Source of the DNA: Thermoproteota archaeon
GTDB taxonomy: Archaea > Thermoproteota > EX4484-205 > JAAOZP01
Assembly: GCA_049700215.1 (NCBI GenBank)
Contig: JBNAVT010000010.1
Coordinates: forward strand, 1 to 57,565
Reading direction: 5' to 3'
Length of the DNA: 57,565 nt
This document shows, piece after piece, positions 1 through 57,565 of this stretch (position 1 is its first letter; every line of letters begins with the position of its first letter). The notes under the pieces are model-generated. The model ran no database searches and was not told the origin of the DNA. It saw only the letters and a list, made by a program, of their open reading frames with translations. A program made the translations under genes and the position numbers.

Positions 1-2
1 TA

Positions 3-350
3 TCCAATATATTAAGAATTGCAAATGATATATTGCTTAAAAGAGGTCAGTATCCAAAGGATGTACTAAAATCCTCTCTCTTATACATTAGAGAAAAAGC
101 AAAAACTATAGGTGATATTCTGGGCATTATGGATAAGGTTCCATCTGTGGCTTTGAAGGAAATTACATTGCTAAAAGCACAGAGACTCGGGATTGATATT
201 GAGGCTGTAAAGAAGTTGATTGAGGAGAGGGCTTTAGCTCGTAAGGAGAAGAATTTTGCAAAATCGGATGAGATAAGAAACAGACTCCTTGAGATGGGGA
301 TATCTGTTATGGATACACCAGAGGGTACCATCTGGAGGATTGAGAGATGA
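3..350 (+). CDS. cysS: Cysteinyl-tRNA synthetase C-terminus (5' cut by window edge; probably from a different genome)
   Basis: C-terminal anticodon-binding helix pattern ([40 protein letters not shown]). Frame is open from nt 3 and the DNA is AT-rich. A complete cysS is also present at 31864. Confidence 0.85.
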
Positions 351-736
351 AGATTGTAGTTCAGAAATTTGGAGGGTCTTCTGTTGCGGGACCTGAAAAG
401 ATAATGAGGGTTGCGGAAAAGGTAGTGGCAACAAGGAAGAAGGGATATAATGTGGTGGTTGTGGTCTCTGCAATGGGTGATACAACTGATAATCTCTTAA
501 ATCTTGCAAGGAGTGTAAATCCCAATCCTCATAGAAGAGAGCTGGATATGCTGCTGTCTGTTGGTGAGAGAATCAGTATGGCACTTTTATCAATGGCAAT
601 AGGTAAACTTGGCTATGAGGCAATCTCACTTACAGGTTCTCAATCTGGAATTATTACAAATGATAGTCATAACAATGCAAGGATCATTGAGATAAGGCCT
701 TTTAGAATTACAGATGAGCTTGAAAAGGGGAAGATA
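347..736 (+). pseudogene. lysC: Aspartate kinase N-terminal ~130 aa, fused in frame to an unrelated protein
   Basis: [36 protein letters not shown] and [10 protein letters not shown] motifs. The expected IVIVAGFQG after ELEKGK is replaced by IPSGSITE. Confidence 0.85.
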
Positions 737-3700
737 CCGAGCGGCTCGATAACTGAGGCAAGCTTCATCATACCCGAGGGTTTTCCAATAGAGCCCGCTA
801 AGAAGCTCTGGCTCTTCGCAGCCCAGCTCATCTCAATGGGTTGTTCAGATGAGGAGATACGCCGAGCCATAAGGGAGGCAAACGATACCCTAGCGCTTCC
901 GGCGCAAATAAGCTACGAGCTTAAGGATTACACCATAATCCCAAAATACGAGGAAATCCGTGTTGATCGAAACAACGAGGGAGGCATATCCGTACAGGTT
1001 CCTTATTTGGCGGTTGATAACCGTGGAAATGAGGTGGATGCAGGTTCCATAAGATATGAGAGCAACAGGACAAACCTATTCCACATCCTATACAGGTATC
1101 CTAAGAAAAGAACCTACCTGGTTAGGTGCATCGACCCAGACGCGTACATCTTCGCATTTATCGACCTGGGGACAGGCGAGGTTTTCAACAAGACCGCTAG
1201 GGTGAATATAGGGCTATTTTCCAACATGAGCCAAGGTTATTTCACTGAAGGTTTCCTCATCGCCGTTCCAGGTCACTTCGAGGAAGTTCGTGAAGCGGTG
1301 GGATCACAGGTCAGCGAGTTTAGAGTTTTACTTCCAGCATACGATCCAATAGTGGTTGATACTTCCATCTCGTCCACTAGAGTGGGAATCGGGGATACCA
1401 TAACGATAACCGCTCAGATAAGGAACCCTCAGGAGATAAGGGGGAGCTACAGGATTTTATTGGGTGTAAGGTTCTCCGATAGTGACGCATTCGAAGCATG
1501 GGCTTCTCCTCCGGGTTCTCTATATTCGATTGTCCCGCTCTACCTGAAGGCTAAGAAGCCGGGAGTTTACACGATCACGATTTACTTCGCCGTCGTCGAA
1601 CCAGAGAATTTGGATGCCGTGTTTTGGAACGGTGGAAAAACAGCAACATATGTTATTACTGTGCTGCCGGAGCCCCCCAAGCTTAAGATCGAGCTGGAAG
1701 CCCAAGCCTTGGCCAAGTTCGCTAACCTAACCGTAACTTTACTAAACAAAGGGGGACAGGAGGCGAGGGATGTCAAGCTATTCATAACTGGAGACGTTGA
1801 GAACAAGGAACTAGGTGTCAGCATAGTCAGGGGCTCGTGGACTGAAAGCTTAGTGGTGAAGCTACTCTCTCCGATCGCCAGCGTTAACGTCACCGTGGTC
1901 TACCACGACCTTGAGGGAAAAAGATACACGAATACAGCGCTGACAACAATCTCAACCGCGAATTTCGTAACCCCAGAGGAGTGGAGAACCTATGTCGTTG
2001 AGGTTGAGGGCTACGAGGAAACTAAGAGGGTCTTCGTCCCGGGCTACAACGGCGCGACACACGTTAGGCTCTACCTCATGGCCAGCGATGCCATACCTGA
2101 GTGTCTCTCCGGTTTACCTCGAGGATTAAGGTTCATCCCAATCTCGCCGAGCGGTTTCACGCTCACACTCGAGAATGCGAGCAACGTCTCCCAAATAACC
2201 TCCAAGGATCCTAATGTGAGGTACATGCTGGTTGATGTTAAACCAACCTTCCTCTGGGAAAAGGCGATGCGAGAGGATGAGGTGAAGAAGCTCCTTCGTA
2301 TCGATGAGGATGAGACTCTGGAGCCAAGCTGGATACCATCGGGCTACGAGATTAGGCTGCTCAGAGAAGAAGTGCTAAGCCAAAGAGAGGTGGTAACAGT
2401 TACCGACGATTTCTACGAGTGGCTCAAATATAACAATTGGGAGGACTACGGTTACAAGTATGAGGACACTGGGGTTAAGAAATGGGACCTGAACAAGGCC
2501 ACGACGAAGCTTTCTCACGGGAAAACTATGGAATTCCTCTATCGTCCATTAGCATATGGAGGAGGCAATCTAGTCCAGGGATTACTCGTCAAGAACTATG
2601 CTGCAATGGATATGGAGTACAGGCTCGAGGTCCTCAGCGGGCCGATAGCGGAGATACAGCCGGATTGCTCCATCATCAACGTCCCGGCTCACGGTAGCGT
2701 CCCGCTAAACCTCGTTCAGCTGGAGGACGCAAGGTTTCCAGTCCTCCTCTCCCTGAAATATGGGGACAGGGTCATAGCATCATTATGGGTGCATTCTACA
2801 GGTGGCAAGGTTTCCGAGTTCTGGAGCGGCTTCTGGGATGGAGTTAAGGAAAGGGCTCCCGGAATAATCCTAACGACAGCGATACTCATAATACTTGCAG
2901 TGCCAACTGGGGGAAGCTCGCTCTTGGCAGAGGTGAAGGCCCTCCTCGCCTCAGCGGTGATTCCCAGCTTAATGGCCATCGGCATAGCTTCGAACATCAG
3001 GGAGATCTTCGAAGCCTATTCGATCTACACAAAGATGGATGAGGTCGCCGAGGTCTTCGAAGGGTATTCTCAGAGGGCTGCGTACGCAGGCTACTTTGAT
3101 TCCCACTTATTCTTCCAAGTCCTAAAGAGCAGAATTAGAGAAGGCCAGGGGCTCGTGGTTGGAAGCACTGCATTAGACCTCCTTACCGACGTGACGATAA
3201 GGGATATCTTCATAACCTTTTGAAAAGAGGATGCGACGGAGTATGAGAAGGGGAAGGCAACAGGAAGACTCGTCGGAGCGGCACTGTCCTTCATCACCTA
3301 CTCAGCCACATATTACAGGTTCCTAAGCGAAGGGCCAAAGCTCCTCTCTTGGGGAGGAAAGATAAAGGCATTCCTGAAGGGAGTCTATAATTGGATAAGC
3401 CCCTCAATATGGGATTTAGGAGTCATCGCGGGAAAGCTGACGGCGCGCGCGCTTAAGTGCTGAGGAACTCGAAGGTTTGAGGAAAGCGATTGTTGAACTT
3501 GGAAGCTTCGAAGACGGGCTTAAACTTTTCGATATTTACTTCATGATTGCAGGGCTGAGTATTTGGGGAAAAGCACAGTTTCTCGACGGGCTCGGCACCA
3601 TAGCGGAGAAGTCGAAGGAAGCTATGGAAAGCGTCATCGAATGGTTGAGCAAGCTCGAGGAGGCGGAGCTGAAGGACGTTATAACTTTAGGGATAATAAG

Positions 3701-5317
3701 CAAGATTAGCACGCTGGACGAGAACGGGCTGAGGAACATTGCCATCGCCCTTGAAGACCCGCGGATAGCGATGGAGCTTGCGGGAGAATACGAGTCGTTG
3801 TCTAAGGTCCTTCCGAAGCTGAGGGGAGCAAACTATTACGAGTTTAGAGATAGGAGGGTTGGTAGGGGAGGACACATATATCTTGGGAAGGAGATAGAAG
3901 CTGGAGATTACAGGATCATAGCCAAGGTGAAAATCGATGGGGAGATAAAAACTATAAGCTGGACGAAAATGAGGGGGGCGGAGGAAAATTATTATATCGA
4001 TTACATCTATGTTCCAAAGAAACTTAGAGATGACCTGGGCATATGTGGAGGGGAAACGGTACTCACGCTCCAGATAGTTAAATACATACCTGAATTCTAT
4101 TTCCCAAGGTCGTTCAGGGATGGCATATTCGTTCTCGACTTCACTGACGAAAAACTGAAAATAGGAGGTGAACTGGTGGATTCTTCGCGGTTCGACCCGG
4201 ATGAGATGTTCAGGGATACTGGCAAAGGCCTTGGCATAACCGTGGAGACAGGAATTAGGAGCACCATCGGAACAGGAAGCCCATTAATGCTCAGGCTATA
4301 CGAGGATGGCTCAATCAGCTTCGTGAAGAGAACAGTAGCCGGGGAGACGGTGGATAACGTTGACGCGATATCCTTGAAAAACACGCTTGAAGAACTCTCG
4401 CTTAAAGAGGGGGGCGTCGAAAGAGTCGTGAGGCTTAAGGAAGGAGAAATACTCTACTTGGAGATGGAGGTACATGGTCACAAATACATATTCCCGATTA
4501 AAACGCTAAGCTACCGGGAGGCGAAGGACTATAAGATATACGTTGATGCTGAAGGTGGAAAGACTACGGCGCTCCTCACATACCTCAAGATAATATTCGG
4601 CTGTGATGCGATTGATGAGATACAGAGGAAAATGGAGGCTGGAGAGTTGAAGCTTGTCGCAACGCTGGAAGATGAAACGAAAGTAACAACCAGAGGACCG
4701 AGAATGGAGATCACAAACGAAGGTTTAGACATTGTTTCAATAGGTTTTTACTCGCCTAAATTAGAGCCGAGACTTACGTTAGAAGAAGCGTATAACTATC
4801 TTAAAAGAATTGGAATAAAAGACGAGTTAATCAACAAGGTCGTCGAGGAATACATCGAGTTCATGGGATATAGTGCAGAGGAAGTTGAAAGCAGAATTGG
4901 AGGAGATATAAACTACTTGGGTGACTACGGCGAATGGATACTAATTGAACACGATGCTCCGAGAGTTACAGGAATAAAGTACAGGGTCTATTTAAACGGT
5001 AAATTGCGTATCGCAGATATTGTGGAAACGGATAGTGTAGTTGAAGTAAAATACTGGAGGAGCAAAGAATCGTATGAAATCTGGTTTGAAAACCCTGTAG
5101 CATTTAATGATTTTGTTAACGATTTGAGGGGAGACAAATATGTTATGGAGAAAAACGGGTTAAGAAAAGTATGTCTTGTTTTTGTAAGAAGGTTTTGAAC
5201 GACGCTACGTTCAACTACTACATGCAAAAGTTGAGGGATGCCTTAGGAGGAGATACGAGCTGGCTTGAAACATTCAATGGCTTTGAAGAATATAAATCGA
5301 AGTATTCGGGGAGATAA
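716..5317 (+). pseudogene. Disrupted paralog of the giant secreted polymorphic-toxin-like protein, with a C-terminal PD-(D/E)xK-like domain
   Basis: Clearly colinear with 51783-56645 from ELEKGKIPS to EFWSGFWDG. Defects: in-frame TGA at 3221, frame change at a (GC)5 tract at 3443-3452, and a frameshift near 5180 (the alternative frame continues KVLNDATFNYY...SGR* to 5317). The C-terminus has GDYGE...IADIV...VVEVK. Confidence 0.75.
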
Positions 5318-5326
5318 AGCCCGCGC

Positions 5327-5914
5327 CTAGTAGACGTATAATTCCCAGCCTCTTTCCTTCCTTAGCTTCTCAGCCTCTCCGAGTGTAAGTACAACTACAA
5401 AAGCAAATTGCCCAGTACCGCCTATAAGATAATACTGATAGCCAGTCTCTTTAATTACCGCGTTAAGCTGAGAAAGAAGGTGCCCTAGGTCTAAAAAGTC
5501 TCCGCCATGGTAATAGCAGTATCCAACAAAGTATCTTCTACCGTTAAAGGTGAAATGAACTCCTGGGCGTTTCCAATTGTCTCTTCCCCATTTTATATCT
5601 GTTGGTTGGAAGATCCCCTTGGAAATTTGAGCAAACTCCATCAAGATTCTTACCTCATCCTCCGGAGAAGGATGATATCCAAATTCGAGATCTCTTCCCC
5701 ATATCCTTTTTGAATCATGGACCACGAGGAAGCGGTCTATCTCGAAAGTGCTCTCATTCATCCAATCATCTTCCTTCAGATTTTTCAATATGATACTCTT
5801 CTCCCTCATCTTCTCGAATATCTCTTCATCAGTCAGGTTGGAATAGTCTTCGAAGAAACCGAGCTTCCTAAGGTATGAGATGGATTCGATGAAGCGCCGC
5901 CTAGCACTACTCAT
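5327..5914 (-). CDS. Hypothetical protein, immunity-protein-like (C-terminus resembles DUF6630)
   Basis: 195 aa from ATG 5914 with TTTTAAAA upstream. C-terminus LNAVIKETGYQYYLIGGTGQFAFVVVLT. Convergent with the toxin paralog. Confidence 0.5.
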   Translation of the reverse strand: MSSARRRFIESISYLRKLGFFEDYSNLTDEEIFEKMREKSIILKNLKEDDWMNESTFEIDRFLVVHDSKRIWGRDLEFGYHPSPEDEVRILMEFAQISKGIFQPTDIKWGRDNWKRPGVHFTFNGRRYFVGYCYYHGGDFLDLGHLLSQLNAVIKETGYQYYLIGGTGQFAFVVVLTLGEAEKLRKERGWELYVY

Positions 5915-6304
5915 TATCCCTATAGTATGAAGAAGCGGTTCTTTTAAAAATTCCCATGGTGTGAACCGCAAGAAGGATTGGTTCGGGAGCCGCCCACGCT
6001 GAATATGCTTCTGGTTTATTTCCTTGTGGAGACAGTTTAGTAAAAGAAAGAGGAATAGACACCTTATCCGCTGGCTGGTTGGTAACCACATGCTTGCAGC
6101 AGGCCCTAGGAATAACTGGCCTATCTATGTGCATTGACGATAAAATCAACATGTATAACTGCTGGAATCAAACGCGTGCTAGAGCCAGTCTATCGGCCGG
6201 AGAAGCTGGGTTCTTACCGAGGAACCCCTGTTATTGCCGGGGGAATGTTTAAAAGCAAGTCTCCACACTATCCTCTCAGGAAAAAAGGAAAGGGGTGATG
6301 AAAG

Positions 6305-6478
6305 TTAGTCACTCATGGCAATATAACACTCGCGGGCAAGGTTCGTAGTCTTACTCCTAAGGTTGCGGCTCGTGAGCGTGCTCCTGATATGCCGCGTAGG
6401 AGGGTTAGGAGTATTTATCGTAAGAGGGTTGTTTTGAATCGTCAGCCTGGCCAGATTTGGAAGCAGATGCGTGTTTAG
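6305..6478 (+). CDS. rps30e: 30S ribosomal protein eS30 (missing from the ORF track; the start position reads TTA)
   Basis: Translates (L)VTHGNITLAGKVRSLTPKVAARERAPDMPRRRVRSIYRKRVVLNRQPGQIWKQMRV*, matching the eS30 signature HG.{3}AGKVR..TPK. A GGGGTGA RBS lies just upstream. Confidence 0.85.
   Translation, partial: LVTHGNITLAGKVRSLTPKVAARERAPDMPRRRVRSIYRKRVVLNRQPGQIWKQMRV
6355..6478 (+). repeat. 124-bp direct repeat, copy 1 (3' part of rps30e)
   Basis: Matches 7803-7926 with 2 mismatches by eye. Confidence 0.95.
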
Positions 6479-6589
6479 ATATTTCTATATTTCTCTAAAC
6501 TAGTCTTTACTAGCTCCTTGTTCACTTCGTTCAACATTTGTTTTTGCTTTTTCGTCTTCCTGTTTTTCAAGCAATATTCCTGTGAACTT

Positions 6590-6690
6590 ATTAAACATGC
6601 AAGCCTCTTTATCTAGTGATTTTTAAACCAGCCTTATCAAGTATTTTAACCGGTTTCTGGGGCTTACTGGAGTGATTTTACTCGGGGATG
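6590..6690 (-). pseudogene. Degraded HicA-like toxin remnant
   Basis: Broken frames read SKITPVSPR / VKILDKAGLKITR*RG, directly downstream of a HicB-like ORF. Confidence 0.4.
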
Positions 6691-6845
6691 CTCACTCTTT
6701 GGATTCCGAAAACCCTTTGCTCTAACAGCTCTCTCTTCTCATCCTCTTCAAGGGTTTCGGCCTGTGTATGGCAGCCCGGTAATGATGGCATGGAAGCAAC
6801 ATATTCGCCTGTATCGTCTTCAATTATTACTGCATCAAACTCCAA
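6678..6845 (-). pseudogene. HicB-family antitoxin, short and probably internally deleted
   Basis: MEFDAVIIEDDTGEYVASMPSLPGCHTQAETLEE... has the HicB LPGCHTQ motif, but the usual following helix seems to be missing. Confidence 0.7.
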
Positions 6846-7012
6846 AACTATAACTAGAATAATGCAGCAACCTCTTTTGAACGTTTTTCTAGAGAGTTGT
6901 GTTTTCGTCTTTCCTTAGCATTCTGACCTGGTTTCTACGGGTTGGTCCTATGGCTCATGCTAAGATAGATTTGGGCTTCTTGAAGATGGATGCCTGCTAG
7001 CTTTAAAGAAAA

Positions 7013-7366
7013 TCAGAGGTTTCTCTTTAAACTCTCCAGAATATTCTGAATCGGTTTTTTAAGAGGAGGAATATCCTCTGTTGCTGTCTTCCATAAAATT
7101 TCTATATCGATTCCAAAGTATTCATGAATTAATTTATCTCTCATTCCTGCCATTTTCTTCCATGGGACCTCCTTATGCCTGTTTTTTATTATCTTTGGGA
7201 TATTCTTCGTCGCCTCCCCTATGACTTCGATGCTTCTCACTACAGCGTTTATCGTTTTCTTATCTTTCTTAAACTCGTCGAAACTCATGCTTCCAATAAA
7301 GCTCTCAATGTCATTAATAGAGTCGAGGATATCCTTAAGATAGTCTTGATAATAGCGCTTCTTCAT
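7013..7366 (-). CDS. HEPN (DUF86/HepT) ribonuclease toxin
   Basis: RSIEVIGEA and GMRDKLIHEY (RxxxxH) motifs. Confidence 0.92.
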   Translation of the reverse strand: MKKRYYQDYLKDILDSINDIESFIGSMSFDEFKKDKKTINAVVRSIEVIGEATKNIPKIIKNRHKEVPWKKMAGMRDKLIHEYFGIDIEILWKTATEDIPPLKKPIQNILESLKRNL

Positions 7367-7659
7367 ACGTAGACTACTTCCTTTAAAATATGCTCGCCAA
7401 TTCTCGGCTTCAACGCCTTTTTCGATACAAGGTCGACTTTTATACCAAGCAGATTCGATAAATATTCTTCCAAGTCCATGAATTCAAAAAGCCCCACGGG
7501 CTCTTCAAACTCGACCAATATGTCAACATCACTGCCTCTTTTCTTCTGCTCCCCCCTAACATAAGAACCGAAGACCCCTATCTCCTTCACTTTGAATCTT
7601 TCCACGAGTTCTTCTTTATGTTCAGTTAATATCTTCTTTATTTCCTCTATTTTCTCCAT
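7363..7659 (-). CDS. Minimal nucleotidyltransferase (MNT) antitoxin
   Basis: FGSYVRGE...SDVDILV. Overlaps the HEPN gene by 4 nt. Confidence 0.92.
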   Translation of the reverse strand: MEKIEEIKKILTEHKEELVERFKVKEIGVFGSYVRGEQKKRGSDVDILVEFEEPVGLFEFMDLEEYLSNLLGIKVDLVSKKALKPRIGEHILKEVVYV

Positions 7660-7802
7660 GCCTCCTTCTTAATTGAGATCAGGGAACCTGACCTTTTAAG
7701 CGTTTTATCTATTCGACGCTTGGAGAATTAGCACGCGCATTCGCAGGATTAAGCCTGCTGTTTCATCCAGGTTCCTTCTAATAGTGGTATAATGTGCACT
7801 CA

Positions 7803-7926
7803 TCCTAGGGTTGCGGCTCGGGAGCGTGCTCCTGATATGCCGCGTAGGAGGGTTAGGAGTATTTATCGTAAGAGGGTTGTTTTGAATCGTCAGCCTGGCC
7901 AGATTTGGAAGCAGATGCGTGTTTAG
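7803..7926 (+). repeat. 124-bp direct repeat, copy 2 (headless rps30e 3' end; att-like)
   Basis: Near-identical to 6355-6478, ends at the rps30e stop codon, and lacks the 5' part of the gene. Confidence 0.95.
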
Positions 7927-8089
7927 TTGTTAGATATTTAGGTTTTTACTGTTTTTAATAATCTGCGTTGTACAGTTCTCTTTGAACTGGTTTTGATGCT
8001 TTTGAGGAGAGAAGCGTTTTCGATCTTTTACTGTGTTGCGAGAAGGGTGAGACGGCTGAATTTCTCGGATCTTTCAGCTCTTTGTTTAG

Positions 8090-8123
8090 AAAAGCTTATA
8101 TGCTAGTAATACATACGTATGTA
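8090..8123 (+). promoter_or_regulatory. TATA box plus palindromic operator of a TA operon
   Basis: AAAAGCTTATAT followed by the perfect palindrome TACATACGTATGTA (8110-8123). Confidence 0.6.
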
Positions 8124-8136
8124 CGGATGTACGTAT

Positions 8137-8421
8137 ATGAGTAGGAGGAAGCTTACTCTGAGCATCGATGAAAACCTGATCAGGGAGATTAAGGCAATAT
8201 TGGCTAGTGAGGGATCGAGTTTAAGCAGTGTCGTCGAGGAGTTTCTGGGTTCTCTGACGTCGAGATGGCTGGAGGAGATGGCTGAGGATTTAGGCTTAGG
8301 AAGTTTAGACCCGCTTGACCCGGCTGACATACCTGGTTCAAGGCCGGAAGGATATGATTCTGCTAAACTAATCAGGGAGCTTAGGGAGCAGAGGTCTTCT
8401 GCGGCGGGTGCTTTATTTTGA
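8137..8421 (+). CDS. Ribbon-helix-helix-type antitoxin (DUF6364-like)
   Basis: RKLTLSIDENLIREIK...SLSSVVEEFL. Overlaps the PIN gene. Confidence 0.75.
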   Translation: MSRRKLTLSIDENLIREIKAILASEGSSLSSVVEEFLGSLTSRWLEEMAEDLGLGSLDPLDPADIPGSRPEGYDSAKLIRELREQRSSAAGALF

Positions 8422-8861
8422 GTGAACGTTACTACTTGGATACGAGTGCCATCGTTAAGAGATATGTTAAAGAGCATGGAAGCCAGAGGGTAGACGACCT
8501 GTTTAACAAGGCGCATAAGGGTTCAGCAGTAATAGTCTTCTCATACTGGAACGTTGGCGAAGCAGCCGTGGTGTTCGACAAGTATGGTGAAAAACTGGGG
8601 TTGAAGAGCGCTGAAGTTTTTAGGACGATGCTGAGAGAGCTCAGAATGCTTTTCAGGGCGCGCTCCGCGATAATGGTTAACGTGACTCCGAAAACCGTAA
8701 GGGAATCCGTGAAGCTTGTTTTCAAACACCATCTTTATGTTGCTGATGCTGTTCAAATAGTGTCCGCGAAGCAGGCGGGTGCGCATAAGCTTGTAACCGG
8801 TGATAGGAAGCTTGCTGAAGTATCTGTGACTGAGGGTCTGGAAACACTGTGTTTAGCCTAG
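8418..8861 (+). CDS. vapC: PIN-domain VapC toxin
   Basis: YYLDTSAIVKRY, LYVADAVQI and LVTGDRKL motifs. Confidence 0.9.
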   Translation: MSERYYLDTSAIVKRYVKEHGSQRVDDLFNKAHKGSAVIVFSYWNVGEAAVVFDKYGEKLGLKSAEVFRTMLRELRMLFRARSAIMVNVTPKTVRESVKLVFKHHLYVADAVQIVSAKQAGAHKLVTGDRKLAEVSVTEGLETLCLA

Positions 8862-9032
8862 GCTATCTTAGACGGATTAGGGAAGAATTCTCCAGAGGCT
8901 TTGCCAAGTCTTTAACGAGGGTTTTCTGGCTGCGAGTAACCCGCTTAATAATACGCGTATCATCTCCTCCCCACCCGGCTGCTGCAAATTTAATAAGCCT
9001 GGCGGTTTCCAGTAGTTAAGCGCCGAGCTGGA

Positions 9033-10631
9033 ATGGCGTCTAGGGAAACGATTAAGACGAGCGACTACTGGGCTGCCTGCAGAGAGATCGCTAGGCTGCT
9101 TGCTTCTGAGAAGCATGTTGACAGGCGGATGGTTCAAAGGGTTAAGCTCAAGGCTTCTTCAAGGTTCAGGCTTCCAATGGTTCCTTCTAACAGCGATATC
9201 CTCGCTAGTGCTCCGGAGAGCCTTAGGGAGAGGCTTAAGAGCATTCTGACGGTTAAGCCCTCCAGGAGCTCCTCAGGCGTGGTTGTTGTTGCAGCCATGA
9301 CTGCGCCGATGCCCTGTCCCCACGGCAGGTGCTTCTACTGCCCTGGAGGCCCCTCCAGGAATACTCCTCAGAGCTACACTGGGCTTGAGCCGGCTGCGAT
9401 GAGGGCTATTCAGAACGATTATGATCCTTTCAAACAGGTTTCCCAGAGGATTAGGCAGCTTGAGGCCGCTGGGCATGCTGTGCAGAAGGCTGAGCTGATA
9501 ATAATGGGTGGAACGTTTCCCGCCGCCCCCCTGGAATACCAGGAGCGCTTCGTCAAGGGCTGCTTCGACGCTTTGAACGGCTGTGCGTCAAGCTCCATGG
9601 AGGAGGCTCACAGGCTCAACGAGTCTTCAAGAGTAAGATGCGTAGGTCTAACTGTTGAGACGAGGCCCGACTACTGCGGGGAGGAGCATGTCGACGCTAT
9701 GCTTAAAATGGGTGTTACAAGGGTTGAAATAGGTGTTCAAACGCTTAGAGACGGTGTTCTGAGTCTTGTTAAAAGGGGGCATAGCGTCGAGGATACTGTC
9801 AACGCTTTCAGGGTTGCCAGGGACGCTGGCTTGAAGATTGTTGCACACATGATGCCTGGGCTGCCGGGCCTCAGCGTTGAGGAATCTATTGAAGACTTTA
9901 AAACCCTTTTTTTCGATGAAAGGTTTAGGCCGGACATGATTAAGATCTATCCTACTCTGGTTGTCGAGGGAACTGGGCTTTACGATGCTTGGGCCAAGGG
10001 GGAGTATAGGCCGCTTGAAGACGAGGAGGCTGCTCAACTCGTAGCCAGGGTTCTAGAGTTTACTCCGCCATGGGTGAGGGTTATGAGGGTTCAGAGGGAT
10101 ATTCCTGCGTACGCTATTGCCGCCGGCGTTAAGAAGAGTAACCTGAGGGAGCTCGCCCACAGGGTTCTTGAATCAAAGGGGGTTAGGTGCCGCTGCATAA
10201 GGTGTAGAGAAGCAGGGTTCGCGAAGACTAAGGCTAGCCCTGAGAACATTAGGCTTGTCGTGAGAAGCTACGGGGCTTCTGAAGGAGTGGAGTACTTCCT
10301 AAGCTTCGAGGATGTTGAGAACGATGTGCTACTGGCCTACCTGAGGCTAAGAGAACCCTCTGGAAAGGCACATAGGCCAGAGGTTAAGGAGGCGCGTTCA
10401 ATGATAGTTAGGGAGTTGAAGGCTCTTGGGAGAGCCCTGCCGCTTAAAGCTAGAAGCGGCGAGTCATGGCAGCACAGGGGCCTAGGTGCTAGGCTGATGG
10501 CTGAAGCCGAGGAGTTGGCTAGGGAAAACGGCGCCCGCAAGATGCTCGTGATATCGGCTGTCGGCGTAAGGGAATACTACAGGAGGCTAGGCTACTTTTT
10601 CGACGGCACCTACATGGTTAAAAACCTGTGA
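9033..10631 (+). CDS. elp3: tRNA U34 carboxymethylation radical-SAM/GNAT enzyme Elp3
   Basis: CPHGRCFYCPGG, QSYTGLEPA, ETRPDYC, RVQRDIP, QHRGLG and VISAVGVREYY. Confidence 0.95.
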   Translation: MASRETIKTSDYWAACREIARLLASEKHVDRRMVQRVKLKASSRFRLPMVPSNSDILASAPESLRERLKSILTVKPSRSSSGVVVVAAMTAPMPCPHGRCFYCPGGPSRNTPQSYTGLEPAAMRAIQNDYDPFKQVSQRIRQLEAAGHAVQKAELIIMGGTFPAAPLEYQERFVKGCFDALNGCASSSMEEAHRLNESSRVRCVGLTVETRPDYCGEEHVDAMLKMGVTRVEIGVQTLRDGVLSLVKRGHSVEDTVNAFRVARDAGLKIVAHMMPGLPGLSVEESIEDFKTLFFDERFRPDMIKIYPTLVVEGTGLYDAWAKGEYRPLEDEEAAQLVARVLEFTPPWVRVMRVQRDIPAYAIAAGVKKSNLRELAHRVLESKGVRCRCIRCREAGFAKTKASPENIRLVVRSYGASEGVEYFLSFEDVENDVLLAYLRLREPSGKAHRPEVKEARSMIVRELKALGRALPLKARSGESWQHRGLGARLMAEAEELARENGARKMLVISAVGVREYYRRLGYFFDGTYMVKNL

Positions 10632-10643
10632 ATAGCGCGCTAT
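10632..10643. repeat. TA(GC)nTA palindromic junction motif
   Basis: Perfect palindrome ATAGCGCGCTAT immediately after the elp3 stop. Confidence 0.8.
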
Positions 10644-10685
10644 AAATGTTGCAACGCTCAATACGCTTGATGATGCTTAACGAGG

Positions 10686-11255
10686 CTAAAGCGGGCCTCG
10701 GTAATATTTCGTCGACGGGCAGCCTAAACACTTCTTCTCATGGTAGCGTAAGCATCTCCCACAGTTCATTCCGCACGGCGCATCCTCATCCGTCCTTGTT
10801 GCAACCACCTTTACCGGCAAATACTTGGGAACCACCGGCGCCTCGCCTATTATGGCTTCTGAACGCCTTATTCCACCCTTCCGTGCCCTCACGGAGCATC
10901 TTTCTATTATGGCGTTCAGCGTGTCAGCATCCTCAGCCACCATGATGGTCATCAGATTGTAGGCGCCTGTTGTCATGGTTAAGAAAACCATCCTCGGACA
11001 CTTAGAAAACATGTTTACAAGCTCCCGTAGACGCTGAGGCGTTTCAACCTCCGCGTTCACGATGGCGACGCGGAAACCCAGATGCTCCGCGTTCAGCCCG
11101 GCTGAAACCTTAACCAGGCTCTCGGAAAGCTTGTCCAACCTTTTCCCAACAGCTACGTGCGATAAGCCGAGCTCTCTACCTATTGCCAAGAGGGGTGTCC
11201 GACCGTCTTCCTGAAGGATTGATATGATCTTCCTGTCCACTTCATCTAGGCTCAT
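10686..11255 (-). CDS. Lrp/AsnC-family regulator with a Cys-rich C-terminal tail
   Basis: LDEVDRKIISILQEDGRTP HTH, and C-terminal CGMNCGRC...CLGCP. Confidence 0.88.
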   Translation of the reverse strand: MSLDEVDRKIISILQEDGRTPLLAIGRELGLSHVAVGKRLDKLSESLVKVSAGLNAEHLGFRVAIVNAEVETPQRLRELVNMFSKCPRMVFLTMTTGAYNLMTIMVAEDADTLNAIIERCSVRARKGGIRRSEAIIGEAPVVPKYLPVKVVATRTDEDAPCGMNCGRCLRYHEKKCLGCPSTKYYRGPL

Positions 11256-11259
11256 TATG

Positions 11260-11304
11260 TTACAATATGTAAGGTAAAGCGTATATATGTCTTACGGTTT
11301 GTAA
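11260..11304. promoter_or_regulatory. Two TTAC-N5-GTAA operators in a divergent promoter
   Basis: TTACaatatGTAA (11260-11272) and TTACggtttGTAA (11292-11304) flank TATATAT. Confidence 0.55.
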
Positions 11305-11312
11305 TATTACGA

Positions 11313-11825
11313 ATGGTGATGAGTATGGAGGAAGCGTCGGCGCAGAACCCTGGCGAGAAACACGGTGGAGAGGCTAGGGTTTCGAAGGTTGAAAGTGAAA
11401 CGTTTCCGTTCAGGAGGATTCTGGTCCCGTTAGACGGCTCCGAGCATTCGGTGAAAGCGTTGGAAACGGCTGTTCAAATAGCTCTAAAATTCGGCAGCAG
11501 GATCACGCTGGTGCACGTGTACCAGGTTGGCGGCTTCGCAATCTCCCCTACGCCTGTAAACGAGTTTGTTGAGGCAATACGGAAGATGGGTGTAAACATC
11601 TTGGAAGACGGGGAGAAGAGGGTTAAATCCGGGGGGGTTGAGGTCGATAAGCTGCTGGTTGAGGGGCGTCCAGTCGACCAGATAATCAGAACATGCAGGG
11701 AAGGGGGGTTCGACATGATCGTAATGGGTGCAAGGGGGTTAAGCAGAGTGAAGGAGGTTATCTTGGGAAGCGTGAGCGAAGGAGTGGTGAGGCACGCCTC
11801 CTGCCCTGTGCTTGTGGTGAAGTAG
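11313..11825 (+). CDS. Universal stress protein (start may be 11325)
   Basis: RILVPLDGS...DMIVMGARG...LGSVSEGVVRHASCPVLVVK. Confidence 0.93.
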   Translation: MVMSMEEASAQNPGEKHGGEARVSKVESETFPFRRILVPLDGSEHSVKALETAVQIALKFGSRITLVHVYQVGGFAISPTPVNEFVEAIRKMGVNILEDGEKRVKSGGVEVDKLLVEGRPVDQIIRTCREGGFDMIVMGARGLSRVKEVILGSVSEGVVRHASCPVLVVK

Positions 11826-11828
11826 CCG

Positions 11829-13094
11829 ATGGCGTTAGCTGACACCCTGCTCTTAACCGCAATAACGTATTCTATCGCACTAGGTTTCGGCTACTTGTTG
11901 GAGAGATACTTGAGAATGCCATGGATGTTCACACTCGTCTTGTTCGGCATGGTCTTCTCCGCCCTCGGTTTCTTCACGCCAGTCATAAACGACGCGGGCT
12001 TCCAGCTTCTGGCTAAACTAGGAATGCTCGCCCTCCTCTTCATGATCGGCCTAGACTTGAACCTGAAGGAGATGAGGTCGCTGGGAGCATACATCGCGGC
12101 AGGCAGTATCTTCCTCTGCCTTTTCGAAGGCCTCATACTTGCGCTCCTATTCTACTTCTGGTTTCCGGCTGACGTGAACAATTCCTTCACCATCGCGCTG
12201 ATAACGGGCATAACCTTTGGAACAATCGGCGAAGTAGTCCTGTTCGCCATCCTCTCGGAATTCGGCCTGGTGAACACGAAGTTCGGCCAGCTTACTCTTG
12301 GAATAGGGGTTTTCGACGACGTGATGGAGGTTGCGATGCTTGCAGCTGTAGCCAGCCTACCAGTGTTCTCGTTAAGCAGCGCGGCTCAAGCCTCGGGCTT
12401 CATGCTTCCCGTAATATCTTATTTGATACTCTTGCTTCTGGCAACGTTCGCAATAGTGAGGATTGCGGGGCGGGTCAGAAAAGCATTAGAAAACATTGTG
12501 CGTAGCCCGCCCTATGTCCCGCCTTTCCTGATATTCCTAGTGTTCTTTTTCTTCGCCGCTTCAGGCGCGCTGGTGTATGAGACACTGGCCCCTGTAGCCT
12601 CGATAATGGGTGGAATAGTTACGCAGCAGGTGTTCCCTGAGAAGGTTCTTAAGGAGAGCAGGAAGTCAATAGGCTTCCTGGGCAACTTCTTCCTCTCCCC
12701 CTTCTTCTTCCTAGGCCTGGGGGCCAGTGTTTCTCTAGCCTCCATCATCGCCTTCCCGTTACTAATTGTTATAATCTTCCTGGTTTCGTTTGGCTCAAGG
12801 GTTTCAGCCTCCACCCTACTCTTCAACAGGCTGCTCGGGTTGAAATACGCTTTCATAATGGGGATTGGGCTCTGCACGAAGTTCAGTACAAGCATTATTG
12901 CAGAAACGCTTCTCTTAAACTCCGGAGCCATATCCACGAGACTGTTCTCAGCGATGATAGCGACCTACATGGTTATGAAGCCGGTGGTGGCGGGAGCATA
13001 CTCCTGGGGCCTATCCACCGCGAAGAATGGAATCGCCAAGTTGTTCTCCATCGAGGGTTCGAAGCCCTCTTCAGGTGGTGGTGGAAACGCGTGA
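11829..13094 (+). CDS. Cation:proton antiporter (CPA2/Kef-like)
   Basis: About 12 hydrophobic segments, with LLFMIGLDL and GVFDD motifs. Confidence 0.85.
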   Translation: MALADTLLLTAITYSIALGFGYLLERYLRMPWMFTLVLFGMVFSALGFFTPVINDAGFQLLAKLGMLALLFMIGLDLNLKEMRSLGAYIAAGSIFLCLFEGLILALLFYFWFPADVNNSFTIALITGITFGTIGEVVLFAILSEFGLVNTKFGQLTLGIGVFDDVMEVAMLAAVASLPVFSLSSAAQASGFMLPVISYLILLLLATFAIVRIAGRVRKALENIVRSPPYVPPFLIFLVFFFFAASGALVYETLAPVASIMGGIVTQQVFPEKVLKESRKSIGFLGNFFLSPFFFLGLGASVSLASIIAFPLLIVIIFLVSFGSRVSASTLLFNRLLGLKYAFIMGIGLCTKFSTSIIAETLLLNSGAISTRLFSAMIATYMVMKPVVAGAYSWGLSTAKNGIAKLFSIEGSKPSSGGGGNA

Positions 13095-14541
13095 GGCAGA
13101 CCTAGTGGCAAGCGCTGTGGAAGCGTGGCTCGGCAACCCTGTCTCCAGGGTTCTTCTGAGATGGGTTTCAAGGAGAACAGAGAAAGGCAGTAGGCTAGAG
13201 TCAGCCTTAAAGAAATACGTGGGTGAGCAGGAGCAGCTGAGCTTTCAAGAAAAGCTAGCTTATCTAGTGGTTAAGCTGGCTCTCGAAAAAGGTTCCGAGT
13301 CCTTCGGCCTCTCTAGGGAGCAGGTGAAACCCTCTCTGAGAGATCCTTTAATAAGGAGGAGTATTCTAAACGTTCTTGAAGGCATAGGATACTTCGGTGT
13401 GCAAAGACCCCAAACCACAGGAGCCCCGTTTCTCATAGTGTGGAACTTCACGAAGCAATGCAACCTGAGGTGTAAGCATTGCTATGAGAACGCTGGGCCG
13501 AAACCTGCACCAGACGAGTTGACAACCGAAGAGGCTAAGCATGCCATAGACGAGTTTGCAAACGCAGGAGTAGTGGCCTTAGCGTTTTCCGGAGGCGAAC
13601 CGCTAGTGAGAAGGGACTTTTTTGAGATTGCTAAGTATGCTGCTGAAAAGGGTTTCTACGTTTCAGTGGCATCCAACGGGACGCTGATTACTGAAAAAGT
13701 CGCGCAAAAAATGAAGGAAACAGGGGTTCAATACGTCGAGGTTTCCTTAGACGGGTTTGAAAAGACTCACGACAAGTTCAGGGGAGTGAAAGGGGCTTGG
13801 AAACGGACTGTAGAAGGGATTAAAAAGTGTGTTGAGGCAGGCCTGTATACCTGTGTAGCCACGACGGCGACGCATTACAATCTGAAGGAGATACCAGGGC
13901 TCATAGATTTTGCTGAAAAGGATCTTCGCGTTCAACGTTTCATAGTTTTCAACTTCATACCTGTTAGTAGGGGGAGAGAAATAGTTGAACAGGATTTAAC
14001 CCCAGGGGAAAGAGAAGGCCTTCTCGACTTCCTGTATTCAAAGCTTGTCAGTGGGAAAGGTCTGGAAACACTTTCCACAGCACCCCAGTATGCAGTAACC
14101 TCCTATAGGTTCGCGTTCGGCCCGTTGATCGCCACGCACTTCACGAACAAAGAAGCCATGGAGGTGCTTAAAGGTAAGACTCGCTCCTTAGCGGAATTCA
14201 TCGGGGGCTGCGGAGCCGGTCGTCTCTACTGCGGCATGGAGCCGAACGGGGACATTGAGCCATGCGTCTTCATCCCGATAAAAGTAGGGAACATTCGGGA
14301 ACAAAGCTTGGTTGAAATCTGGAGAGAATCCCCAGTCTTGAAACAGATAAGGAACAGGGATCTTTTCAAGGGGTGTGGAGAATGCGAATACAAGTATATT
14401 TGCGGAGGCTGCAGGGCGAGGGCCTACGCCTACTTTAATGACTTGCAGGGCCCAGACCCGGGGTGCAGTATAAACCAGAGATACTGGGAGGAGGTTGTGA
14501 ATAGCTTGGAAAAGGTTAGCCGAGCCTCAAACCATGGATGA
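13081..14541 (+). CDS. Radical SAM/SPASM protein (start uncertain, 13027-13081)
   Basis: CNLRCKHC, FSGGEP, and SPASM GCGAGR...PC...CGECEYKYICGGCRARA...DPGC. Confidence 0.92.
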   Translation: METREADLVASAVEAWLGNPVSRVLLRWVSRRTEKGSRLESALKKYVGEQEQLSFQEKLAYLVVKLALEKGSESFGLSREQVKPSLRDPLIRRSILNVLEGIGYFGVQRPQTTGAPFLIVWNFTKQCNLRCKHCYENAGPKPAPDELTTEEAKHAIDEFANAGVVALAFSGGEPLVRRDFFEIAKYAAEKGFYVSVASNGTLITEKVAQKMKETGVQYVEVSLDGFEKTHDKFRGVKGAWKRTVEGIKKCVEAGLYTCVATTATHYNLKEIPGLIDFAEKDLRVQRFIVFNFIPVSRGREIVEQDLTPGEREGLLDFLYSKLVSGKGLETLSTAPQYAVTSYRFAFGPLIATHFTNKEAMEVLKGKTRSLAEFIGGCGAGRLYCGMEPNGDIEPCVFIPIKVGNIREQSLVEIWRESPVLKQIRNRDLFKGCGECEYKYICGGCRARAYAYFNDLQGPDPGCSINQRYWEEVVNSLEKVSRASNHG

Positions 14542-14587
14542 GGCCCCGGAAAAACTAATAAGTGTTCCGCAATCTTGAGGAATAAAG

Positions 14588-14963
14588 GTGTATAAATTGG
14601 GGGTTCCTGAGATCGGGCTTGTCGTGTGCAACAGCGGGGCCTCGAACACTGGGCAACTGACAGGGTTGGCTGCGCTTAAAGTTGTTGAGAAGCTGGGAGG
14701 CGATAGAGTAGGGATATGCTCGTTGCCCGCGTTAGCCAACAAGATTCCGAGGCAAGTCATGCTTGTTAAGGAGATTAAACGCCTCATCATTGTCGACGGT
14801 TGCCACAACGAGTGTTCAAGAAAAATACTTGATGACTTAGGGATCAAATACGGCAAGTACCTGAATCTGGGGCATGATCTTGGGATTAAAAAACTGTGGC
14901 CCTTTACCACTATGAATTATTCCGAAGAGGATGTTGAAAAAGTTTCTTCAGCAATAATGAAAA
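14588..14963 (+). pseudogene. DGC-domain putative zinc-binding protein; 3' end replaced at a (GC)5 tract
   Basis: CNSGASNTGQ, GICSL and IIVDGCHNEC. The sequence after KS-ARA is out-of-frame DNA from another gene. Confidence 0.75.
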
Positions 14964-14973
14964 GCGCGCGCGC

Positions 14974-15421
14974 CCAAGGAGGCAGAGGTTTTCAGCATCG
15001 GTTTCGAGGAATACGAGGGACCGGTAAAGAGCATCGAGGTTTTTAGAAGCGAGTTTACAACAATCCAATTGGGAAAAATAGTTGAAATAGGTTTAGGCAT
15101 GCTCGGTAGGCAAGACCAGATGCTCGGTAAACAGGATCTAATGTTGGAGAAACAGGATGTGATGCTAGGGAAGACGGATCAAATGTTGCAGAAGCAAGAT
15201 TCTCTGCTTGAAAAGCAGGATATTATGTTAGGAAAGATGGATTTAATGTTGGAGAAGCAAGATACCGTGATTGAAAAAATCGATAACTTAGGGGAGAAAA
15301 TAGATAACTTGGGTGTGAAAGTTGACGGTCTTAGAGAAGACTTGAAATCATGCTTGATGGAAGGTTAACGGCACTGGAGAAAGACGTTGCACTGATAAAG
15401 AGTAAGCTCGGAATCGTCTAA
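14974..15421 (+). pseudogene. 5'-truncated acylphosphatase/coiled-coil-type protein with (ML.KQD) heptad repeats; frameshifted near the end
   Basis: Frame reads PKEAEVFSIGFEEYEGPVKSIEVFRSEFTTIQLGKIVEIG, then 7-aa repeats. The tail RLTALEKDVALIKSKLGIV* is in a shifted frame. Confidence 0.6.
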
Positions 15422-15523
15422 ACAAGGGGGCTTTGTTCTATCTTTATTTTCAGCATGTCGAAGGCTTGTAAAAACCTCTTAGGCTTTAAGGTTAAAATAC
15501 TTCTGTGAGCATTCTAGCCCGGG

Positions 15524-17392
15524 TTGGCCTCTCTGAAAGTCGGCTTAGAGTTTCACCAGCGTCTAGCTTTCCACAAGCTTTTCTGCAGCTGCCCGTCCAC
15601 ATCCCTTGGGGAAGCCTCGGGGAAAGTTTTGAGGAGGCTTAGGGCTTCTGCGAGCGAGCTGGGTGAGCTGGACCCTGCTGCGCTTGCCGAAGCATCTAGA
15701 AGCAGGTTGTTCACCTACCATGTTGACGACTCGTTCAACTGCCTCGTTGAGCTGGACGAGGAGCCTCCCCACCTTATTGACGATGAGATTCTCGACGCGG
15801 CGCTGGAGATAGCTCTATACTTCAACATGACTGTCGTCGACGAGGCTAGGGTGATGAGGAAGACTGTTATAGACGGCAGCAATACTTCAGGCTTCCAGAG
15901 AACACTGCTGGTAGCGCTGGGGAGTGATGATTCCGTCGTGGAGACGAGCGAGGGCCCGGTTAGGCTGAAGAGCCTGTGCCTAGAGGAGGAGTCGGCCTTC
16001 ATAGTTGAAAGCGGGAGGGAGGCCGCTGAATACAGGCTTGACAGGCTGGGGATCCCTCTTGTCGAAATAGCCACTGAACCTGATATTAAGAGCCCGTCGC
16101 AGGCTCTTGAGACGGCTGAGGAAGTTGGGCTGGCCTTAAGGATGACTGGGAAAGTCATGAGGGGGCTTGGCACCATAAGGCAGGATCTGAACATAAGCAT
16201 TGAGGGCGGCGCCAGGCAGGAGATTAAAGGCGTCCAGAATCTTAAGCTGATTCCGGAGATAGTTGAAAGGGAGGCTTTAAGGCAGAGCAACCTGCTTAGG
16301 CTGAGAGACGTGTTGAAGGACAGGTGCTCTCCTGAAAGCCTCGCCTACAATCCCGTGGATCTGACGAGCGTCTTCAGGGAAACACGTTCGAAACTAGTTT
16401 CGAAGGCTCTTTCAAGGGGGGAGGTTGTCTATGGTTTGAAGGCGCCTGGCTTCAAGGGCCTGCTAGGAATGGAGCTTCAGCCCGGTAGGAGGTTCGGAAC
16501 AGAGCTTGCTGACTACGCTAGGGTCTGGGGCGGGTTGCAAGGCATAATTCACACGGACGAGCTTCCGGGGTACGGAATATCAGAGGAGGAGCTCTTGGAA
16601 GCATACGGGGTGCTCGGCCTCTCCGACGAGGATGCTGCAGTGTTCGCCGTCGGGGAACCCGTGAGGGTTAAGGCTGCTCTGAAAGCTGTCTACAGCAGGC
16701 TCCTTAAAGCCTTCGAAGGCGTGCCCTCGGAGACTAGAAGGGCTCTTGAAGACGGTAACACTGACTACCTTAGGCCCCTCCCGGGTTCTGCGAGAATGTA
16801 TCCTGAGACGGATATTCCGCCGATCTCCGTCTCCAGGGAGAGGCTTGAGAGAATAAGGATGATGCTCCCCAAGAAGCCTAGGGAGAAGGTTAAGGAGCTT
16901 GAGGCACTCGGCTTAAGCAGCCACATGGCGCAGCAGCTGGTTAAGTCACACTATCTCTCCGTCTTCGAAAAATCCCTCCAGGCCTCGGGGCTCCCGCCCG
17001 TGGCTATAGCCTCGTTCCTGCTAAACACCCTGCCGTACATCAGGAGGGAGGGCGGTAGAGAATTCAGCGACGAGGAGCTTATAACAGTGCTCAGAACCTT
17101 CCCGAGCGACCTGCCTAGGGAAATGATTCAGGATGCTCTGACGCTTTTCGCCGACAGGCAGATGAGCCTAGGACGGGTTTACGAGGAGCTCAGGCGTAGA
17201 AGGGTTGGGGAGGAGGATTTAAGGGCTGAGGCTAAACGCCTCGTGGACGAGAACATTTCCTACGTTAGAGAGAAGGGTGTTGACTCGGTTAAACTGTTAA
17301 TGGGAAGGATGATGGAGAAATTCAGGGGTGTTGCAGAAGGCTCAACGATCTACAGGATTCTCATGGAGGAGGTTAAGAGGAGGCTGGAGTGA
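15524..17392 (+). CDS. gatE: Glu-tRNA(Gln) amidotransferase subunit E
   Basis: KVGLEFHQ, MRKTVIDGSNTSGFQRT, RLDRLGIPLVEI and RPLPGSARMYPETD. Confidence 0.97.
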   Translation: MASLKVGLEFHQRLAFHKLFCSCPSTSLGEASGKVLRRLRASASELGELDPAALAEASRSRLFTYHVDDSFNCLVELDEEPPHLIDDEILDAALEIALYFNMTVVDEARVMRKTVIDGSNTSGFQRTLLVALGSDDSVVETSEGPVRLKSLCLEEESAFIVESGREAAEYRLDRLGIPLVEIATEPDIKSPSQALETAEEVGLALRMTGKVMRGLGTIRQDLNISIEGGARQEIKGVQNLKLIPEIVEREALRQSNLLRLRDVLKDRCSPESLAYNPVDLTSVFRETRSKLVSKALSRGEVVYGLKAPGFKGLLGMELQPGRRFGTELADYARVWGGLQGIIHTDELPGYGISEEELLEAYGVLGLSDEDAAVFAVGEPVRVKAALKAVYSRLLKAFEGVPSETRRALEDGNTDYLRPLPGSARMYPETDIPPISVSRERLERIRMMLPKKPREKVKELEALGLSSHMAQQLVKSHYLSVFEKSLQASGLPPVAIASFLLNTLPYIRREGGREFSDEELITVLRTFPSDLPREMIQDALTLFADRQMSLGRVYEELRRRRVGEEDLRAEAKRLVDENISYVREKGVDSVKLLMGRMMEKFRGVAEGSTIYRILMEEVKRRLE

Positions 17393-18741
17393 AAATGCCC
17401 TATTCTGAAGAGGTTGAGAAAAGGCTTTCCGAGAAAGGCGTTAAGCCCGGCGACAGGATTAGGCTTGAACGCGGCAAGCTGATGGTGGAGGGGGTTCTCC
17501 TCCCAAGGGAGGAGGTTGACTTTGGAGACGGAAGCGTCCTCGTGATAAAGCTTGACAATGGTTACAACGTGGGCTTCAGGCTGGACGGTGGCGAAATCTT
17601 TAAGCTTGAGGGCTCGGTTGAGCTGGGAAAGTTTAAGGCGCTGGAGAAGGTTGAGCAGGATAAAACACTCCCGCCCGTCTCGATTTTTTCAACAGGCGGA
17701 ACCATAAGCGCCAGAATAGACTACTATACTGGAGGCGTCTCGATGCTTTTCACGCCTGAAGAATTATTCTACAATGTTCCCGAGGTTTTGAAAATCGCCT
17801 ACTTGAGGAGGGTTGAAAGACTCTTCAGCCTCGCTTCGGAAGACATGTCTCACAGAGAGTGGTCCACCATGGCTAGAAAGGCTGCTGAAAGCCTGGCTGA
17901 GGGCGACGCCGGTGTTCTGATTCTCCACGGAACCGACACGATGCACTATACTTCAGCAGCCCTCTCGTTCATGCTCAGGGGGTTGAACGCTCCAGTTATA
18001 CTCGTAGGCTCGCAGAGGTCCAGCGACAGGGGCTCCAGGGACTCCGACATGAACATAATCTGCGGGCTTCACGCCGCTGCAAGGATGAACCTGGGGGAAG
18101 TAGCCGTATGCATGCACGCCGAGTCCAGCGATACTTTCAACCTTGTGATGAGGGGGACGAGGGTGAGAAAAATGCATTCGACAAGAAGGGATGCTTTCAA
18201 ACCGGTGAACTCACCCCCCTTGGCAAGGGTCTGGCCTGATGGAAGGGTCGAGATGGTTGAGAAAGAGTACAGGCCTAGGAGCACGGATCCCCCCACTGTC
18301 GACGATGCTTTCGAGCCTAAGACTGCGCTGGTTAAAGCCTACCCGGGCTCAGACCCGGAGGTCGTTGACTTCCTAGTGGACAAGGGTTACAGGGGTATCG
18401 TGATAGAGGGCACTGGAATGGGGCATGTCCCTACGGAGCCACTAGACAGGAAACTATCCTGGGTGGACAGTGTGAAGAGGGGGCTGGAGGAGGGTGTGGT
18501 CATAGCCATGGCTACTCAATGCGTCTTCGGCAGGGTGGATCCCTACGTTTACAGGAATGCTAGGATAATGATGAAGCTCGGAGTGACTTACTGCGAAGAC
18601 ATGCTGAGCGAAGTGGCTTACGTTAAGCTCGGCTGGCTCCTGGGCCACGGCTTCGACAACGAGACCGTCAGGAGGCTCATGCTGCACAGCTTCGCCGGAG
18701 AAATCTCCCGAAGATCCCTCTACTCAACATACAGGCTTTAA
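17389..18741 (+). CDS. gatD: Glu-tRNA(Gln) amidotransferase subunit D
   Basis: KLDNGYNVG, STGGTIS, HGTDTMHY and GSQRSSDR. Adjacent to gatE. Confidence 0.97.
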   Translation: MKMPYSEEVEKRLSEKGVKPGDRIRLERGKLMVEGVLLPREEVDFGDGSVLVIKLDNGYNVGFRLDGGEIFKLEGSVELGKFKALEKVEQDKTLPPVSIFSTGGTISARIDYYTGGVSMLFTPEELFYNVPEVLKIAYLRRVERLFSLASEDMSHREWSTMARKAAESLAEGDAGVLILHGTDTMHYTSAALSFMLRGLNAPVILVGSQRSSDRGSRDSDMNIICGLHAAARMNLGEVAVCMHAESSDTFNLVMRGTRVRKMHSTRRDAFKPVNSPPLARVWPDGRVEMVEKEYRPRSTDPPTVDDAFEPKTALVKAYPGSDPEVVDFLVDKGYRGIVIEGTGMGHVPTEPLDRKLSWVDSVKRGLEEGVVIAMATQCVFGRVDPYVYRNARIMMKLGVTYCEDMLSEVAYVKLGWLLGHGFDNETVRRLMLHSFAGEISRRSLYSTYRL

Positions 18742-18986
18742 TCCTTCTTAATCTTCCTTATGGCGAGAGTCTTAGCCTTCCCGTCGGACAGAACCCTGTA
18801 TTCACCGCTCAAATCCTTCCTGCTTAGAAACCATCTCACCGCCTTCCTCAGCCTCGTGTTCGAAACGTTTTCAACCATGATCTTCCCAGAGCTCTCCTCA
18901 ACCTTAGCCGACAGCTTCCTGCCGAGAAAGTCAACCAGCTCTCTAAGCGTTTCCCCAGGAAGTTTTGAAGCGTCCAGCTCAGCCAT
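18738..18986 (-). CDS. Ribosomal protein eL22-like
   Basis: 82 aa, basic. SNTRLRKAVRWFLSRKDLSGEYRVLS resembles the eL22 core [26 protein letters not shown]. Confidence 0.6.
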   Translation of the reverse strand: MAELDASKLPGETLRELVDFLGRKLSAKVEESSGKIMVENVSNTRLRKAVRWFLSRKDLSGEYRVLSDGKAKTLAIRKIKKD

Positions 18987-19037
18987 GGTTAACCGTGAAC
19001 AGGCTGGTTTAAATGGTTTACTGATACCCCTTGAGCG

Positions 19038-19691
19038 TCAAGACCAGAGCCTGCTAACCAGGCTGGTGAAACCCTGGTTCCCAACTAGGGCAGCCATGTA
19101 GAAACCCATCAACCCCATTTCAATCCAGGCTTTAGCAAGTATGGGCGTGAGGAGAGTTACTAGAAAGCCTGCAGCAGCCGGGGGCGCGAAAAGGGGGATA
19201 ATAACCAGGAAGAAGAACACTGTGAAAAGACACTCCGGAACATAGCCGAGGAGCGTGGAGAAAATAGTCAGCAATCCTTTCCTCCTCCTCTCCATTATCC
19301 TGAGGCTCCTGCTGATCAGGCCCACGGACAGGCCTGTAAGCATCTTGCCGAATACGAAGCCCGGCAGGAACAGCCATGTTAACCCACTCGTAGAGCCGAA
19401 GTATAGCCCGCTTCCAAGGCCGGCGATAACCCCGACGGCTGAGCCTGCCAAAGGGCCTCCGAAGAAGCCTGCTATCAGCGTCCCCATGTGGGACAAGTCT
19501 AGCGCAACCTGGCCCCAGTTTAAAACGGTTATCGAAGCCAGAAACAGAATATTGCTTAAAGCCCCCATCATGCCTATGAAAGCCACTCTACGCGCCCTGC
19601 TGAACACGGGTAAGGTAGTTCTCTCGACTCTACACGTCCCCGCTTCTTTAAGACGAGAAACTTCAGCCATCTCTCCACCAAAAAGGCTCAC
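19038..19691 (-). CDS. ECF transporter S-component-like membrane protein
   Basis: RVAFIGMMGALSNIL...LDLSHMGTLIAGFFGGPLAG; about 6 TM segments. Confidence 0.7.
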   Translation of the reverse strand: MSLFGGEMAEVSRLKEAGTCRVERTTLPVFSRARRVAFIGMMGALSNILFLASITVLNWGQVALDLSHMGTLIAGFFGGPLAGSAVGVIAGLGSGLYFGSTSGLTWLFLPGFVFGKMLTGLSVGLISRSLRIMERRRKGLLTIFSTLLGYVPECLFTVFFFLVIIPLFAPPAAAGFLVTLLTPILAKAWIEMGLMGFYMAALVGNQGFTSLVSRLWS

Positions 19692-19820
19692 AATGCTATA
19701 TATAAATTTAGTGACAGTTTGTAGAAATGTTTACACATGCTTTTTCTACACGCGCATTATCCACTTTCCCCTATAAACACCCCATCTTTCAGCAACCGTT
19801 ACGATTCTTAGCGTGTGCTA

Positions 19821-20508
19821 CTATATATAGCCCTTCCGCTCTGCAAACTCATCGAATTTCTCGTATTGCATTTTGAAGATTTCCTCATACCCCCTAGGCG
19901 GAGCTTTCAGCGGGAAGTCAACTTCCCTGCTCACCATGTCCATCGCGTCAAGCACTTTTTCAATCATCCTCAACTTCTCATCGAGGTTCATCCCGCTCGA
20001 GTTGAAGTGCGAGTAGAAGAATGTGAATTTACCTCTAGGAGGTATATAGTGGACGATTTCAATGCCGGCTTTACTGCTGACCTCGCGGGCAATTTCATCA
20101 TGGTAGTCCAGCCAAGCTATTATGCTCTTATACTTCTGCTTAAGCTCATCCCAAGTGCTCCTGTCGTGTATCCTCCTCATCACCTCCTCGTACTCTTTCC
20201 TCTCAATCCTCGAGCGCTCATCGAGATCCATATCCCAATATCCGGGAATGGTTTTCGACATCCTCCTACTTATGAATTCAAGTAGTGTATCTTCAATTTC
20301 ATATTTACTGTCAGAGAGGATGAACACTTCCCCATCGAAACACTCCTCTATGTTGGGGGCAGTCCAAGTCCCAGTGGTAACCTCCCACTTTTTCCTCCGT
20401 TCCTTTCCATCACGCGTTATCATAGGAGAACTTGTAACAGGATACTTTATGACGAAGTATTTATATTCCTTTCCATAGCGCTTGTTCATGCATTCAACTA
20501 ACCTTTTC
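19821..20508 (-). pseudogene. Orphan paralog of the putative immunity protein at 51047-51778, 5'-clipped at (GC)7
   Basis: Aligns by eye along its length, e.g. EECFDGEV/ESVDGIV, DEIAREVSSKAGIEI/DEVARRVSKEYGVEV, SHFNSSGMNLDEK/SEFDGRNMDEETK. Confidence 0.65.
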
Positions 20509-20629
20509 AGCGCGCGCGCGCGCTTTATCTGCACCTCCATGAACCATATGAAGCCATTCATGCTTCCCGACGTGTCTAGGAAGACCGCTCCCTTCTCTAT
20601 GTCAATGCCGTATTTCTCGAGCGCGCGCG

Positions 20630-21072
20630 TTGGAATTTCTTGATAAAAGGGCTCCGAGCTTATATCTTTGTGTCTCCTTCTTCTTCCCGCCATACTCGTA
20701 AGCAGCCATTTTATGAGCTTCATCAACTATCACCAAGTCCCATCTTGCCTCGGCCAAGCTCGACATGATATCCTCCTGCTTGGCGAAATCCATTGAAGTA
20801 ATAGCCTGATTTTCCTCGAGCCAGACATTTCTACCCCATGAAGCATTCATCACAGCCCTATCTATAGCTCTGAATGTCTCGCCGAATTTTTCACGCATTT
20901 CTCTAAGCCATTGATCCCTAAGGTGCCAAGGTATGACTATTAGAATACGATTGACCAATCCCCTTTGCTTAAGCTCTTTAAGCACTAGGCCAGCCATGAT
21001 CGTCTTTCCGGCACCAGGGTCGTCGGCAAGGAGAAACCTGATCCTCGGATGCTTCAGTATGTAGTAGTATAC
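20630..21072 (-). pseudogene. Internal fragment of a SNF2/SF2 helicase (Walker A to Walker B only)
   Basis: VYYYILKHPRIRFLLADDPGAGKTIMAGL...QW...WDLVIVDEAHK...LSRNS. It has no start or stop, and both ends are (GC)n tracts. Confidence 0.88.
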
Positions 21073-21087
21073 TAGCGCGCGCTAGTA
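21070..21087. repeat. 18-bp perfect palindrome containing TAGCGCGCGCTA
   Basis: TACTAGCGCGCGCTAGTA. Confidence 0.9.
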
Positions 21088-21251
21088 CTTCGTAAGAAAG
21101 AACCCTTGGGTAGTGCCAGCTACATTGATAGGAGGTCTAGGGCTTAGGTTAGCCCTACTAGCATCGCGCGCCAACTACCCTCAGCGCTATTTAAAAACTC
21201 TTAATAATACAGCTAAGCTTTTTATCCAAGCCGGGGGAATAGGGTTAGTAA

Positions 21252-22214
21252 ATGAATATTGCAGTAGTTACTCCAGGGGGAGACGCGCCGGGTGTAAACT
21301 CTGCGATCAGGGCTGTGGTCAGGTCTGCTGCTTCCCAAGGCTTCAAGACTCTTGGTGTTGAAAGGGGGTACATGGGTCTGATAGAGGGTGCTTTCAGACA
21401 GTTGACTCCGAGAGACGTGAGCGGGATAATAAACACTGGCGGGAGCATTCTGAAGTCCAGTAGGTGCGAGCTTTTCAAGACGCCTGAGGGTTTGGAGAAA
21501 GCCTCTGAGAACCTCAAGTCTAGGAATGTTGACTGGCTGGTTGCAATAGGCGGGGACGGGTCTCTGAAGGGTGCTAAAGAGGTCAGTGAGGTGAGCGGTA
21601 TACCCGTCGTGGTCGTGGCTGCGTCGATCGACAACGATATGGCTGGCGTAGACGAGACAATAGGCTTCGACACTGCTGTCAACACTGCTGTAGAGGCTGT
21701 GGACAAGATTAGGGACACGGCGGTAACTTTCGAGAGGGTCTTCATAGTAGAGGTCATGGGGAGGCAGCGCGGCTTCCTTGCTGTCGACGTAGCACTGGCT
21801 TCAGGCGCTGAGATTGCTCTCATACCGGAGCACCCGTTGACCCAGGAGGATGTTGCCCAGAGGCTCGTGAAAATGGGTTCCTTAGGTAAGAAGTCTAGCA
21901 TAATAGTTAAGGCTGAGGGAGCCATGGGAGACCCGTTTGAAACAGCTTCAAGGCTTAGCATGCTAACCGGCTACGATTTCAGGGTTACTGTGCTGGGCCA
22001 TATTCAAAGGGGCGGAGTCCCGTCGGCGAGGTCGAGAACCCTGGCATGCCTCTTCGGGAACCATGCTGTCAGGCTGGTTTCTGAAGGCAAGGGGAACAGG
22101 CTTGTAGGCCTGAGGGATAACAGGGTTGTCGACATCAGCATACTCGACTCATACAGCAGCGTTAAAAAGATAGATGAGGACAAGTATAGGCTGGTCAGCC
22201 TGCTCGCGATCTAA
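21252..22214 (+). CDS. pfkA: 6-phosphofructokinase, PfkA family (probably ATP-dependent)
   Basis: GGDAPGVN, GGDGSLKG, SIDND, IGFDTA, VEVMGR and VLGHIQRGG. Confidence 0.92.
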   Translation: MNIAVVTPGGDAPGVNSAIRAVVRSAASQGFKTLGVERGYMGLIEGAFRQLTPRDVSGIINTGGSILKSSRCELFKTPEGLEKASENLKSRNVDWLVAIGGDGSLKGAKEVSEVSGIPVVVVAASIDNDMAGVDETIGFDTAVNTAVEAVDKIRDTAVTFERVFIVEVMGRQRGFLAVDVALASGAEIALIPEHPLTQEDVAQRLVKMGSLGKKSSIIVKAEGAMGDPFETASRLSMLTGYDFRVTVLGHIQRGGVPSARSRTLACLFGNHAVRLVSEGKGNRLVGLRDNRVVDISILDSYSSVKKIDEDKYRLVSLLAI

Positions 22215-22405
22215 GCATTACTGCCTACAACCCGTCCCTGCCTACATAACCCGCATCATGCGGATGGTTTACAGCTTAACGGTGAAACGAGGAAAAAGTG
22301 TTTAACAAGCCTGATTCCCGCTCCTAAGCTTTTTAAAAGCCTTTGAAAGCGACGATTCGGAAAACGTATTTATACCCTGCTGAGGAATGCTTCGGAAAAC
22401 ACTAG

Positions 22406-24682
22406 ATGCCTAGCCAGAAGTCGGAGGAGTTAGCAGCGTACCGGATTAACATAAACGGCATTGTGCAGGGAGTTGGATACAGGCCCTTCGTATACCGTAT
22501 TGCCAGCAGCCTCGGACTCAAGGGTTTCGTCCTTAACTCTGGAAACGGGGTTCTAATAGAGGTTGAAGGAAGGCCTGGGGACTGCTTAAGATTCATAGAG
22601 AGGCTTAAGACGGAGAAGCCTCCTAGGGCTGTCGTTAAAACATTCTCCTGCATGCAGATACCCGCGAGGGGTTACAGGGGGTTCAGGGTTGAGCAGACCC
22701 GCGGCGAGGAGGTTGAAACCCTTTGTCCGCCTGACGTCGCCGTCTGCAAGGACTGTTTAGACGAGCTTTTCAACCCTAGGGACAGGAGACACCTTTACCC
22801 TTTCATAAACTGTATAAACTGCGGGCCACGGTTCACGATACTTGAGAAACTACCCTACGACAGGGTTAACACAAGCATGAAAACCTTCAGGATGTGCGGC
22901 GACTGCGAGAAGGAGTATTCTGATCCCTCTGACAGGAGGTTTAAGGCTGAGCCCAACGCGTGCAGCAGGTGTGGGCCGAGGGCTAGGCTCTACCGTCGTG
23001 GCAGGCTCATAAGGGTTGAAGACCCTGTTTCAGAGGCGGCCAGGCTGATAAACAGGGGGTTCATAGTCGCGGTTAAAGGGTACGGGGGGTTCCACCTTGC
23101 TTGCGACGCAACAAGCAGGAGCAGCGTCACGGAGCTTAGGAGGAGGAAGAAAAGGGGCAACAAGCCTTTCGCAATAATGGTTAAGAGTGTTGAGGAGGCT
23201 GGGAGGATTGTTGAGCTTAACGATTCCGAGGAAAAATGGCTCACTCATTATTCTGCCCCGATAATCCTCGCGAGAAAGAAGGAGCCGAACCCTGTTGTAG
23301 AGGAGGTTGCCCCCGGCATGAGGTACCTCGGGGTCTTCCTACCCTATACCCCGATACACCATGTTCTCATGAGGAGTGTTGAGCCTCCGGCGATAGTTCT
23401 AACGAGTGGAAACGTTTCTGAGGAGCCGATAGTGTTTAGGGATGGCGAGGCCTTTGAAAAGTTTAAGGATATGGCTGACTATATTCTAACTTACAACCGT
23501 AGGATAGTCAACTTCGCCGACGACTCGGTGGGCTTCGTTCAAGACGGCACGCTTAGACTCGTCAGGAGGAGCAGGGGCTTCGTTCCCGAGCCTGTTGAGG
23601 TTGAGCCTAAAGTCGACGGCGTGCTCGCGATGGGGGCTGACCTGAACAACACTTTCGCTCTAGCGAAAAAAGGCAGGGTTTTCATGAGCCAGTACATGGG
23701 CGACCTGGAGAACATGCTCATAAGGAAGAGATATCTTGAGGCGATTAGAAGCATGCGGCGGCTTTTAAACCTGGAGTATAGAAGGATTGCCCATGACCTC
23801 CACCCGGCTTACTACTCGACCCAGATAGGGGTTTCGCTGGACGGGGAGAAGACGGGTGTACAGCATCATTACGCTCATGTTCTTTCAGCGATGGCTGAAA
23901 ACAGTATCCTGGGCTCAGAGGTTTTGGGAATAGCTTTCGACGGAACCGGCTACGGCGAGGACGGTAGCCTCTGGGGATCGGAGTTCCTCATCGTCAGGAG
24001 GGGGGAGTACGTTAGGAGGGGCCACTTCAAATACGTACCGATGCCCGGCGGGGAGAAGGCTGTCCTAGAACCCGCGAGGATGGCTTTCAGCTACCTTTAC
24101 GACGCGATGGGCGACGATGCTTTAAAGATCAACATGGGGTTGAGCGACAATGTTAAAACAGTCTTGAAAAGAATGGTTGACAGGAGGATCAACACCCCTA
24201 TGACGTGCGGCCTTGGAAGAATGTTCGACGCCGTCTCAGCCCTCCTAGGAGTATGTTTAACAAGAACCTTTGAGGGGGAACCTGCTGTAATGCTTGAAAT
24301 GGCTGCTGGAGTGAGCGATGGCGAGAGCTATCCTTTTAAAATCACTGGTGTGAAAGAGTATGTTGTGGACACTGCACCCATTATACGCGCGATAGTTGAA
24401 GACCTTGAAAGAAACACGCCGGTTAAAAAGGTCAGCCGAAGGTTTCATGAAACCATCGCGAGGATCACTGTTGAGCTGGCGGACACCATAAGGCTTGAGG
24501 AGGATGTCGAAACTATTGTTTTAACTGGGGGAGTTTTCCAGAACAGGATACTTTCTTCAAGAGTTAAGCGTTTAGCCGAGGAACACGGTTTGAAAACCTT
24601 CTTCAACAACATTGTCCCGACTAACGACGGTGGAATATCCCTGGGGCAGGCTGTAGCAGTCAGCCTGATGGAGGAGAAGTGA
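22406..24682 (+). CDS. hypF: [NiFe]-hydrogenase maturation carbamoyltransferase
   Basis: GIVQGVGYRPF, two zinc fingers, HDLHPAY, QHHYAH, DGTGYG and NDGGISLGQ. Confidence 0.97.
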   Translation: MPSQKSEELAAYRININGIVQGVGYRPFVYRIASSLGLKGFVLNSGNGVLIEVEGRPGDCLRFIERLKTEKPPRAVVKTFSCMQIPARGYRGFRVEQTRGEEVETLCPPDVAVCKDCLDELFNPRDRRHLYPFINCINCGPRFTILEKLPYDRVNTSMKTFRMCGDCEKEYSDPSDRRFKAEPNACSRCGPRARLYRRGRLIRVEDPVSEAARLINRGFIVAVKGYGGFHLACDATSRSSVTELRRRKKRGNKPFAIMVKSVEEAGRIVELNDSEEKWLTHYSAPIILARKKEPNPVVEEVAPGMRYLGVFLPYTPIHHVLMRSVEPPAIVLTSGNVSEEPIVFRDGEAFEKFKDMADYILTYNRRIVNFADDSVGFVQDGTLRLVRRSRGFVPEPVEVEPKVDGVLAMGADLNNTFALAKKGRVFMSQYMGDLENMLIRKRYLEAIRSMRRLLNLEYRRIAHDLHPAYYSTQIGVSLDGEKTGVQHHYAHVLSAMAENSILGSEVLGIAFDGTGYGEDGSLWGSEFLIVRRGEYVRRGHFKYVPMPGGEKAVLEPARMAFSYLYDAMGDDALKINMGLSDNVKTVLKRMVDRRINTPMTCGLGRMFDAVSALLGVCLTRTFEGEPAVMLEMAAGVSDGESYPFKITGVKEYVVDTAPIIRAIVEDLERNTPVKKVSRRFHETIARITVELADTIRLEEDVETIVLTGGVFQNRILSSRVKRLAEEHGLKTFFNNIVPTNDGGISLGQAVAVSLMEEK

Positions 24683-24683
24683 A

Positions 24684-24899
24684 TTGTGCCTAGGTATACC
24701 TGGAAGGGTTGAGGAAGTTAAGGGAGAGGAAGCGGTTGTCTCATTCGGAGGCACGCGTAGAAGCGTGAGGCTTGACCTTGTCGACAATGTTTCCGTCGGG
24801 GACTACGTTATTGTTCACGCCGGCTTCGCCATACAGGTTCTCGACCAGGAGGCAGCCTTAGAAATGCTGGAGGCGCTTAGGGAGGTGTTTAAAGAGTGA
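24684..24899 (+). CDS. hypC: Hydrogenase maturation chaperone
   Basis: MCLGIPG...GDYVIVHAGFAI. Confidence 0.96.
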   Translation: MCLGIPGRVEEVKGEEAVVSFGGTRRSVRLDLVDNVSVGDYVIVHAGFAIQVLDQEAALEMLEALREVFKE

Positions 24900-25984
24900 G
24901 GTTCATCCAAGAGTATAGGGACGGGGAGCTAGTCAGGAGGATAGCCGACAGGGCTAACGAGCTTCTCGAGAGACTTGGGAGGAGAGTTAAGATAATGGAG
25001 GTCTGCGGGACGCATACGATGGCTGTCGCGAGACACGGTTTGAAGAGTCTTTTCAAGGAGAATCTTGACCTTATTTCCGGCCCAGGCTGCCCTGTTTGCG
25101 TGACACCCGACTCAGGCTTCTCACTCGTTTTCCAAGCTGCTGAAGCAGGGAGGACCGTGGCTACTTTCGGGGACATGATGAGGGTTCCCTTGAACGGCAG
25201 AAGCCTGTCAACCCTTAGGAGCGAGGGCCTCGACATAAGGGTCGTATATTCTCCCTATGATGCTCTTAAAATGGCTGAGGAGGAGCCTGGAAGAGAGTTC
25301 GTCATAGCGGGAATAGGTTTCGAAACCACTTCCCCACTCTTCGCCTCAACCATACTTCAGTGCAGTAAGAAGAATATTAGGAACCTTAGGCTGGTGAGTC
25401 TTTTAAAAACGATGCCGCCAGCTTTGAACACGCTGCTTGAGGCGGAGGATCTTGCGATAGACGGGTTAATATTGCCTGGACACGTAAGCACGATAATAGG
25501 CGTTAAACCTTATGTTGAGCTTGTTGAGAAACACCATGTCCCTGCGGTGGTGACTGGTTTCGAGCCTGTTGACATAGTCGAATCCATACGCATGATTCTG
25601 AAGCAGCTCGTTGAGAAAAGGAGTGAGGTTGAGAACGAGTATGCGAGGACGGTTAGGCATGAGGGGAACGTTAAGGCGATCAGGCTTATGCAGAAGGTTT
25701 TCAAACCGGTTGACTCCGAGTGGCGCGGCCTCGGAGTGATACGTGGAAGCGGCTTGGCTTTAAGAGAGGAGTTCAGGTTTTTCGACGCTGTTGAAGAGTA
25801 CGGCTTGAAGCCTGTTGAAACAGTTAAGCCCAGTGGATGCCTTTGCGGAGAGGTTGTGAGGGGAAGCAGGAAGCCCTTTGAATGCAGCCTGTACAGAAGG
25901 GTTTGCAGGCCGGACAACCCGGTGGGGCCGTGCATGGTCTCCTCGGAGGGAACCTGCGCAGCCTACTATTACGCGGGGCTGTGA
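24896..25984 (+). CDS. hypD: Hydrogenase maturation protein
   Basis: MEVCGTHT, GPGCPVC, GFETT, PGHVS and GPCMVSSEGTC. Confidence 0.97.
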   Translation: MRFIQEYRDGELVRRIADRANELLERLGRRVKIMEVCGTHTMAVARHGLKSLFKENLDLISGPGCPVCVTPDSGFSLVFQAAEAGRTVATFGDMMRVPLNGRSLSTLRSEGLDIRVVYSPYDALKMAEEEPGREFVIAGIGFETTSPLFASTILQCSKKNIRNLRLVSLLKTMPPALNTLLEAEDLAIDGLILPGHVSTIIGVKPYVELVEKHHVPAVVTGFEPVDIVESIRMILKQLVEKRSEVENEYARTVRHEGNVKAIRLMQKVFKPVDSEWRGLGVIRGSGLALREEFRFFDAVEEYGLKPVETVKPSGCLCGEVVRGSRKPFECSLYRRVCRPDNPVGPCMVSSEGTCAAYYYAGL

Positions 25985-25987
25985 GCA

Positions 25988-26989
25988 ATGGGTGGAAGAA
26001 TAATCCTGGAGCACGGCGCCGGCGGGAGGCTGATGCACGAGCTTATTAAGACGATATCCAGCAGGCTTAACACTCCTAGTAGGGGTGTTGACAAGGCTGT
26101 GTTCAAGACCCCTAGGGGGAGAATTGCTTTCACAGCAGACTCCTTCGTAATGAAGCCGCCTGTTGTCAAGGGGTGTGACATAGGAATGCTGTCGGTCAAC
26201 GGCACTGTGAATGATCTTGTCACGATGGGGGCTAAGCCTGAATACCTAAGCCTGTCGCTGATAATAGAGGAGGGGCTTGAAGAAGAGTTTCTCATGAGGA
26301 TTGTTGGAAGCGTTAGCGACGCTGCCGGAAAAGCGGGAGTCAAGATAGCGACTGGAGACGTGAAGGTTGTTGAAAAAGGAGGCTGCGACAAGATTTTCAT
26401 AAATACTTCAGGCGTGGGAAGAGTTTATTCAAACATTAGGGTTTCAACATTGAATGCGAAGCCGGGGGACGCGGTGATAGTCACGGGGAGCATCGGAGAC
26501 CATGGGGCTGCCGTGCTCGCCGCCAGAGGGGAATTCCAGCTGGAGACGGATGTTTCAAGCGACTGCACCCCTTTGGCAAGCATTCTGAAAACACTCGTCA
26601 GGAGGAGGGTAATTCTCCACACTCTCATAGACCCCACTAGAGGCGGCTTGGCAACCTCGCTTAACGAGGTTTCAGAATCCTCCCGGGTCACGATAGAAGT
26701 CGAGGAGGAGAAAATACCTGTTAAGGAGGAGGTTTCAAGTCTTTGCGAGGTCCTTGGCATAGACCCGCTATACTTGGGGTGTGAAGGCAGGCTAGTCATA
26801 TTCACGCCGTTACGCTACGCTGAGGAAGCAGTCAAGGCTTTGAGGAGGCTGGAGGATAGTAGGGACGCCTGTGTAATAGGCAGGGTCTCTGGAAGGTCTA
26901 AGACCGGCGGGGTTAGGCTTTTAACAAGGGCAGGAGGGGTTAGGAGCCTACCCATGCTTCACGGGATACCGTTGCCGAGAATTTGTTGA
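25988..26989 (+). CDS. hypE: Hydrogenase maturation carbamoyl dehydratase
   Basis: HGAGG, NGTVNDL, DPTRGG and C-terminal LPRIC. Confidence 0.97.
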   Translation: MGGRIILEHGAGGRLMHELIKTISSRLNTPSRGVDKAVFKTPRGRIAFTADSFVMKPPVVKGCDIGMLSVNGTVNDLVTMGAKPEYLSLSLIIEEGLEEEFLMRIVGSVSDAAGKAGVKIATGDVKVVEKGGCDKIFINTSGVGRVYSNIRVSTLNAKPGDAVIVTGSIGDHGAAVLAARGEFQLETDVSSDCTPLASILKTLVRRRVILHTLIDPTRGGLATSLNEVSESSRVTIEVEEEKIPVKEEVSSLCEVLGIDPLYLGCEGRLVIFTPLRYAEEAVKALRRLEDSRDACVIGRVSGRSKTGGVRLLTRAGGVRSLPMLHGIPLPRIC

Positions 26990-27004
26990 CCAAGATCCCT
27001 AAGC

Positions 27005-27170
27005 TTGACACTCCCACGGCTAAAGCCAGCGGGAACCCCGGTTCGTCAGCCTGAGGCCTCACTATACCTGGTTCAGGACCATGTGTCAAGCCAGCCCCCG
27101 CCATAAGCGTGTAGCGCATGACCCGCTTAATAGTGTTCGTAGCCCGCTGTAGTCGGCGTTATAGAGCGGA
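27005..27170 (-). mobile_element. IS200/IS605-family remnant: decayed tnpB 3' end plus right-end hairpin
   Basis: The minus strand ends TTCCCGCTGGCTTTAGCCGTGGGAGTGTCAA, a typical right-end hairpin plus TCAA. Upstream broken frames read YNADYSG...RVMRYTLMAGAGLT, like TnpB C-termini. Confidence 0.65.
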
Positions 27171-27196
27171 CTAGGATTCTTCTCCTAAAGCGCGCG

Positions 27197-27856
27197 CTAA
27201 TTGTAATACGAGTATCGGGCAACTGGGCGTTTACGTTCCCCTCTGAAGAGCAGTAGTGCAACGATTACTCCAGTTATGAACCCACCGATATGAGCCCAAT
27301 ACGCGATCCCAACGTATTCTGGAAGCATGCTTTCGAAAAGCTGCATGAGGAACCAGAACCCAAGGTAGACAACTGCGGGAAGCCTCACCATGAAGAAACG
27401 GTAGAAAACCCTCACCCTAGCGAAGGGAAACATAACCATGTATGCGCCCATAACCCCGGAGATAGCGCCCGAGGCCCCTATGGCTGGGACTGTTGAAAAG
27501 GGTTCGATCATGAAGTGAGCTAGGCATGCGGCGACTCCGAAGAAAAGGTAGAAGAACAAGAACTTAACATGCCCCATCCTGTCCTCCACGTTGTCTCCAA
27601 AGACGTAGAGGAAAAGCATGTTGCCGAAAATGTGCAGAATATCCGCGTGGAGGAACATGGATGTAAACATTCTCAACACTCCCTCGAAAGGGTCGAGTGT
27701 GAGAAGCCTAGGTATAAAGCCGTATTGCAGTATCATGGTCTCGTAGGCAAACGGCTCAGACAACTCTAGAATGAAGACACCGGTGTTAACACCTATCAGC
27801 ATGTATATTATGATCGGATAGGTGTAACGCTTAGTCTCATCCCCGGTTGGAAACAT
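27197..27856 (-). CDS. Rhomboid intramembrane serine protease
   Basis: FLHADILHIFGNMLFL, GASGAISG and AYWAHIGGF. Confidence 0.94.
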   Translation of the reverse strand: MFPTGDETKRYTYPIIIYMLIGVNTGVFILELSEPFAYETMILQYGFIPRLLTLDPFEGVLRMFTSMFLHADILHIFGNMLFLYVFGDNVEDRMGHVKFLFFYLFFGVAACLAHFMIEPFSTVPAIGASGAISGVMGAYMVMFPFARVRVFYRFFMVRLPAVVYLGFWFLMQLFESMLPEYVGIAYWAHIGGFITGVIVALLLFRGERKRPVARYSYYN

Positions 27857-27969
27857 TGTTTAGACCAGCTCGGCAAGGATTTTAAGTTTTAAAGCCTGCT
27901 TGAGCCCCCTCCCTTTTAAGCAGCATAAGCTTAAAAGCAACTTTTTTGAAGCCTGCCTCAACAAAAGTA

Positions 27970-29361
27970 TTGAGTAAAAACGAGGAAAAGAGAATCCTGA
28001 GGACGCATTTAGCATCCACGTTTCTAATAGGCTCAGTAATGCTGCTGGAGGTTGGTGCAGGGATCCTGACTAACAGTCTAGCGGTCCTCGGAGACGGGGT
28101 TCACGCGGCTTACGATTTCCTAATCACCGGAATGCTTTTCATAACCTACAGGATTAGCCTCAAGCCTGCGGATGAAAGCCACACCTATGGGCACAGCCGG
28201 ATAAAAACCCTCGGATCATTCGTAAGCGGCATAGCGCTTCTCTACCTTGTCGCCCAGCTTCTCCTGAGGAGCGTGGAGAGGCTTACCAACCCGTCTCCAG
28301 TCTACCCCAGCCTAGTAGGGTTCCTGGCGCTGGCCTACACGCTGGCCGTGGATTTCACGAGGATCACGCTGCTTTCAAGAGCCCCCGGCGGCGAGCCCAG
28401 TTTGAAAGCAGGTATGTTCCACTCTCTCGCCGACTTTTCCGACACCATCATAGCCCTACTGGGTTTTATTCTAGCAGGGTATTTCAACATGGCTTACGCT
28501 GATGCCGTCGCAGGCCTTTTGCTCTCAGCCATGATGTTCTACCTCAGTGTCAGGCTGATTTACGAAACCGGTTTGGAGCTGACAGACACTGTTCCACCAG
28601 CCGTTGTGAGAAGGATAAGAAGGGTTTTGGAGGAGGAGTATGGCGTAGATGGAGTCTCGTATCTAAACGTGAGGAGGCTCGAGAAGAAGACGTACGTCGA
28701 CGTCGGCGCGATCGTCCCCGTGGAGAGCAGTGTTTCAAGCATTCGGAAGAGCATTAAGAATGTTGAGGAGAAAATCTCCAGGATTGTTGAGGGGGAGGTG
28801 GTTGTGAGAACCCATACTTTCCCAAAGGGTTCTGAAAGCCTCCATGGAATCATTAAGGACTCCGCCATGAAAGCCAAGGGTGTTCTGAACGTTCACGATA
28901 TTCTTGTTTCACAGACAGATGGTAAACTGCTCGTGTCCCTGCACATAGAAGTCTCGGGGGAGATGAGTCTTTCAGAAGCCCACGTGATTGCCGACGAGGT
29001 TGAGAAGAACGTTTTGAAAAACGTGGAGAACGTCGGCAGCGTCATGGTTCACGTAGAGACAGCCGGCTCAGCCGTCAGACCCATTAGAACAGCCGGCTCA
29101 AACTCCTCCCTATACCTTAAGGCTAAGCAGGCTGTCGAGGAAGAGGTTAAGCAGTTCCACGGTGTTAAGGGGCTTAGGAGGATAAGGGTTTTCAGAGAAG
29201 CCTCAGGCTTGAGCAGGATTGAGCTGACCGTCAGCATGGAGGGTGGCAGAAGCATGGCTGAGGCCCATGAGGCTGCATCTAGGCTTGAGCACCGTGTTGA
29301 GCATAGTCTCGATGGAAACGTTGAAGTGGTTGTCCACGTGGAGCCTGAAGACCAGGGTTAA
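27970..29361 (+). CDS. Cation diffusion facilitator with repeated C-terminal dimerisation domains
   Basis: SLAVLGDGVH, KPADESHTYGH, HSLAD, and repeated EAH...VVVHVEP. Confidence 0.9.
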   Translation: MSKNEEKRILRTHLASTFLIGSVMLLEVGAGILTNSLAVLGDGVHAAYDFLITGMLFITYRISLKPADESHTYGHSRIKTLGSFVSGIALLYLVAQLLLRSVERLTNPSPVYPSLVGFLALAYTLAVDFTRITLLSRAPGGEPSLKAGMFHSLADFSDTIIALLGFILAGYFNMAYADAVAGLLLSAMMFYLSVRLIYETGLELTDTVPPAVVRRIRRVLEEEYGVDGVSYLNVRRLEKKTYVDVGAIVPVESSVSSIRKSIKNVEEKISRIVEGEVVVRTHTFPKGSESLHGIIKDSAMKAKGVLNVHDILVSQTDGKLLVSLHIEVSGEMSLSEAHVIADEVEKNVLKNVENVGSVMVHVETAGSAVRPIRTAGSNSSLYLKAKQAVEEEVKQFHGVKGLRRIRVFREASGLSRIELTVSMEGGRSMAEAHEAASRLEHRVEHSLDGNVEVVVHVEPEDQG

Positions 29362-29396
29362 GCTTTTATCCCCCCGACGAGATACATCTCTGGGAA

Positions 29397-30146
29397 ATGG
29401 CTGGAAGAAGCATGATTATCGAGGAGGTTAAAACGGTTTCCGAAAGACCGTTGATACTTGAAGGCCTTCCTGACACTGGGCTTGTCGGAACAATATCTCT
29501 AAGCCACTATCTTACAAAACTAGGCTTCGAGAAAACAGGGTACCTCGAGACAGAGGATTTCCCACCGATGCTGATAGTGAGAAACGGGAAGATAGGGGAT
29601 GTGCTCGAAATATACTATAAGGATAATGTTTACATTTTAAGGTCTGAGCTTCCAATACCACAGGAGGGTGTGCGCAACATAGTTGGGGAGATAGTGGACT
29701 GGGTTAGGCGCAAGAACCCGAGGCTCTTCCTAAGCCTCGGCGGAATACCGCATCCCTATAGGATAGACATAACTGATCCCAAGGTTTATGCTGTGCCAAC
29801 CAGCGAGGAAGCCCTGACGATTGTCTCAAGGATGAAGAGCGTGGAGGTCTTGAAAGACGGGTTTCTTTTCGGGCCTAAAGCACTAATACTTAGGAAGCTT
29901 GAAAGGCTCAGAGTAACTGGACTCGGGCTTTTCGTCCAATCCTACTTGAACTATCCCGACCCGGGTTCGGCAGCAAAAGTTTTAACACTCCTGCCTCAAA
30001 TAGGACTGGAAAAAGTGGAGGTGGACTCCCTAATAGCTTCCGCTGAAGAGATAAGGATGCAGTACAGAGAGCTCATGAGGAGAACTGACGACGAGATAAG
30101 GAGGATGAGAAGCCTGCCGCCGATGGCTGAGCAGAGCCTAGTCTAG
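29397..30146 (+). CDS. PAC2-family proteasome assembly chaperone
   Basis: EGLPDTGLVGTI and YPDPGSAA. Confidence 0.88.
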   Translation: MAGRSMIIEEVKTVSERPLILEGLPDTGLVGTISLSHYLTKLGFEKTGYLETEDFPPMLIVRNGKIGDVLEIYYKDNVYILRSELPIPQEGVRNIVGEIVDWVRRKNPRLFLSLGGIPHPYRIDITDPKVYAVPTSEEALTIVSRMKSVEVLKDGFLFGPKALILRKLERLRVTGLGLFVQSYLNYPDPGSAAKVLTLLPQIGLEKVEVDSLIASAEEIRMQYRELMRRTDDEIRRMRSLPPMAEQSLV

Positions 30147-30149
30147 GGG

Positions 30150-30551
30150 GTGTTGAGAATGGAGGATTTTGAAAGGATTTTTGAAGAAATGAGGGGGATT
30201 TTCGAGGAGGACTTTAGGAGGCAGAGGGCTAGGCGAATGGGGTGTGTGGAACCATTGTACAACATTGTTGAAAGCGAGAACGAAATAAGGATCAGCGTAG
30301 ACCTGCCTGGGGTTGAGAAGGAGGATATTAAGTTGACGCTCTACGAGGACCATCTTGTTGTCGAAGGATTGTGTAAGAAGGAGACTCCCTCGGTGAGGAG
30401 GCTTTTCAAGGAAACCCCGCTGTATTACAGCGTGAGAATACCTCTACCGACTAAGGTTGAGGAGGAGCCTGCTAAGGCAAGATACTACAACGGAATTCTT
30501 GAAGTAGTCCTGACGAAGAGGAAGCGTGGGCGAAGAATACCGGTTGAGTAA
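30150..30551 (+). CDS. Small heat-shock protein Hsp20
   Basis: VDLPGVEKEDI and AKARYYNGILEV. Confidence 0.92.
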   Translation: MLRMEDFERIFEEMRGIFEEDFRRQRARRMGCVEPLYNIVESENEIRISVDLPGVEKEDIKLTLYEDHLVVEGLCKKETPSVRRLFKETPLYYSVRIPLPTKVEEEPAKARYYNGILEVVLTKRKRGRRIPVE

Positions 30552-30554
30552 GAC

Positions 30555-31847
30555 ATGCAGTCTCCACTCCCCTGGGCTGCCTCCGGCGGGGTAGAGGTTC
30601 ACGCGCCCAGCGGGAGCCAGTGCATATACTGCTTAGGCTCAAGGGCGCTGTGTGGAAGGAGACAGTGCCCCATACTTCTCAGGTACAATAAGCTTCAACC
30701 CGTGGTGAGGCTTAGGCTTGAAGACAGGATGGTGATGAACGGGGCTTCCCCGCCGGGCGTATTCGTGGGGAGAATCGGCTATCCGAAGGTTGGTGTGGGA
30801 CCCCTTGTTCCACCTTTCTTCGGGGACACTAGCGTTATGGATAAGCCTGAGTCATGGTGGAGCATAGACCTAGATACTCTTGTAGAGTATAGGTCTAGCC
30901 TAGTGAGGGGAATCTTCAGGGTTGACGTTCACAACCCGTGGGGGGCTGGGAGGCTTTTCGAGCTCACGCAGGAGATGGCGATGGCAAGCCAGCCGGCTGA
31001 TGCGTCGTTAGAGTTCTCTAAGCCGGTTAAGGCGAGGATAATTCTCGACGAGGATGCTCAGCCCTTCGGCCCATACGGGCTTGTCGAAAAGCTTGAGGCA
31101 GGCAGCATTAAGGTTGACCGGGTTATTGAGAAAGCATATTACGATGAGGATCTGAAGGCTTCTGAAGCAGTCTACTACGCATACTCCGCGGGCGTCCCGG
31201 TTTCATCGATTCAGAAGGCTTTGAGCGCAGCCGTGTTCGGAGTAGGTAAGCGCAGAAGGCTTGTGCCCACGAGGTGGAGCATAACGGCTGTGGACAGTAT
31301 CCTTGCGGAGAGGATGATTGAGAAAATCAGGGAGTATCCTGAGGCTGGGGAACACATGGTTTATGAGTCTCAACACATCGATAACGATTTCATAGTGATG
31401 ATAATTCCCGGAAAATGGTCTTACGAGTTCATAGAGATGTTTCACCCCGGCTCAGTCTGGAACATAAGCGGGGGGGAGGGTGTTGCCATAGGCTCAGACT
31501 ACGAGGATACTGAGGGCAGGACGACCTATGCGAGGATAGGCGGCTGCTACTACGCTGCTAGGCTCGCAGTTGCAGAGCATCTTAAAAGGATTAAGAGGCA
31601 GGCTGCTGTGCTGGTGCTCAGGGAAGCAGGGCCGGGGTACCTACTGCCAGCAGGAGTCTGGCTTGTGAGGGAGAACGTGAGGAAAGCCTTGGCGAGTAAG
31701 CCGGTTTGCTTCGGGACACTTGAAGCAGCACTAACTTATGCTGCTAAAAGGCTCAGAACCCCTTGGAAAATGGTGTTGAGAGAAAGCAGGCTTCTGAGGA
31801 ACATTAGGGAGAGGAGGAGAATCACGGAATACTTAAAAGAAGAATAG
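30555..31847 (+). CDS. nreA: Nre-family archaeal DNA repair protein
   Basis: N-terminal CIYC..CG..CP, SPPGVFVGRIGYPKV, LVPTRWSITAVD, GGCYYAARL, and a PIP-like C-terminus. Confidence 0.9.
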   Translation: MQSPLPWAASGGVEVHAPSGSQCIYCLGSRALCGRRQCPILLRYNKLQPVVRLRLEDRMVMNGASPPGVFVGRIGYPKVGVGPLVPPFFGDTSVMDKPESWWSIDLDTLVEYRSSLVRGIFRVDVHNPWGAGRLFELTQEMAMASQPADASLEFSKPVKARIILDEDAQPFGPYGLVEKLEAGSIKVDRVIEKAYYDEDLKASEAVYYAYSAGVPVSSIQKALSAAVFGVGKRRRLVPTRWSITAVDSILAERMIEKIREYPEAGEHMVYESQHIDNDFIVMIIPGKWSYEFIEMFHPGSVWNISGGEGVAIGSDYEDTEGRTTYARIGGCYYAARLAVAEHLKRIKRQAAVLVLREAGPGYLLPAGVWLVRENVRKALASKPVCFGTLEAALTYAAKRLRTPWKMVLRESRLLRNIRERRRITEYLKEE

Positions 31848-31863
31848 TGGAGAGCGAGTAGTA

Positions 31864-33261
31864 ATGAGCGTGAACAGGCCTCAGAGCAAGCTGAGGGACG
31901 TCTTTCTCTACAACACTCTTACGAAGAAGATTGAGAAACTGGTTCCGACACACCCGGGAGAGGTTAGGATGTATTTCTGCGGCCCAACAGTCTACGATGT
32001 CGCACACATGGGTCATGCCCGGGCGGAAATAGTCTACGACTCTTTCAGAAGGTTCCTAGAATACTTGGGTTACAGGGTTATCTTCGTCAGGAACATTACT
32101 GACGTTGAGGACAAGATAATCAACAGGGCAAGAGAGGAGAACAGGCCTGCTAGCGAAGTTGCCCTCCAATACATGGTTAGATACTTTAAGGATACTTTAA
32201 GGCTTGGGATAAGACACCCCACTTTCAACCCAAGAGTCACTGACCATATTCCAGACATAATAGCTTTCGTGGAAAAGCTGATTGAGAAAGGCTATGCTTA
32301 CGAGTCCGGTGGCGACGTGTATTTCTCGGTGAGAAAGTACCAGGGCTACGGGGAGCTTTCAAGCCAATCTCTTGACAAGATTCTTGCGGGCGCTAGGATT
32401 GAGCCTGGTGAGAACAAGAGGGACCCCTTGGACTTCGCCTTATGGAAAGCAGCTAAGCCGGGCGAGACTTCCTGGGAGAGCCCATGGGGCAGGGGTAGGC
32501 CGGGATGGCACATCGAGTGCAGCGTTATGGCGATGAAGTATCTGGGCGAGACCCTCGACATACACTCAGGCGGGGTGGAGCTCGTATTCCCCCATCATGA
32601 GAACGAGAGGGCTCAGTCTGAAGCCTTAACCGGTAAAAGGTTTGTACAGATATGGATGCACCACGGGCTCCTAAACATTAGGGAGGAGAAAATGTCCAAG
32701 AGCCTCAGGAACTACGTGACGATCGAAGAGGTTTTAAGCAGGTTTGACCCGGATACTCTCAGGTTCTACGTCCTTTCAACCCACTACCGGAGCCCGTTGG
32801 AGTACAGTGAGCAGTCCCTAGAGGCTGCTAAGAAGGGGCTTGACAGGGTGAGGAGAATCCTGGTTAGGCTTGGAGAGGGAGAGGAGGGTGAGAGCAGGGA
32901 GGCCGAAGAGCTTGAGAACAAGGTTTTAAACCATTTATGCGACGATTTCAACACGCCTCGGGCTATCGCAACGCTTATGGATGCTGCCAACATGATTCTG
33001 GAGGATTTAAACAGGAGCAAGGTTTCGAAAAGCCTCCTGAACAGGTTTTCCAGGCTTTGGAGGATGCTTGGTTTCTTCCAAGAGGGTATTGAAAGGGCTA
33101 CTCAGAGAGAAAAGAGGCTTACAGAAATACTGGTTAGGCTGAGGGAGGAGGCTAGGGCTTCCGGGGACTACCGGCTTGCCGACAGGATTCGGGAGGACCT
33201 TAGAAAGATAGGAATACTGGTTGAAGACTCTAAGGAGGGCACGATAACCTATATACTTTAA
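31864..33261 (+). CDS. cysS: Cysteinyl-tRNA synthetase
   Basis: CGPTVYD..HMGH, GRPGWHIECS, FPHHENE and KMSKS. Confidence 0.97.
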   Translation: MSVNRPQSKLRDVFLYNTLTKKIEKLVPTHPGEVRMYFCGPTVYDVAHMGHARAEIVYDSFRRFLEYLGYRVIFVRNITDVEDKIINRAREENRPASEVALQYMVRYFKDTLRLGIRHPTFNPRVTDHIPDIIAFVEKLIEKGYAYESGGDVYFSVRKYQGYGELSSQSLDKILAGARIEPGENKRDPLDFALWKAAKPGETSWESPWGRGRPGWHIECSVMAMKYLGETLDIHSGGVELVFPHHENERAQSEALTGKRFVQIWMHHGLLNIREEKMSKSLRNYVTIEEVLSRFDPDTLRFYVLSTHYRSPLEYSEQSLEAAKKGLDRVRRILVRLGEGEEGESREAEELENKVLNHLCDDFNTPRAIATLMDAANMILEDLNRSKVSKSLLNRFSRLWRMLGFFQEGIERATQREKRLTEILVRLREEARASGDYRLADRIREDLRKIGILVEDSKEGTITYIL

Positions 33262-33477
33262 GAGCTTTTTCGTTTTCCCAGAGGCCTCTACCCTGCGGAG
33301 GAAAGCTTAAAATAAGAGTGGCTAATAAGTTTCCCCGTCTCGAAAACATGGCAAGCGAAGCGTATACGGGTAATCTGCTTTCGGAGACGAGTAGCGCGAG
33401 GAATGCGGAGAAGCGTTTCAGCAAAACCTACAATTCTAAGCCACGGGGAGAAGAATGTTAAGCAACCGTGTTGAGGC

Positions 33478-34254
33478 TTGTTAGGCGTGGGGAACCAGTT
33501 GAACATTTGCATTAATAGTTCGAGCATCGGTCACCTTGCGTCCAGGGAGAAGATGGGCTTTGAACAGGCTTTGACTAAATGCTTCGAGAAGGGCGTTAAA
33601 AACCTGGAGCTCGACGAGCCGGATTCAGGCGGCAGGGAACGGGTGCTGCAGCTCTTCAACGAGATAAGGAATAACGGGGGGAGTGTTGTAGTCCTAAACC
33701 TCGGGCTCAATCTGCTGGGCGGGGATGTTAAGAGCAACGAGAAATATTTGAACGACGTTAAAAACTGGATAAAGTTCTGCGGCGAGAATGGCTGCAGGGT
33801 TCTGAGGCTGAAGGCCACGCCGGTCAGCGGGAAAACATACTGTGAAAACGATTTCAAAATCCTCTACAGGAACCTTCTGAACATCCTTTCTTCAGCCGAG
33901 AAGAACAATGTTGAGATCAGCATAAGCACAGATAAGACTGCGTACTCGAACATGGATAGGCTGGCAGCCATGATTGAAGACATAGGGTCTGAGGCGATAG
34001 GGATAACTCTCGACTCAGAGAGCCTCAGCAGACTTGACGAGAAGATGCTGGAGAAACTGGTTCCGCTGGTGAACCATGTGACGGTAAGCGAAGCCTGTCT
34101 GAAAAGCCCTGAGAAAAACATCGTGGAGAAAGTGTTTAAAATGTTGAAGACAACGGCTTACAAAGGGTATGTTTCACTCCAGCTCGCAGAGGCCTGCAGC
34201 ATGGAAGAGTTAAACAGCTACATGGATACGATTGTGAGAATGATCATGCTCTAG
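33478..34254 (+). CDS. Sugar-phosphate isomerase/epimerase-like TIM-barrel protein
   Basis: Xylose-isomerase-like pattern (IGITLD, YKGYVSL). The metal ligands look degenerate. Confidence 0.6.
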   Translation: MLGVGNQLNICINSSSIGHLASREKMGFEQALTKCFEKGVKNLELDEPDSGGRERVLQLFNEIRNNGGSVVVLNLGLNLLGGDVKSNEKYLNDVKNWIKFCGENGCRVLRLKATPVSGKTYCENDFKILYRNLLNILSSAEKNNVEISISTDKTAYSNMDRLAAMIEDIGSEAIGITLDSESLSRLDEKMLEKLVPLVNHVTVSEACLKSPEKNIVEKVFKMLKTTAYKGYVSLQLAEACSMEELNSYMDTIVRMIML

Positions 34255-36656
34255 AGTTTTCCGAAGAAAACCCCGTCAACCTCCTCACAGCCTTCCTTAG
34301 GAGCCCCGTGGGATATTTTAACCCTGTGCATCCTTGATAAATCCGGCTCCAGAGGCCTAAGCTTCTCAGGAACATAAACCATGTATCCGATTTCCTCGTT
34401 GAAGGAAACGCCGAGCCTCTTCTTAAACTTCCAGATAGCCGAGTTGACATTCATGAAGAGCGTTGAGACCTCGCTTTCAACAGGCTCCGCGTCCTCCAGA
34501 GTCGGGAAAGACTGGTACATGACGGACTCTCCATATATGTTTCTAAACAAGTAGTCTGTTATGAAGGGTATGATGGGTGAGAGTCCTATTAGACACGTTC
34601 TTAAAACCCTGTGGAGAGTATACCAGGCTGACTCAGCCTCCTCCCTACTGCCCTGCAGGTAGGCCCTTGGCTTAACAGCCTCCAGGTAATGATCCGCGAA
34701 GAAGCTCCAGACATAGTTCCTCATGAGGTTCGACGGGCCGTAGAAGTCTAGAGAATCATAGTCCCTCTTAGCCTCGTCCAGAACCCTTTTAAGCTCGCTC
34801 AACGCAAGCCTGTCTAGGAAACACAGTTCACCCGGTTTCTTATCCACGTATTTGAAGGAGGATATGAACCTTCCTATGTTCCACAGCTTGGTTAGGAAGA
34901 GCCCAGCACCCTTAATCCTTTCCTCAGAGAAACGGTAGTTCGAGCCCAGCTTAGCCTCCGAGGCAGCCCAAAACCTGAAAGCGTCAGCACCATACTTCTT
35001 AATATACTCGTCGGGGAAGACCACGTTCCCCCTAGACTTGTGCATCGCCTCACCCTTCTCATCCAGCCCAAGGCCGCTTATCCTAACCTCCTTAAACGGA
35101 GGAGTCTCCAGAAGCTGAACGGTCCTTAGGATAGAGTAGTAGAGCCATGTCCTTATTATCTCGTAGCCCTGCGGCCTGAGTGAACATATCCAGGATCTTT
35201 TGAAAAGATCCTCGTTCCTCCTGTAGCCCGTTACGAAGAGCTGTGAAATGCTTGAATCCATCCAGGTGTCGAGAACTCTAGCATCCCCCTTGAAGACGGC
35301 CCCGCCGCACCTATCACATTTAGCATCCTCACCGGGAGAATCCTTCCAAGGCCGGTAGTATTTTCCAGGCTTAGGAGCATACGGCTCGCCGCATTTCTCG
35401 CAGTACCATAACGGGACTTCAGTGGCATAGTATCTTCTTCGTGAAATGGGCCAGTCTCCCCTCACGCTGTTTATCCAGTCTACGAGAATCTGCCTCATCG
35501 ACTCAGGGTGGAAAACCATCCTGCTGGAGGCCTCCCTAACCTTGTCGATAAACTCCTCCTGCTTAAGATAAAGCTCGCTCATCTCAACGAACTCTAAGCG
35601 TGTCCGACACCTCCAGCACACAGGTACTCTCTGCAAAATATCCTCAGCTTTAACGAGCAGACCCCTTCTGGAAAGCTCCTCCACGATCCTCCTTCTCGCC
35701 TCCTCAACACTCAACCCCTTAAGGAAGCCGGCTTCCTCCGTTAGAGTAGCGTTCTCATCCATCACCCTAGTCGGCTTTAAGCCCAGCTCCCGGAACAGCC
35801 TTATGTCAGAAGTATCACCGTAGCTGCATATCATGACTAGACCCGTGCCGAACTCCGGCTTAGCATAGCTGTCTGCAATAACCTTAACCTCCTTACCGTA
35901 GATCGGAACTATCAGCGTCCTTCCCTCGAGCCCAGCATACCGCTTGTCCGCCGGGTTGAATATTACGGCGTCACAGCCTGCAAGAAGCTCAGGCCTAGTC
36001 GTGGCTATTTGAACGCTTTCACAAGTCTCCTTAACCTTGAAAAGAATGTAGAAAAGTTTAGACGTGGTTTCAACATACTCCACCTCAGCGTCCGCTATGG
36101 CTGTGCCGCACCTTGGACACCAGTTTGTAGGCCTTTTAGACTCATATATCAGGCCGCGTCTCCAAAGCTCTATGAAAGTCTCCTGCGTCAGGCTCCGGTA
36201 CTCTGGGGAATCAGTCCTATACATGTTTTCGAAGTCACAGCTTAGCCCAAGCCTCCTAGCCTGGTTTATAACCTCGGCCTCAACCCTGTCAAGAGCCTGC
36301 TTGCAAAGATTTATGAAATACTCTCTGTCAACATCCTTCACCCTAATGTTGTACTGCCTTTCAACTATTACTTCCACGGGCAGGCCGTTTCTATCCCAGC
36401 CAATCGGGAAATGCACGTTGTAGCCTAGGAGCCTCTTATACCTGGCGACCATGTCTATCCCAGTGTAGTGAGCAGCACTGCCCACGTGCCACTTGGCGGA
36501 GATGTAGGGTGGGGGAGTGTCTATCGTGTATATCTCGCCGGGTCTATCCGGGTCAAACCTGTACAGGCCCTCCTTCTCCCAGAGCTTTATAAGCTCCTCC
36601 TCGAGCTCCGGAGACCATCTTTTCTCCCTTATCTTAGGCTCTGTTTTTATGCTCAT
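34251..36656 (-). CDS. valS: Valyl-tRNA synthetase
   Basis: IDTPPPY, WHVG, NWCPRCGTAIADAEV, ATTRPE, DWPISRRR, DTWMDSS and AMHKS. Confidence 0.95.
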   Translation of the reverse strand: MSIKTEPKIREKRWSPELEEELIKLWEKEGLYRFDPDRPGEIYTIDTPPPYISAKWHVGSAAHYTGIDMVARYKRLLGYNVHFPIGWDRNGLPVEVIVERQYNIRVKDVDREYFINLCKQALDRVEAEVINQARRLGLSCDFENMYRTDSPEYRSLTQETFIELWRRGLIYESKRPTNWCPRCGTAIADAEVEYVETTSKLFYILFKVKETCESVQIATTRPELLAGCDAVIFNPADKRYAGLEGRTLIVPIYGKEVKVIADSYAKPEFGTGLVMICSYGDTSDIRLFRELGLKPTRVMDENATLTEEAGFLKGLSVEEARRRIVEELSRRGLLVKAEDILQRVPVCWRCRTRLEFVEMSELYLKQEEFIDKVREASSRMVFHPESMRQILVDWINSVRGDWPISRRRYYATEVPLWYCEKCGEPYAPKPGKYYRPWKDSPGEDAKCDRCGGAVFKGDARVLDTWMDSSISQLFVTGYRRNEDLFKRSWICSLRPQGYEIIRTWLYYSILRTVQLLETPPFKEVRISGLGLDEKGEAMHKSRGNVVFPDEYIKKYGADAFRFWAASEAKLGSNYRFSEERIKGAGLFLTKLWNIGRFISSFKYVDKKPGELCFLDRLALSELKRVLDEAKRDYDSLDFYGPSNLMRNYVWSFFADHYLEAVKPRAYLQGSREEAESAWYTLHRVLRTCLIGLSPIIPFITDYLFRNIYGESVMYQSFPTLEDAEPVESEVSTLFMNVNSAIWKFKKRLGVSFNEEIGYMVYVPEKLRPLEPDLSRMHRVKISHGAPKEGCEEVDGVFFGKL

Positions 36657-36809
36657 TTATCTGGCCTAAGAAATATTTTCAGTGTTTAAATGTTTTTACG
36701 TCCGTGTGGCCTGACATGCTTAAACGTATTGGTTTAACAAACCCTTTTAGTACACTGGAAGTCTAAATTAGGAGCGGCAAGGCAGCGCTATTTAGGCAAT
36801 AGTCCGCTT

Positions 36810-37303
36810 CTAAAGGATTCTTGCGATTTCTTCAAAACCCTTTCTAGAAGGCCTATTCAATTCTGCCAACCTCTGTCTGCTTGAAAGATTGGCAACAGCT
36901 TTCTCAGAATGCTTTCCCACTATGATTAAAGTGATTATAACTGCCTCCTTTGGAATCCCTAAGGCATTCCTAACCTTCTCAGGCTCGTATCCTGCAATCG
37001 GATGCGCGACCAGACTAAGTTCAGTCGCCCTTAGAACGAGAAGTGCGACAGCCATCCCTGTATCGAAAAGATAGTATTCACGCTCATTTAAAACACAATC
37101 ATAATTCTTCTCAGAGTAGACAGCCACGATTAAAGATGACTCTTTAGCCCAACTGTTTCCAGTCGACAACGCTCCACACAATTCTTCAAGCTTTTCACGA
37201 CTCTTTACAAACACAAACCTCCACGGCTGATTGTTATAACAGGAAGGTGCTAGGGAAGCATGGTAAGCCAAAGTGCGCGCTCTATAGCTTCATGAACGTC
37301 CAT
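36810..37303 (-). pseudogene. Nitroreductase with an internal deletion/frameshift at a GC tract
   Basis: ATG 37303 gives MDVHEAIE-R, then AGCGCGCACT, then out-of-frame LAYHASLAPSCYNNQPWRF. The conserved RR..R FMN-binding segment is missing. Confidence 0.8.
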
Positions 37304-37401
37304 GGTTAACCCACTGTCAAGCCCTTTTCATATTTTAGTCTTTCCGCAACCTCTACCATTTTTCGGGAAATGCTTAAAAATACTGTGAACTTAGTTGACA
37401 C

Positions 37402-38727
37402 ATGTCAACCACTATTCACAATCGAGAAGAGGCGGCTAAAGCGGTCAGGAAAATTCTGGAGAGACTGCATCACGGCGAAGACATGGAGGAGATTAGAAGA
37501 AGGTTTGGAAACATTCTTTCACAGGTTTCTCCCTCAGAAATACCTTTAATAGAACAACAACTTGTAAAAGAAGGAACCCCGATAGAAGAGATACTGAAAC
37601 TATGCGACCTACATGTAGCGCTTTTCAGAGAACATCTTCAACAAAGGGAGCTTAGGGAAGTTCCTAAAGGCCATCCTTTAGACATCCTAATTAAGGAAAA
37701 TGACTGGATACTTAAGCAGGCGGAAGCAATCGGACTATACGCTTCAACACTGCTTAAAGAAGAGGGTGAAAACTATAAAGAGGTTTTCGTCAGGCTCAAG
37801 GCTGCAGTCTCGGAGCTACTTAAGATTGGTCTTCACTATCGAAAAATACAGATGCTCTTATTCCCATATTTAGAAAGACGCGGGATCTCAGCCGTCCCAA
37901 GGGTTTTATGGGGCAGGGAGGATCAGGTCAGGGTCAAGCTTAGACAGTTGCTCGAGCTAATTCGAAAGATGGATAAAGCTTTCAACCGCACCATGATTAA
38001 CGAAACGGTGGAAAAAGCTGTTGAAGTAGCAACGGAGGCTTCGGAACTCGTTTTCAGGGAGAACAAGATTCTCTTCCCAGCAGCTTATGCCCTCCTCAGC
38101 GAAGGAGAATGGGCCGCTATAGCACAGATTTCCAAGAAACTGGGCTATATAGTTAGTGTTGAAGAAGAGTGGATAACCGAAGCGACACCAGTATTACCCT
38201 ATGAGATAGAGGCAACGGTTACCAGCGGGCAGCTTGATAGGCTTCCTTCAGAGTTTAGATCAATGCTTATTCTCCACGATATTGAGCCCGATGCTTACAA
38301 GGTTGTACGTGAAGACGATATGGATTTAAGCACAGGCTTTCTGAACGCCAAGGAGATTAAGAGCGTCCTTAAATCTTTACCGCTTGAAATAACCTTTGCC
38401 GATGAGAATAACAGGGTAAAGTTTTTCACTGAAAGCGTTTTCCGTAAGGGTTTCGTCAGGACGAGAACAATAATCGGAAGAAGAATCGAATACTGCCATC
38501 CTCCTAGGCTTGAAAGCATCGTTAGAAAGAATGTTGACGAGGTCAAGAAGGGAGAAGCAGAGTATAAAGAGTTCTGGACTAGAAGTGGAGACAGGATAAT
38601 AAGGGTGCTGGTGGTGCCGGTTGAGAACGAGAATAAAGAATATCTCGGTACTCTCGAGATAGTTGAGGATCTGACAGAAGTCTTAAACAATACCGAGGAA
38701 GTAAAGAAGAAGATAATAGTGCTCTGA
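37402..38727 (+). CDS. DUF438/hemerythrin/PAS-domain protein
   Basis: IEQQLV..LCDLH, GHPLD..ENDW, FRENKILFP, and PAS-like ITFADENNRV..CHPP. Confidence 0.85.
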   Translation: MSTTIHNREEAAKAVRKILERLHHGEDMEEIRRRFGNILSQVSPSEIPLIEQQLVKEGTPIEEILKLCDLHVALFREHLQQRELREVPKGHPLDILIKENDWILKQAEAIGLYASTLLKEEGENYKEVFVRLKAAVSELLKIGLHYRKIQMLLFPYLERRGISAVPRVLWGREDQVRVKLRQLLELIRKMDKAFNRTMINETVEKAVEVATEASELVFRENKILFPAAYALLSEGEWAAIAQISKKLGYIVSVEEEWITEATPVLPYEIEATVTSGQLDRLPSEFRSMLILHDIEPDAYKVVREDDMDLSTGFLNAKEIKSVLKSLPLEITFADENNRVKFFTESVFRKGFVRTRTIIGRRIEYCHPPRLESIVRKNVDEVKKGEAEYKEFWTRSGDRIIRVLVVPVENENKEYLGTLEIVEDLTEVLNNTEEVKKKIIVL

Positions 38728-38729
38728 AA

Positions 38730-39119
38730 ATGGAGGACGCCTTTGAATTAGCGTATAGATACGTTGTCCCATCCGTCAGACGCACTCTTGCAACTAAACT
38801 CGTCAAGAAAGGCATGCTAAGGAAGGAGGCTGCAGAAATTCTAGAACTATCTCGATCAGCGGTCTCCAGATACTTGAACTCTGAAAGGGGAATGCTCATT
38901 AAAACAAATGAGTTTAAAGATGTGATGAATCTAGTTGAGAAATTGGCCGACAGAATCATCCGGGAAAAACCAAGCGACTATATTGTTCAAGAAGAAACCG
39001 CAAAGATAGTAGCTTACTTCATGTCAAGAAAATATTTCTGTAAGACACATAAAAAGATGAACCCGGGGATAGATATCGCAAAATGCAGGATCTGCGAAAG
39101 GGTTTTTAACGCGTGGTGA
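38730..39119 (+). CDS. HTH transcriptional regulator with a C-terminal Cys/His cluster
   Basis: VVPSVRR..EAAEILELSRSAVSRY..FCKTH..CRIC. Confidence 0.8.
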   Translation: MEDAFELAYRYVVPSVRRTLATKLVKKGMLRKEAAEILELSRSAVSRYLNSERGMLIKTNEFKDVMNLVEKLADRIIREKPSDYIVQEETAKIVAYFMSRKYFCKTHKKMNPGIDIAKCRICERVFNAW

Positions 39120-39199
39120 AGACAGGCATCTTGGGAGCGAGACACTTTTCGGAAAATACTTAAAAGACGTGATCTTAAATCATCAATGGGTGATTAACT

Positions 39200-39757
39200 A
39201 TGAGTATAAAAACCGCTACGAGGGACCTTCTGTTGAATGCTTTCGCAGGAGAATCAATGGCCCATATGAGATATCTCGTGTTCGCCGACATCGCTGAAAA
39301 AGAGAATTTCCCAAATGTTTCAAGGCTCTTTAAGGCAATAGCATTCGCAGAATTTGTCCATGCAAGAAATCACTACGACAAGTTGAAAAAATACGAGGAT
39401 GATTTTAAAACGGCCTCCGGTACTCCAGCGGGCCCAGGGGATACTTCTAAGAATCTTAAGCTAGGGATAATGGGCGAGGAGTATGAGGTTAACGAGATGT
39501 ATCCGACCTATATTGAGGTGGCTAGGTTTCAGGGCGAGAAGGCTGCAGAGTTAAGCTTCAAATGGGCTTACGAGGCGGAGAAGATACATGCACAACTATA
39601 CAGAGAGGCCAAGATCCATGTTGATCAGAAGAGAGACTGGCCTCTTAAGGGTAGAGTCTGGATATGTCCAGTGTGTGGACACACGTATGTGGGCGGAGAG
39701 CCTCCGGAGAAATGCCCAATTTGCAATGCGGCGAGAGAAAAGTATGTTGGATTCTAG
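39200..39757 (+). CDS. Rubrerythrin
   Basis: AFAGESMA, EFVHARNH, EKIH, and rubredoxin CPVCGH..CPIC. Confidence 0.94.
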   Translation: MSIKTATRDLLLNAFAGESMAHMRYLVFADIAEKENFPNVSRLFKAIAFAEFVHARNHYDKLKKYEDDFKTASGTPAGPGDTSKNLKLGIMGEEYEVNEMYPTYIEVARFQGEKAAELSFKWAYEAEKIHAQLYREAKIHVDQKRDWPLKGRVWICPVCGHTYVGGEPPEKCPICNAAREKYVGF

Positions 39758-39884
39758 AAAAATCTCAATTAAAGCTGTTCCTCTGCACAATTCGTTCCTA
39801 GCAAAATATTTCAAGCGAAAGGATGATGATTAACGAATCTTTTCAATAGAAAAGTTTTTACATTGTTTTTACATTAATAGTCTA

Positions 39885-40625
39885 ATGGTTGAAATACTGT
39901 TGAACGCGTTCCTAGGTGGACTCGCATGCTTAGCTGCAACTGGCTTAGGCGCAATGATAGCTTTCTCAAAAACTACGATGACCGGAAAGAAGCTTGATTT
40001 TTTCTTCGGCTTCTCGATCGGAATAATGATGGCAGCCTCGTTCTTCAGCCTTCTTCAACCAGCAGTAGAGACAGGAGGTGTACTTACATCCAGCATCGGC
40101 TTTCTAGCAGGATCCCTACTTATGTATGGTTCTGACATTTTCATACCGCATGAGCATCCTTTGGAAACAGGCTGGGAGAGCGAGAAGCCCGGGAGGCTTA
40201 CAAAGATAATAGCTGCAGTAACCCTACATAATCTGCCCGAAGGCTTCTCGATCGGAGTCGTATTCGGATCAGGCAATATTAAAGCTGCTTGGGGTTTAAC
40301 GGTTGGGATAGCTCTTCAAGATTTTCCAGAAGGGGCTTCAGTCTCAATCCCATTCCTTAAACTAGGCAAGAGTAAGGAAAGGGCTGTCTTACTTGGTGTA
40401 TTGTCAGGAGTGGTTGAACCGCTAGGGGCCTTATTAAGTTCTGTTCTTGTACATTCCTTCCAATGGCTTCTCCCATTCTCCCTATCTTTCGGAGCAGGTG
40501 CAATGATATATGTTATAGGCAGCGAGATGATCCCAGAAGCCCATTCAAGCGGGTTTGGAAAAGATACTATGCTTTTCATGGTGTTAGGCTTCATTATAAT
40601 GATGATTCTTGACGCCCTTCTCTAG
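39885..40625 (+). CDS. ZIP (ZupT/GufA) metal transporter
   Basis: TLHNLPEG, IALQDFPEG and EMIPEAH. Confidence 0.92.
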   Translation: MVEILLNAFLGGLACLAATGLGAMIAFSKTTMTGKKLDFFFGFSIGIMMAASFFSLLQPAVETGGVLTSSIGFLAGSLLMYGSDIFIPHEHPLETGWESEKPGRLTKIIAAVTLHNLPEGFSIGVVFGSGNIKAAWGLTVGIALQDFPEGASVSIPFLKLGKSKERAVLLGVLSGVVEPLGALLSSVLVHSFQWLLPFSLSFGAGAMIYVIGSEMIPEAHSSGFGKDTMLFMVLGFIIMMILDALL

Positions 40626-40692
40626 TAGAATCGTAACTACTGCTATTTTTAACGAGAATACAATTATACTTTGATCACCCAATGCTGAAAAC

Positions 40693-41043
40693 TCATCGAA
40701 TTTTAACGAATTCTCTTTTAAAATGACGGAAATAAGCCTCCGCCTCATATTCGCTAACTAAATGTATTTCGAAAGGATGTATAAGTGGCACTCCTGCTTC
40801 ATCCAGAATTCTAGTCTTAATTTTAGATCTTCCGGTTAAAGAATTCGATAGCTTCTTCACAATTATTAAGAGATCGATATCTGAGCCTGCTGACGCTTCA
40901 CCCCTCACTAAGCTTCCAAAAAGATAGATTCCGCATAGATTCTCCCCTACTATTTTTTCTGCAGCCCTACTTATTTTGCCAACCCAGTACTCCCAGTTTC
41001 CGAATATTTTAGCTCTTTCCCAAGCAGTTTCTAACGTCCTCAC
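40693..41043 (-). CDS. MNT nucleotidyltransferase antitoxin
   Basis: LFGSLVRG..GSDIDLLI..PFEIHLV. Confidence 0.88.
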   Translation of the reverse strand: MRTLETAWERAKIFGNWEYWVGKISRAAEKIVGENLCGIYLFGSLVRGEASAGSDIDLLIIVKKLSNSLTGRSKIKTRILDEAGVPLIHPFEIHLVSEYEAEAYFRHFKREFVKIR

Positions 41044-41413
41044 AGAGCTTCACCACTTTCTCTGCCAGAGAAATCAGATACTCAGCATCCTCTTTGTCGA
41101 AAGACTTATAAAAGTATCTGCTTGTCAAACATGAATCCTCCAGTGTGTGAAGCCCATTCTTGTTCTCCTTTATGAATTGAGAAACTCCCGTAAAACCTGT
41201 TCGTTCAAGCTCCTTAAGAAGGAAGATTATAGAATGCGTTCTAGGATAATCTCCAACGATTTCAAGCAGCGTGGATTTTAAATAGAGTTGGGCAGCCTGC
41301 TCCGCGTTGAAAGCGGCTACATCGTAATTTCCCTTCCCAGTTAAATACTTGGAAGTCTCCAGAAAAACCGTTGCCCTCCTCCTCATCAGCACCACCTCTT
41401 CCTTAGCACTCAA
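41009..41413 (-). CDS. HEPN-domain protein
   Basis: AAFNAEQAAQLYLK, PRTHS and SRY motifs. Confidence 0.88.
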   Translation of the reverse strand: MSAKEEVVLMRRRATVFLETSKYLTGKGNYDVAAFNAEQAAQLYLKSTLLEIVGDYPRTHSIIFLLKELERTGFTGVSQFIKENKNGLHTLEDSCLTSRYFYKSFDKEDAEYLISLAEKVVKLCEDVRNCLGKS

Positions 41414-41577
41414 TACTTTCTAATATGTTCTGAAACTGGTTTAAAAGGCTATAGATTAGCACGCGCAAACAGCCGTTTGTCAAGATGGTTTAGCCCTATA
41501 TAGCAACGTTTTTACTGTGTAACAAACAATAAGTTTCTCGCTCAGCGATAAGGTTAAATCGCCTGAAAAAGGGGTTT

Positions 41578-43101
41578 TTGGAGATGGACTCGAAGCAGGG
41601 AAAATTCTACATAACGACTGCGATCGACTATGTTAACGCTTACCCGCATTTAGGACACTTATACGAGAAGGTTTGCGCAGACATAATCGCTAGGTGGAAT
41701 AGGCTCGCTGGCAGGGATGTTTTCTTCCTCACAGGTACCGACGAGAACGCTGCGAAGAACGAGAGGGCGGCAAAGGAGGCTGGCTTAGAGGTTAAGGAGT
41801 TTATAGACAGGAATGCAAAGAGGTTCCAAGAGCTTTGTAAAGCGTTCAACATATCTAACGATGACTTCATAAGGACCACCGAGGAGAGACACCGGAAAGT
41901 CTCCCAGTTAATATTCACGAAAATGCTTGAAAACGGGGATATTTACAAGAGTAGTTATAGCGGGTTATACTGCTATGGCTGCGAGGAGTATAAGACTGAG
42001 AAAGACCTCGTAGAAGGCAAGTGCCCAGAGCATGGAACAGAGCCAGAGTATATTGAGGAGGAGTGCTACTTCTTCAGGCTGAGCAAGTATGAGAAGCAGA
42101 TACTAAAACTAGTCGAGGAAAACCGGTTTATCATACCTGAGAGGAGAAGACAGGAGATCATTGCGAGAATAAAAAACGAGGGCCTTAAGGACCTAGCGGT
42201 AAGCAGGTCGCGCATAAACTGGGGCGTCAGCGTTCCTTTCGACCCTAAGCACAAGATATACGTTTGGGTCGACGCGCTGGTTAACTATGTTTCAGCCCTA
42301 GGCTACCCGGACGGGGAGAAGTACAGGAAGTACTGGCCTGCAGACGTGCATCTAATCGGAAAAGGCATAAACTGGTTCCACTCAGTCATATGGCCCGCCA
42401 TACTGCTTTCATGCGGCATCCCTCTGCCCAAACACATACTTGTCCACGGATACATAACAATTGGCGGTGAAAAGCTTTCGAAGTCCAAAGGCACTGCAAT
42501 AGATCCGTTTAAACTATTGGAGAAATATGAGGTTGACGCTGTAAGATACTTTCTCGCGAGAGACATCCCTTTCTTCGAGGACGGGGATTTCACCGAGAAA
42601 GCTCTTATAGAAAGGGTTAACGGGGAGCTTGTTGGAAACATAGGCAATTTCATCCATAGAACTTTAACGCTCATCTGGAATCTTTACGGCGGCGAAGTGC
42701 CTGAGCCGCAGAACTATGAGAGGGATGGGGAATGCTTGAAGCTTGTTGAAAGCATTAGGAGGCTCCCCAGCGTAATGAAGGAGAGGTTTGAGAATTACGA
42801 GATAGATAGGGCTTTGAAAGAGGTTGCCGACTTCGCTATTCAGTGCAACAGGTTTCTGCAGGTTAAGGAGCCATGGAAAACCAGGGATCCAAACGCTTTG
42901 TTCACCTCAGTGAATGCTGTGAGGACGCTGGCCATAGTTCTACGACCATACTTGCCAAGCTCATCCGAGAAGACCTGGAAGACCCTTAATTTGGAGGGAT
43001 TGCCTGAAGACTATGGTTGGGACTCAGCCGGGGAGCTCGCAATTAAGCCTGGACACAGGATAAGAAAGCCTGAAATAGTCTTCAAAAAGATAACGATTTA
43101 A
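41578..43101 (+). CDS. metG: Methionyl-tRNA synthetase (short form)
   Basis: YITTAIDYVN..HLGH, TGTDE, YVWVDAL and KLSKS. Confidence 0.95.
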   Translation: MEMDSKQGKFYITTAIDYVNAYPHLGHLYEKVCADIIARWNRLAGRDVFFLTGTDENAAKNERAAKEAGLEVKEFIDRNAKRFQELCKAFNISNDDFIRTTEERHRKVSQLIFTKMLENGDIYKSSYSGLYCYGCEEYKTEKDLVEGKCPEHGTEPEYIEEECYFFRLSKYEKQILKLVEENRFIIPERRRQEIIARIKNEGLKDLAVSRSRINWGVSVPFDPKHKIYVWVDALVNYVSALGYPDGEKYRKYWPADVHLIGKGINWFHSVIWPAILLSCGIPLPKHILVHGYITIGGEKLSKSKGTAIDPFKLLEKYEVDAVRYFLARDIPFFEDGDFTEKALIERVNGELVGNIGNFIHRTLTLIWNLYGGEVPEPQNYERDGECLKLVESIRRLPSVMKERFENYEIDRALKEVADFAIQCNRFLQVKEPWKTRDPNALFTSVNAVRTLAIVLRPYLPSSSEKTWKTLNLEGLPEDYGWDSAGELAIKPGHRIRKPEIVFKKITI

Positions 43102-43123
43102 GGAGGGGGCTTGGGTATATTAC

Positions 43124-43199
43124 GGGCCCGTGGCCAAGCCAGGATAAAGGCGTCGGCCTTCGGAGCCGGAGAACCTGGGTTCAAATCCCAGCGGGCCCG
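43124..43199 (+). tRNA. tRNA-Arg(TCG), intronless, CCA not encoded
   Basis: Acceptor stem GGGCCCG/CGGGCCC, anticodon arm TCGGC-CT TCG GA-GCCGG, T arm CTGGG TTCAAAT CCCAG. Confidence 0.95.
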
Positions 43200-43404
43200 A
43201 TTTTATGGTTTAAACTATCCGCGGCTTGCAAAGAGAATTATTTGCAGGATACTCCAACCTGTTGTTAACCATCCCGTAAAGATGAAAGCACGTAGCGGAA
43301 TCACGCGTCATATTCTTACTCTAAAAGAAGTTTTAAACCTTAACTAGAATGATCTTACGGTTGATTTTTACTTCTGATGATCAAATTCCTAATGACGCGC
43401 GCGC

Positions 43405-43558
43405 TAATCTAATGATCGTCATTCTCAACCTGATTCCGATACAGGCAGCAGGTGGCTTCGTGTGGGATGGGAAAAAGATATTTAAATGGAACAGGAGTAT
43501 GTGGATAACGCTCGTTATAGCAATATTCTTTCTGATTATATTGGATTTTCTAGTTTAA
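43405..43558 (+). pseudogene. C-terminal fragment of an M50 (site-2) protease-like membrane protein
   Basis: NLMIVILNLIPIQAAGGFVWDGKKIFKWN (NxxP...DG motif) begins right at a GC tract. Confidence 0.6.
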
Positions 43559-43845
43559 CCTGTTTTCCAAGAATTTCGATAATAGGAAAACAAAAAACAG
43601 ACTAGCATTTGCGTAAAACAGGATTCGGGTTAAGGAGATGAAAGCGTAGCGCACGCTAGCTTGACGGTGCGCTTACTTTGATTTGCTTACGTGGCGAATT
43701 TTTCTCTAAAGAAATTATTTATCGTTTTTGGTAAAGGGTTTTAACTGCCAGGTTCCTTTCCTGATGCTACTCTTCAGTTCCTCTCAGTATTAACCCAACT
43801 GGGTAAATAACCGAAAAAAATAAATAGGGATTTAATAACCCATGG

Positions 43846-46551
43846 TTGATGTCTTATCTGAAGGAAGAAATTGCAAGGAGAGTGCATTCCATAAGTGTTG
43901 ACGAGGCATTACGTATACTTAATACAAGTATTAAGGGGCTGTCCAGCGAGGAGGCTAAAGCTAGGCTTGAAAAACATGGTTACAACGAGTTTACTATCGG
44001 TGAAAAGATTTCGCCTTTAAAAATCTTTCTTAACCAGTTTAAAAATATCCTAATACTGATTCTAATCGGTGCGACACTGCTTTCACTAGCTACCGGACAT
44101 GATATTGATGCCCTGGTTATTCTCGTCATAGTTTTCGTGTCGGCTATACTCGGGTTTTACCAGGAGTATCGTGCCGAAAAAGCTTTGGAGGCGCTTAAGA
44201 AAATGCTCAGTCCAACTGTTACTGTGGTAAGGGATTCTAAAGAAGTCACGATACCTCTGAGAGAAGTTGTTCCAGGCGACATACTTGTATTGAAAGAGGG
44301 AGACAGGGTTCCTGCAGACGCTAGATTAATCGAAACGATCAACTTGCGTCTTAACGAGGCTTCCTTGACTGGTGAGTCTGTGCCCGTGTTTAAAGATGTA
44401 GAGCCTCTTCCAGAGGATACGCCTGTTTCAGACAGGAAAAACATGGTTTTCTCTGGAACTGAGGTTGTCGGTGGAAAAGGAAAGGCAGTTGTTGCCGCCA
44501 CAGGTATGAATACGGAGTTTGGCAGAATAGCGAAGGACGTGGCTGCTGCTGAAAAAGAGGAGACACCCTTAGAGAAGAAAGCTAAGGAAATAGGGAAATG
44601 GCTCGGAGGAATAGCGTTGACCATAGTAATCAGTGTGGTAATAATTGGGTTTTATAGGGATATGCCGTTGATAGAGGCTTTGCTTTTCGGCGTTGCTTTA
44701 GCGGTGGCAGCAGTCCCAGAGGCTTTGCCAGCTGTCGTGACGGGTAGCCTTGCCATAGGAATGTATAGGATGGCGAAAAGGAATGCGCTCGTTAGAAGGA
44801 TGCCGGCTGTAGAAACTTTGGGAACAGTGACTGTTATCTGCTCAGATAAGACTGGAACATTAACTAAGGGCGAGATGACTGTTCGGAAAATTTATGTTCT
44901 CGGCAATAGTGTTGAGGTCTCTGGAGTCGGTTATATTCCCGAAGGTACTTTTCATGTCGATAGTGGTGATGTGAAGGTTTTACAGGACGAGGGCTTCAAA
45001 CATTTGATGAAATGTTCGCTTTTATGCAATGATGCTGAGCTGATACGTGAAGATGATAAATGGTTTATTAAGGGAGATCCTACGGAAGGCGCGCTTCTGG
45101 TTGCTGCTGCAAAATCTGGCATGCGGCAGGAGTTGAGAAAAGATTATCCGCGAATAAATGAAGTCCCATTCAGCTCTGAGAGAAAACTTATGACTACTGT
45201 CCACTTGACTCCGGAAGGCGATAAAATTTTCTGTATGAAAGGCGCGCCGGAGAAAGTCTTAGAGAAATGCACTCACATATATGAACTTGACGGTGTTAAG
45301 GAATTAACCGAGGAAAGAAAGAAAGAGATATTGATGGTTAATAATGAGATGGCTGGAAACGCCCTTAGGGTTTTAGGAGTAGCCTGCAAAAGAACAACCG
45401 AGGACGTAAATAATCTGAATGAAGAAGCTGTAGAAAGCAACATGGTGTTCCTTGGCTTGATTGGCATGATGGATCCGCCTAGAGAAGAGGCAATAAAGGC
45501 TGTAGAAATATGCAAGCAAGTAGGGATAAAAACAGTTATGATAACTGGCGACCATAAGCTTACGGCGGTTTCAGTAGCTAAGGAGCTGGGGATCTATAAA
45601 GAAGGTGACTTGGTTTTGACGGGCGAAGAATTGGAGAAGATGTCAGATAGGGAATTAGAGGATATGGTTGAGAAGGTGACGGTTTACGCTCGTGTATCTC
45701 CTGAGCATAAACTGAAAATTGTTCGAGCATGGAAAAACAACGGGCATATTGTTGCGATGACCGGAGATGGGGTTAACGATGCGCCAGCCTTAAAACACGC
45801 TGATATCGGTGTCGCAATGGGTATAACAGGCACGGAGGTCTCTAAAGAAGCTGCGGACATGGTGTTAGCGGATGACAACTTTGCAACAATCGTGAACGCA
45901 ATTGAACTTGGCAGATGGATTTACGATAACATAAAGAAATACCTAACATACCTCTTGCAGGCAAATCTGGTTGAGATATTGATGCTTTCAGTAGCGGTTC
46001 TGCTCGGGTTCCCTATGCCACTGCTTCCAGTACAAATCCTTTACGTAAACCTTGCCACAGATGGTCTTCCCGCCTTAGCCTTAGGTGTAAGCCCACCAGA
46101 CCCAGACATAATGAAGAGGCCTCCTAGAGATCCAAAGGAAACAATATTCACTCGAGAAGTTAAATCGTTTCTTCTGCGTGCATTGATAGTGGAAGTACCT
46201 TTACTCATTTGGTTCTTCTTAGCATCTCTTCCAAATGAAGAATTTGCTCGCTCAAGGGTTTTCATAGCATTCATTCTCTTCGAATTGATTCTGGCATTAA
46301 CTTGCCGTTCATTAAAATATACTATTTTCGAAACGCGTCCCCAAAAGTTCTTGTTAGCAGCTGTCTCTTGGGAAATACTGCTTATGCTGATTCTAATCAG
46401 CTTCCCACTTTCTAGACAGGCACTTGGAATCGTTGAACTAGATCTAACTAGCTTCATATGGGCCATTGGCCTATCGTTAATAACCTTAGCCAGCATTGAG
46501 GGAACCAAGCTCCTGCTTAGGAATTCATCCAAGACTTCTTCCGAGAAATAG
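43846..46551 (+). CDS. P-type cation ATPase (type II, Ca2+-like)
   Basis: TGES, PEALP, DKTGTLT, KGAPE and TGDGVNDAP. Confidence 0.95.
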   Translation: MMSYLKEEIARRVHSISVDEALRILNTSIKGLSSEEAKARLEKHGYNEFTIGEKISPLKIFLNQFKNILILILIGATLLSLATGHDIDALVILVIVFVSAILGFYQEYRAEKALEALKKMLSPTVTVVRDSKEVTIPLREVVPGDILVLKEGDRVPADARLIETINLRLNEASLTGESVPVFKDVEPLPEDTPVSDRKNMVFSGTEVVGGKGKAVVAATGMNTEFGRIAKDVAAAEKEETPLEKKAKEIGKWLGGIALTIVISVVIIGFYRDMPLIEALLFGVALAVAAVPEALPAVVTGSLAIGMYRMAKRNALVRRMPAVETLGTVTVICSDKTGTLTKGEMTVRKIYVLGNSVEVSGVGYIPEGTFHVDSGDVKVLQDEGFKHLMKCSLLCNDAELIREDDKWFIKGDPTEGALLVAAAKSGMRQELRKDYPRINEVPFSSERKLMTTVHLTPEGDKIFCMKGAPEKVLEKCTHIYELDGVKELTEERKKEILMVNNEMAGNALRVLGVACKRTTEDVNNLNEEAVESNMVFLGLIGMMDPPREEAIKAVEICKQVGIKTVMITGDHKLTAVSVAKELGIYKEGDLVLTGEELEKMSDRELEDMVEKVTVYARVSPEHKLKIVRAWKNNGHIVAMTGDGVNDAPALKHADIGVAMGITGTEVSKEAADMVLADDNFATIVNAIELGRWIYDNIKKYLTYLLQANLVEILMLSVAVLLGFPMPLLPVQILYVNLATDGLPALALGVSPPDPDIMKRPPRDPKETIFTREVKSFLLRALIVEVPLLIWFFLASLPNEEFARSRVFIAFILFELILALTCRSLKYTIFETRPQKFLLAAVSWEILLMLILISFPLSRQALGIVELDLTSFIWAIGLSLITLASIEGTKLLLRNSSKTSSEK

Positions 46552-46718
46552 CGCGCTACGGCGTTTATTCAAAGAACAGTGCTGAAAATTATAATCCTTA
46601 TATTTTTACTATTTTTCTCCTATTTAACTTTCCCAAAGGAAGACATACTACCCGATTAAGTTCGCAGGATAATTATAAATCTTAAGCGCGTGCTATGAAA
46701 CTTAGTGTTAGCCTTTGA

Positions 46719-49547
46719 CTACTCCCACTTCCAGACCTTCCTTCCCATGAACAGCTCCGGGAATATAAAGAGCCCCCAGCTTGCTACGCCTATAACGTAT
46801 ACTAGGTCCATTAGGCTTAAACCTGTTAGATGGAATAGTTGCTGCGTTATGGGTATATAGGTTATTCCAAGGGTTAATGCTACGGACACTAAATCAGCTG
46901 TGACGAAGAACTTGTTCTCGAACGCTTTCCTGCCCATTCTCCAGACGCTATGTTTCTCTGAACGGCAGTTCCAGACGACGAAGAGCTCGAACATCGCTGC
47001 CTGCACGAAAGCCGTTGTAGTGGCCTCCCTGTAGGTTAGCTCTCTAGCAACCTCATCTATGATCCCGCCAGGAAGCATCCAAGGGTGAGAAGGCCACACG
47101 TAATACTCTAGGCAGAAAACAAGAATAGTTCCAGTCGCCTGCAGAATGAAGGATGCTATGATAAATGCTCCCATCCCATGTAGTATGCTTTCCTCAGGCT
47201 TGCGCGGCGGCCTATCCATAACATCCATGTCAGGCGGGTCAGTTGCTAGAGCTACTGCTGGCGCACCATCCGTAACAAGATTTATCCAGAGTATCATCGC
47301 CGGCAGGAGTGGGAGTGGGAACATTGCTTCACCGAATATTCCGCCGAGGATTGCGAAGGTTCCTATCACGAGCAGTTCGTCGAAGTTGCATGCCAGCAGG
47401 AAACGCCCATACTTTCTGATGTTATCGTATATCACCCTGCCCTGTTCAACAGCCTTAACTATCGTCGCGAAGTTGTCGTCCGTCAGAATAAGGTCTGAGG
47501 CCTCCTTAGTAACGTCTGTCCCCGTTATACCCATTGCCACGCCAACGTCAGCAGCCTTAACCGCAGGCGCATCGTTAACCCCGTCGCCTGTCATCGCAAC
47601 AATGTGGCCCTTCTTCTTCAAAGCGTTTACAATCCTAAGCTTGTGCTCAGGAGAAACCCTGGCGTAAACCGTCACCTTCTCGACGATCTTCTCAAACTCC
47701 TCGTCGCTCAACTTATCCAACTCCCCACCCGTTAAAACCAAATCACCATCCTTGAAGATGCCTACTTCCTTGGCTACGGCGACAGCCGTAAGCCTGTGGT
47801 CCCCGGTTATCATAACGGTCTTTATGCCTGCTTTCTGGCAAAGCTTATTAGCCTCAACAGCCTCCTCCCTCGGAGGGTCAATCATCCCCTGGAGCCCGAC
47901 GAAAACCATTTCCCTCTCAACAGCCTCATCATCATGATGCTCAAGCATCGTTTCCGGCAGTCGCCTATATGCCATGGCAAGCAGCCTTAGAGCATTCCCC
48001 GCCAGCTTCTCGTTAACCTCAAGAACCCTTCTTCTCCTCTCCTCCGTTAAAACCTTCTCCTCACCATTTTCAAGAATACGGTTGCACCTCTCCAGAACGA
48101 TTTCGGGTGCTCCCTTCATGTAGGCGTGAACTTCCCCCTCCGGGGTTTTATGGATGGTGGTCATACGTTTCCTCTCGGAGGTGAACGGGATCTCCCCAAT
48201 TCTTGGGAAACTCTTCTCCAAAGCCTCTTTCCCAAGCCCAGCCTTAGCGGCTGAGACGATTAGAGCGCCCTCCGTTGGGTCTCCGAAGACCTCCCAAGCA
48301 TTGTTCTGATCATTCCTCCTCAAGCTGGCGTTATTGCATAACGCGCCTATTCTTAGGAGAAGCCCGAGACTTCCCCTTGGTTCAATAGGGTCGTCGCCGA
48401 CCCTGAACTCCCCCTTAGGCTCGTACCCTACTCCAGTTACTTCAACAAGCTTTCCGTCAACGTATATTTGGCGGACAGTCATCTCCCCCTTGGTTATTGT
48501 CCCAGTCTTGTCTGAGCATATCACCGTCACCGCGCCTAGGCTTTCAGCCGAAGACAACCGTCTCACAATAGCGTTCCGCTTCGCAAACTCCCTGGCGCCT
48601 AAGGCGAGCGCTATGGTGACTATCGCCGGAAGCCCCTCTGGGACTGCTGAAATAGCTAGGGCTATTGAGGACATGAAGGCCTGGATAAAGCCCTCGATTT
48701 CAAAATGCATCTGCATAATTACTTCAAAGGCTTCGAGGGCGAAAATTAACACGCAGACGGCGATTACAATCTTAGCTATTTTACTGGCGAACCTGTCGAG
48801 CTTCTTCTGTAGGGGTGTTTCCTCCTCCTCAGCTGTTTGAACCATCTCAGCGATCTTGCCGAACTCGGTGTTCATGCCTGTAGCTACGGCAACAGCCTTC
48901 CCCCTGCCGTAGACAATATGCGTCGCGGAGAAAACCATGTTCTTCCTCTCGGATACTGGAGCATCCTCCTTCAGAACCGTTAACTCTTTTCCAACCGGAG
49001 TGGATTCTCCGGTTAAAACTGCTTCATTCGCCTTCAGCTCAACGGCTTCAATGATGCGAGCGTCAGCAGGAACATGGTCACCCGCCTCCAGTGCGAGAAT
49101 ATCCCCGGGAACCACTTCGCTTGCCGGTATAAATATTTCCTCCCCATCCCTTATTACCCGGGCTTTCGGAGCAGCCAACTTCTTAAGGGCTTCAACAGCC
49201 TTCTCAGCCCTATACTCCTGAACGAAACCCGTGACTGCGCATAAAACAACTATAGCGCTTATCGTAATAACGTCCGCAAACGACTCCATGAATTCACCAC
49301 CCTGTAGCATCTCGTAGTAACCAACTATGGCAGAGAATATCGTTGCGGCGATCAGTAGAATAATAAACACGTCTTTAAATTCGTCCAGGAACATTTGCAG
49401 AGCTGTTCTACGCTTCACCTCCTTGATCTCGTTGGGCCCATATTTTTTAAGACGCTCAGAAGCCTCCTGTGAAGACAAGCCCTCGCGACTCACGCCTAGC
49501 TCCTTTAAAACTTCCTCGACGCTCATAGCATACCAAGGCCTAGACAT
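46719..49547 (-). CDS. P-type cation ATPase (type II, Ca2+-like), second paralog
   Basis: TGES, PEGLP, DKTGTIT, KGAPE, TGDGVNDAP and WINLVTDG. Confidence 0.95.
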   Translation of the reverse strand: MSRPWYAMSVEEVLKELGVSREGLSSQEASERLKKYGPNEIKEVKRRTALQMFLDEFKDVFIILLIAATIFSAIVGYYEMLQGGEFMESFADVITISAIVVLCAVTGFVQEYRAEKAVEALKKLAAPKARVIRDGEEIFIPASEVVPGDILALEAGDHVPADARIIEAVELKANEAVLTGESTPVGKELTVLKEDAPVSERKNMVFSATHIVYGRGKAVAVATGMNTEFGKIAEMVQTAEEEETPLQKKLDRFASKIAKIVIAVCVLIFALEAFEVIMQMHFEIEGFIQAFMSSIALAISAVPEGLPAIVTIALALGAREFAKRNAIVRRLSSAESLGAVTVICSDKTGTITKGEMTVRQIYVDGKLVEVTGVGYEPKGEFRVGDDPIEPRGSLGLLLRIGALCNNASLRRNDQNNAWEVFGDPTEGALIVSAAKAGLGKEALEKSFPRIGEIPFTSERKRMTTIHKTPEGEVHAYMKGAPEIVLERCNRILENGEEKVLTEERRRRVLEVNEKLAGNALRLLAMAYRRLPETMLEHHDDEAVEREMVFVGLQGMIDPPREEAVEANKLCQKAGIKTVMITGDHRLTAVAVAKEVGIFKDGDLVLTGGELDKLSDEEFEKIVEKVTVYARVSPEHKLRIVNALKKKGHIVAMTGDGVNDAPAVKAADVGVAMGITGTDVTKEASDLILTDDNFATIVKAVEQGRVIYDNIRKYGRFLLACNFDELLVIGTFAILGGIFGEAMFPLPLLPAMILWINLVTDGAPAVALATDPPDMDVMDRPPRKPEESILHGMGAFIIASFILQATGTILVFCLEYYVWPSHPWMLPGGIIDEVARELTYREATTTAFVQAAMFELFVVWNCRSEKHSVWRMGRKAFENKFFVTADLVSVALTLGITYIPITQQLFHLTGLSLMDLVYVIGVASWGLFIFPELFMGRKVWKWE

Positions 49548-50048
49548 CCTAATCCCTCTCCGGTTCTCGGCATTATGAGAAAAAAACCATTTATAAGATT
49601 AACTGTTGCAGTTACAACATGGAACCAGTATAATTTCTAACCAGGTCTCATTAACTTGCGGAGTGACCAAAATATTAAAAGCTTCTGGAGCAAGCGGATA
49701 ATTCTAAACCATCCTCCGCCTCCAGTAACTTTTCCTTCTTCTGCTCATTTCTTCAAAAGAGTTTTGAACTTCAAGTGTTCATGCAAGGTGCTTCGGTTAG
49801 TATTTCGAGCAACATTCGTTGTACACTCCGTCATCTTGCAACAATAGTTGGAGCTTCTCTCCTCGATTTTCTTAATCCATCATGCTTTCATCAAACCTTA
49901 ATATTATAACAGTGCTCCACATAGATCGATTAGCACACGCTAAACCAGTCTCTTCCTCGACAACTTGATACGAAAACTCGATTAGGGCTACTGTGAAAGA
50001 AAGTTTCATTGCCCATTAATAACTAGCAGGTGGGATTCAAGGAAAGCT

Positions 50049-50078
50049 AAAAGCTTATATACGAATACGTATTCGTAT
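50049..50078 (+). promoter_or_regulatory. TATA box plus 20-bp palindromic operator
   Basis: AAAAGCTTATAT overlapping the perfect palindrome ATACGAATACGTATTCGTAT (50059-50078). Confidence 0.65.
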
Positions 50079-50083
50079 TACAC

Positions 50084-50341
50084 ATGGTTTCGAGAATAAT
50101 CCCCATAAGATTGAAGGATCAAGAGTTAAGGCAAATAGACCGGCTAGTAGAATATGGCATTTTTCAGTCAAGAAGCGAGGCTATAAGAGAACTCCTAAGA
50201 CTTGGTGTTGAAAACTTAAGCTACATATCTGAAATTTCTAAGGCTTTGAAGAAGATTTCCGAGCTTGAAAAAGTAGAGGGAAGGATACCGATAGACCTCA
50301 GCGGAGCCACTAAGCAACTGTTGAAGGAGAGGGAGAGATGA
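50084..50341 (+). CDS. Ribbon-helix-helix antitoxin
   Basis: IPIRL..IDRLVEYGIFQSRSEAIRE. Confidence 0.85.
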   Translation: MVSRIIPIRLKDQELRQIDRLVEYGIFQSRSEAIRELLRLGVENLSYISEISKALKKISELEKVEGRIPIDLSGATKQLLKERER

Positions 50342-50847
50342 GCTACATAGACACCAGCGTTATTGTAGCTGCGCTTGATCAACTTGACTCTCGACAAAAA
50401 ATAGCACAAAAAACTCTAGAGAAGAAGGAAAACAAGAAAGTTTCGGAGCTTGTGCTAGCTGAACTTGCTAGTATACTCGTCCGCAGAGAAAGCATGCTAC
50501 AAGAGTTCTCTATAAAGATAAAGATAAGAGAGGAACTCGTCGTCCCAGTAATCATTTTATATATAATGAGGAGATTTAAGCTAAGTTATAGGAGAGTTAG
50601 TGGTTATAAAAGAATTTTCCTGATAGGCGATATATACTCGCCGCTCGCAACAGCCATAGATATCTCATCCAAGTTTAAACTGAAAACCCTCGATCTTCTC
50701 CATTTAGCATATATAAAAGCCGTAATAGAACAGGGAGAGGAAATAAACGAACTTATAACAGTAGACGAAGATTTTGAAAGAAGAAAACAATCTATAGATA
50801 GAGAACTAAACGTGAAAGTAAAAACATTAAACAGCCTCTCAGGTTAG
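50338..50847 (+). CDS. PIN-domain toxin
   Basis: YIDTSVIVA, LKTLDLLHLA and ITVDEDF. Confidence 0.88.
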   Translation: MSYIDTSVIVAALDQLDSRQKIAQKTLEKKENKKVSELVLAELASILVRRESMLQEFSIKIKIREELVVPVIILYIMRRFKLSYRRVSGYKRIFLIGDIYSPLATAIDISSKFKLKTLDLLHLAYIKAVIEQGEEINELITVDEDFERRKQSIDRELNVKVKTLNSLSG

Positions 50848-50887
50848 CACCTACTACCCTACTTCAGGCTCTCAACAATCCGTGATT

Positions 50888-51001
50888 TTAGGAAACTGAT
50901 AGAAGTACTAGTGGCGCGAAGACCTCAGCAACCAGCGACATGACTGTAATCATTGTGTTCAACGATGGGCCGGCGGTGTCCTTGAACGGGTCCCCGACGG
51001 T
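50888..51001 (-). pseudogene. hppA: Last 37 codons of a membrane H+/Na+-translocating pyrophosphatase
   Basis: [31 protein letters not shown]...* is the HppA signature, and it starts at the TAGCGCGCGCGCTT motif. Confidence 0.85.
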
Positions 51002-51046
51002 GTAGCGCGCGCGCTTAATCTCTCAAGCCGACTTATCCTTCTTCAC

Positions 51047-51778
51047 CTATCTCATAGATCTTCTAAGGGGCTTTTTAGCGCCCTTTGGTATATATTTTTC
51101 TAGAAGGGCTTTGCGGAACTCTAAATATTCGTTCGACTTTCCTTTCCGATGAAGCACATAGGCCTCATAGGCTTGCTCCGCGAGCTTTCGTGCAGCTATA
51201 ATAGCTTCGACCCTCTTCTTTATCTCCTCGAACTTCGTTTCCTCATCCATATTTCTCCCATCAAACTCCGATACTAAACCGGAATCACAATCGATCTCGT
51301 CAATTCCTAATTCAACTTCAACTCCATACTCCTTTGAAACCCTTCTTGCTACTTCGTCGAACCATAGTAGCCTTATGAAAGCTTCCCTATAAGTTTTCTT
51401 AAGATGCTTCTCGATGTTTCTTCTATTAATATAGTCCTTACATATTTCTTCCTTTTCTTTATCAAAAGCCTTCCAAATCCTCTCCTCCTCTTCCTCACCT
51501 TTTGCTCTGGCCTTTTTGAACCTGTGCCGATAGCTACTAACCAAGCGTTCTCTTATGTAATCTCCAGCCTTATCCGTCCTCTGAGAATACACACTCACTA
51601 TTCCGTCAACGGATTCTGCAACACTAGCGACGGCAGCAGTCCCTTCGTCTCCTATCAACCACTTATCCGGTGGGCAGGATGTATTTATTTCAAAGGGTTT
51701 GAAGAGGAACCCGAAAGTCTCATTTTTCAGCCTCTCATTCAGGTAATCCCTCAACCCTTCAAGGAAAGCCTGGCTCAT
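51047..51778 (-). CDS. Hypothetical protein, putative cognate immunity protein
   Basis: Soluble, 243 aa, starts 4 nt after the toxin stop with an AGGAGG RBS. A paralog lies at 19821. Confidence 0.6.
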   Translation of the reverse strand: MSQAFLEGLRDYLNERLKNETFGFLFKPFEINTSCPPDKWLIGDEGTAAVASVAESVDGIVSVYSQRTDKAGDYIRERLVSSYRHRFKKARAKGEEEEERIWKAFDKEKEEICKDYINRRNIEKHLKKTYREAFIRLLWFDEVARRVSKEYGVEVELGIDEIDCDSGLVSEFDGRNMDEETKFEEIKKRVEAIIAARKLAEQAYEAYVLHRKGKSNEYLEFRKALLEKYIPKGAKKPLRRSMR

Positions 51779-51782
51779 TCTT

Positions 51783-54700
51783 CTAGCCTCCCTCTTTACT
51801 GAAGTACCCTATATATGGGTTCTTATAATCTCCTACCTTTGAAGGATCTATCATATCCTTTGATATCCGTCCATACATCCTTATCTGCTCCAATATTTTG
51901 TTTGGATCCCATGCCATTACAATGATGATCCCATGGTTAGCGTTATATTGGCCCATATATCCCTCAACCTGCACCTTTGCCTCGCTTATCGCGCTCTTAA
52001 AATCCTCTGGATCATTAGGGTTACTAAGGTATTTTGCCTCCACCACAGCGATGCACGCATCTTTATTGATCGTTTTCCCATTTATAATAATATCTTCAGT
52101 AACCTTTATCTTGAAATCTGGCTCATGTTTCGCCGGCTTATTTTCTCCCCACCACTCTACTCCAAGCTTCTCCTTAGGAATACCGCTTTCCTTTGAGATT
52201 TCGTCGAGAAAATCACCTATATACAACTCTTTTGCTATTGTCTCGCCGAGCTTCCCCTTCCAATGCGTATTCTGGGGATTTTCAAAGACTTTTACTACAT
52301 ACCGCTCCACTTCTGTGAGGCCTTCGAGAGGAACTATCTCCACACAGGTTATTTTGCTTGCCCCTTGAATGACGTATACTTCAGGATTCTTTGCCCCGCA
52401 ATAAACTACCCTTCCATTATCAAAATACAGAAAGAGGACAACTTTATTACTCTCAGAAATGTCACTACCAATCCTGCTTTTAAGCTCATCAAGCGCCTTG
52501 TAGCCTAGCAGCCTAAATAGTTCTTCATTTAAAGCGGCGTACTTCTGGCCTCTTACCAAGATTTCGCAGGGGTGCTTACCCAGCTGTTCACTGAGGGGTT
52601 TCAGGTTAAAGCTGTACTCAGTATTTCTCGATACGCCGTGCGAGGAATCGTAATAATGGATTGTCATCAAGTCAAGCATAGGGTCGACCATGATCCATTC
52701 AACACGATCAGGAATCGTGCCATATCTGATCTTGATTTCCCCGCTTTGGTAAAACGAGAGCACGAGGTTTTTACCGAATATGTTCCTTCCCTCGAATTCC
52801 GCATCCACATAAACCTTTTCACCATAGACGTCAGTAGACGGGTTGAACTGGTAATACTTACCTCCGATCCTCATCTTATTTATGAAAAGATTGAGCTCTA
52901 CTTCACCTGTCCCAACCGAGAACCTCGTTGGAAAGAAGAGCCTGTAATCAAGGAACTCTACCTTGGTTATTGTTACGCTTGCTTCCTTACTCTCTATCTC
53001 CTTTAATACTCGGTTTACTTGACTCTTCGGTATGTTGATCACCTCCGGCTCACCTTTCACTACTGGAAACTCTATAACTCCACTCCTCTTAACACCTTCC
53101 TCGCCATATTCCCAGTAAACTTTAACCATATACGTCCCAGGTTTTACTTCGTCGCCTCCTCCTATCCTAAAGCGGCTCCGTGTTTCCTCCTCTAGCTTGA
53201 CTTGATGTAGTCCCTCTATCTCATAATGCTTTACGCTATTTATCTTAGTTACAAGGTCATTCAGTACAGCTGGGTTCTCCAAGACTCCGCTGAGAAACGC
53301 TCCTGCAACACCTTCACCAAACCTACCTTTTATATCGAAGTAACTGTCCACGATAGCACCCATCTTCAGCCCGACGCCTTTCGCTGCATCTCCCTTCAGC
53401 GCCACCAGTATTTCAACGAGGGCTTCCATTTTGTCAGGATTCTCCGCATTAATGCCGAGCCAGTTGTTCAGAGAGTCTATTGCAGCATCTTTATCCTTAA
53501 TCCATATGGAGACTATGCTTCTCACCACAGCCCCTCCTTTCTCTTCAAGCTCCTCTGGGCATCGCTCAATTATCATACTGAGGATGTCGAGGATCTTTCC
53601 GGAACTCTCCTTACTTGGAATATTCTCGGCGATGTATTTTGAGAAGCCTGAGGCAGTTTCAAGCACCTTCAGAGAATCATCCGCCCTCTCTATCAGATTC
53701 CCAACGGCTTCCCCAAATCTCCAGCTGTACTTATTTCCGAGCAAAAGGTCAACAACCTTATGGAAGGATCCCTTGAGCTTCAGCATCAGGACATCCCATA
53801 TCGCCGGCGTTATCCAGTTGTAGATGCCCCTACCGACAATTCCAAGGATTTCCTTTACGCTAAGCGGCTTGCCGCCTATTCTCTCCGCCCTTATCCTGTT
53901 AACCACCATGTAGAAAGTCGTGACATAGGCAGCGCAGCTCGCTATCGCCCCAGCGACCCTTCCGGTAGCATACCCGATCCCATAGTCCTTGATCCCACCC
54001 TGAGAAGAAGAGGGCTCCTTTAATCTAAAGGCTATTCGTATTTCATCCCACGAGATGCCGAGGGCTAAGTCAGAGAGAACATTGCCGAGAAGGTTGTCGT
54101 TTATGTCCTTTGCCTCCAGCCTGAATATTTGGGCGAGCTCCAATAGCTCGTCGGCATGCTGCAGCATGTTAGCTTCCACGTATTCCTTGACTCTACACTC
54201 GCACGCATCGGCAAGCCCATTCAGCAAATCCATGGCAGCTAGGGCATTGTGGACATCAGTCCAAACATCCACGAGGTTCATAGCTATGCCTGTGGCAAGG
54301 GCACCAATCGAGGCCGATACGGCCCACTTCGGAGGTAGCACAAAGCCTACGATGATCATTATCCCACAAGTCACTATTATCCCCCATCCCTTGGAGGCAA
54401 AACCGTCCCAGAAGCCCCTCCAGAACTCTGAAGGCTTACTCCTCCCGAGGCTCGTTTGGAGCCTCGCTACAATCCTGTCTCCACACTTTAGGCTGAGGAA
54501 GACTAGATGATCCATGTCCTCAAGCCGAATGAGCTGCAAGGGAATCGAGCCAAATGCCTGGATGCTAATGGTATGTTCCTCCGGCAGAATCTCTACTACT
54601 GGTCCGTTTATGATTTCAAGGTTATAGCTTACATCACATGCAGCATAGTTCCTAACCAATATTCCTTGGATTAAATCACCTCCGCCATACGCTAGTGGAT

Positions 54701-56645
54701 GGTAAATAAGCTCCATCTCTTTCTCACGCGAAATTCTTACTGCCGCCTTATCCAGATCCCACTTGGTTTCTCCAATATCCTCATACTTGTAGTCATAGTC
54801 CTCCCAGTCGTTATACTTTAGCCATTCGTAGAATTCGTCGCTAACGGTTACGACCTCGCTCTGGTTTAATACTACTTCTCTAAGTAGCTTAAGTTCGTAG
54901 TTGGGTGGTATCTTATTTGGTTCGAGCCTTTCGTCTTCGCAAACACCGAATAGTTTCTTCACCTCATCCTCCCGAAGTATTCTTTCATAGAAGAAGCCCG
55001 GCCTAACATCGATCAACACGTATTTCACATTTAACGTCTCAGTTGCTTTTGCAATGTTACTGGCATTCTCAACGGTGAGAGTGAAACCATCCGGCGAAAT
55101 CGGGATCAGCCTCACTCCACCGAGGTCCTGAGGATATCTACCATCGGTCGCCATGAGGTATAGCTTGATGTGCGTCGCGCCTTGGTACCTTGGTGTGAAG
55201 ACCCTCCTAGTCTCATTATAGCCCTCAACCTCTATCACGTAGCTCCTCCATTCCTCTGAGGCTACAAAGTTCGTGGTTGAAATCGTAGTTAACGCAGTAC
55301 TCGTATACCTCTTACCATCTTCGTCAAAATAGACTACTGTAACATTGACTTTTGTGATAGGAGAAAGGAGCTTTGTCACTACGCATTTTGACCATAGTCC
55401 TACTATCGTTCCAATTTCTAATTCCTTTCCATCTACGTCCCCAGTTACGAGCAGTTTGACGTTCCTCGCCTTCTGCCCTCCTTTATTCATCAGGGTTATC
55501 GTGAGGTTTGCAAACTTCGATATTGCCTGGCTTGAAAGCTTAATCTCAAGCTTCGGAGGCTCTGGCAACACCTCTATGGTGTAAGTTACGGTTTTCTCCC
55601 CGTTCCAGAATACAACGTCTAAATTACTGGGCTCGACGACAGCAAAGTAAATCGTAATCGTATAGACGCCCGGCTTCTTGGCTTTCAGGTAGAGCGGTAC
55701 GAGAGGTGCAGGGCCTGGAGGAGGAGCCCATGCTTCGAAGGCATCATTGTCGGAGAGCCTTGCGCCAAGCAGGATCCTATAGCTACCCCTTATCTCCTGA
55801 GGGTTTCTTATCTGAGCGGTTATCGTTATAGTGTCTCCGATTCCAACTTTAGTTGATGAGATGGAGGTGTCAACTGTTACGGGGTCGTAGGCTGGAAGCA
55901 GGACCCTGAACTCGCTGACCTGCGATTCCATTACCTCATGAATTTCCTCCAAATGGCCGGGCACAGCAATAAGGAAGCTCCCGAGAGGATAGCCCTGGCT
56001 CACGTTGGAAAACAGCCCTATGTCCATCTTAGCTGTCTTGTTGAACACCTTGCCAGTTTCCAGGTCAACGAAGGTAAAAGCGTAGGAGTCAGGGTTGATG
56101 CGCCTAACTAGATACGTCCTCTTTTTAGGATACCTGTAGAGGACATGGAAAACATTGGTTCCATTGCTCTCATACTCTATTGAGCTAACGCTCTTTTCAT
56201 TCCCACTATTATCAACTACCCTATAAGGAATCTCTACGGATACGCTTCCGTCGTTATTTCTGTGAACATGGATCTTCTCGTATTCGAGAATTATAACGTA
56301 ATCCTTAAGCTCGTAGTCTATCCGCGCCGGTAGTTTTAAAGTATTGTTGGCCTCCTTTATGGTCCGGCGTATCTCCTCCTCCGAACAGCCCATGGAGATG
56401 AGCTGGGCGGTGAAGAACCAGAGTCTTTGAGCAAGCTCAACCGGAAATCCTTCAGGAACTATGAAACACGTCTCGGTTATTGAGCTGCTCGGTATCTTCC
56501 CCCTCTCAAGCTCCTCCTCTATGAGCCTCAGGGCAGTCAGCGCATCTGTTTCTTCCGCAGCGTATACTCTAAGGGTTAGAACAGTATCGAGATGGGAAGT
56601 CAGCATGAGAGTTATCAGGGCTATGGTCAATATCTTTCTAGGCAT
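51783..56645 (-). CDS. Giant secreted/membrane protein with Ig-like stalk, central TM hairpin and C-terminal PD-(D/E)xK nuclease-like domain (putative polymorphic toxin)
   Basis: Signal peptide MPRKILTIALITLML, beta-rich CARDB-like segments, hydrophobic/Gly-rich region GWGIIVTCGIMIIVGF...YATGRVAG, and C-terminal KGKLGE..EPDFKI..VVEAK..AKVQV. Confidence 0.7.
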   Translation of the reverse strand: MPRKILTIALITLMLTSHLDTVLTLRVYAAEETDALTALRLIEEELERGKIPSSSITETCFIVPEGFPVELAQRLWFFTAQLISMGCSEEEIRRTIKEANNTLKLPARIDYELKDYVIILEYEKIHVHRNNDGSVSVEIPYRVVDNSGNEKSVSSIEYESNGTNVFHVLYRYPKKRTYLVRRINPDSYAFTFVDLETGKVFNKTAKMDIGLFSNVSQGYPLGSFLIAVPGHLEEIHEVMESQVSEFRVLLPAYDPVTVDTSISSTKVGIGDTITITAQIRNPQEIRGSYRILLGARLSDNDAFEAWAPPPGPAPLVPLYLKAKKPGVYTITIYFAVVEPSNLDVVFWNGEKTVTYTIEVLPEPPKLEIKLSSQAISKFANLTITLMNKGGQKARNVKLLVTGDVDGKELEIGTIVGLWSKCVVTKLLSPITKVNVTVVYFDEDGKRYTSTALTTISTTNFVASEEWRSYVIEVEGYNETRRVFTPRYQGATHIKLYLMATDGRYPQDLGGVRLIPISPDGFTLTVENASNIAKATETLNVKYVLIDVRPGFFYERILREDEVKKLFGVCEDERLEPNKIPPNYELKLLREVVLNQSEVVTVSDEFYEWLKYNDWEDYDYKYEDIGETKWDLDKAAVRISREKEMELIYHPLAYGGGDLIQGILVRNYAACDVSYNLEIINGPVVEILPEEHTISIQAFGSIPLQLIRLEDMDHLVFLSLKCGDRIVARLQTSLGRSKPSEFWRGFWDGFASKGWGIIVTCGIMIIVGFVLPPKWAVSASIGALATGIAMNLVDVWTDVHNALAAMDLLNGLADACECRVKEYVEANMLQHADELLELAQIFRLEAKDINDNLLGNVLSDLALGISWDEIRIAFRLKEPSSSQGGIKDYGIGYATGRVAGAIASCAAYVTTFYMVVNRIRAERIGGKPLSVKEILGIVGRGIYNWITPAIWDVLMLKLKGSFHKVVDLLLGNKYSWRFGEAVGNLIERADDSLKVLETASGFSKYIAENIPSKESSGKILDILSMIIERCPEELEEKGGAVVRSIVSIWIKDKDAAIDSLNNWLGINAENPDKMEALVEILVALKGDAAKGVGLKMGAIVDSYFDIKGRFGEGVAGAFLSGVLENPAVLNDLVTKINSVKHYEIEGLHQVKLEEETRSRFRIGGGDEVKPGTYMVKVYWEYGEEGVKRSGVIEFPVVKGEPEVINIPKSQVNRVLKEIESKEASVTITKVEFLDYRLFFPTRFSVGTGEVELNLFINKMRIGGKYYQFNPSTDVYGEKVYVDAEFEGRNIFGKNLVLSFYQSGEIKIRYGTIPDRVEWIMVDPMLDLMTIHYYDSSHGVSRNTEYSFNLKPLSEQLGKHPCEILVRGQKYAALNEELFRLLGYKALDELKSRIGSDISESNKVVLFLYFDNGRVVYCGAKNPEVYVIQGASKITCVEIVPLEGLTEVERYVVKVFENPQNTHWKGKLGETIAKELYIGDFLDEISKESGIPKEKLGVEWWGENKPAKHEPDFKIKVTEDIIINGKTINKDACIAVVEAKYLSNPNDPEDFKSAISEAKVQVEGYMGQYNANHGIIIVMAWDPNKILEQIRMYGRISKDMIDPSKVGDYKNPYIGYFSKEGG

Positions 56646-57565
56646 TTTTCATCACCCCCATAAACTTCCCAAACAGCCCTCCGCCTTAAGATGAGGAAGA
56701 GCAGGAAGGCCGTTAAGATTGCTAACAGGATCGTTAAGAACCCTAGGATGCTCAGTTCTTTGATAAGCCTCTCATTCTCCACGGTTTCCTCCGACAGCAT
56801 CTCCTGGTATTCCTTAAGCAGGGTGCTCAGAAAAGCCGTGGCATCCCCCTCTTTTTCAAGCCTACTCCTTAATACTTCTATTTCCACCTTGCAGCTGTTT
56901 ACCATGGCCTCCAGATGCTCGTTTTCTTCCTTCAACCGAAGGTATTTCGAGAGAAGGGTTTCGTTAAGCTTGATGGTTAGCGTTGCGGTCGAGTTCAAGG
57001 CTTTAGCGCTCAGCAGGAGCTTAGCAGGCTCTTCGAGGCCCAAGAGCCTTAACCATTCGATACTAGTTCTGCACAGCCCTTTTTCGCATATGACTTCGCA
57101 GTCCTCAGTTGAGGACCCCACTAGGATGGTTGCCCCTGCCTCAGTGTCATTACTTGAAGCAACTATCTTGAAGATAAGCTCAAGGGCATCCTCGTTTACC
57201 GAGATGGAGTCGGGAACTATCTCGATGTAGTCGGTAGCCTCTTCCCCCTCAACCCTTATCATTGCATGCCCTCCTCTCCAATCCTCTGTCTCCTGCCTGT
57301 AGCAGTCGACTAGGAAGCAGTTATCCGGAGCAGTATCATTATCCATCGCGATCCAGAGCTGCGTCCCGCTGAAATCAAGCATTGGGTAGACGCAGACGTA
57401 GAAACCACCATTTACGATCACGTTTGACAAAGGTACTCTAGCCCAGTGGAGGGTAGCATTCTTGAAATATTCAGAAATTGGTAAAGAGGTTCTAAGAATT
57501 ATGTTGAGGTCTTTATCCCTCAACTCGACTAAGAAGGATTTTTCGCCCTTGTCTATTGCGAAGCC
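56627..57565 (-). CDS. Membrane-anchored coiled-coil protein upstream of the toxin (5' end beyond the window)
   Basis: The frame stays open to the window edge. C-terminal coiled coil, TM helix and RRR. Overlaps the toxin start. Confidence 0.7.
   Translation of the reverse strand, partial: GFAIDKGEKSFLVELRDKDLNIILRTSLPISEYFKNATLHWARVPLSNVIVNGGFYVCVYPMLDFSGTQLWIAMDNDTAPDNCFLVDCYRQETEDWRGGHAMIRVEGEEATDYIEIVPDSISVNEDALELIFKIVASSNDTEAGATILVGSSTEDCEVICEKGLCRTSIEWLRLLGLEEPAKLLLSAKALNSTATLTIKLNETLLSKYLRLKEENEHLEAMVNSCKVEIEVLRSRLEKEGDATAFLSTLLKEYQEMLSEETVENERLIKELSILGFLTILLAILTAFLLFLILRRRAVWEVYGGDEKCLERY

Follow-up and report, generated by a model that had tools for sequence, protein, structure and literature searches.

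The window, a stretch of 57,565 nucleotides, belongs to the 2.09-Mb genome of a hot-spring archaeon (G000). It contains short alternating G/C tracts of the form A(GC)nT, which lie among genes and gene remnants. A sequence-only reading had listed ten pure tracts and nine variants in the window, and all 19 sites were found in the sequence. The sites and the adjoining gene pieces are as follows.

713-3444, plus strand: 5'-truncated copy of a multicopy family of ~1620 aa, joined at 713 to an amino-acid-kinase gene (its N-terminal part); 713 has no tract
3443-3452: (GC)5 tract, cutting the 3' side of the truncated copy; matches to paralogues and relatives end at 3444
6172-6181: variant ACGCGTGCTA; no homology break within 12 nt
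7729-7738: variant TAGCACGCGC; no homology break within 12 nt
10633-10642: TAGCGCGCTA, between ELP3 and the next gene
14964-14973: (GC)5; eight relatives have ~327-339 bp here; bridged by a Logan contig of X1
19809-19820: variant TAGCGTGTGCTA; one edge of a segment (gene X) inverted relative to G008
20510-20523: (GC)7, joining gene X (without ~30 N-terminal codons) to the vWA-like remnant
20524-20620, minus strand: 97-bp vWA-like gene remnant; tblastx matches to G014 (C74, 1878-1976) and G007 (C53)
20621-20629: GCGCGCGCG; G014 and G007 have ~1578 bp here; bridged in X1 and X2
20630-21072, minus strand: SNF2-helicase fragment, motifs I-II only (Pfam SNF2-rel_dom 21-138 of 290)
21073-21084: TA(GC)4TA; the helicase piece is no longer homologous to G014 and G007 from here on
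21159-21173: variant TAGCATCGCGCGCCA; start of a block syntenic with G002, G010 and others
27190-27197: (GC)4, end of a ~190-bp insert between convergent genes
37272-37282: variant AGTGCGCGCTC, just upstream of a nitroreductase ORF whose match is confined to the C-terminal part of the profile
41457-41466: variant TAGCACGCGC, sequence present
43396-43404: CGCGCGCGC; G002, G009, G010 and G011 have 1.7-3.2 kb here; membrane-protein remnant on its right side
43647-43658: variant TAGCGCACGCTA; the G008 match begins at 43657
46549-46558: TAGCGCGCTA; TAG of the tract is the stop codon of a P-type ATPase
46684-46695: variant AAGCGCGTGCTA, sequence present
49931-49942: variant TAGCACACGCTA, sequence present
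50888-51003, minus strand: H+-pyrophosphatase (hppA) gene remnant, last ~37 codons (Pfam H_PPase 618-645 of 645)
51005-51014: (GC)5, cutting the hppA remnant

The tracts had been said to lie where recognisable genes are cut. Of the genes named, Pfam profiles confirmed the SNF2 helicase piece, the hppA remnant, a DGC-domain gene and the C-terminal part of a nitroreductase; the PIN/RHH pair proved intact, and M50 was not confirmed. At 27190, the TA after the tract and the last C of the tract form the stop codon of the rhomboid gene on the minus strand. At 713, where the amino-acid-kinase gene is fused to the family copy, a joint of like kind is present without a tract.

An ancestral vWA-like/SNF2 island is still intact in G014 and G007, and the fragments among the tracts at 20510, 20621 and 21073 are what is left of it, in collinear order. 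The remnant at 20524-20620 is presumably of vWA type, judging from a DxSGS motif. No second copy of the helicase piece was found in the rest of the genome. Since the fragments are collinear with the intact island, they result from successive deletions, not from captures. Thus, the earlier proposal that arbitrary fragments are captured does not hold for the resolved pieces.

Six deletion joints were resolved to the base: 14964, 20621 and 43396 in the window, and C19:21973, C19:33852 and C3:49688. At these joints, one to eight relatives hold 163 bp to more than 1.5 kb of ordinary sequence where the genome has the tract alone. In the relatives, the sequence replaced at 14964 runs from the end of the DGC-domain gene across a spacer into the beginning of the next gene. 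In place of the tract, G011 and G014 have 163-182 bp at C19:21973, G011 and G007 have 366-369 bp at C19:33852, and G002 has 284 bp at C3:49688 (92-96% identity). Neither a tract nor GC microhomology was found at either breakpoint in the relatives at the six joints. This supports the view that the tracts were added rather than inherited, as had been suggested from the predicted codons. One-sided or rearrangement joints were observed at 3443, 20510 (with the inverted gene X), 21073 and 51005, and also at C19:23481, where relatives show a 5-9.6 kb gap. A clean insertion without loss was rare: it was seen once (C19:38710, 9 nt, adjoining a GCCG seed) among ~24 sites examined, a sample taken in part from the ends of BLAST matches and so biased towards deletions rather than simple insertions.

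We compared the positions of the sites with the ends of BLAST matches to relatives. A match end lies within 12 nt of nine of the ten pure tracts of the window; the same holds for 17.5% of intergenic positions and for 21.8% of those near homology (binomial P ~1e-6). The remaining pure tract, at 3443, coincides with a match end in a separate comparison. Only two of the nine variant sites lie within 12 nt of a homology break, and the claim that the motif marks breakpoints is therefore weak for the variants, although it stands for the pure tracts. The tracts are tied to homology breaks and are absent from the intact orthologous breakpoints.

The junctions were also found in independent contigs. 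A contig of X2, which is another sample from another study, spans 20244-20662 across two tracts, and (GC)6 replaces (GC)7 in it. A Logan contig of X1 spans the joint at 14964. In another X1 contig, the joints at 20621 and 21073 are present and that at 20510 is absent; of the 30 letters that precede 20524 in it, 20 are identical to the intact G014 sequence (counted by hand). The 20510 junction is polymorphic in the source sample. Furthermore, the paths of the contig pairs C28/C10 and C67/C58 have 54-59 nt in common and then diverge exactly at a tract that is missing from the other path. The events build up one after another, and the natural population is still polymorphic for some of them.

More tracts lie near contig ends than expected (22 of 274 within 300 bp, against ~6.7 from the genome share of those zones), and one X1 Logan contig ends within the (GC)7 tract, as might occur if linker chimeras of library preparation or misjoins of assembly had created them. 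However, since the independent sample bridges two junctions, one with one GC unit fewer, the tracts are not an assembly artefact. In addition, tracts occur at orthologous sites in different species with length changes and decay, and the motif is limited to certain archaeal lineages, in genomes whose contig names suggest different assemblers and which include one closed chromosome. We therefore regard an artefact as hardly credible.

Over the whole genome, 274 alternating G/C runs of at least 8 nt were counted. The octamer GCGCGCGC has 339 copies per strand, whereas 11.2-28.0 are expected from Markov models of orders 0-3; no other palindromic octamer is as common in the genome. This agrees with the predicted over-representation. 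The genome has 118 copies of A(GC)4T, 53 of A(GC)3T and 33 of A(GC)5T, and the control words are rare (A(CG)4T, 2; T(GC)4A, 2; T(CG)4A, 1). The length distribution of the runs is non-monotonic, with peaks at 8 nt (176 runs) and 10 nt (55 runs). In 220 tracts with their flanks, the base at -1 is A in 83%, that at +1 is T in 83%, that at -2 is T in 54% and that at +2 is A in 51%; no conserved base was found farther out, and one or both A/T caps are missing in ~30%.

The tracts are 76-83% non-genic in the whole genome: 208 of 274 lie outside crude genes, which make up 82.6% of the genome. An open frame of at least 600 nt spans 16% of the tracts and 77% of 5000 random positions. The non-genic share is 64% for A(GC)3T and 83% for A(GC)4T, and it equals the background of 18-20% for n = 1 or 2; the effect thus begins at n of at least 3. 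The tracts are also clustered, with 53 neighbour gaps shorter than 500 bp against 16.6 expected.

The motif is lineage-specific, and some distantly related archaea likewise have such palindromes at sites of deletion or rearrangement. The 10-mer A(GC)4T is highly iterated in several Bathyarchaeia-labelled genomes, and within the genus the motif-rich genomes are the larger ones. An enzyme distributed together with the motif had been expected, but none of eight screened families tracks it. Reverse transcriptase (RVT_1) was found in none of 31 genomes, and Y1 transposase (Y1_Tnp), the only transposase family screened, in none of 19. Ku was found in one of 19 genomes (G033). PolX exceeded the cut-off only in G032 and G035, and Prim-Pol occurred only in G002 and G033; neither matches the motif distribution. 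PolY is present in motif-rich and motif-poor genomes alike. C5 methyltransferases were found in none of the motif-rich genomes of the genus, and N4/N6 methyltransferases were found in both classes, rich and poor, though not in the motif-rich G031 and G033.

HIP1 of cyanobacteria has been linked to deletions in older literature. HIP1 and the alternate HIPs (GCGATCGC, GGCGCC and others) resemble the present motif in being short, GC-rich, lineage-specific palindromes that are hugely over-represented. If methylation-linked mutation bias or functional selection enriched the word here, its position at breakpoints would be secondary. The 12-30 fold enrichment fits this, and so do the one-letter variants, in which transitions at CpG predominate (71 transitions of 8 kinds, 37 transversions of 16 kinds). 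According to Elhai 2015 (PMC4390886), HIPs occur at 1000-2000 per Mb, are tied to cognate methyltransferases and were proposed to originate via biased substitution; GCGCGC has no occurrence in that paper. In contrast, the tracts here are sparser (~57-131 per Mb), 83% non-genic and born by insertion at joints, not via substitution, and neither C5 nor N4/N6 methyltransferases track the motif. Outside the tracts, GCGC shows only mild depletion (0.74), as other palindromes do. A HIP1-like iterated palindrome, which had been raised as an alternative, fits the abundance of the tracts but not their mode of origin, and we consider it very improbable.

Yeast mitochondrial GC clusters are deletion hot spots, and REP/REPIN elements, with their RAYT transposases, form numerous extragenic palindromes. 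A REP is longer than the present tracts, its palindrome is imperfect, it has a conserved head, and it depends on a Y1 transposase for its mobility; Y1_Tnp was found in none of the 19 genomes screened here. GC clusters are GC-rich palindromic units in spacers that are dynamic between strains, and they have short putative target-site duplications with an unresolved mechanism, as described in PMC4478555. If TA(GC)nTA likewise spread as a tiny transposable element, recombination between copies could delete or invert the DNA between them and leave one copy. The TA-like flanks and the clustered, intergenic location would agree with such spread. The inversion of gene X between 19809 and 20510 would also agree, as a palindromic site can yield inversions as well as deletions, and two tracts of G002 lie within the region missing from G000 at 43396. 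However, G002 has no tract at the 43396 breakpoints themselves, and at all six resolved deletions the relatives have none at either breakpoint. Moreover, clean insertions are rare, and no repeat family has a tract at each of its ends: ten paralogue match ends fall at tracts, and these are one-sided except for one short pair within C7. GC42 and its relatives are longer and structured and insert as units into intact sites, whereas the unit here is 8-14 nt and flanking loss or rearrangement accompanies all resolved cases but one. A mobile unit is thus improbable.

Existing tracts serve again as breakpoints in other species. The tract at 10633 is old, as its counterpart is TAGCATGCGCCA in G011 and TACTGCGTGCTA in G009, and G009 lacks window positions 10643-15486, a 4.8-kb difference that starts exactly at the tract. 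At 46549, G008 has TA(GC)4TA at the equivalent site, and a 73-bp indel adjoins the tract. Older tracts persist, vary in length by GC units and decay mainly via transitions.

(GC)n readily forms Z-DNA, and in other systems it induces deletions. Tracts might therefore arise rarely, by insertion or expansion of a GC seed, and then become hot spots of breakage, through Z-DNA or cruciform formation or as a nuclease or recombinase target, with deletions starting there and leaving the tract. The indels and rearrangements beside tracts common to species (46549, 10633), the clean insertion beside the GCCG seed, the length differences among species and samples, and the clustering all point in this direction. 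On the other hand, this reading requires that each tract began with a simple insertion, which was seen at only one of ~24 sites; many close tract pairs persist, and some tracts are stable across species. The behaviour of the caps is also left unexplained. Among 12 caps with a readable ancestral state, eight are native and four added, and the adjacent outer base completes TA at three of the four added ones; at C3:49688, both caps are non-native. The caps agree with an inserted TA(GC)nTA whose termini share 0-2 nt of microhomology with the DNA joined. A pre-existing fragile or targeted site is thus possible, though rather unlikely.

The best of the explanations, held to be about as likely as not, is that a (GC)n filler is made while double-strand breaks are joined and that the A(GC)nT tracts are its scars. 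In its favour are the base-resolved and the one-sided joints, the contig pairs that diverge at tracts together with the excess of tracts near contig ends, the independent contigs, the caps, the rarity of clean insertions, the location of nine of ten pure tracts at homology breaks and the onset of the effect at n of at least 3. The end state does not distinguish filler made at joining from a pre-existing tract followed by adjacent deletion, the relatives not being direct ancestors. The re-use of tracts as breakpoints (46549; 10633 with G009) is not predicted by a pure filler model and speaks against it, as do the lack of an enzyme among the screened families, the ~30% of tracts without one or both caps, and the tractless joint at 713. 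It is also odd for a pure deletion scar that the motif-rich genomes are larger.

Extra nucleotides at joints, with microhomology at the edges, are known from end-joining filler and tailing (N-additions by TdT, templated inserts of polymerase theta, additions by LigD), and in chromosome healing or de novo telomere addition a fixed repeat is put on a broken end. The joints described here resemble both, but the added sequence is fixed and self-complementary, Ku was found in only one of the genomes screened and reverse transcriptase in none, and PolX does not follow the motif. We found no paper on A(GC)nT scars at joints.

On the filler reading, the joining of two DNA ends in this lineage would place a (GC)3-7 filler, short and self-complementary, between them. 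Most often A and T, or TA on either side, would enclose the filler, and the flanks would share these bases as 0-2 nt of microhomology. Each 3' end may gain (T)A(GC)k through some tailing activity or, alternatively, through microhomology-primed copying of one of the many tracts already present. The two GC tails could then anneal, being self-complementary and stable at high temperature, and the joint would be trimmed, filled and ligated. The visible outcome would be a deletion, an inversion or another rearrangement with the tract at the joint. The A(GC)nT palindromes at exact sites of deletion and rearrangement thus look like the scar of an undescribed DNA-joining process.

The window is contig C10 of the source genome G000, an assembly of 2.09 Mb in 85 contigs (49% G+C). 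Its genes include GatD/GatE, ELP3 and HypF, and the run labels of matching reads are those of hot-spring metagenomes. A sequence-only reading had placed ten pure and nine variant A(GC)nT tracts here, and all ten pure tracts and all nine variants were found at their positions. Genome-wide, 274 alternating G/C runs of at least 8 nt were detected in G000. The enrichment of the motif was confirmed: Markov models of orders 0-3 predict 11-28 copies of GCGCGCGC per strand, and 339 were counted. No other palindromic octamer is as common in G000, and the over-representation typical of HIPs, the palindromes iterated in cyanobacteria, was observed for both GCGCGCGC and A(GC)4T. The canonical word is A(GC)4T (118 copies), followed by A(GC)3T (53) and A(GC)5T (33); as controls, A(CG)4T, T(GC)4A and T(CG)4A were counted 2, 2 and 1 times in the same genome. 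The G/C runs peak in length at 8 and 10 nt. Among 220 tracts, position -1 was A in 83% and position +1 was T in 83%; T at -2 and A at +2 were each present in about half, and no conservation was seen beyond. The one-letter variants of the tract word consist of 71 transitions, mostly CpG, versus 37 transversions. Also among the commonest octamers of G000 are AGGAGGCT and those of the GTTGAAAA type; both may stem from a repeat array or from ribosome-binding sites. Of the palindromic hexamers, TAGCTA is the one most in excess, and it is placed in genes like other words. It was considered as the n = 1 member of the series (338 copies versus 199 expected), yet only 20% of it is non-genic, and it was treated as unrelated.

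The tracts lie mainly between genes. An open frame of at least 600 nt spans 16% of them versus 77% of random positions, and 208 of the 274 fall outside gene calls, which are crude. For A(GC)4T the non-genic share is 83%, and for the n = 1 and n = 2 words it stays at background (18-20%). The median spacer length is 407 nt with a tract, against 98 nt. Furthermore, the tracts are clustered, since 53 neighbour gaps are shorter than 500 bp versus 16.6 expected.

Five relatives from the genus of G000 served for comparison over the window, and 30 relatives for one stretch; these are not direct ancestors of G000. Matches end at 3444, 10642, 14957/14970, 20510, 20621/20634, 21072 and 27191/27196 in the first half of the window, and at 37272, 43396/43404, 43657, 46556 and 51003 in the second. 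The proposed link between tracts and breakpoints held for the pure tracts, nine of ten lying within 12 nt of a match end, and was weak for the variants, with two of nine only. As 17.5-21.8% of intergenic positions lie within the same distance of a match end, the excess of pure tracts has a P of about 1e-6 (local re-run). The joints and interruptions are as follows.

14964: between the flanks, about 327-339 bp are kept in eight relatives, and G000 has the tract in their stead; this DNA comprises the last part of a DGC-domain gene, a spacer and the beginning of the gene that follows
20621: about 1578 bp separate the vWA-like and SNF2 pieces in the relatives G014 and G007, and G000 has GCGCGCGCG
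43396: four relatives hold 1.7-3.2 kb
Three joints on other contigs (C19:21973, C19:33852 and C3:49688): the same pattern, the relatives keeping 163-182, 366-369 and 284 bp
20510: the tract links a gene lacking about 30 N-terminal codons to a vWA-like remnant
21073: the tract interrupts the SNF2 piece
3443: the tract interrupts a copy of a multicopy family
51005: the tract interrupts hppA (last 28 profile positions)

At the first six of these joints, which are resolved, the relatives possess neither a tract nor GC microhomology at either breakpoint, as had been foreseen for a sequence added at the joint. This result contradicts recombination between two pre-existing copies of the tract. The vWA-like and SNF2 pieces flanking 20621 are collinear in both G014 and G007, and the gene at 20510 is inverted in orientation relative to the relative G008. 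The pieces at 20.5-21.1 kb, formerly regarded as captured fragments, proved to be remnants of one island after successive deletions. Contig C19 has another piece of the same island type, again between tracts.

At all but one of about 24 examined sites, flanking DNA has been lost or rearranged; these sites were partly picked at places where matches break. The exception is the one clean insertion without loss, 9 nt long, in frame and beside a GCCG seed. In 12 readable cases of cap ancestry, eight caps are native flank bases and four were added, and in three of these four the next outer base completes TA. The caps fit a TA(GC)nTA insert joined via 0-2 nt of terminal microhomology; 3' ends with a final (T)A and a (GC)k extension would fit equally. 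A TA-duplicating footprint of the IS630/Tc1 type was also considered, and was rejected from the sites examined and from self-BLAST: the single clean insertion among the roughly 24 sites carries no TA cap.

If the junctions were artefacts of assembly or library preparation, they should not recur in independent material. A contig of run X2, from another sample and another study, covers 20244-20662 across two tracts, the sole difference being (GC)6 for (GC)7. This bridging contradicts an artefact and supplies the independent support sought for the junctions. In X1, the probable source run, one re-assembled contig spans 14964. A second X1 contig has the 20621 and 21073 joints and carries 205 different letters before 20524, of which the last 30 are identical to the intact gene of G014 at 20 positions (hand count). 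Since this contig lacks the 20510 joint, the event at 20510 is younger than those at 20621 and 21073 and is polymorphic in the population. Window parts without cover in runs X2, X4 and X5 carry no evidential meaning. Contigs C28 and C10, as well as C67 and C58, have 54-59 nt in common and then split exactly at a tract found in one path. Moreover, 22 of the 274 tracts lie less than 300 bp from contig ends, several of them at k-mer overlap distance.

The tract at 46549, where a P-type ATPase gene has its stop codon, is common to G000 and G008; the two versions are one GC unit apart, and a 73-bp indel adjoins. At 10633, decayed versions of the tract are present in G011 and G009, and a 4.8-kb difference begins there in G009. 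On these two comparisons, the tracts are long-lived, slip in length, decay by transitions and serve again as breakpoints. The main rival explanation, in which the tract exists beforehand and provokes deletions next to it, accounts for this re-use of old tracts, but it leaves the scarcity of clean insertions unexplained. The most economical account, which we put at about even odds, is that the tract is made during joining itself. Two DNA ends would be joined through a self-complementary (GC)n filler, whose edges would pair by A/T or TA microhomology. The ATPase gene at 46549 belongs to a convergent pair, listed here with other elements of the window.

43846-46551 (+) and 46719-49547 (-): convergent P-type cation ATPase genes, mutual paralogues by cross-matches
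7013-7659, 41009-41413 and 50051-50847: toxin-antitoxin pairs (HepT/MntA, HEPN, PIN/RHH), adjoining tracts or variants and seemingly intact
6278-6494: a stretch of about 170-220 bp, about 90% conserved in four relatives in unconserved surroundings, with a second copy at about 7793-7930; no Rfam family matches at gathering score
27005-27191: an insert of about 190 bp between convergent genes, with partial copies in G010 and G011 and weak ones in G000; each relative has a different insert at this spot
51783-56645 (-) and 347-3223 (+): members of a family of about 1600-1620 aa, with no Pfam, NCBIfam or Atlas match
347-713: N-terminal part (131 residues) of an amino-acid-kinase domain, which runs in frame into the family copy at about 713

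The fusion joint at about 713 has no GC tract and is a rearrangement junction of another kind. Matches to the family of about 1600-1620 aa are many in the larger genomes of the genus (20 in G000, 27 in G006 and 20 in G002), with few or none in the small ones; many are fragment copies, several of which are interrupted by tracts. The family was examined as the agent and rejected, being restricted to the genus; searches of the motif-rich genomes labelled Bathyarchaeia gave no member. An origin of the tracts as MITE inverted repeats was likewise rejected, as self-BLAST of G000 yields no such family; ten match ends lie at tracts, each one-sided, bar one short pair within contig C7.

In filler DNA, TdT additions and telomere healing, nucleotides are added at a break. 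Unlike the tracts described here, these additions have no fixed self-complementary sequence. In the limited search made of the literature on archaeal palindromes and end joining (main texts), no description of an A(GC)nT motif was found.

For the HIPs of cyanobacteria, a link to methyltransferases has been described, and substitution has been proposed as their origin (PMC4390886). The tracts share abundance with HIP1-type palindromes, which are ten times denser (PMC4390886). A HIP-like word is contradicted on two points: the copies come as 8-14 nt insertions at deletion joints, with substitutions only as decay, and neither of the two methyltransferase families screened tracks the motif. The C5 family (PF00145) is absent in G000 and its motif-rich relatives. 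The N4/N6 family (PF01555) occurs irrespective of motif content, and no match to it was found in two rich genomes, G031 and G033. A methyltransferase link was rejected on this basis, judged from family presence, specificities aside. The ratio for GCGC outside tracts is 0.74, unremarkable as restriction avoidance. Several N6_N4 methyltransferase matches (in G003, G011, G012 and others) have 1-3 in-frame stops or are split, and by their sequences may be broken genes in the genus. With the GC clusters of yeast mitochondria, which PMC4478555 describes as longer units inserting into intact sites, the tracts share being GC-rich, palindromic, spacer-bound and dynamic. A mobile cluster of the yeast type was rejected, since the unit here is 8-14 nt and flanks are lost or rearranged at all but one of the sites examined.

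The idea of a co-distributed enzyme found no backing: none of the eight families screened (C5 and N4/N6 methyltransferases, reverse transcriptase, Y1 transposase, PolX, Prim-Pol, Ku and PolY) tracks the motif. The presence of PolX, Prim-Pol and PolY does not track it. Ku (PF02735) was found in one of 19 genomes, G033 alone, and Ku/LigD non-homologous end joining was rejected. Telomerase-like or reverse-transcriptase end healing was rejected because the gene that it requires (PF00078) was not found in any of 31 genomes, against 3 of 14 in a control search, although a divergent one could escape. The Y1 transposase (PF01797) was missing from all 19 genomes searched, compared with 6 of 14 well-known genomes in the control, and a REP/RAYT identity was therefore rejected.

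The larger genomes of the genus carry 118, 88, 70, 33, 32, 18 and 16 copies of A(GC)4T, and the rest carry 0-3; the collection searched holds 21 genomes of the class at 80% completeness or more. When one genome per species was scanned for TA(GC)5TA, 18 of the 80 matches listed were Bathyarchaeota/Bathyarchaeia (38-50% G+C), and the others listed were mostly GC-rich bacteria. Five Bathyarchaeia-labelled genomes have 94, 121, 45, 21 and 1 copies of the 10-mer, versus 0-6 for the control; those with 94 and 1 copies (G031 and G032) are closed chromosomes according to their record titles. At these loci, long open frames span 18% of tracts versus 60%, and no DNA similarity to G000 was detected except for one 77-nt match. 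Since these genomes iterate the 10-mer without such similarity, the phenomenon exists, patchily, in at least two archaeal lineages. The viral contigs yielded 36 stretches with TA(GC)5TA, mostly in a GC-rich background and a few of low GC, and no pointer to a viral terminus role was found among them.

It is possible, though we consider it rather doubtful, that DNA ends are healed and joined in some archaea by a dedicated system which is horizontally mobile and adds the self-complementary (T)A(GC)n. Broken 3' ends would be extended with this fixed repeat, and any two tailed ends would then stick without homology, Ku or a partner nucleic-acid template. The hundreds of A(GC)nT tracts would be the fossil record of such a system, and existing tracts would be favoured points of re-entry. 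As a second archaeal class iterates the 10-mer patchily, the responsible gene could be traced by phylogenetic profiling. Any enzyme able to put a defined repeat onto DNA ends would also be of interest as a tool.

Little is understood of how archaea that have no Ku rejoin a broken chromosome in the absence of homology. If true, end joining through a self-complementary filler of specific sequence would be a new principle, and the filler would double as a mutational signature legible straight from genomes. Such a signature would allow deletions and rearrangements in uncultured archaea to be counted and dated. The gradual reduction of accessory and defence islands, here of the SNF2/vWA-like island, hppA and members of the large gene family, would be explained as well.

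Follow-up and report, generated by a model that had tools for sequence, protein, structure and literature searches.

To our knowledge, the rejoining of broken chromosomes in archaea that lack Ku is poorly known. End joining by polymerases of the AEP family is represented by the LigD polymerase domain and the Methanocella NHEJ polymerase, which use 1–3 random bases as filler and have Ku or a ligase as partner. In integrons, cassettes made of whole, usually promoterless genes are separated by attC sites of roughly 50–150 bp with paired inverted core sites, and an IntI tyrosine integrase with its attI site adjoins them. The footprint of Tc1/mariner-type transposons consists of a duplicated TA on both sides and short terminal bases, type II enzymes generate palindromic cohesive ends, and the bacterial imuA-imuB-dnaE2 genes form a mutagenesis cassette. 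HIP1 propagates through substitutions, occurs often within genes and has a cognate methyltransferase linked to it. In the passages cited here, HIP1 is described as a highly iterated palindrome of cyanobacteria (PMC6604393), vertebrate interstitial telomeric repeats as sequences inserted at sites of double-strand-break repair (PMC2246262, PMC7215372, PMC8537989), and the GC clusters of mitochondria from yeast and others as units of 30–50 bp with putative target-site duplications (PMC4478555).

A contig of 57,565 nucleotides from a Thermoproteota archaeon (genome G000), here called the window, contains many copies of a short palindrome of the form [T]A(GC)4-5T[A]. As far as the cited passages describe them, interstitial telomeric repeats resemble this motif in being stereotyped short repeats at internal sites that are absent from the orthologous loci of other species; both are recognised by species comparison, and both can be read as break-repair by-products of a specialised polymerase. 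Unlike these telomerase-RNA-templated repeats, the archaeal motif is a fixed-length self-complementary GC palindrome, usually accompanied by sequence loss, and reverse transcriptase was found in none of the 17 genomes of the genus. With the mitochondrial GC clusters, again in the passages cited, it shares its nature as a GC-rich palindrome in non-coding DNA, a fast turnover between close relatives, merging, and an association with recombination and genome-size change. However, the archaeal unit has 10–12 bp, shows no duplication and nearly always replaces lost sequence; neither a hairpin-size unit of about 30–50 bp nor loss-free insertion with duplication was found, and an assignment to mobile clusters of the mitochondrial type was rejected.

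As in HIP1, which the cited passage presents in this way, a short palindrome is hugely over-represented in a single lineage. In contrast to HIP1, the archaeal motif avoids genes and occupies indel junctions, and an origin by substitution, as in HIP1-type spread, applied to only 2 of the 25 runs examined; among methylases, the C5 family was surveyed and is absent from the motif-rich genomes. Modules that follow one another with a site of the recombination type between them are reminiscent of integron cassette arrays. This assignment was also rejected: the joints are GC runs of 8–14 bp with neither conserved sequence nor palindromy past ±2, two of the modules derive from the interior of a single helicase gene, two others lack any coding identity, and a general ORF scan revealed no integrase among the ORFs in 17.5–23.5 kb. 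The earlier note had already set the locus apart from integrons, and the sites are indeed smaller than attC and the pieces partial genes.

The analysis centred on the interval between an ECF transporter gene and pfkA (Table 1). All motifs that the earlier note had listed were found at its positions, from 19809 through 20510, 20621 and 21073 to the CGCGCGC run at 21165, and the interval is, as it had claimed, a mosaic with a GC motif at each joint. As the check proposed in the earlier note required, the similarity of the relatives stopped exactly at the motifs, which was seen with G014, with G008 and in the pfkA upstream region. The ECF gene has 83–91% identity to its relatives, and the similarity reaches as far as 19529–19742 of the window, depending on the relative; on the other side, homology of the pfkA upstream region to G002 begins at 21173, with 94% identity. 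In five of five relatives compared (G002, G006, G007, G008 and G009) the two anchor genes lie on separate contigs, and the neighbours that they have in G002, G007 and G009 are found on the G000 contigs C48 and C53. Judged from these contigs, the ECF-pfkA adjacency is peculiar to G000 among the genomes compared.

Table 1. Features of the window that are discussed in the text (positions of the whole stretch)
Feature	Position	Strand	Remarks
(GC)5	3443..3452		homology loss point of a multi-copy giant-protein gene family
(GC)5	14964..14973		replaces about 335 bp (one gene's end, spacer, most of next gene) kept in four relatives
ECF transporter S-component gene	19038..19691	-	left anchor; Pfam ECF_trnsprt E 4.9e-10
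66-bp piece	19743..19808		between ECF upstream region and first motif; G008 homology stops at 19742
Degenerate motif copy TAGCGTGTGCTA	19809..19820		two C-to-T differences from TAGCGCGCGCTA; touches stop codon of 222-aa gene
222-aa gene, intact	19821..20489	-	'immunity-like gene' of the earlier note; multi-copy family
Junction J1, (GC)7	20510..20523		homology ends on either side
hmaA remnant, 97 bp	20524..20620	-	about aa 799-830; native reading frame
Junction J2, GCGCGCGCG (20621-20629) + TTGG	20621..20633		stands in place of 1,578 bp of hmaA
hmaA remnant, 439 bp	20634..21072	-	about aa 127-272; Walker A to DEAH box, SNF2 helicase core
Junction J3, perfect TAGCGCGCGCTA	21073..21084		hmaA homology stops at 21072; G014 gene goes on with unrelated bases
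~80-bp piece	21085..21164 (81 bp when taken to 21165)		between J3 and J4
Junction J4, CGCGCGC(C)	21165..21172		run CGCGCGC at 21165-21171
pfkA	21252..22214	+	right anchor; Pfam PFK E 2.3e-96
IS605-type tnpB element remnant, right end, 185 bp	27005..27197		cut at A(GC)4T; G009 has the empty site
CGCGCGCGC	43396..43404		joins tRNA-Arg flank to 150-bp 3' scrap of membrane-protein gene
(GC)5	51005..51014		homology end for three relatives and G000's own paralogues

The content of the interval is one intact 222-aa gene and debris of an Hma defence locus. The two hmaA remnants align to a single intact gene of G014, the smaller one with 72% DNA identity (G014:C74 1878-1974) and 62% protein identity to aa 789–830, the larger one with 78% DNA identity and with matches to Pfam SNF2-rel_dom (6.4e-11) and ResIII. 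The intact gene has no GC run of its own and is continuous at both breakpoints of the 1,578 bp that are missing between the remnants. Thus, of the "four unrelated fragments" proposed earlier, the motifs and borders are real, but the pieces of 95 and 440 bp are collinear parts of one gene. The idea of a concatemer of captured scraps was not supported: the HmaA pieces have kept the order, orientation and frame of the intact gene with a deletion between them, and at other places in the genome simple deletions, from 2 to about 4,800 bp in size, carry this motif as well. In addition, one X1 contig extends beyond 20524, where its sequence is similar to the next bases of the intact gene, and therefore the 95-bp piece is a residue of successive deletions and no import. 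The full-length relative in G014 matches PADLOC HmaA with an E value of 9.9e-217 and is adjoined by an HmaB methylase. The defining arrangement of Hma, an HmaA SNF2 helicase beside an HmaB DUF1156 methylase, was found in the relatives (HmaB of G007, E 2.2e-127). In the window, about 180 of about 1,126 HmaA residues are left and HmaB is missing; the system is dead there.

At the degenerate copy, G008 homology resumes only at 19917, and this copy is probably an older junction. J1 is the youngest joint of the interval; its length is polymorphic, with (GC)7 in the window and (GC)6 in run X2, and the joint is missing from an X1 contig. The junctions are covered by contigs built from reads, one of the points on which the earlier note had made its proposal depend: a contig of a second study spans 20244–20662 with (GC)6 instead of (GC)7, and an X1 contig spans 20524–21400. 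The 66-bp piece gave no further match in G000 or the fetched loci, the ~80-bp piece returned only itself in blastn and tblastx searches of G000 and all fetched loci, and Rfam had no match at E≤0.1 in 18500–22500.

The 222-aa gene does lie between motifs as noted earlier, but it is a whole ORF and hence no fragment. Its family occupies at least nine paralogous places in G000. The G008 homologue has 60% identity, with a match that covers 19917–20510, and the orientation of the gene relative to the ECF gene is inverted compared with G008. The protein matched no Pfam or PADLOC family and has four relatives only among 5.8 billion proteins. Its AF2 model (pLDDT 87.5) gave nothing at E≤1e-3 in a Foldseek comparison with the PDB; the best match was 3cxj at 0.02, among weak secretion-chaperone-like matches.

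The motif is more frequent than chance would predict. In the window, GCGCGCGC occurs 14 times versus 0.37 expected from shuffles, and TAGCGCGCGCTA with up to two mismatches 13 times versus 1.72, including the degenerate copy at 19809. The 2.09 Mb of G000 contain 264 runs of (GC)≥4, and 78% of these have A at −1 and T at +1. Palindromy past ±2 was not observed when positions 3–12 were examined. The numbers of A(GC)nT were 372, 53, 118, 33 and 2 for n=2 to n=6; the total of 273 (GC)3 runs is about equal to the prediction from the shuffles of the window. The sharp length peak at n=4 is unexpected for untemplated tailing. According to our own crude ORF calls, 169 of the 264 runs lie between ORFs, while intergenic DNA makes up 11% of the genome, and the longest ORF over a motif has a median of 93 aa versus 359 aa genome-wide. 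The runs are clustered, with 37% of the spacings below 1 kb versus 12% expected.

The counts of AGCGCGCGCT were 118 in G000, 88 in G008, 70 in G002, 33 in G009, 32 in G007, 18 in G006, 16 in G010 and 6 in G013, all genomes being incomplete MAGs with 70–95% completeness; the remaining nine genomes of the genus have 0–3 each. Outside the genus, 24 genomes gave 0–9 copies, and controls also gave 0–9; in another 384 genomes from the phylum the 12-mer was rare. The motif is lineage-specific and mostly outside genes, and it is expanded only in one sub-clade of the genus. A full-text search of the literature returned nothing on the motif in archaea; by their titles, the papers that contain TAGCGCGCTA treat unrelated subjects.

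To place the motif relative to homology, a set of 25 runs from 117.6 kb of G000 was checked against as many as five relatives. Twenty of them lie at an indel or rearrangement junction, one of these being an insertion; two (C4:85447 and C4:90924) arose by point substitution within ORFs and lack the A..T flanks, and three are in DNA without a homologue. The motif, with 8–13 bp, replaces 2, 4, 5, about 10, about 12, about 31, about 62, 325, about 335, 784 or 1,578 bp of ancestral sequence; in one further case, 157 bp that hold two motifs stand in place of 4.8 kb. The polarity was taken from two to four relatives for C10:14964, C6:30016, C13:38867 and the hmaA joints, and from a single relative, G002, for the events of 2, 5, about 12 and about 31 bp. 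In the reverse test, G000 homology spans just 2 of 60 motif sites of G008, and one of the two is an orthologous motif common to both genomes, so the motif is heritable. Paralogous matches within G000 ended at the motif in 15 cases and spanned it in 4, versus 9 ends and 50 spans at control positions (Fisher p=6e-7). The motif is located exactly at homology breakpoints, and its new appearance accompanies the loss of ancestral sequence.

The explanation that we favour, with some reserve, regards the ECF-pfkA interval as a rearrangement joint specific to this genome and the motifs as scars of an illegitimate break-joining that is active in the sub-clade. A break would be trimmed by 2 bp up to several kb, and the trimmed ends would be sealed via an all-GC self-complementary linker of 8–10 bp. 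Repeated rounds could reduce dispensable genes to short motif-bracketed scraps. If the motifs are read as break-joining scars, the pieces are leftovers rather than captured scraps. The events would then represent double-strand break repair, and the linker, enzymology included, would be supplied by a dedicated activity that makes or inserts it; the best candidate for this activity is a gene pair that encodes RadA2 and a mini-primase (AEP).

An unlikely alternative is that a selfish mobile element of minimal size, comparable to the mobile GC clusters of yeast mitochondria, is represented by the palindrome and inserts in non-essential DNA, and that deletions, inversions and scraps are secondary results of recombination between identical, orientation-free copies. 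Near-pure insertions (2 nt to 9, 4 to 9 and 5 to 9) would fit such an element, yet in five small events with 2–12 bp lost none was clean, target bases were lost in each and a target-site duplication was found in none. Copies occur at about one per kb in gene-poor stretches, there are hot spots at which two species differ in the motif-bounded content of one locus, and the (GC)7-9 runs could be two merged units. However, the T at −2 and the A at +2 are independent of each other (35 TA..TA among 118 A(GC)4T versus 40.9 expected under independence), and with 10–12 bp the unit is well under any known mobile palindrome. Recombination would explain the 222-aa gene, which lies between two copies and has the opposite orientation to that in G008. 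For large deletions a two-step route of insertion and subsequent recombination between copies is conceivable, but relatives lack the motif at either breakpoint of the deletions of 335, 784 and 1,578 bp, each of which would require that two insertions had come first.

Pre-existing GC runs could also be fragile or targeted sites, either Z-DNA-forming tracts or GCGCGC-type nuclease sites, at which breaks are re-ligated in new combinations with regeneration of the site. Palindromic cohesive ends would restore the site in any combination, and some breakpoints recur, with independent motifs of two species that lie no more than 11 nt apart or share a border. Nevertheless, this view has a small chance of being right, because new motifs appeared at places without a GC run in two to four relatives, the genome shows no restriction-type depletion of GCGC or CGCG (observed/expected 0.90 and 1.12) and C5 methyltransferase was not found in the motif-rich genomes. 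The chance is smaller still for excision footprints of a TA-targeting cut-and-paste transposon with GCGC termini (Tc1/mariner-like), with the flanking deletions due to aberrant excision. The modal 12-mer TA-GCGC|GCGC-TA does look like a duplicated TA with two short inverted termini, but the outer two bases are statistically independent, unlike a duplication, and none of the relatives has an occupied site at the 20 junctions examined. A search of G000 for elements that end in GCGC and have inverted repeats (at least 16 of 20 bases matching, within 6 kb) gave no candidate, in a MAG that is 94.6% complete, so that repeats may be unassembled; with neither a duplicated TA nor a resident matching element found, the assignment was rejected. 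An assembly or library artefact with chimeric MAG joins is practically negligible as an explanation: every genome is a MAG, X1 contigs break at (GC)7 and one shows an alternative continuation, but joints are present in unitig-based contigs from the raw reads of two studies, one site is orthologous in two species, the motif avoids coding sequence, is far shorter than the assemblers' word size and was seen in assemblies of different origin, some of its contigs being 250–440 kb long.

For the favoured break-joining, known enzymes were surveyed in the 17 genomes of the genus. Ku (PF02735) was found in none of them, while the Bacillus subtilis control was detected, and Prim-Pol (PF09250) was present in one. 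With Ku, Prim-Pol and, as mentioned, reverse transcriptase failing to account for the motif, the process is not canonical NHEJ, and a Ku-dependent version of it was rejected. Three further candidates for a motif enzyme were discarded: a C5 methylase is present only in two motif-poor genomes, TnpB does not track the motif (6 in G011, 0 in G002 and G009), and ATP-dependent ligase gave one to three matches in each genome without an excess in the motif-rich ones.

The gene for a 273-aa primase-like protein (AEP) was found, whole or fragmentary, in 7 of 8 genomes of the genus that bear the motif and in none of its 9 motif-poor genomes. G009 (33 motifs) has only fragments, and the gene was not detected in the incomplete MAG G010 (16 motifs). 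In 6 of 6 genomes the intact AEP gene directly follows a second full-length RadA, and this RadA2 was not found in 10 other genomes tested. Two sister genomes differ accordingly, G006 with 18 motifs and the operon versus G011 with 3 motifs and no operon. A two-gene tree suggests about three independent losses and one decay, so these related genomes offer few independent contrasts, and the link of RadA2-AEP to the motif is correlative. Close metagenome loci, which were chosen around the AEP gene itself, carry RadA2-AEP in 8 of 8 cases and 33 GC runs in 94 kb; distant AEP homologues (37–48% identity, no RadA2), chosen likewise, gave 89 runs in 344 kb at 72 loci, and three of these loci had 15, 12 and 8 runs versus 0.07, 0.17 and 0.03 in shuffles. 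In G285, G105, G142 and G389, genomes of the same phylum in which the 12-mer is slightly raised, the AEP search yielded only canonical PriS-like matches.

The predicted 273-aa structure matches PDB 2irx and 5dmu with E values of about 1e-5 and is closest to replicative PriS (E 5e-10). A full-length PriS was rejected, as TIGR00335 scored 45.7 bits versus a cut-off of 143.5 and the catalytic core alone aligns; the AEP-bearing genomes additionally encode a canonical PriS of 377 aa. In 25 homologues, the catalytic DxD and SGxRGFH motifs do not vary; the mini-AEP family has at least 42 proteins, and at least 178 metagenome stretches belong to it. RadA2 is a RadA by NF003301 (460.7 bits versus a cut-off of 259) with the Pfam domains Rad51 and HHH_5 and is ~50% identical to the canonical RadA, which was found in 14 of the genus's 17 genomes (all but G016 were tested, and G001 and G012 gave no match). 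Like the AEP end-joining polymerases LigD and that of Methanocella, the candidate has a primase fold and the junctions combine sequence loss with insertion; unlike in LigD-type joining, the filler is a fixed palindrome, the partner would be a RadA paralogue and Ku is missing. We tentatively suggest, as a possibility to which we give less weight than to the break-joining as such, that a stand-alone AEP family of 260–290 aa produces self-complementary (GC)4-5 linkers of unit length, or puts them in place, at broken ends, that its gene is translationally coupled to RadA2 in the genus, and that this represents a new archaeal end-joining route. If so, the scars would allow the history of deletions and rearrangements to be read straight from the genome, and the AEP family would explain the GC-run-rich, gene-poor DNA around the distant homologues in other uncultured archaea. 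The co-occurrence of the stamp with the RadA and mini-primase pair provides a hypothesis that can be tested at the bench.

In G008, a RecA-family protein is encoded next to a Y-family polymerase and another enzyme that resembles polymerases, similarly to imuA-imuB-dnaE2. However, the components are non-homologous beyond the broad RecA and Y-family folds, and the adjacency is restricted to G008 in the comparison with G000, where the Y-family gene is 39 kb off.

Nearly all recent deletion or rearrangement joints of these hot-spring archaea bear the motif. Recent deletion, inversion and gene-decay junctions carry a recognisable stamp, so the erosion of the genome becomes countable event by event; among the stamped events are a defence system that died and an insertion sequence that was truncated. 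In annotation, short ORFs and chimeric frames beside motifs are best regarded as debris, exemplified by a 301-aa reading frame in the ECF-pfkA interval that crosses two joints.

The interval between the ECF S-component gene and pfkA had been described in the earlier note as a mosaic of four unrelated fragments, seemingly captured scraps, each bracketed by GC motifs. The observation of motif-joined pieces was upheld, with corrections. The borders do lie at copies of a palindrome, (T)A(GC)4-5T(A), but the 97-bp and 439-bp pieces belong to a single gene, and the 222-aa ORF is whole. The window contains 14 copies of GCGCGCGC versus 0.37 expected, 30 copies of GCGCGC versus 8.3 expected, and 13 copies of the 12-mer with up to 2 mismatches versus 1.72 expected. 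A frame of 301 aa (19821-20726, minus strand) crosses two of the joints; it results from accidental fusion between the 222-aa gene and a remnant whose frame happens to match. In five relatives (G002, G006, G007, G008, and G009), no contig carries both the ECF gene and pfkA; the genes that usually adjoin them sit on contigs C53 and C48 of the source genome (G000).

Features of the interval, motif sites with the length of ancestral sequence exchanged for 8-13 bp of motif (alignable sites only), and further loci; positions without a genome or contig prefix refer to the window
Feature	Position	Strand	Ancestral sequence replaced	Remark
ECF S-component gene	19038-19691	-		left end of interval
66-bp piece	between ECF gene and first motif			origin unknown; no match in the source genome or the fetched loci
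TAGCGTGTGCTA	19809-19820	+ (reading)		
222-aa ORF	19821-20489	-		
(GC)7	20510-20523			J1
97-bp piece	20524-20620			hmaA homology
GCGCGCGCG, then TTGG	20621-20633		1,578 bp	J2
439-bp piece	20634-21072			hmaA homology
TAGCGCGCGCTA	21073-21084			J3
81-bp piece	between J3 and J4			no match in the source genome or the fetched loci
CGCGCGC	21165-21171			J4
pfkA	21252-22214			promoter region ahead; right end of interval
Motif site	C13:42335		2 bp	
Motif site	C6:30016		4 bp	two outgroups agree
Motif site	C13:45999		5 bp	
Motif site	C4:89764		about 10 bp	
Motif site	C13:35119		about 12 bp	
Motif site	C4:86433		about 31 bp	
Motif site	C4:90139		about 62 bp	
Motif site	C13:38867		325 bp	
Motif site	C10:14964		about 335 bp	four relatives agree
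Motif site	C13:40909		784 bp	
Relative's own motif near G000 breakpoint	G009:C6 about 58000			L088
Relative's own motif near G000 breakpoint	G002:C18 about 4218			L080
P-type cation ATPase paralogue	43846-46551	+		
P-type cation ATPase paralogue	46719-49547	-		
AEP (mini-primase)	G000:C17:241-1062			273 aa; invariant DxD and SGxRGFHxHV motifs

The joints were spanned by contigs built from reads. A contig from a second study's reads covers 20244-20662 and runs through J1 and J2, with (GC)6 replacing (GC)7. Another contig, from the run X1, covers 20524-21400 and runs through J2, J3, and J4 into pfkA; X1 is possibly the source sample and was therefore not counted as independent. Upstream of 20524, the X1 contig has 205 different letters, the last 30 of which resemble the bases ahead of the homologous point in an intact gene of the relative G014. 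A co-existing variant therefore retains more of hmaA, which makes J1 the youngest event.

The 439-bp piece codes for the part from Walker A to DEAH of an SNF2 helicase, which is encoded by full-length genes (1,119-1,127 aa) in relatives of the same genus and order. The G014 protein matched PADLOC HmaA (E 9.9e-217), a DUF1156 methylase adjoins the helicase gene in G014 and G007, and the G007 methylase matched HmaB (E 2.2e-127). The 97-bp piece is part of the same G014 gene, 1,578 bp further along, with orientation and frame shared. Homology to this gene was confined to the two pieces and stopped at the motifs, as the check proposed in the earlier note required, and no GC run was present at the three breakpoints of the G014 gene. 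The hmaA remnants directly show that the scraps are leftovers between two events. The idea of capture had to be given up: native order, orientation, and frame point to erosion in situ via stamped deletions and rearrangements.

The same behaviour was found at other sites of the source genome. The window and three 20-kb stretches (117.6 kb) were set against three to five relatives, and the orthologous DNA was then read. A junction was found at 20 of the 25 runs of (GC)≥4; three runs lie in DNA without a homologue, and two, within ORFs (C4:85447 and C4:90924), arose from a single substitution, lack the A..T flanks, and are background. At C6:24624/24697, 157 bp with two motifs stands in for 4.8 kb, and the motif at 27190 caps a truncated IS605-type element, for which G009 has an empty site. 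In the reverse comparison, homology to the source genome failed to span 58 of 60 motif sites in G008, and of the two sites that were spanned, one carries a motif that both genomes have at the orthologous place. Matches between paralogous DNA within the source genome stopped at the motif at 15 sites and crossed it at 4, versus 9 and 50 at control positions; this test needs no relatives and agrees with the comparison against them.

Several single loci were also noted. The 335-bp deletion removed the final few codons of a DGC-domain ORF (14588-15046), whose frame now continues past (GC)5 into the end of the following gene and so has a chimeric C-terminus. What is left at 27005-27189 of an IS200/IS605-type tnpB element comes from its right end; in G006 and G007, TnpB matches coincide in part with related copies. 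TnpB genes were found in G000, G006, G007, G010, and G011, and none in G002 or G009. At two loci, a relative's own GC motif lies at most 11 nt from, or exactly at, the breakpoint of the source genome, with different sequence behind it; both loci have the appearance of hot spots or of sites that break repeatedly.

A transposing unit with target duplication would leave another pattern than the one observed, i.e., variable sequence loss and gain of one stereotyped self-complementary linker, with sides that act independently. Loss plus linker is the pattern expected from repair in which breaks would be trimmed and then joined, and the scraps would be the sequence left between two such trimming-joining events. 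The A and T beside the GC core are native at some sites and added at others, which would fit a microhomology of one or two bases shared by the end and a TA-flanked unit.

The source genome (2.09 Mb, 85 contigs) contains 264 runs of (GC)≥4, and no other dinucleotide behaves similarly in it. The A(GC)nT unit peaks sharply at n=4; with n=2, 3, 4, 5, and 6 it occurs 372, 53, 118, 33, and 2 times. A T precedes the A in about 59% of cases and an A follows the T in about 59%, the two sides being independent, and neither conservation nor palindromy was found farther out. The runs avoid long ORFs (median longest ORF over a run 93 aa versus 359 aa genome-wide) and are concentrated in gene-poor stretches; according to our own crude ORF calls, 169 of the 264 lie in the 11% of the DNA that is between ORFs. 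Among 6-bp palindromes, TAGCTA ranks second in over-representation (338 copies; observed/expected 1.7), unlike AGCT, which is under-represented (0.74); the excess could be unrelated to the motif or a collapsed form of it. A degenerate motif, AAGCGCGTGCTA at 46684, separates two convergent P-type cation ATPase paralogues.

Within the genus, AGCGCGCGCT occurs 118, 88, 70, 33, 32, 18, 16, and 6 times in eight genomes and 0-3 times in the remaining nine. Its counts in 24 genomes of other genera equalled the reversed-pattern control, and the 12-mer occurred 0-5 times in each of another 384 genomes from the phylum, with one exception (12 versus 4 for the control).

A search for DNA-repair families across the genus was negative for Ku, reverse transcriptase, Prim-Pol, and C5 methylase. 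Neither TnpB nor ligase tracked the motif. In some genomes the primase small-subunit family had another, weaker match, the primase-like gene AEP, which is the candidate for the motif's machinery. Its structure model comes closest to archaeal PriS, with a more distant likeness to NHEJ polymerases. The nearest enzymology is that of AEP polymerases in end joining. By protein search, AEP was whole in G000, G002, G006, G007, G008, and G013, was present as fragments with stops in G009, and was not found in G010 or any of the nine motif-poor genomes. It thus occurs in 7 of 8 motif-bearing versus 0 of 9 motif-poor genomes (one-sided Fisher p about 4e-4, from a hand count that ignores kinship). Wherever AEP is intact, it overlaps a second full-length RadA gene (RadA2) at the stop codon of the latter. 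RadA2 went undetected in ten other genomes of the genus, and the pair in G008 has a Y-family polymerase ahead of it. In a tree of canonical radA and a ligase fragment, the operon-free, motif-poor G011 was the sister of G006 (bootstrap 100), G010 stood beside G000/G002, and a motif-free clade of five genomes lay outside. This tree indicates several operon losses, each with few or no motifs.

Metagenome loci were selected around the AEP gene, without matched controls. Close loci beyond the genus had RadA2-AEP in 8 of 8 cases and 33 GC runs in 94 kb, and a further 72 loci, where the AEP homologues are 37-48% identical, had no RadA2 and 89 runs in 344 kb. Shuffle tests of three distant loci yielded 15 versus 0.07, 12 versus 0.17, and 8 versus 0.03 runs; run flanks were similar and ORFs short. 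The link between the motif and RadA2/AEP is a strong lead, not a demonstration.

The cluster of RadA2 and the overlapping 273-aa gene (G000:C59 end and C17:1-1062; G008:C7:376639-380750) is of a repair-type accessory kind, and a HEPN/nucleotidyltransferase pair lies downstream of it in G008. Identity between species is 58-63% for AEP and 81-90% for RadA2. Extra fragmentary copies exist, e.g., G000:C85:3240-3359, which abuts a GC motif. In a distant metagenome lineage (L191:4657-5349), the 3′ end of an AEP homologue loses homology at a TAGCGCGCGC run, and the surrounding 10 kb contains 12 runs and only short ORFs.

In concept, the motif comes closest to telomeric repeats inserted where breaks have been repaired in the genomes of vertebrates (PMC2246262, PMC7215372); in appearance, it most resembles the mobile GC clusters of mitochondria (PMC4478555). 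Both, as well as AEP end joining, depart from the motif system in a tested defining feature. Full-text literature searches found no publication on this motif, and to our knowledge neither the motif nor its co-occurrence with the RadA2/mini-primase pair has been described.

The 222-aa gene has at least nine paralogous places in the source genome; family, protein, and structure searches placed it in no family and yielded no convincing match to a fold. Its G008 homologue also adjoins the ECF gene, but is inverted and lacks flanking motifs. A 65-bp duplicate scrap of this gene family (G008:C19:143728-143798; L019 5728-5798), 1.4 kb from the intact G008 gene, stops exactly at a GCGCGCGC run. In the region 51047-56645 (minus strand), a 243-aa paralogue of the 222-aa gene follows a 1,620-aa ORF without a Pfam family. 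In the region 347-5198 (plus strand), a second copy of this giant family has 958 aa, is 67% identical over 720 aa, and carries an amino-acid-kinase domain in its N-terminal 120 aa. Its homology ends at (GC)5 at 3443, past which lies a 573-aa ORF weakly like the C-terminus of the giant; the arrangement is reminiscent of polymorphic toxin/immunity loci whose C-termini have been swapped.
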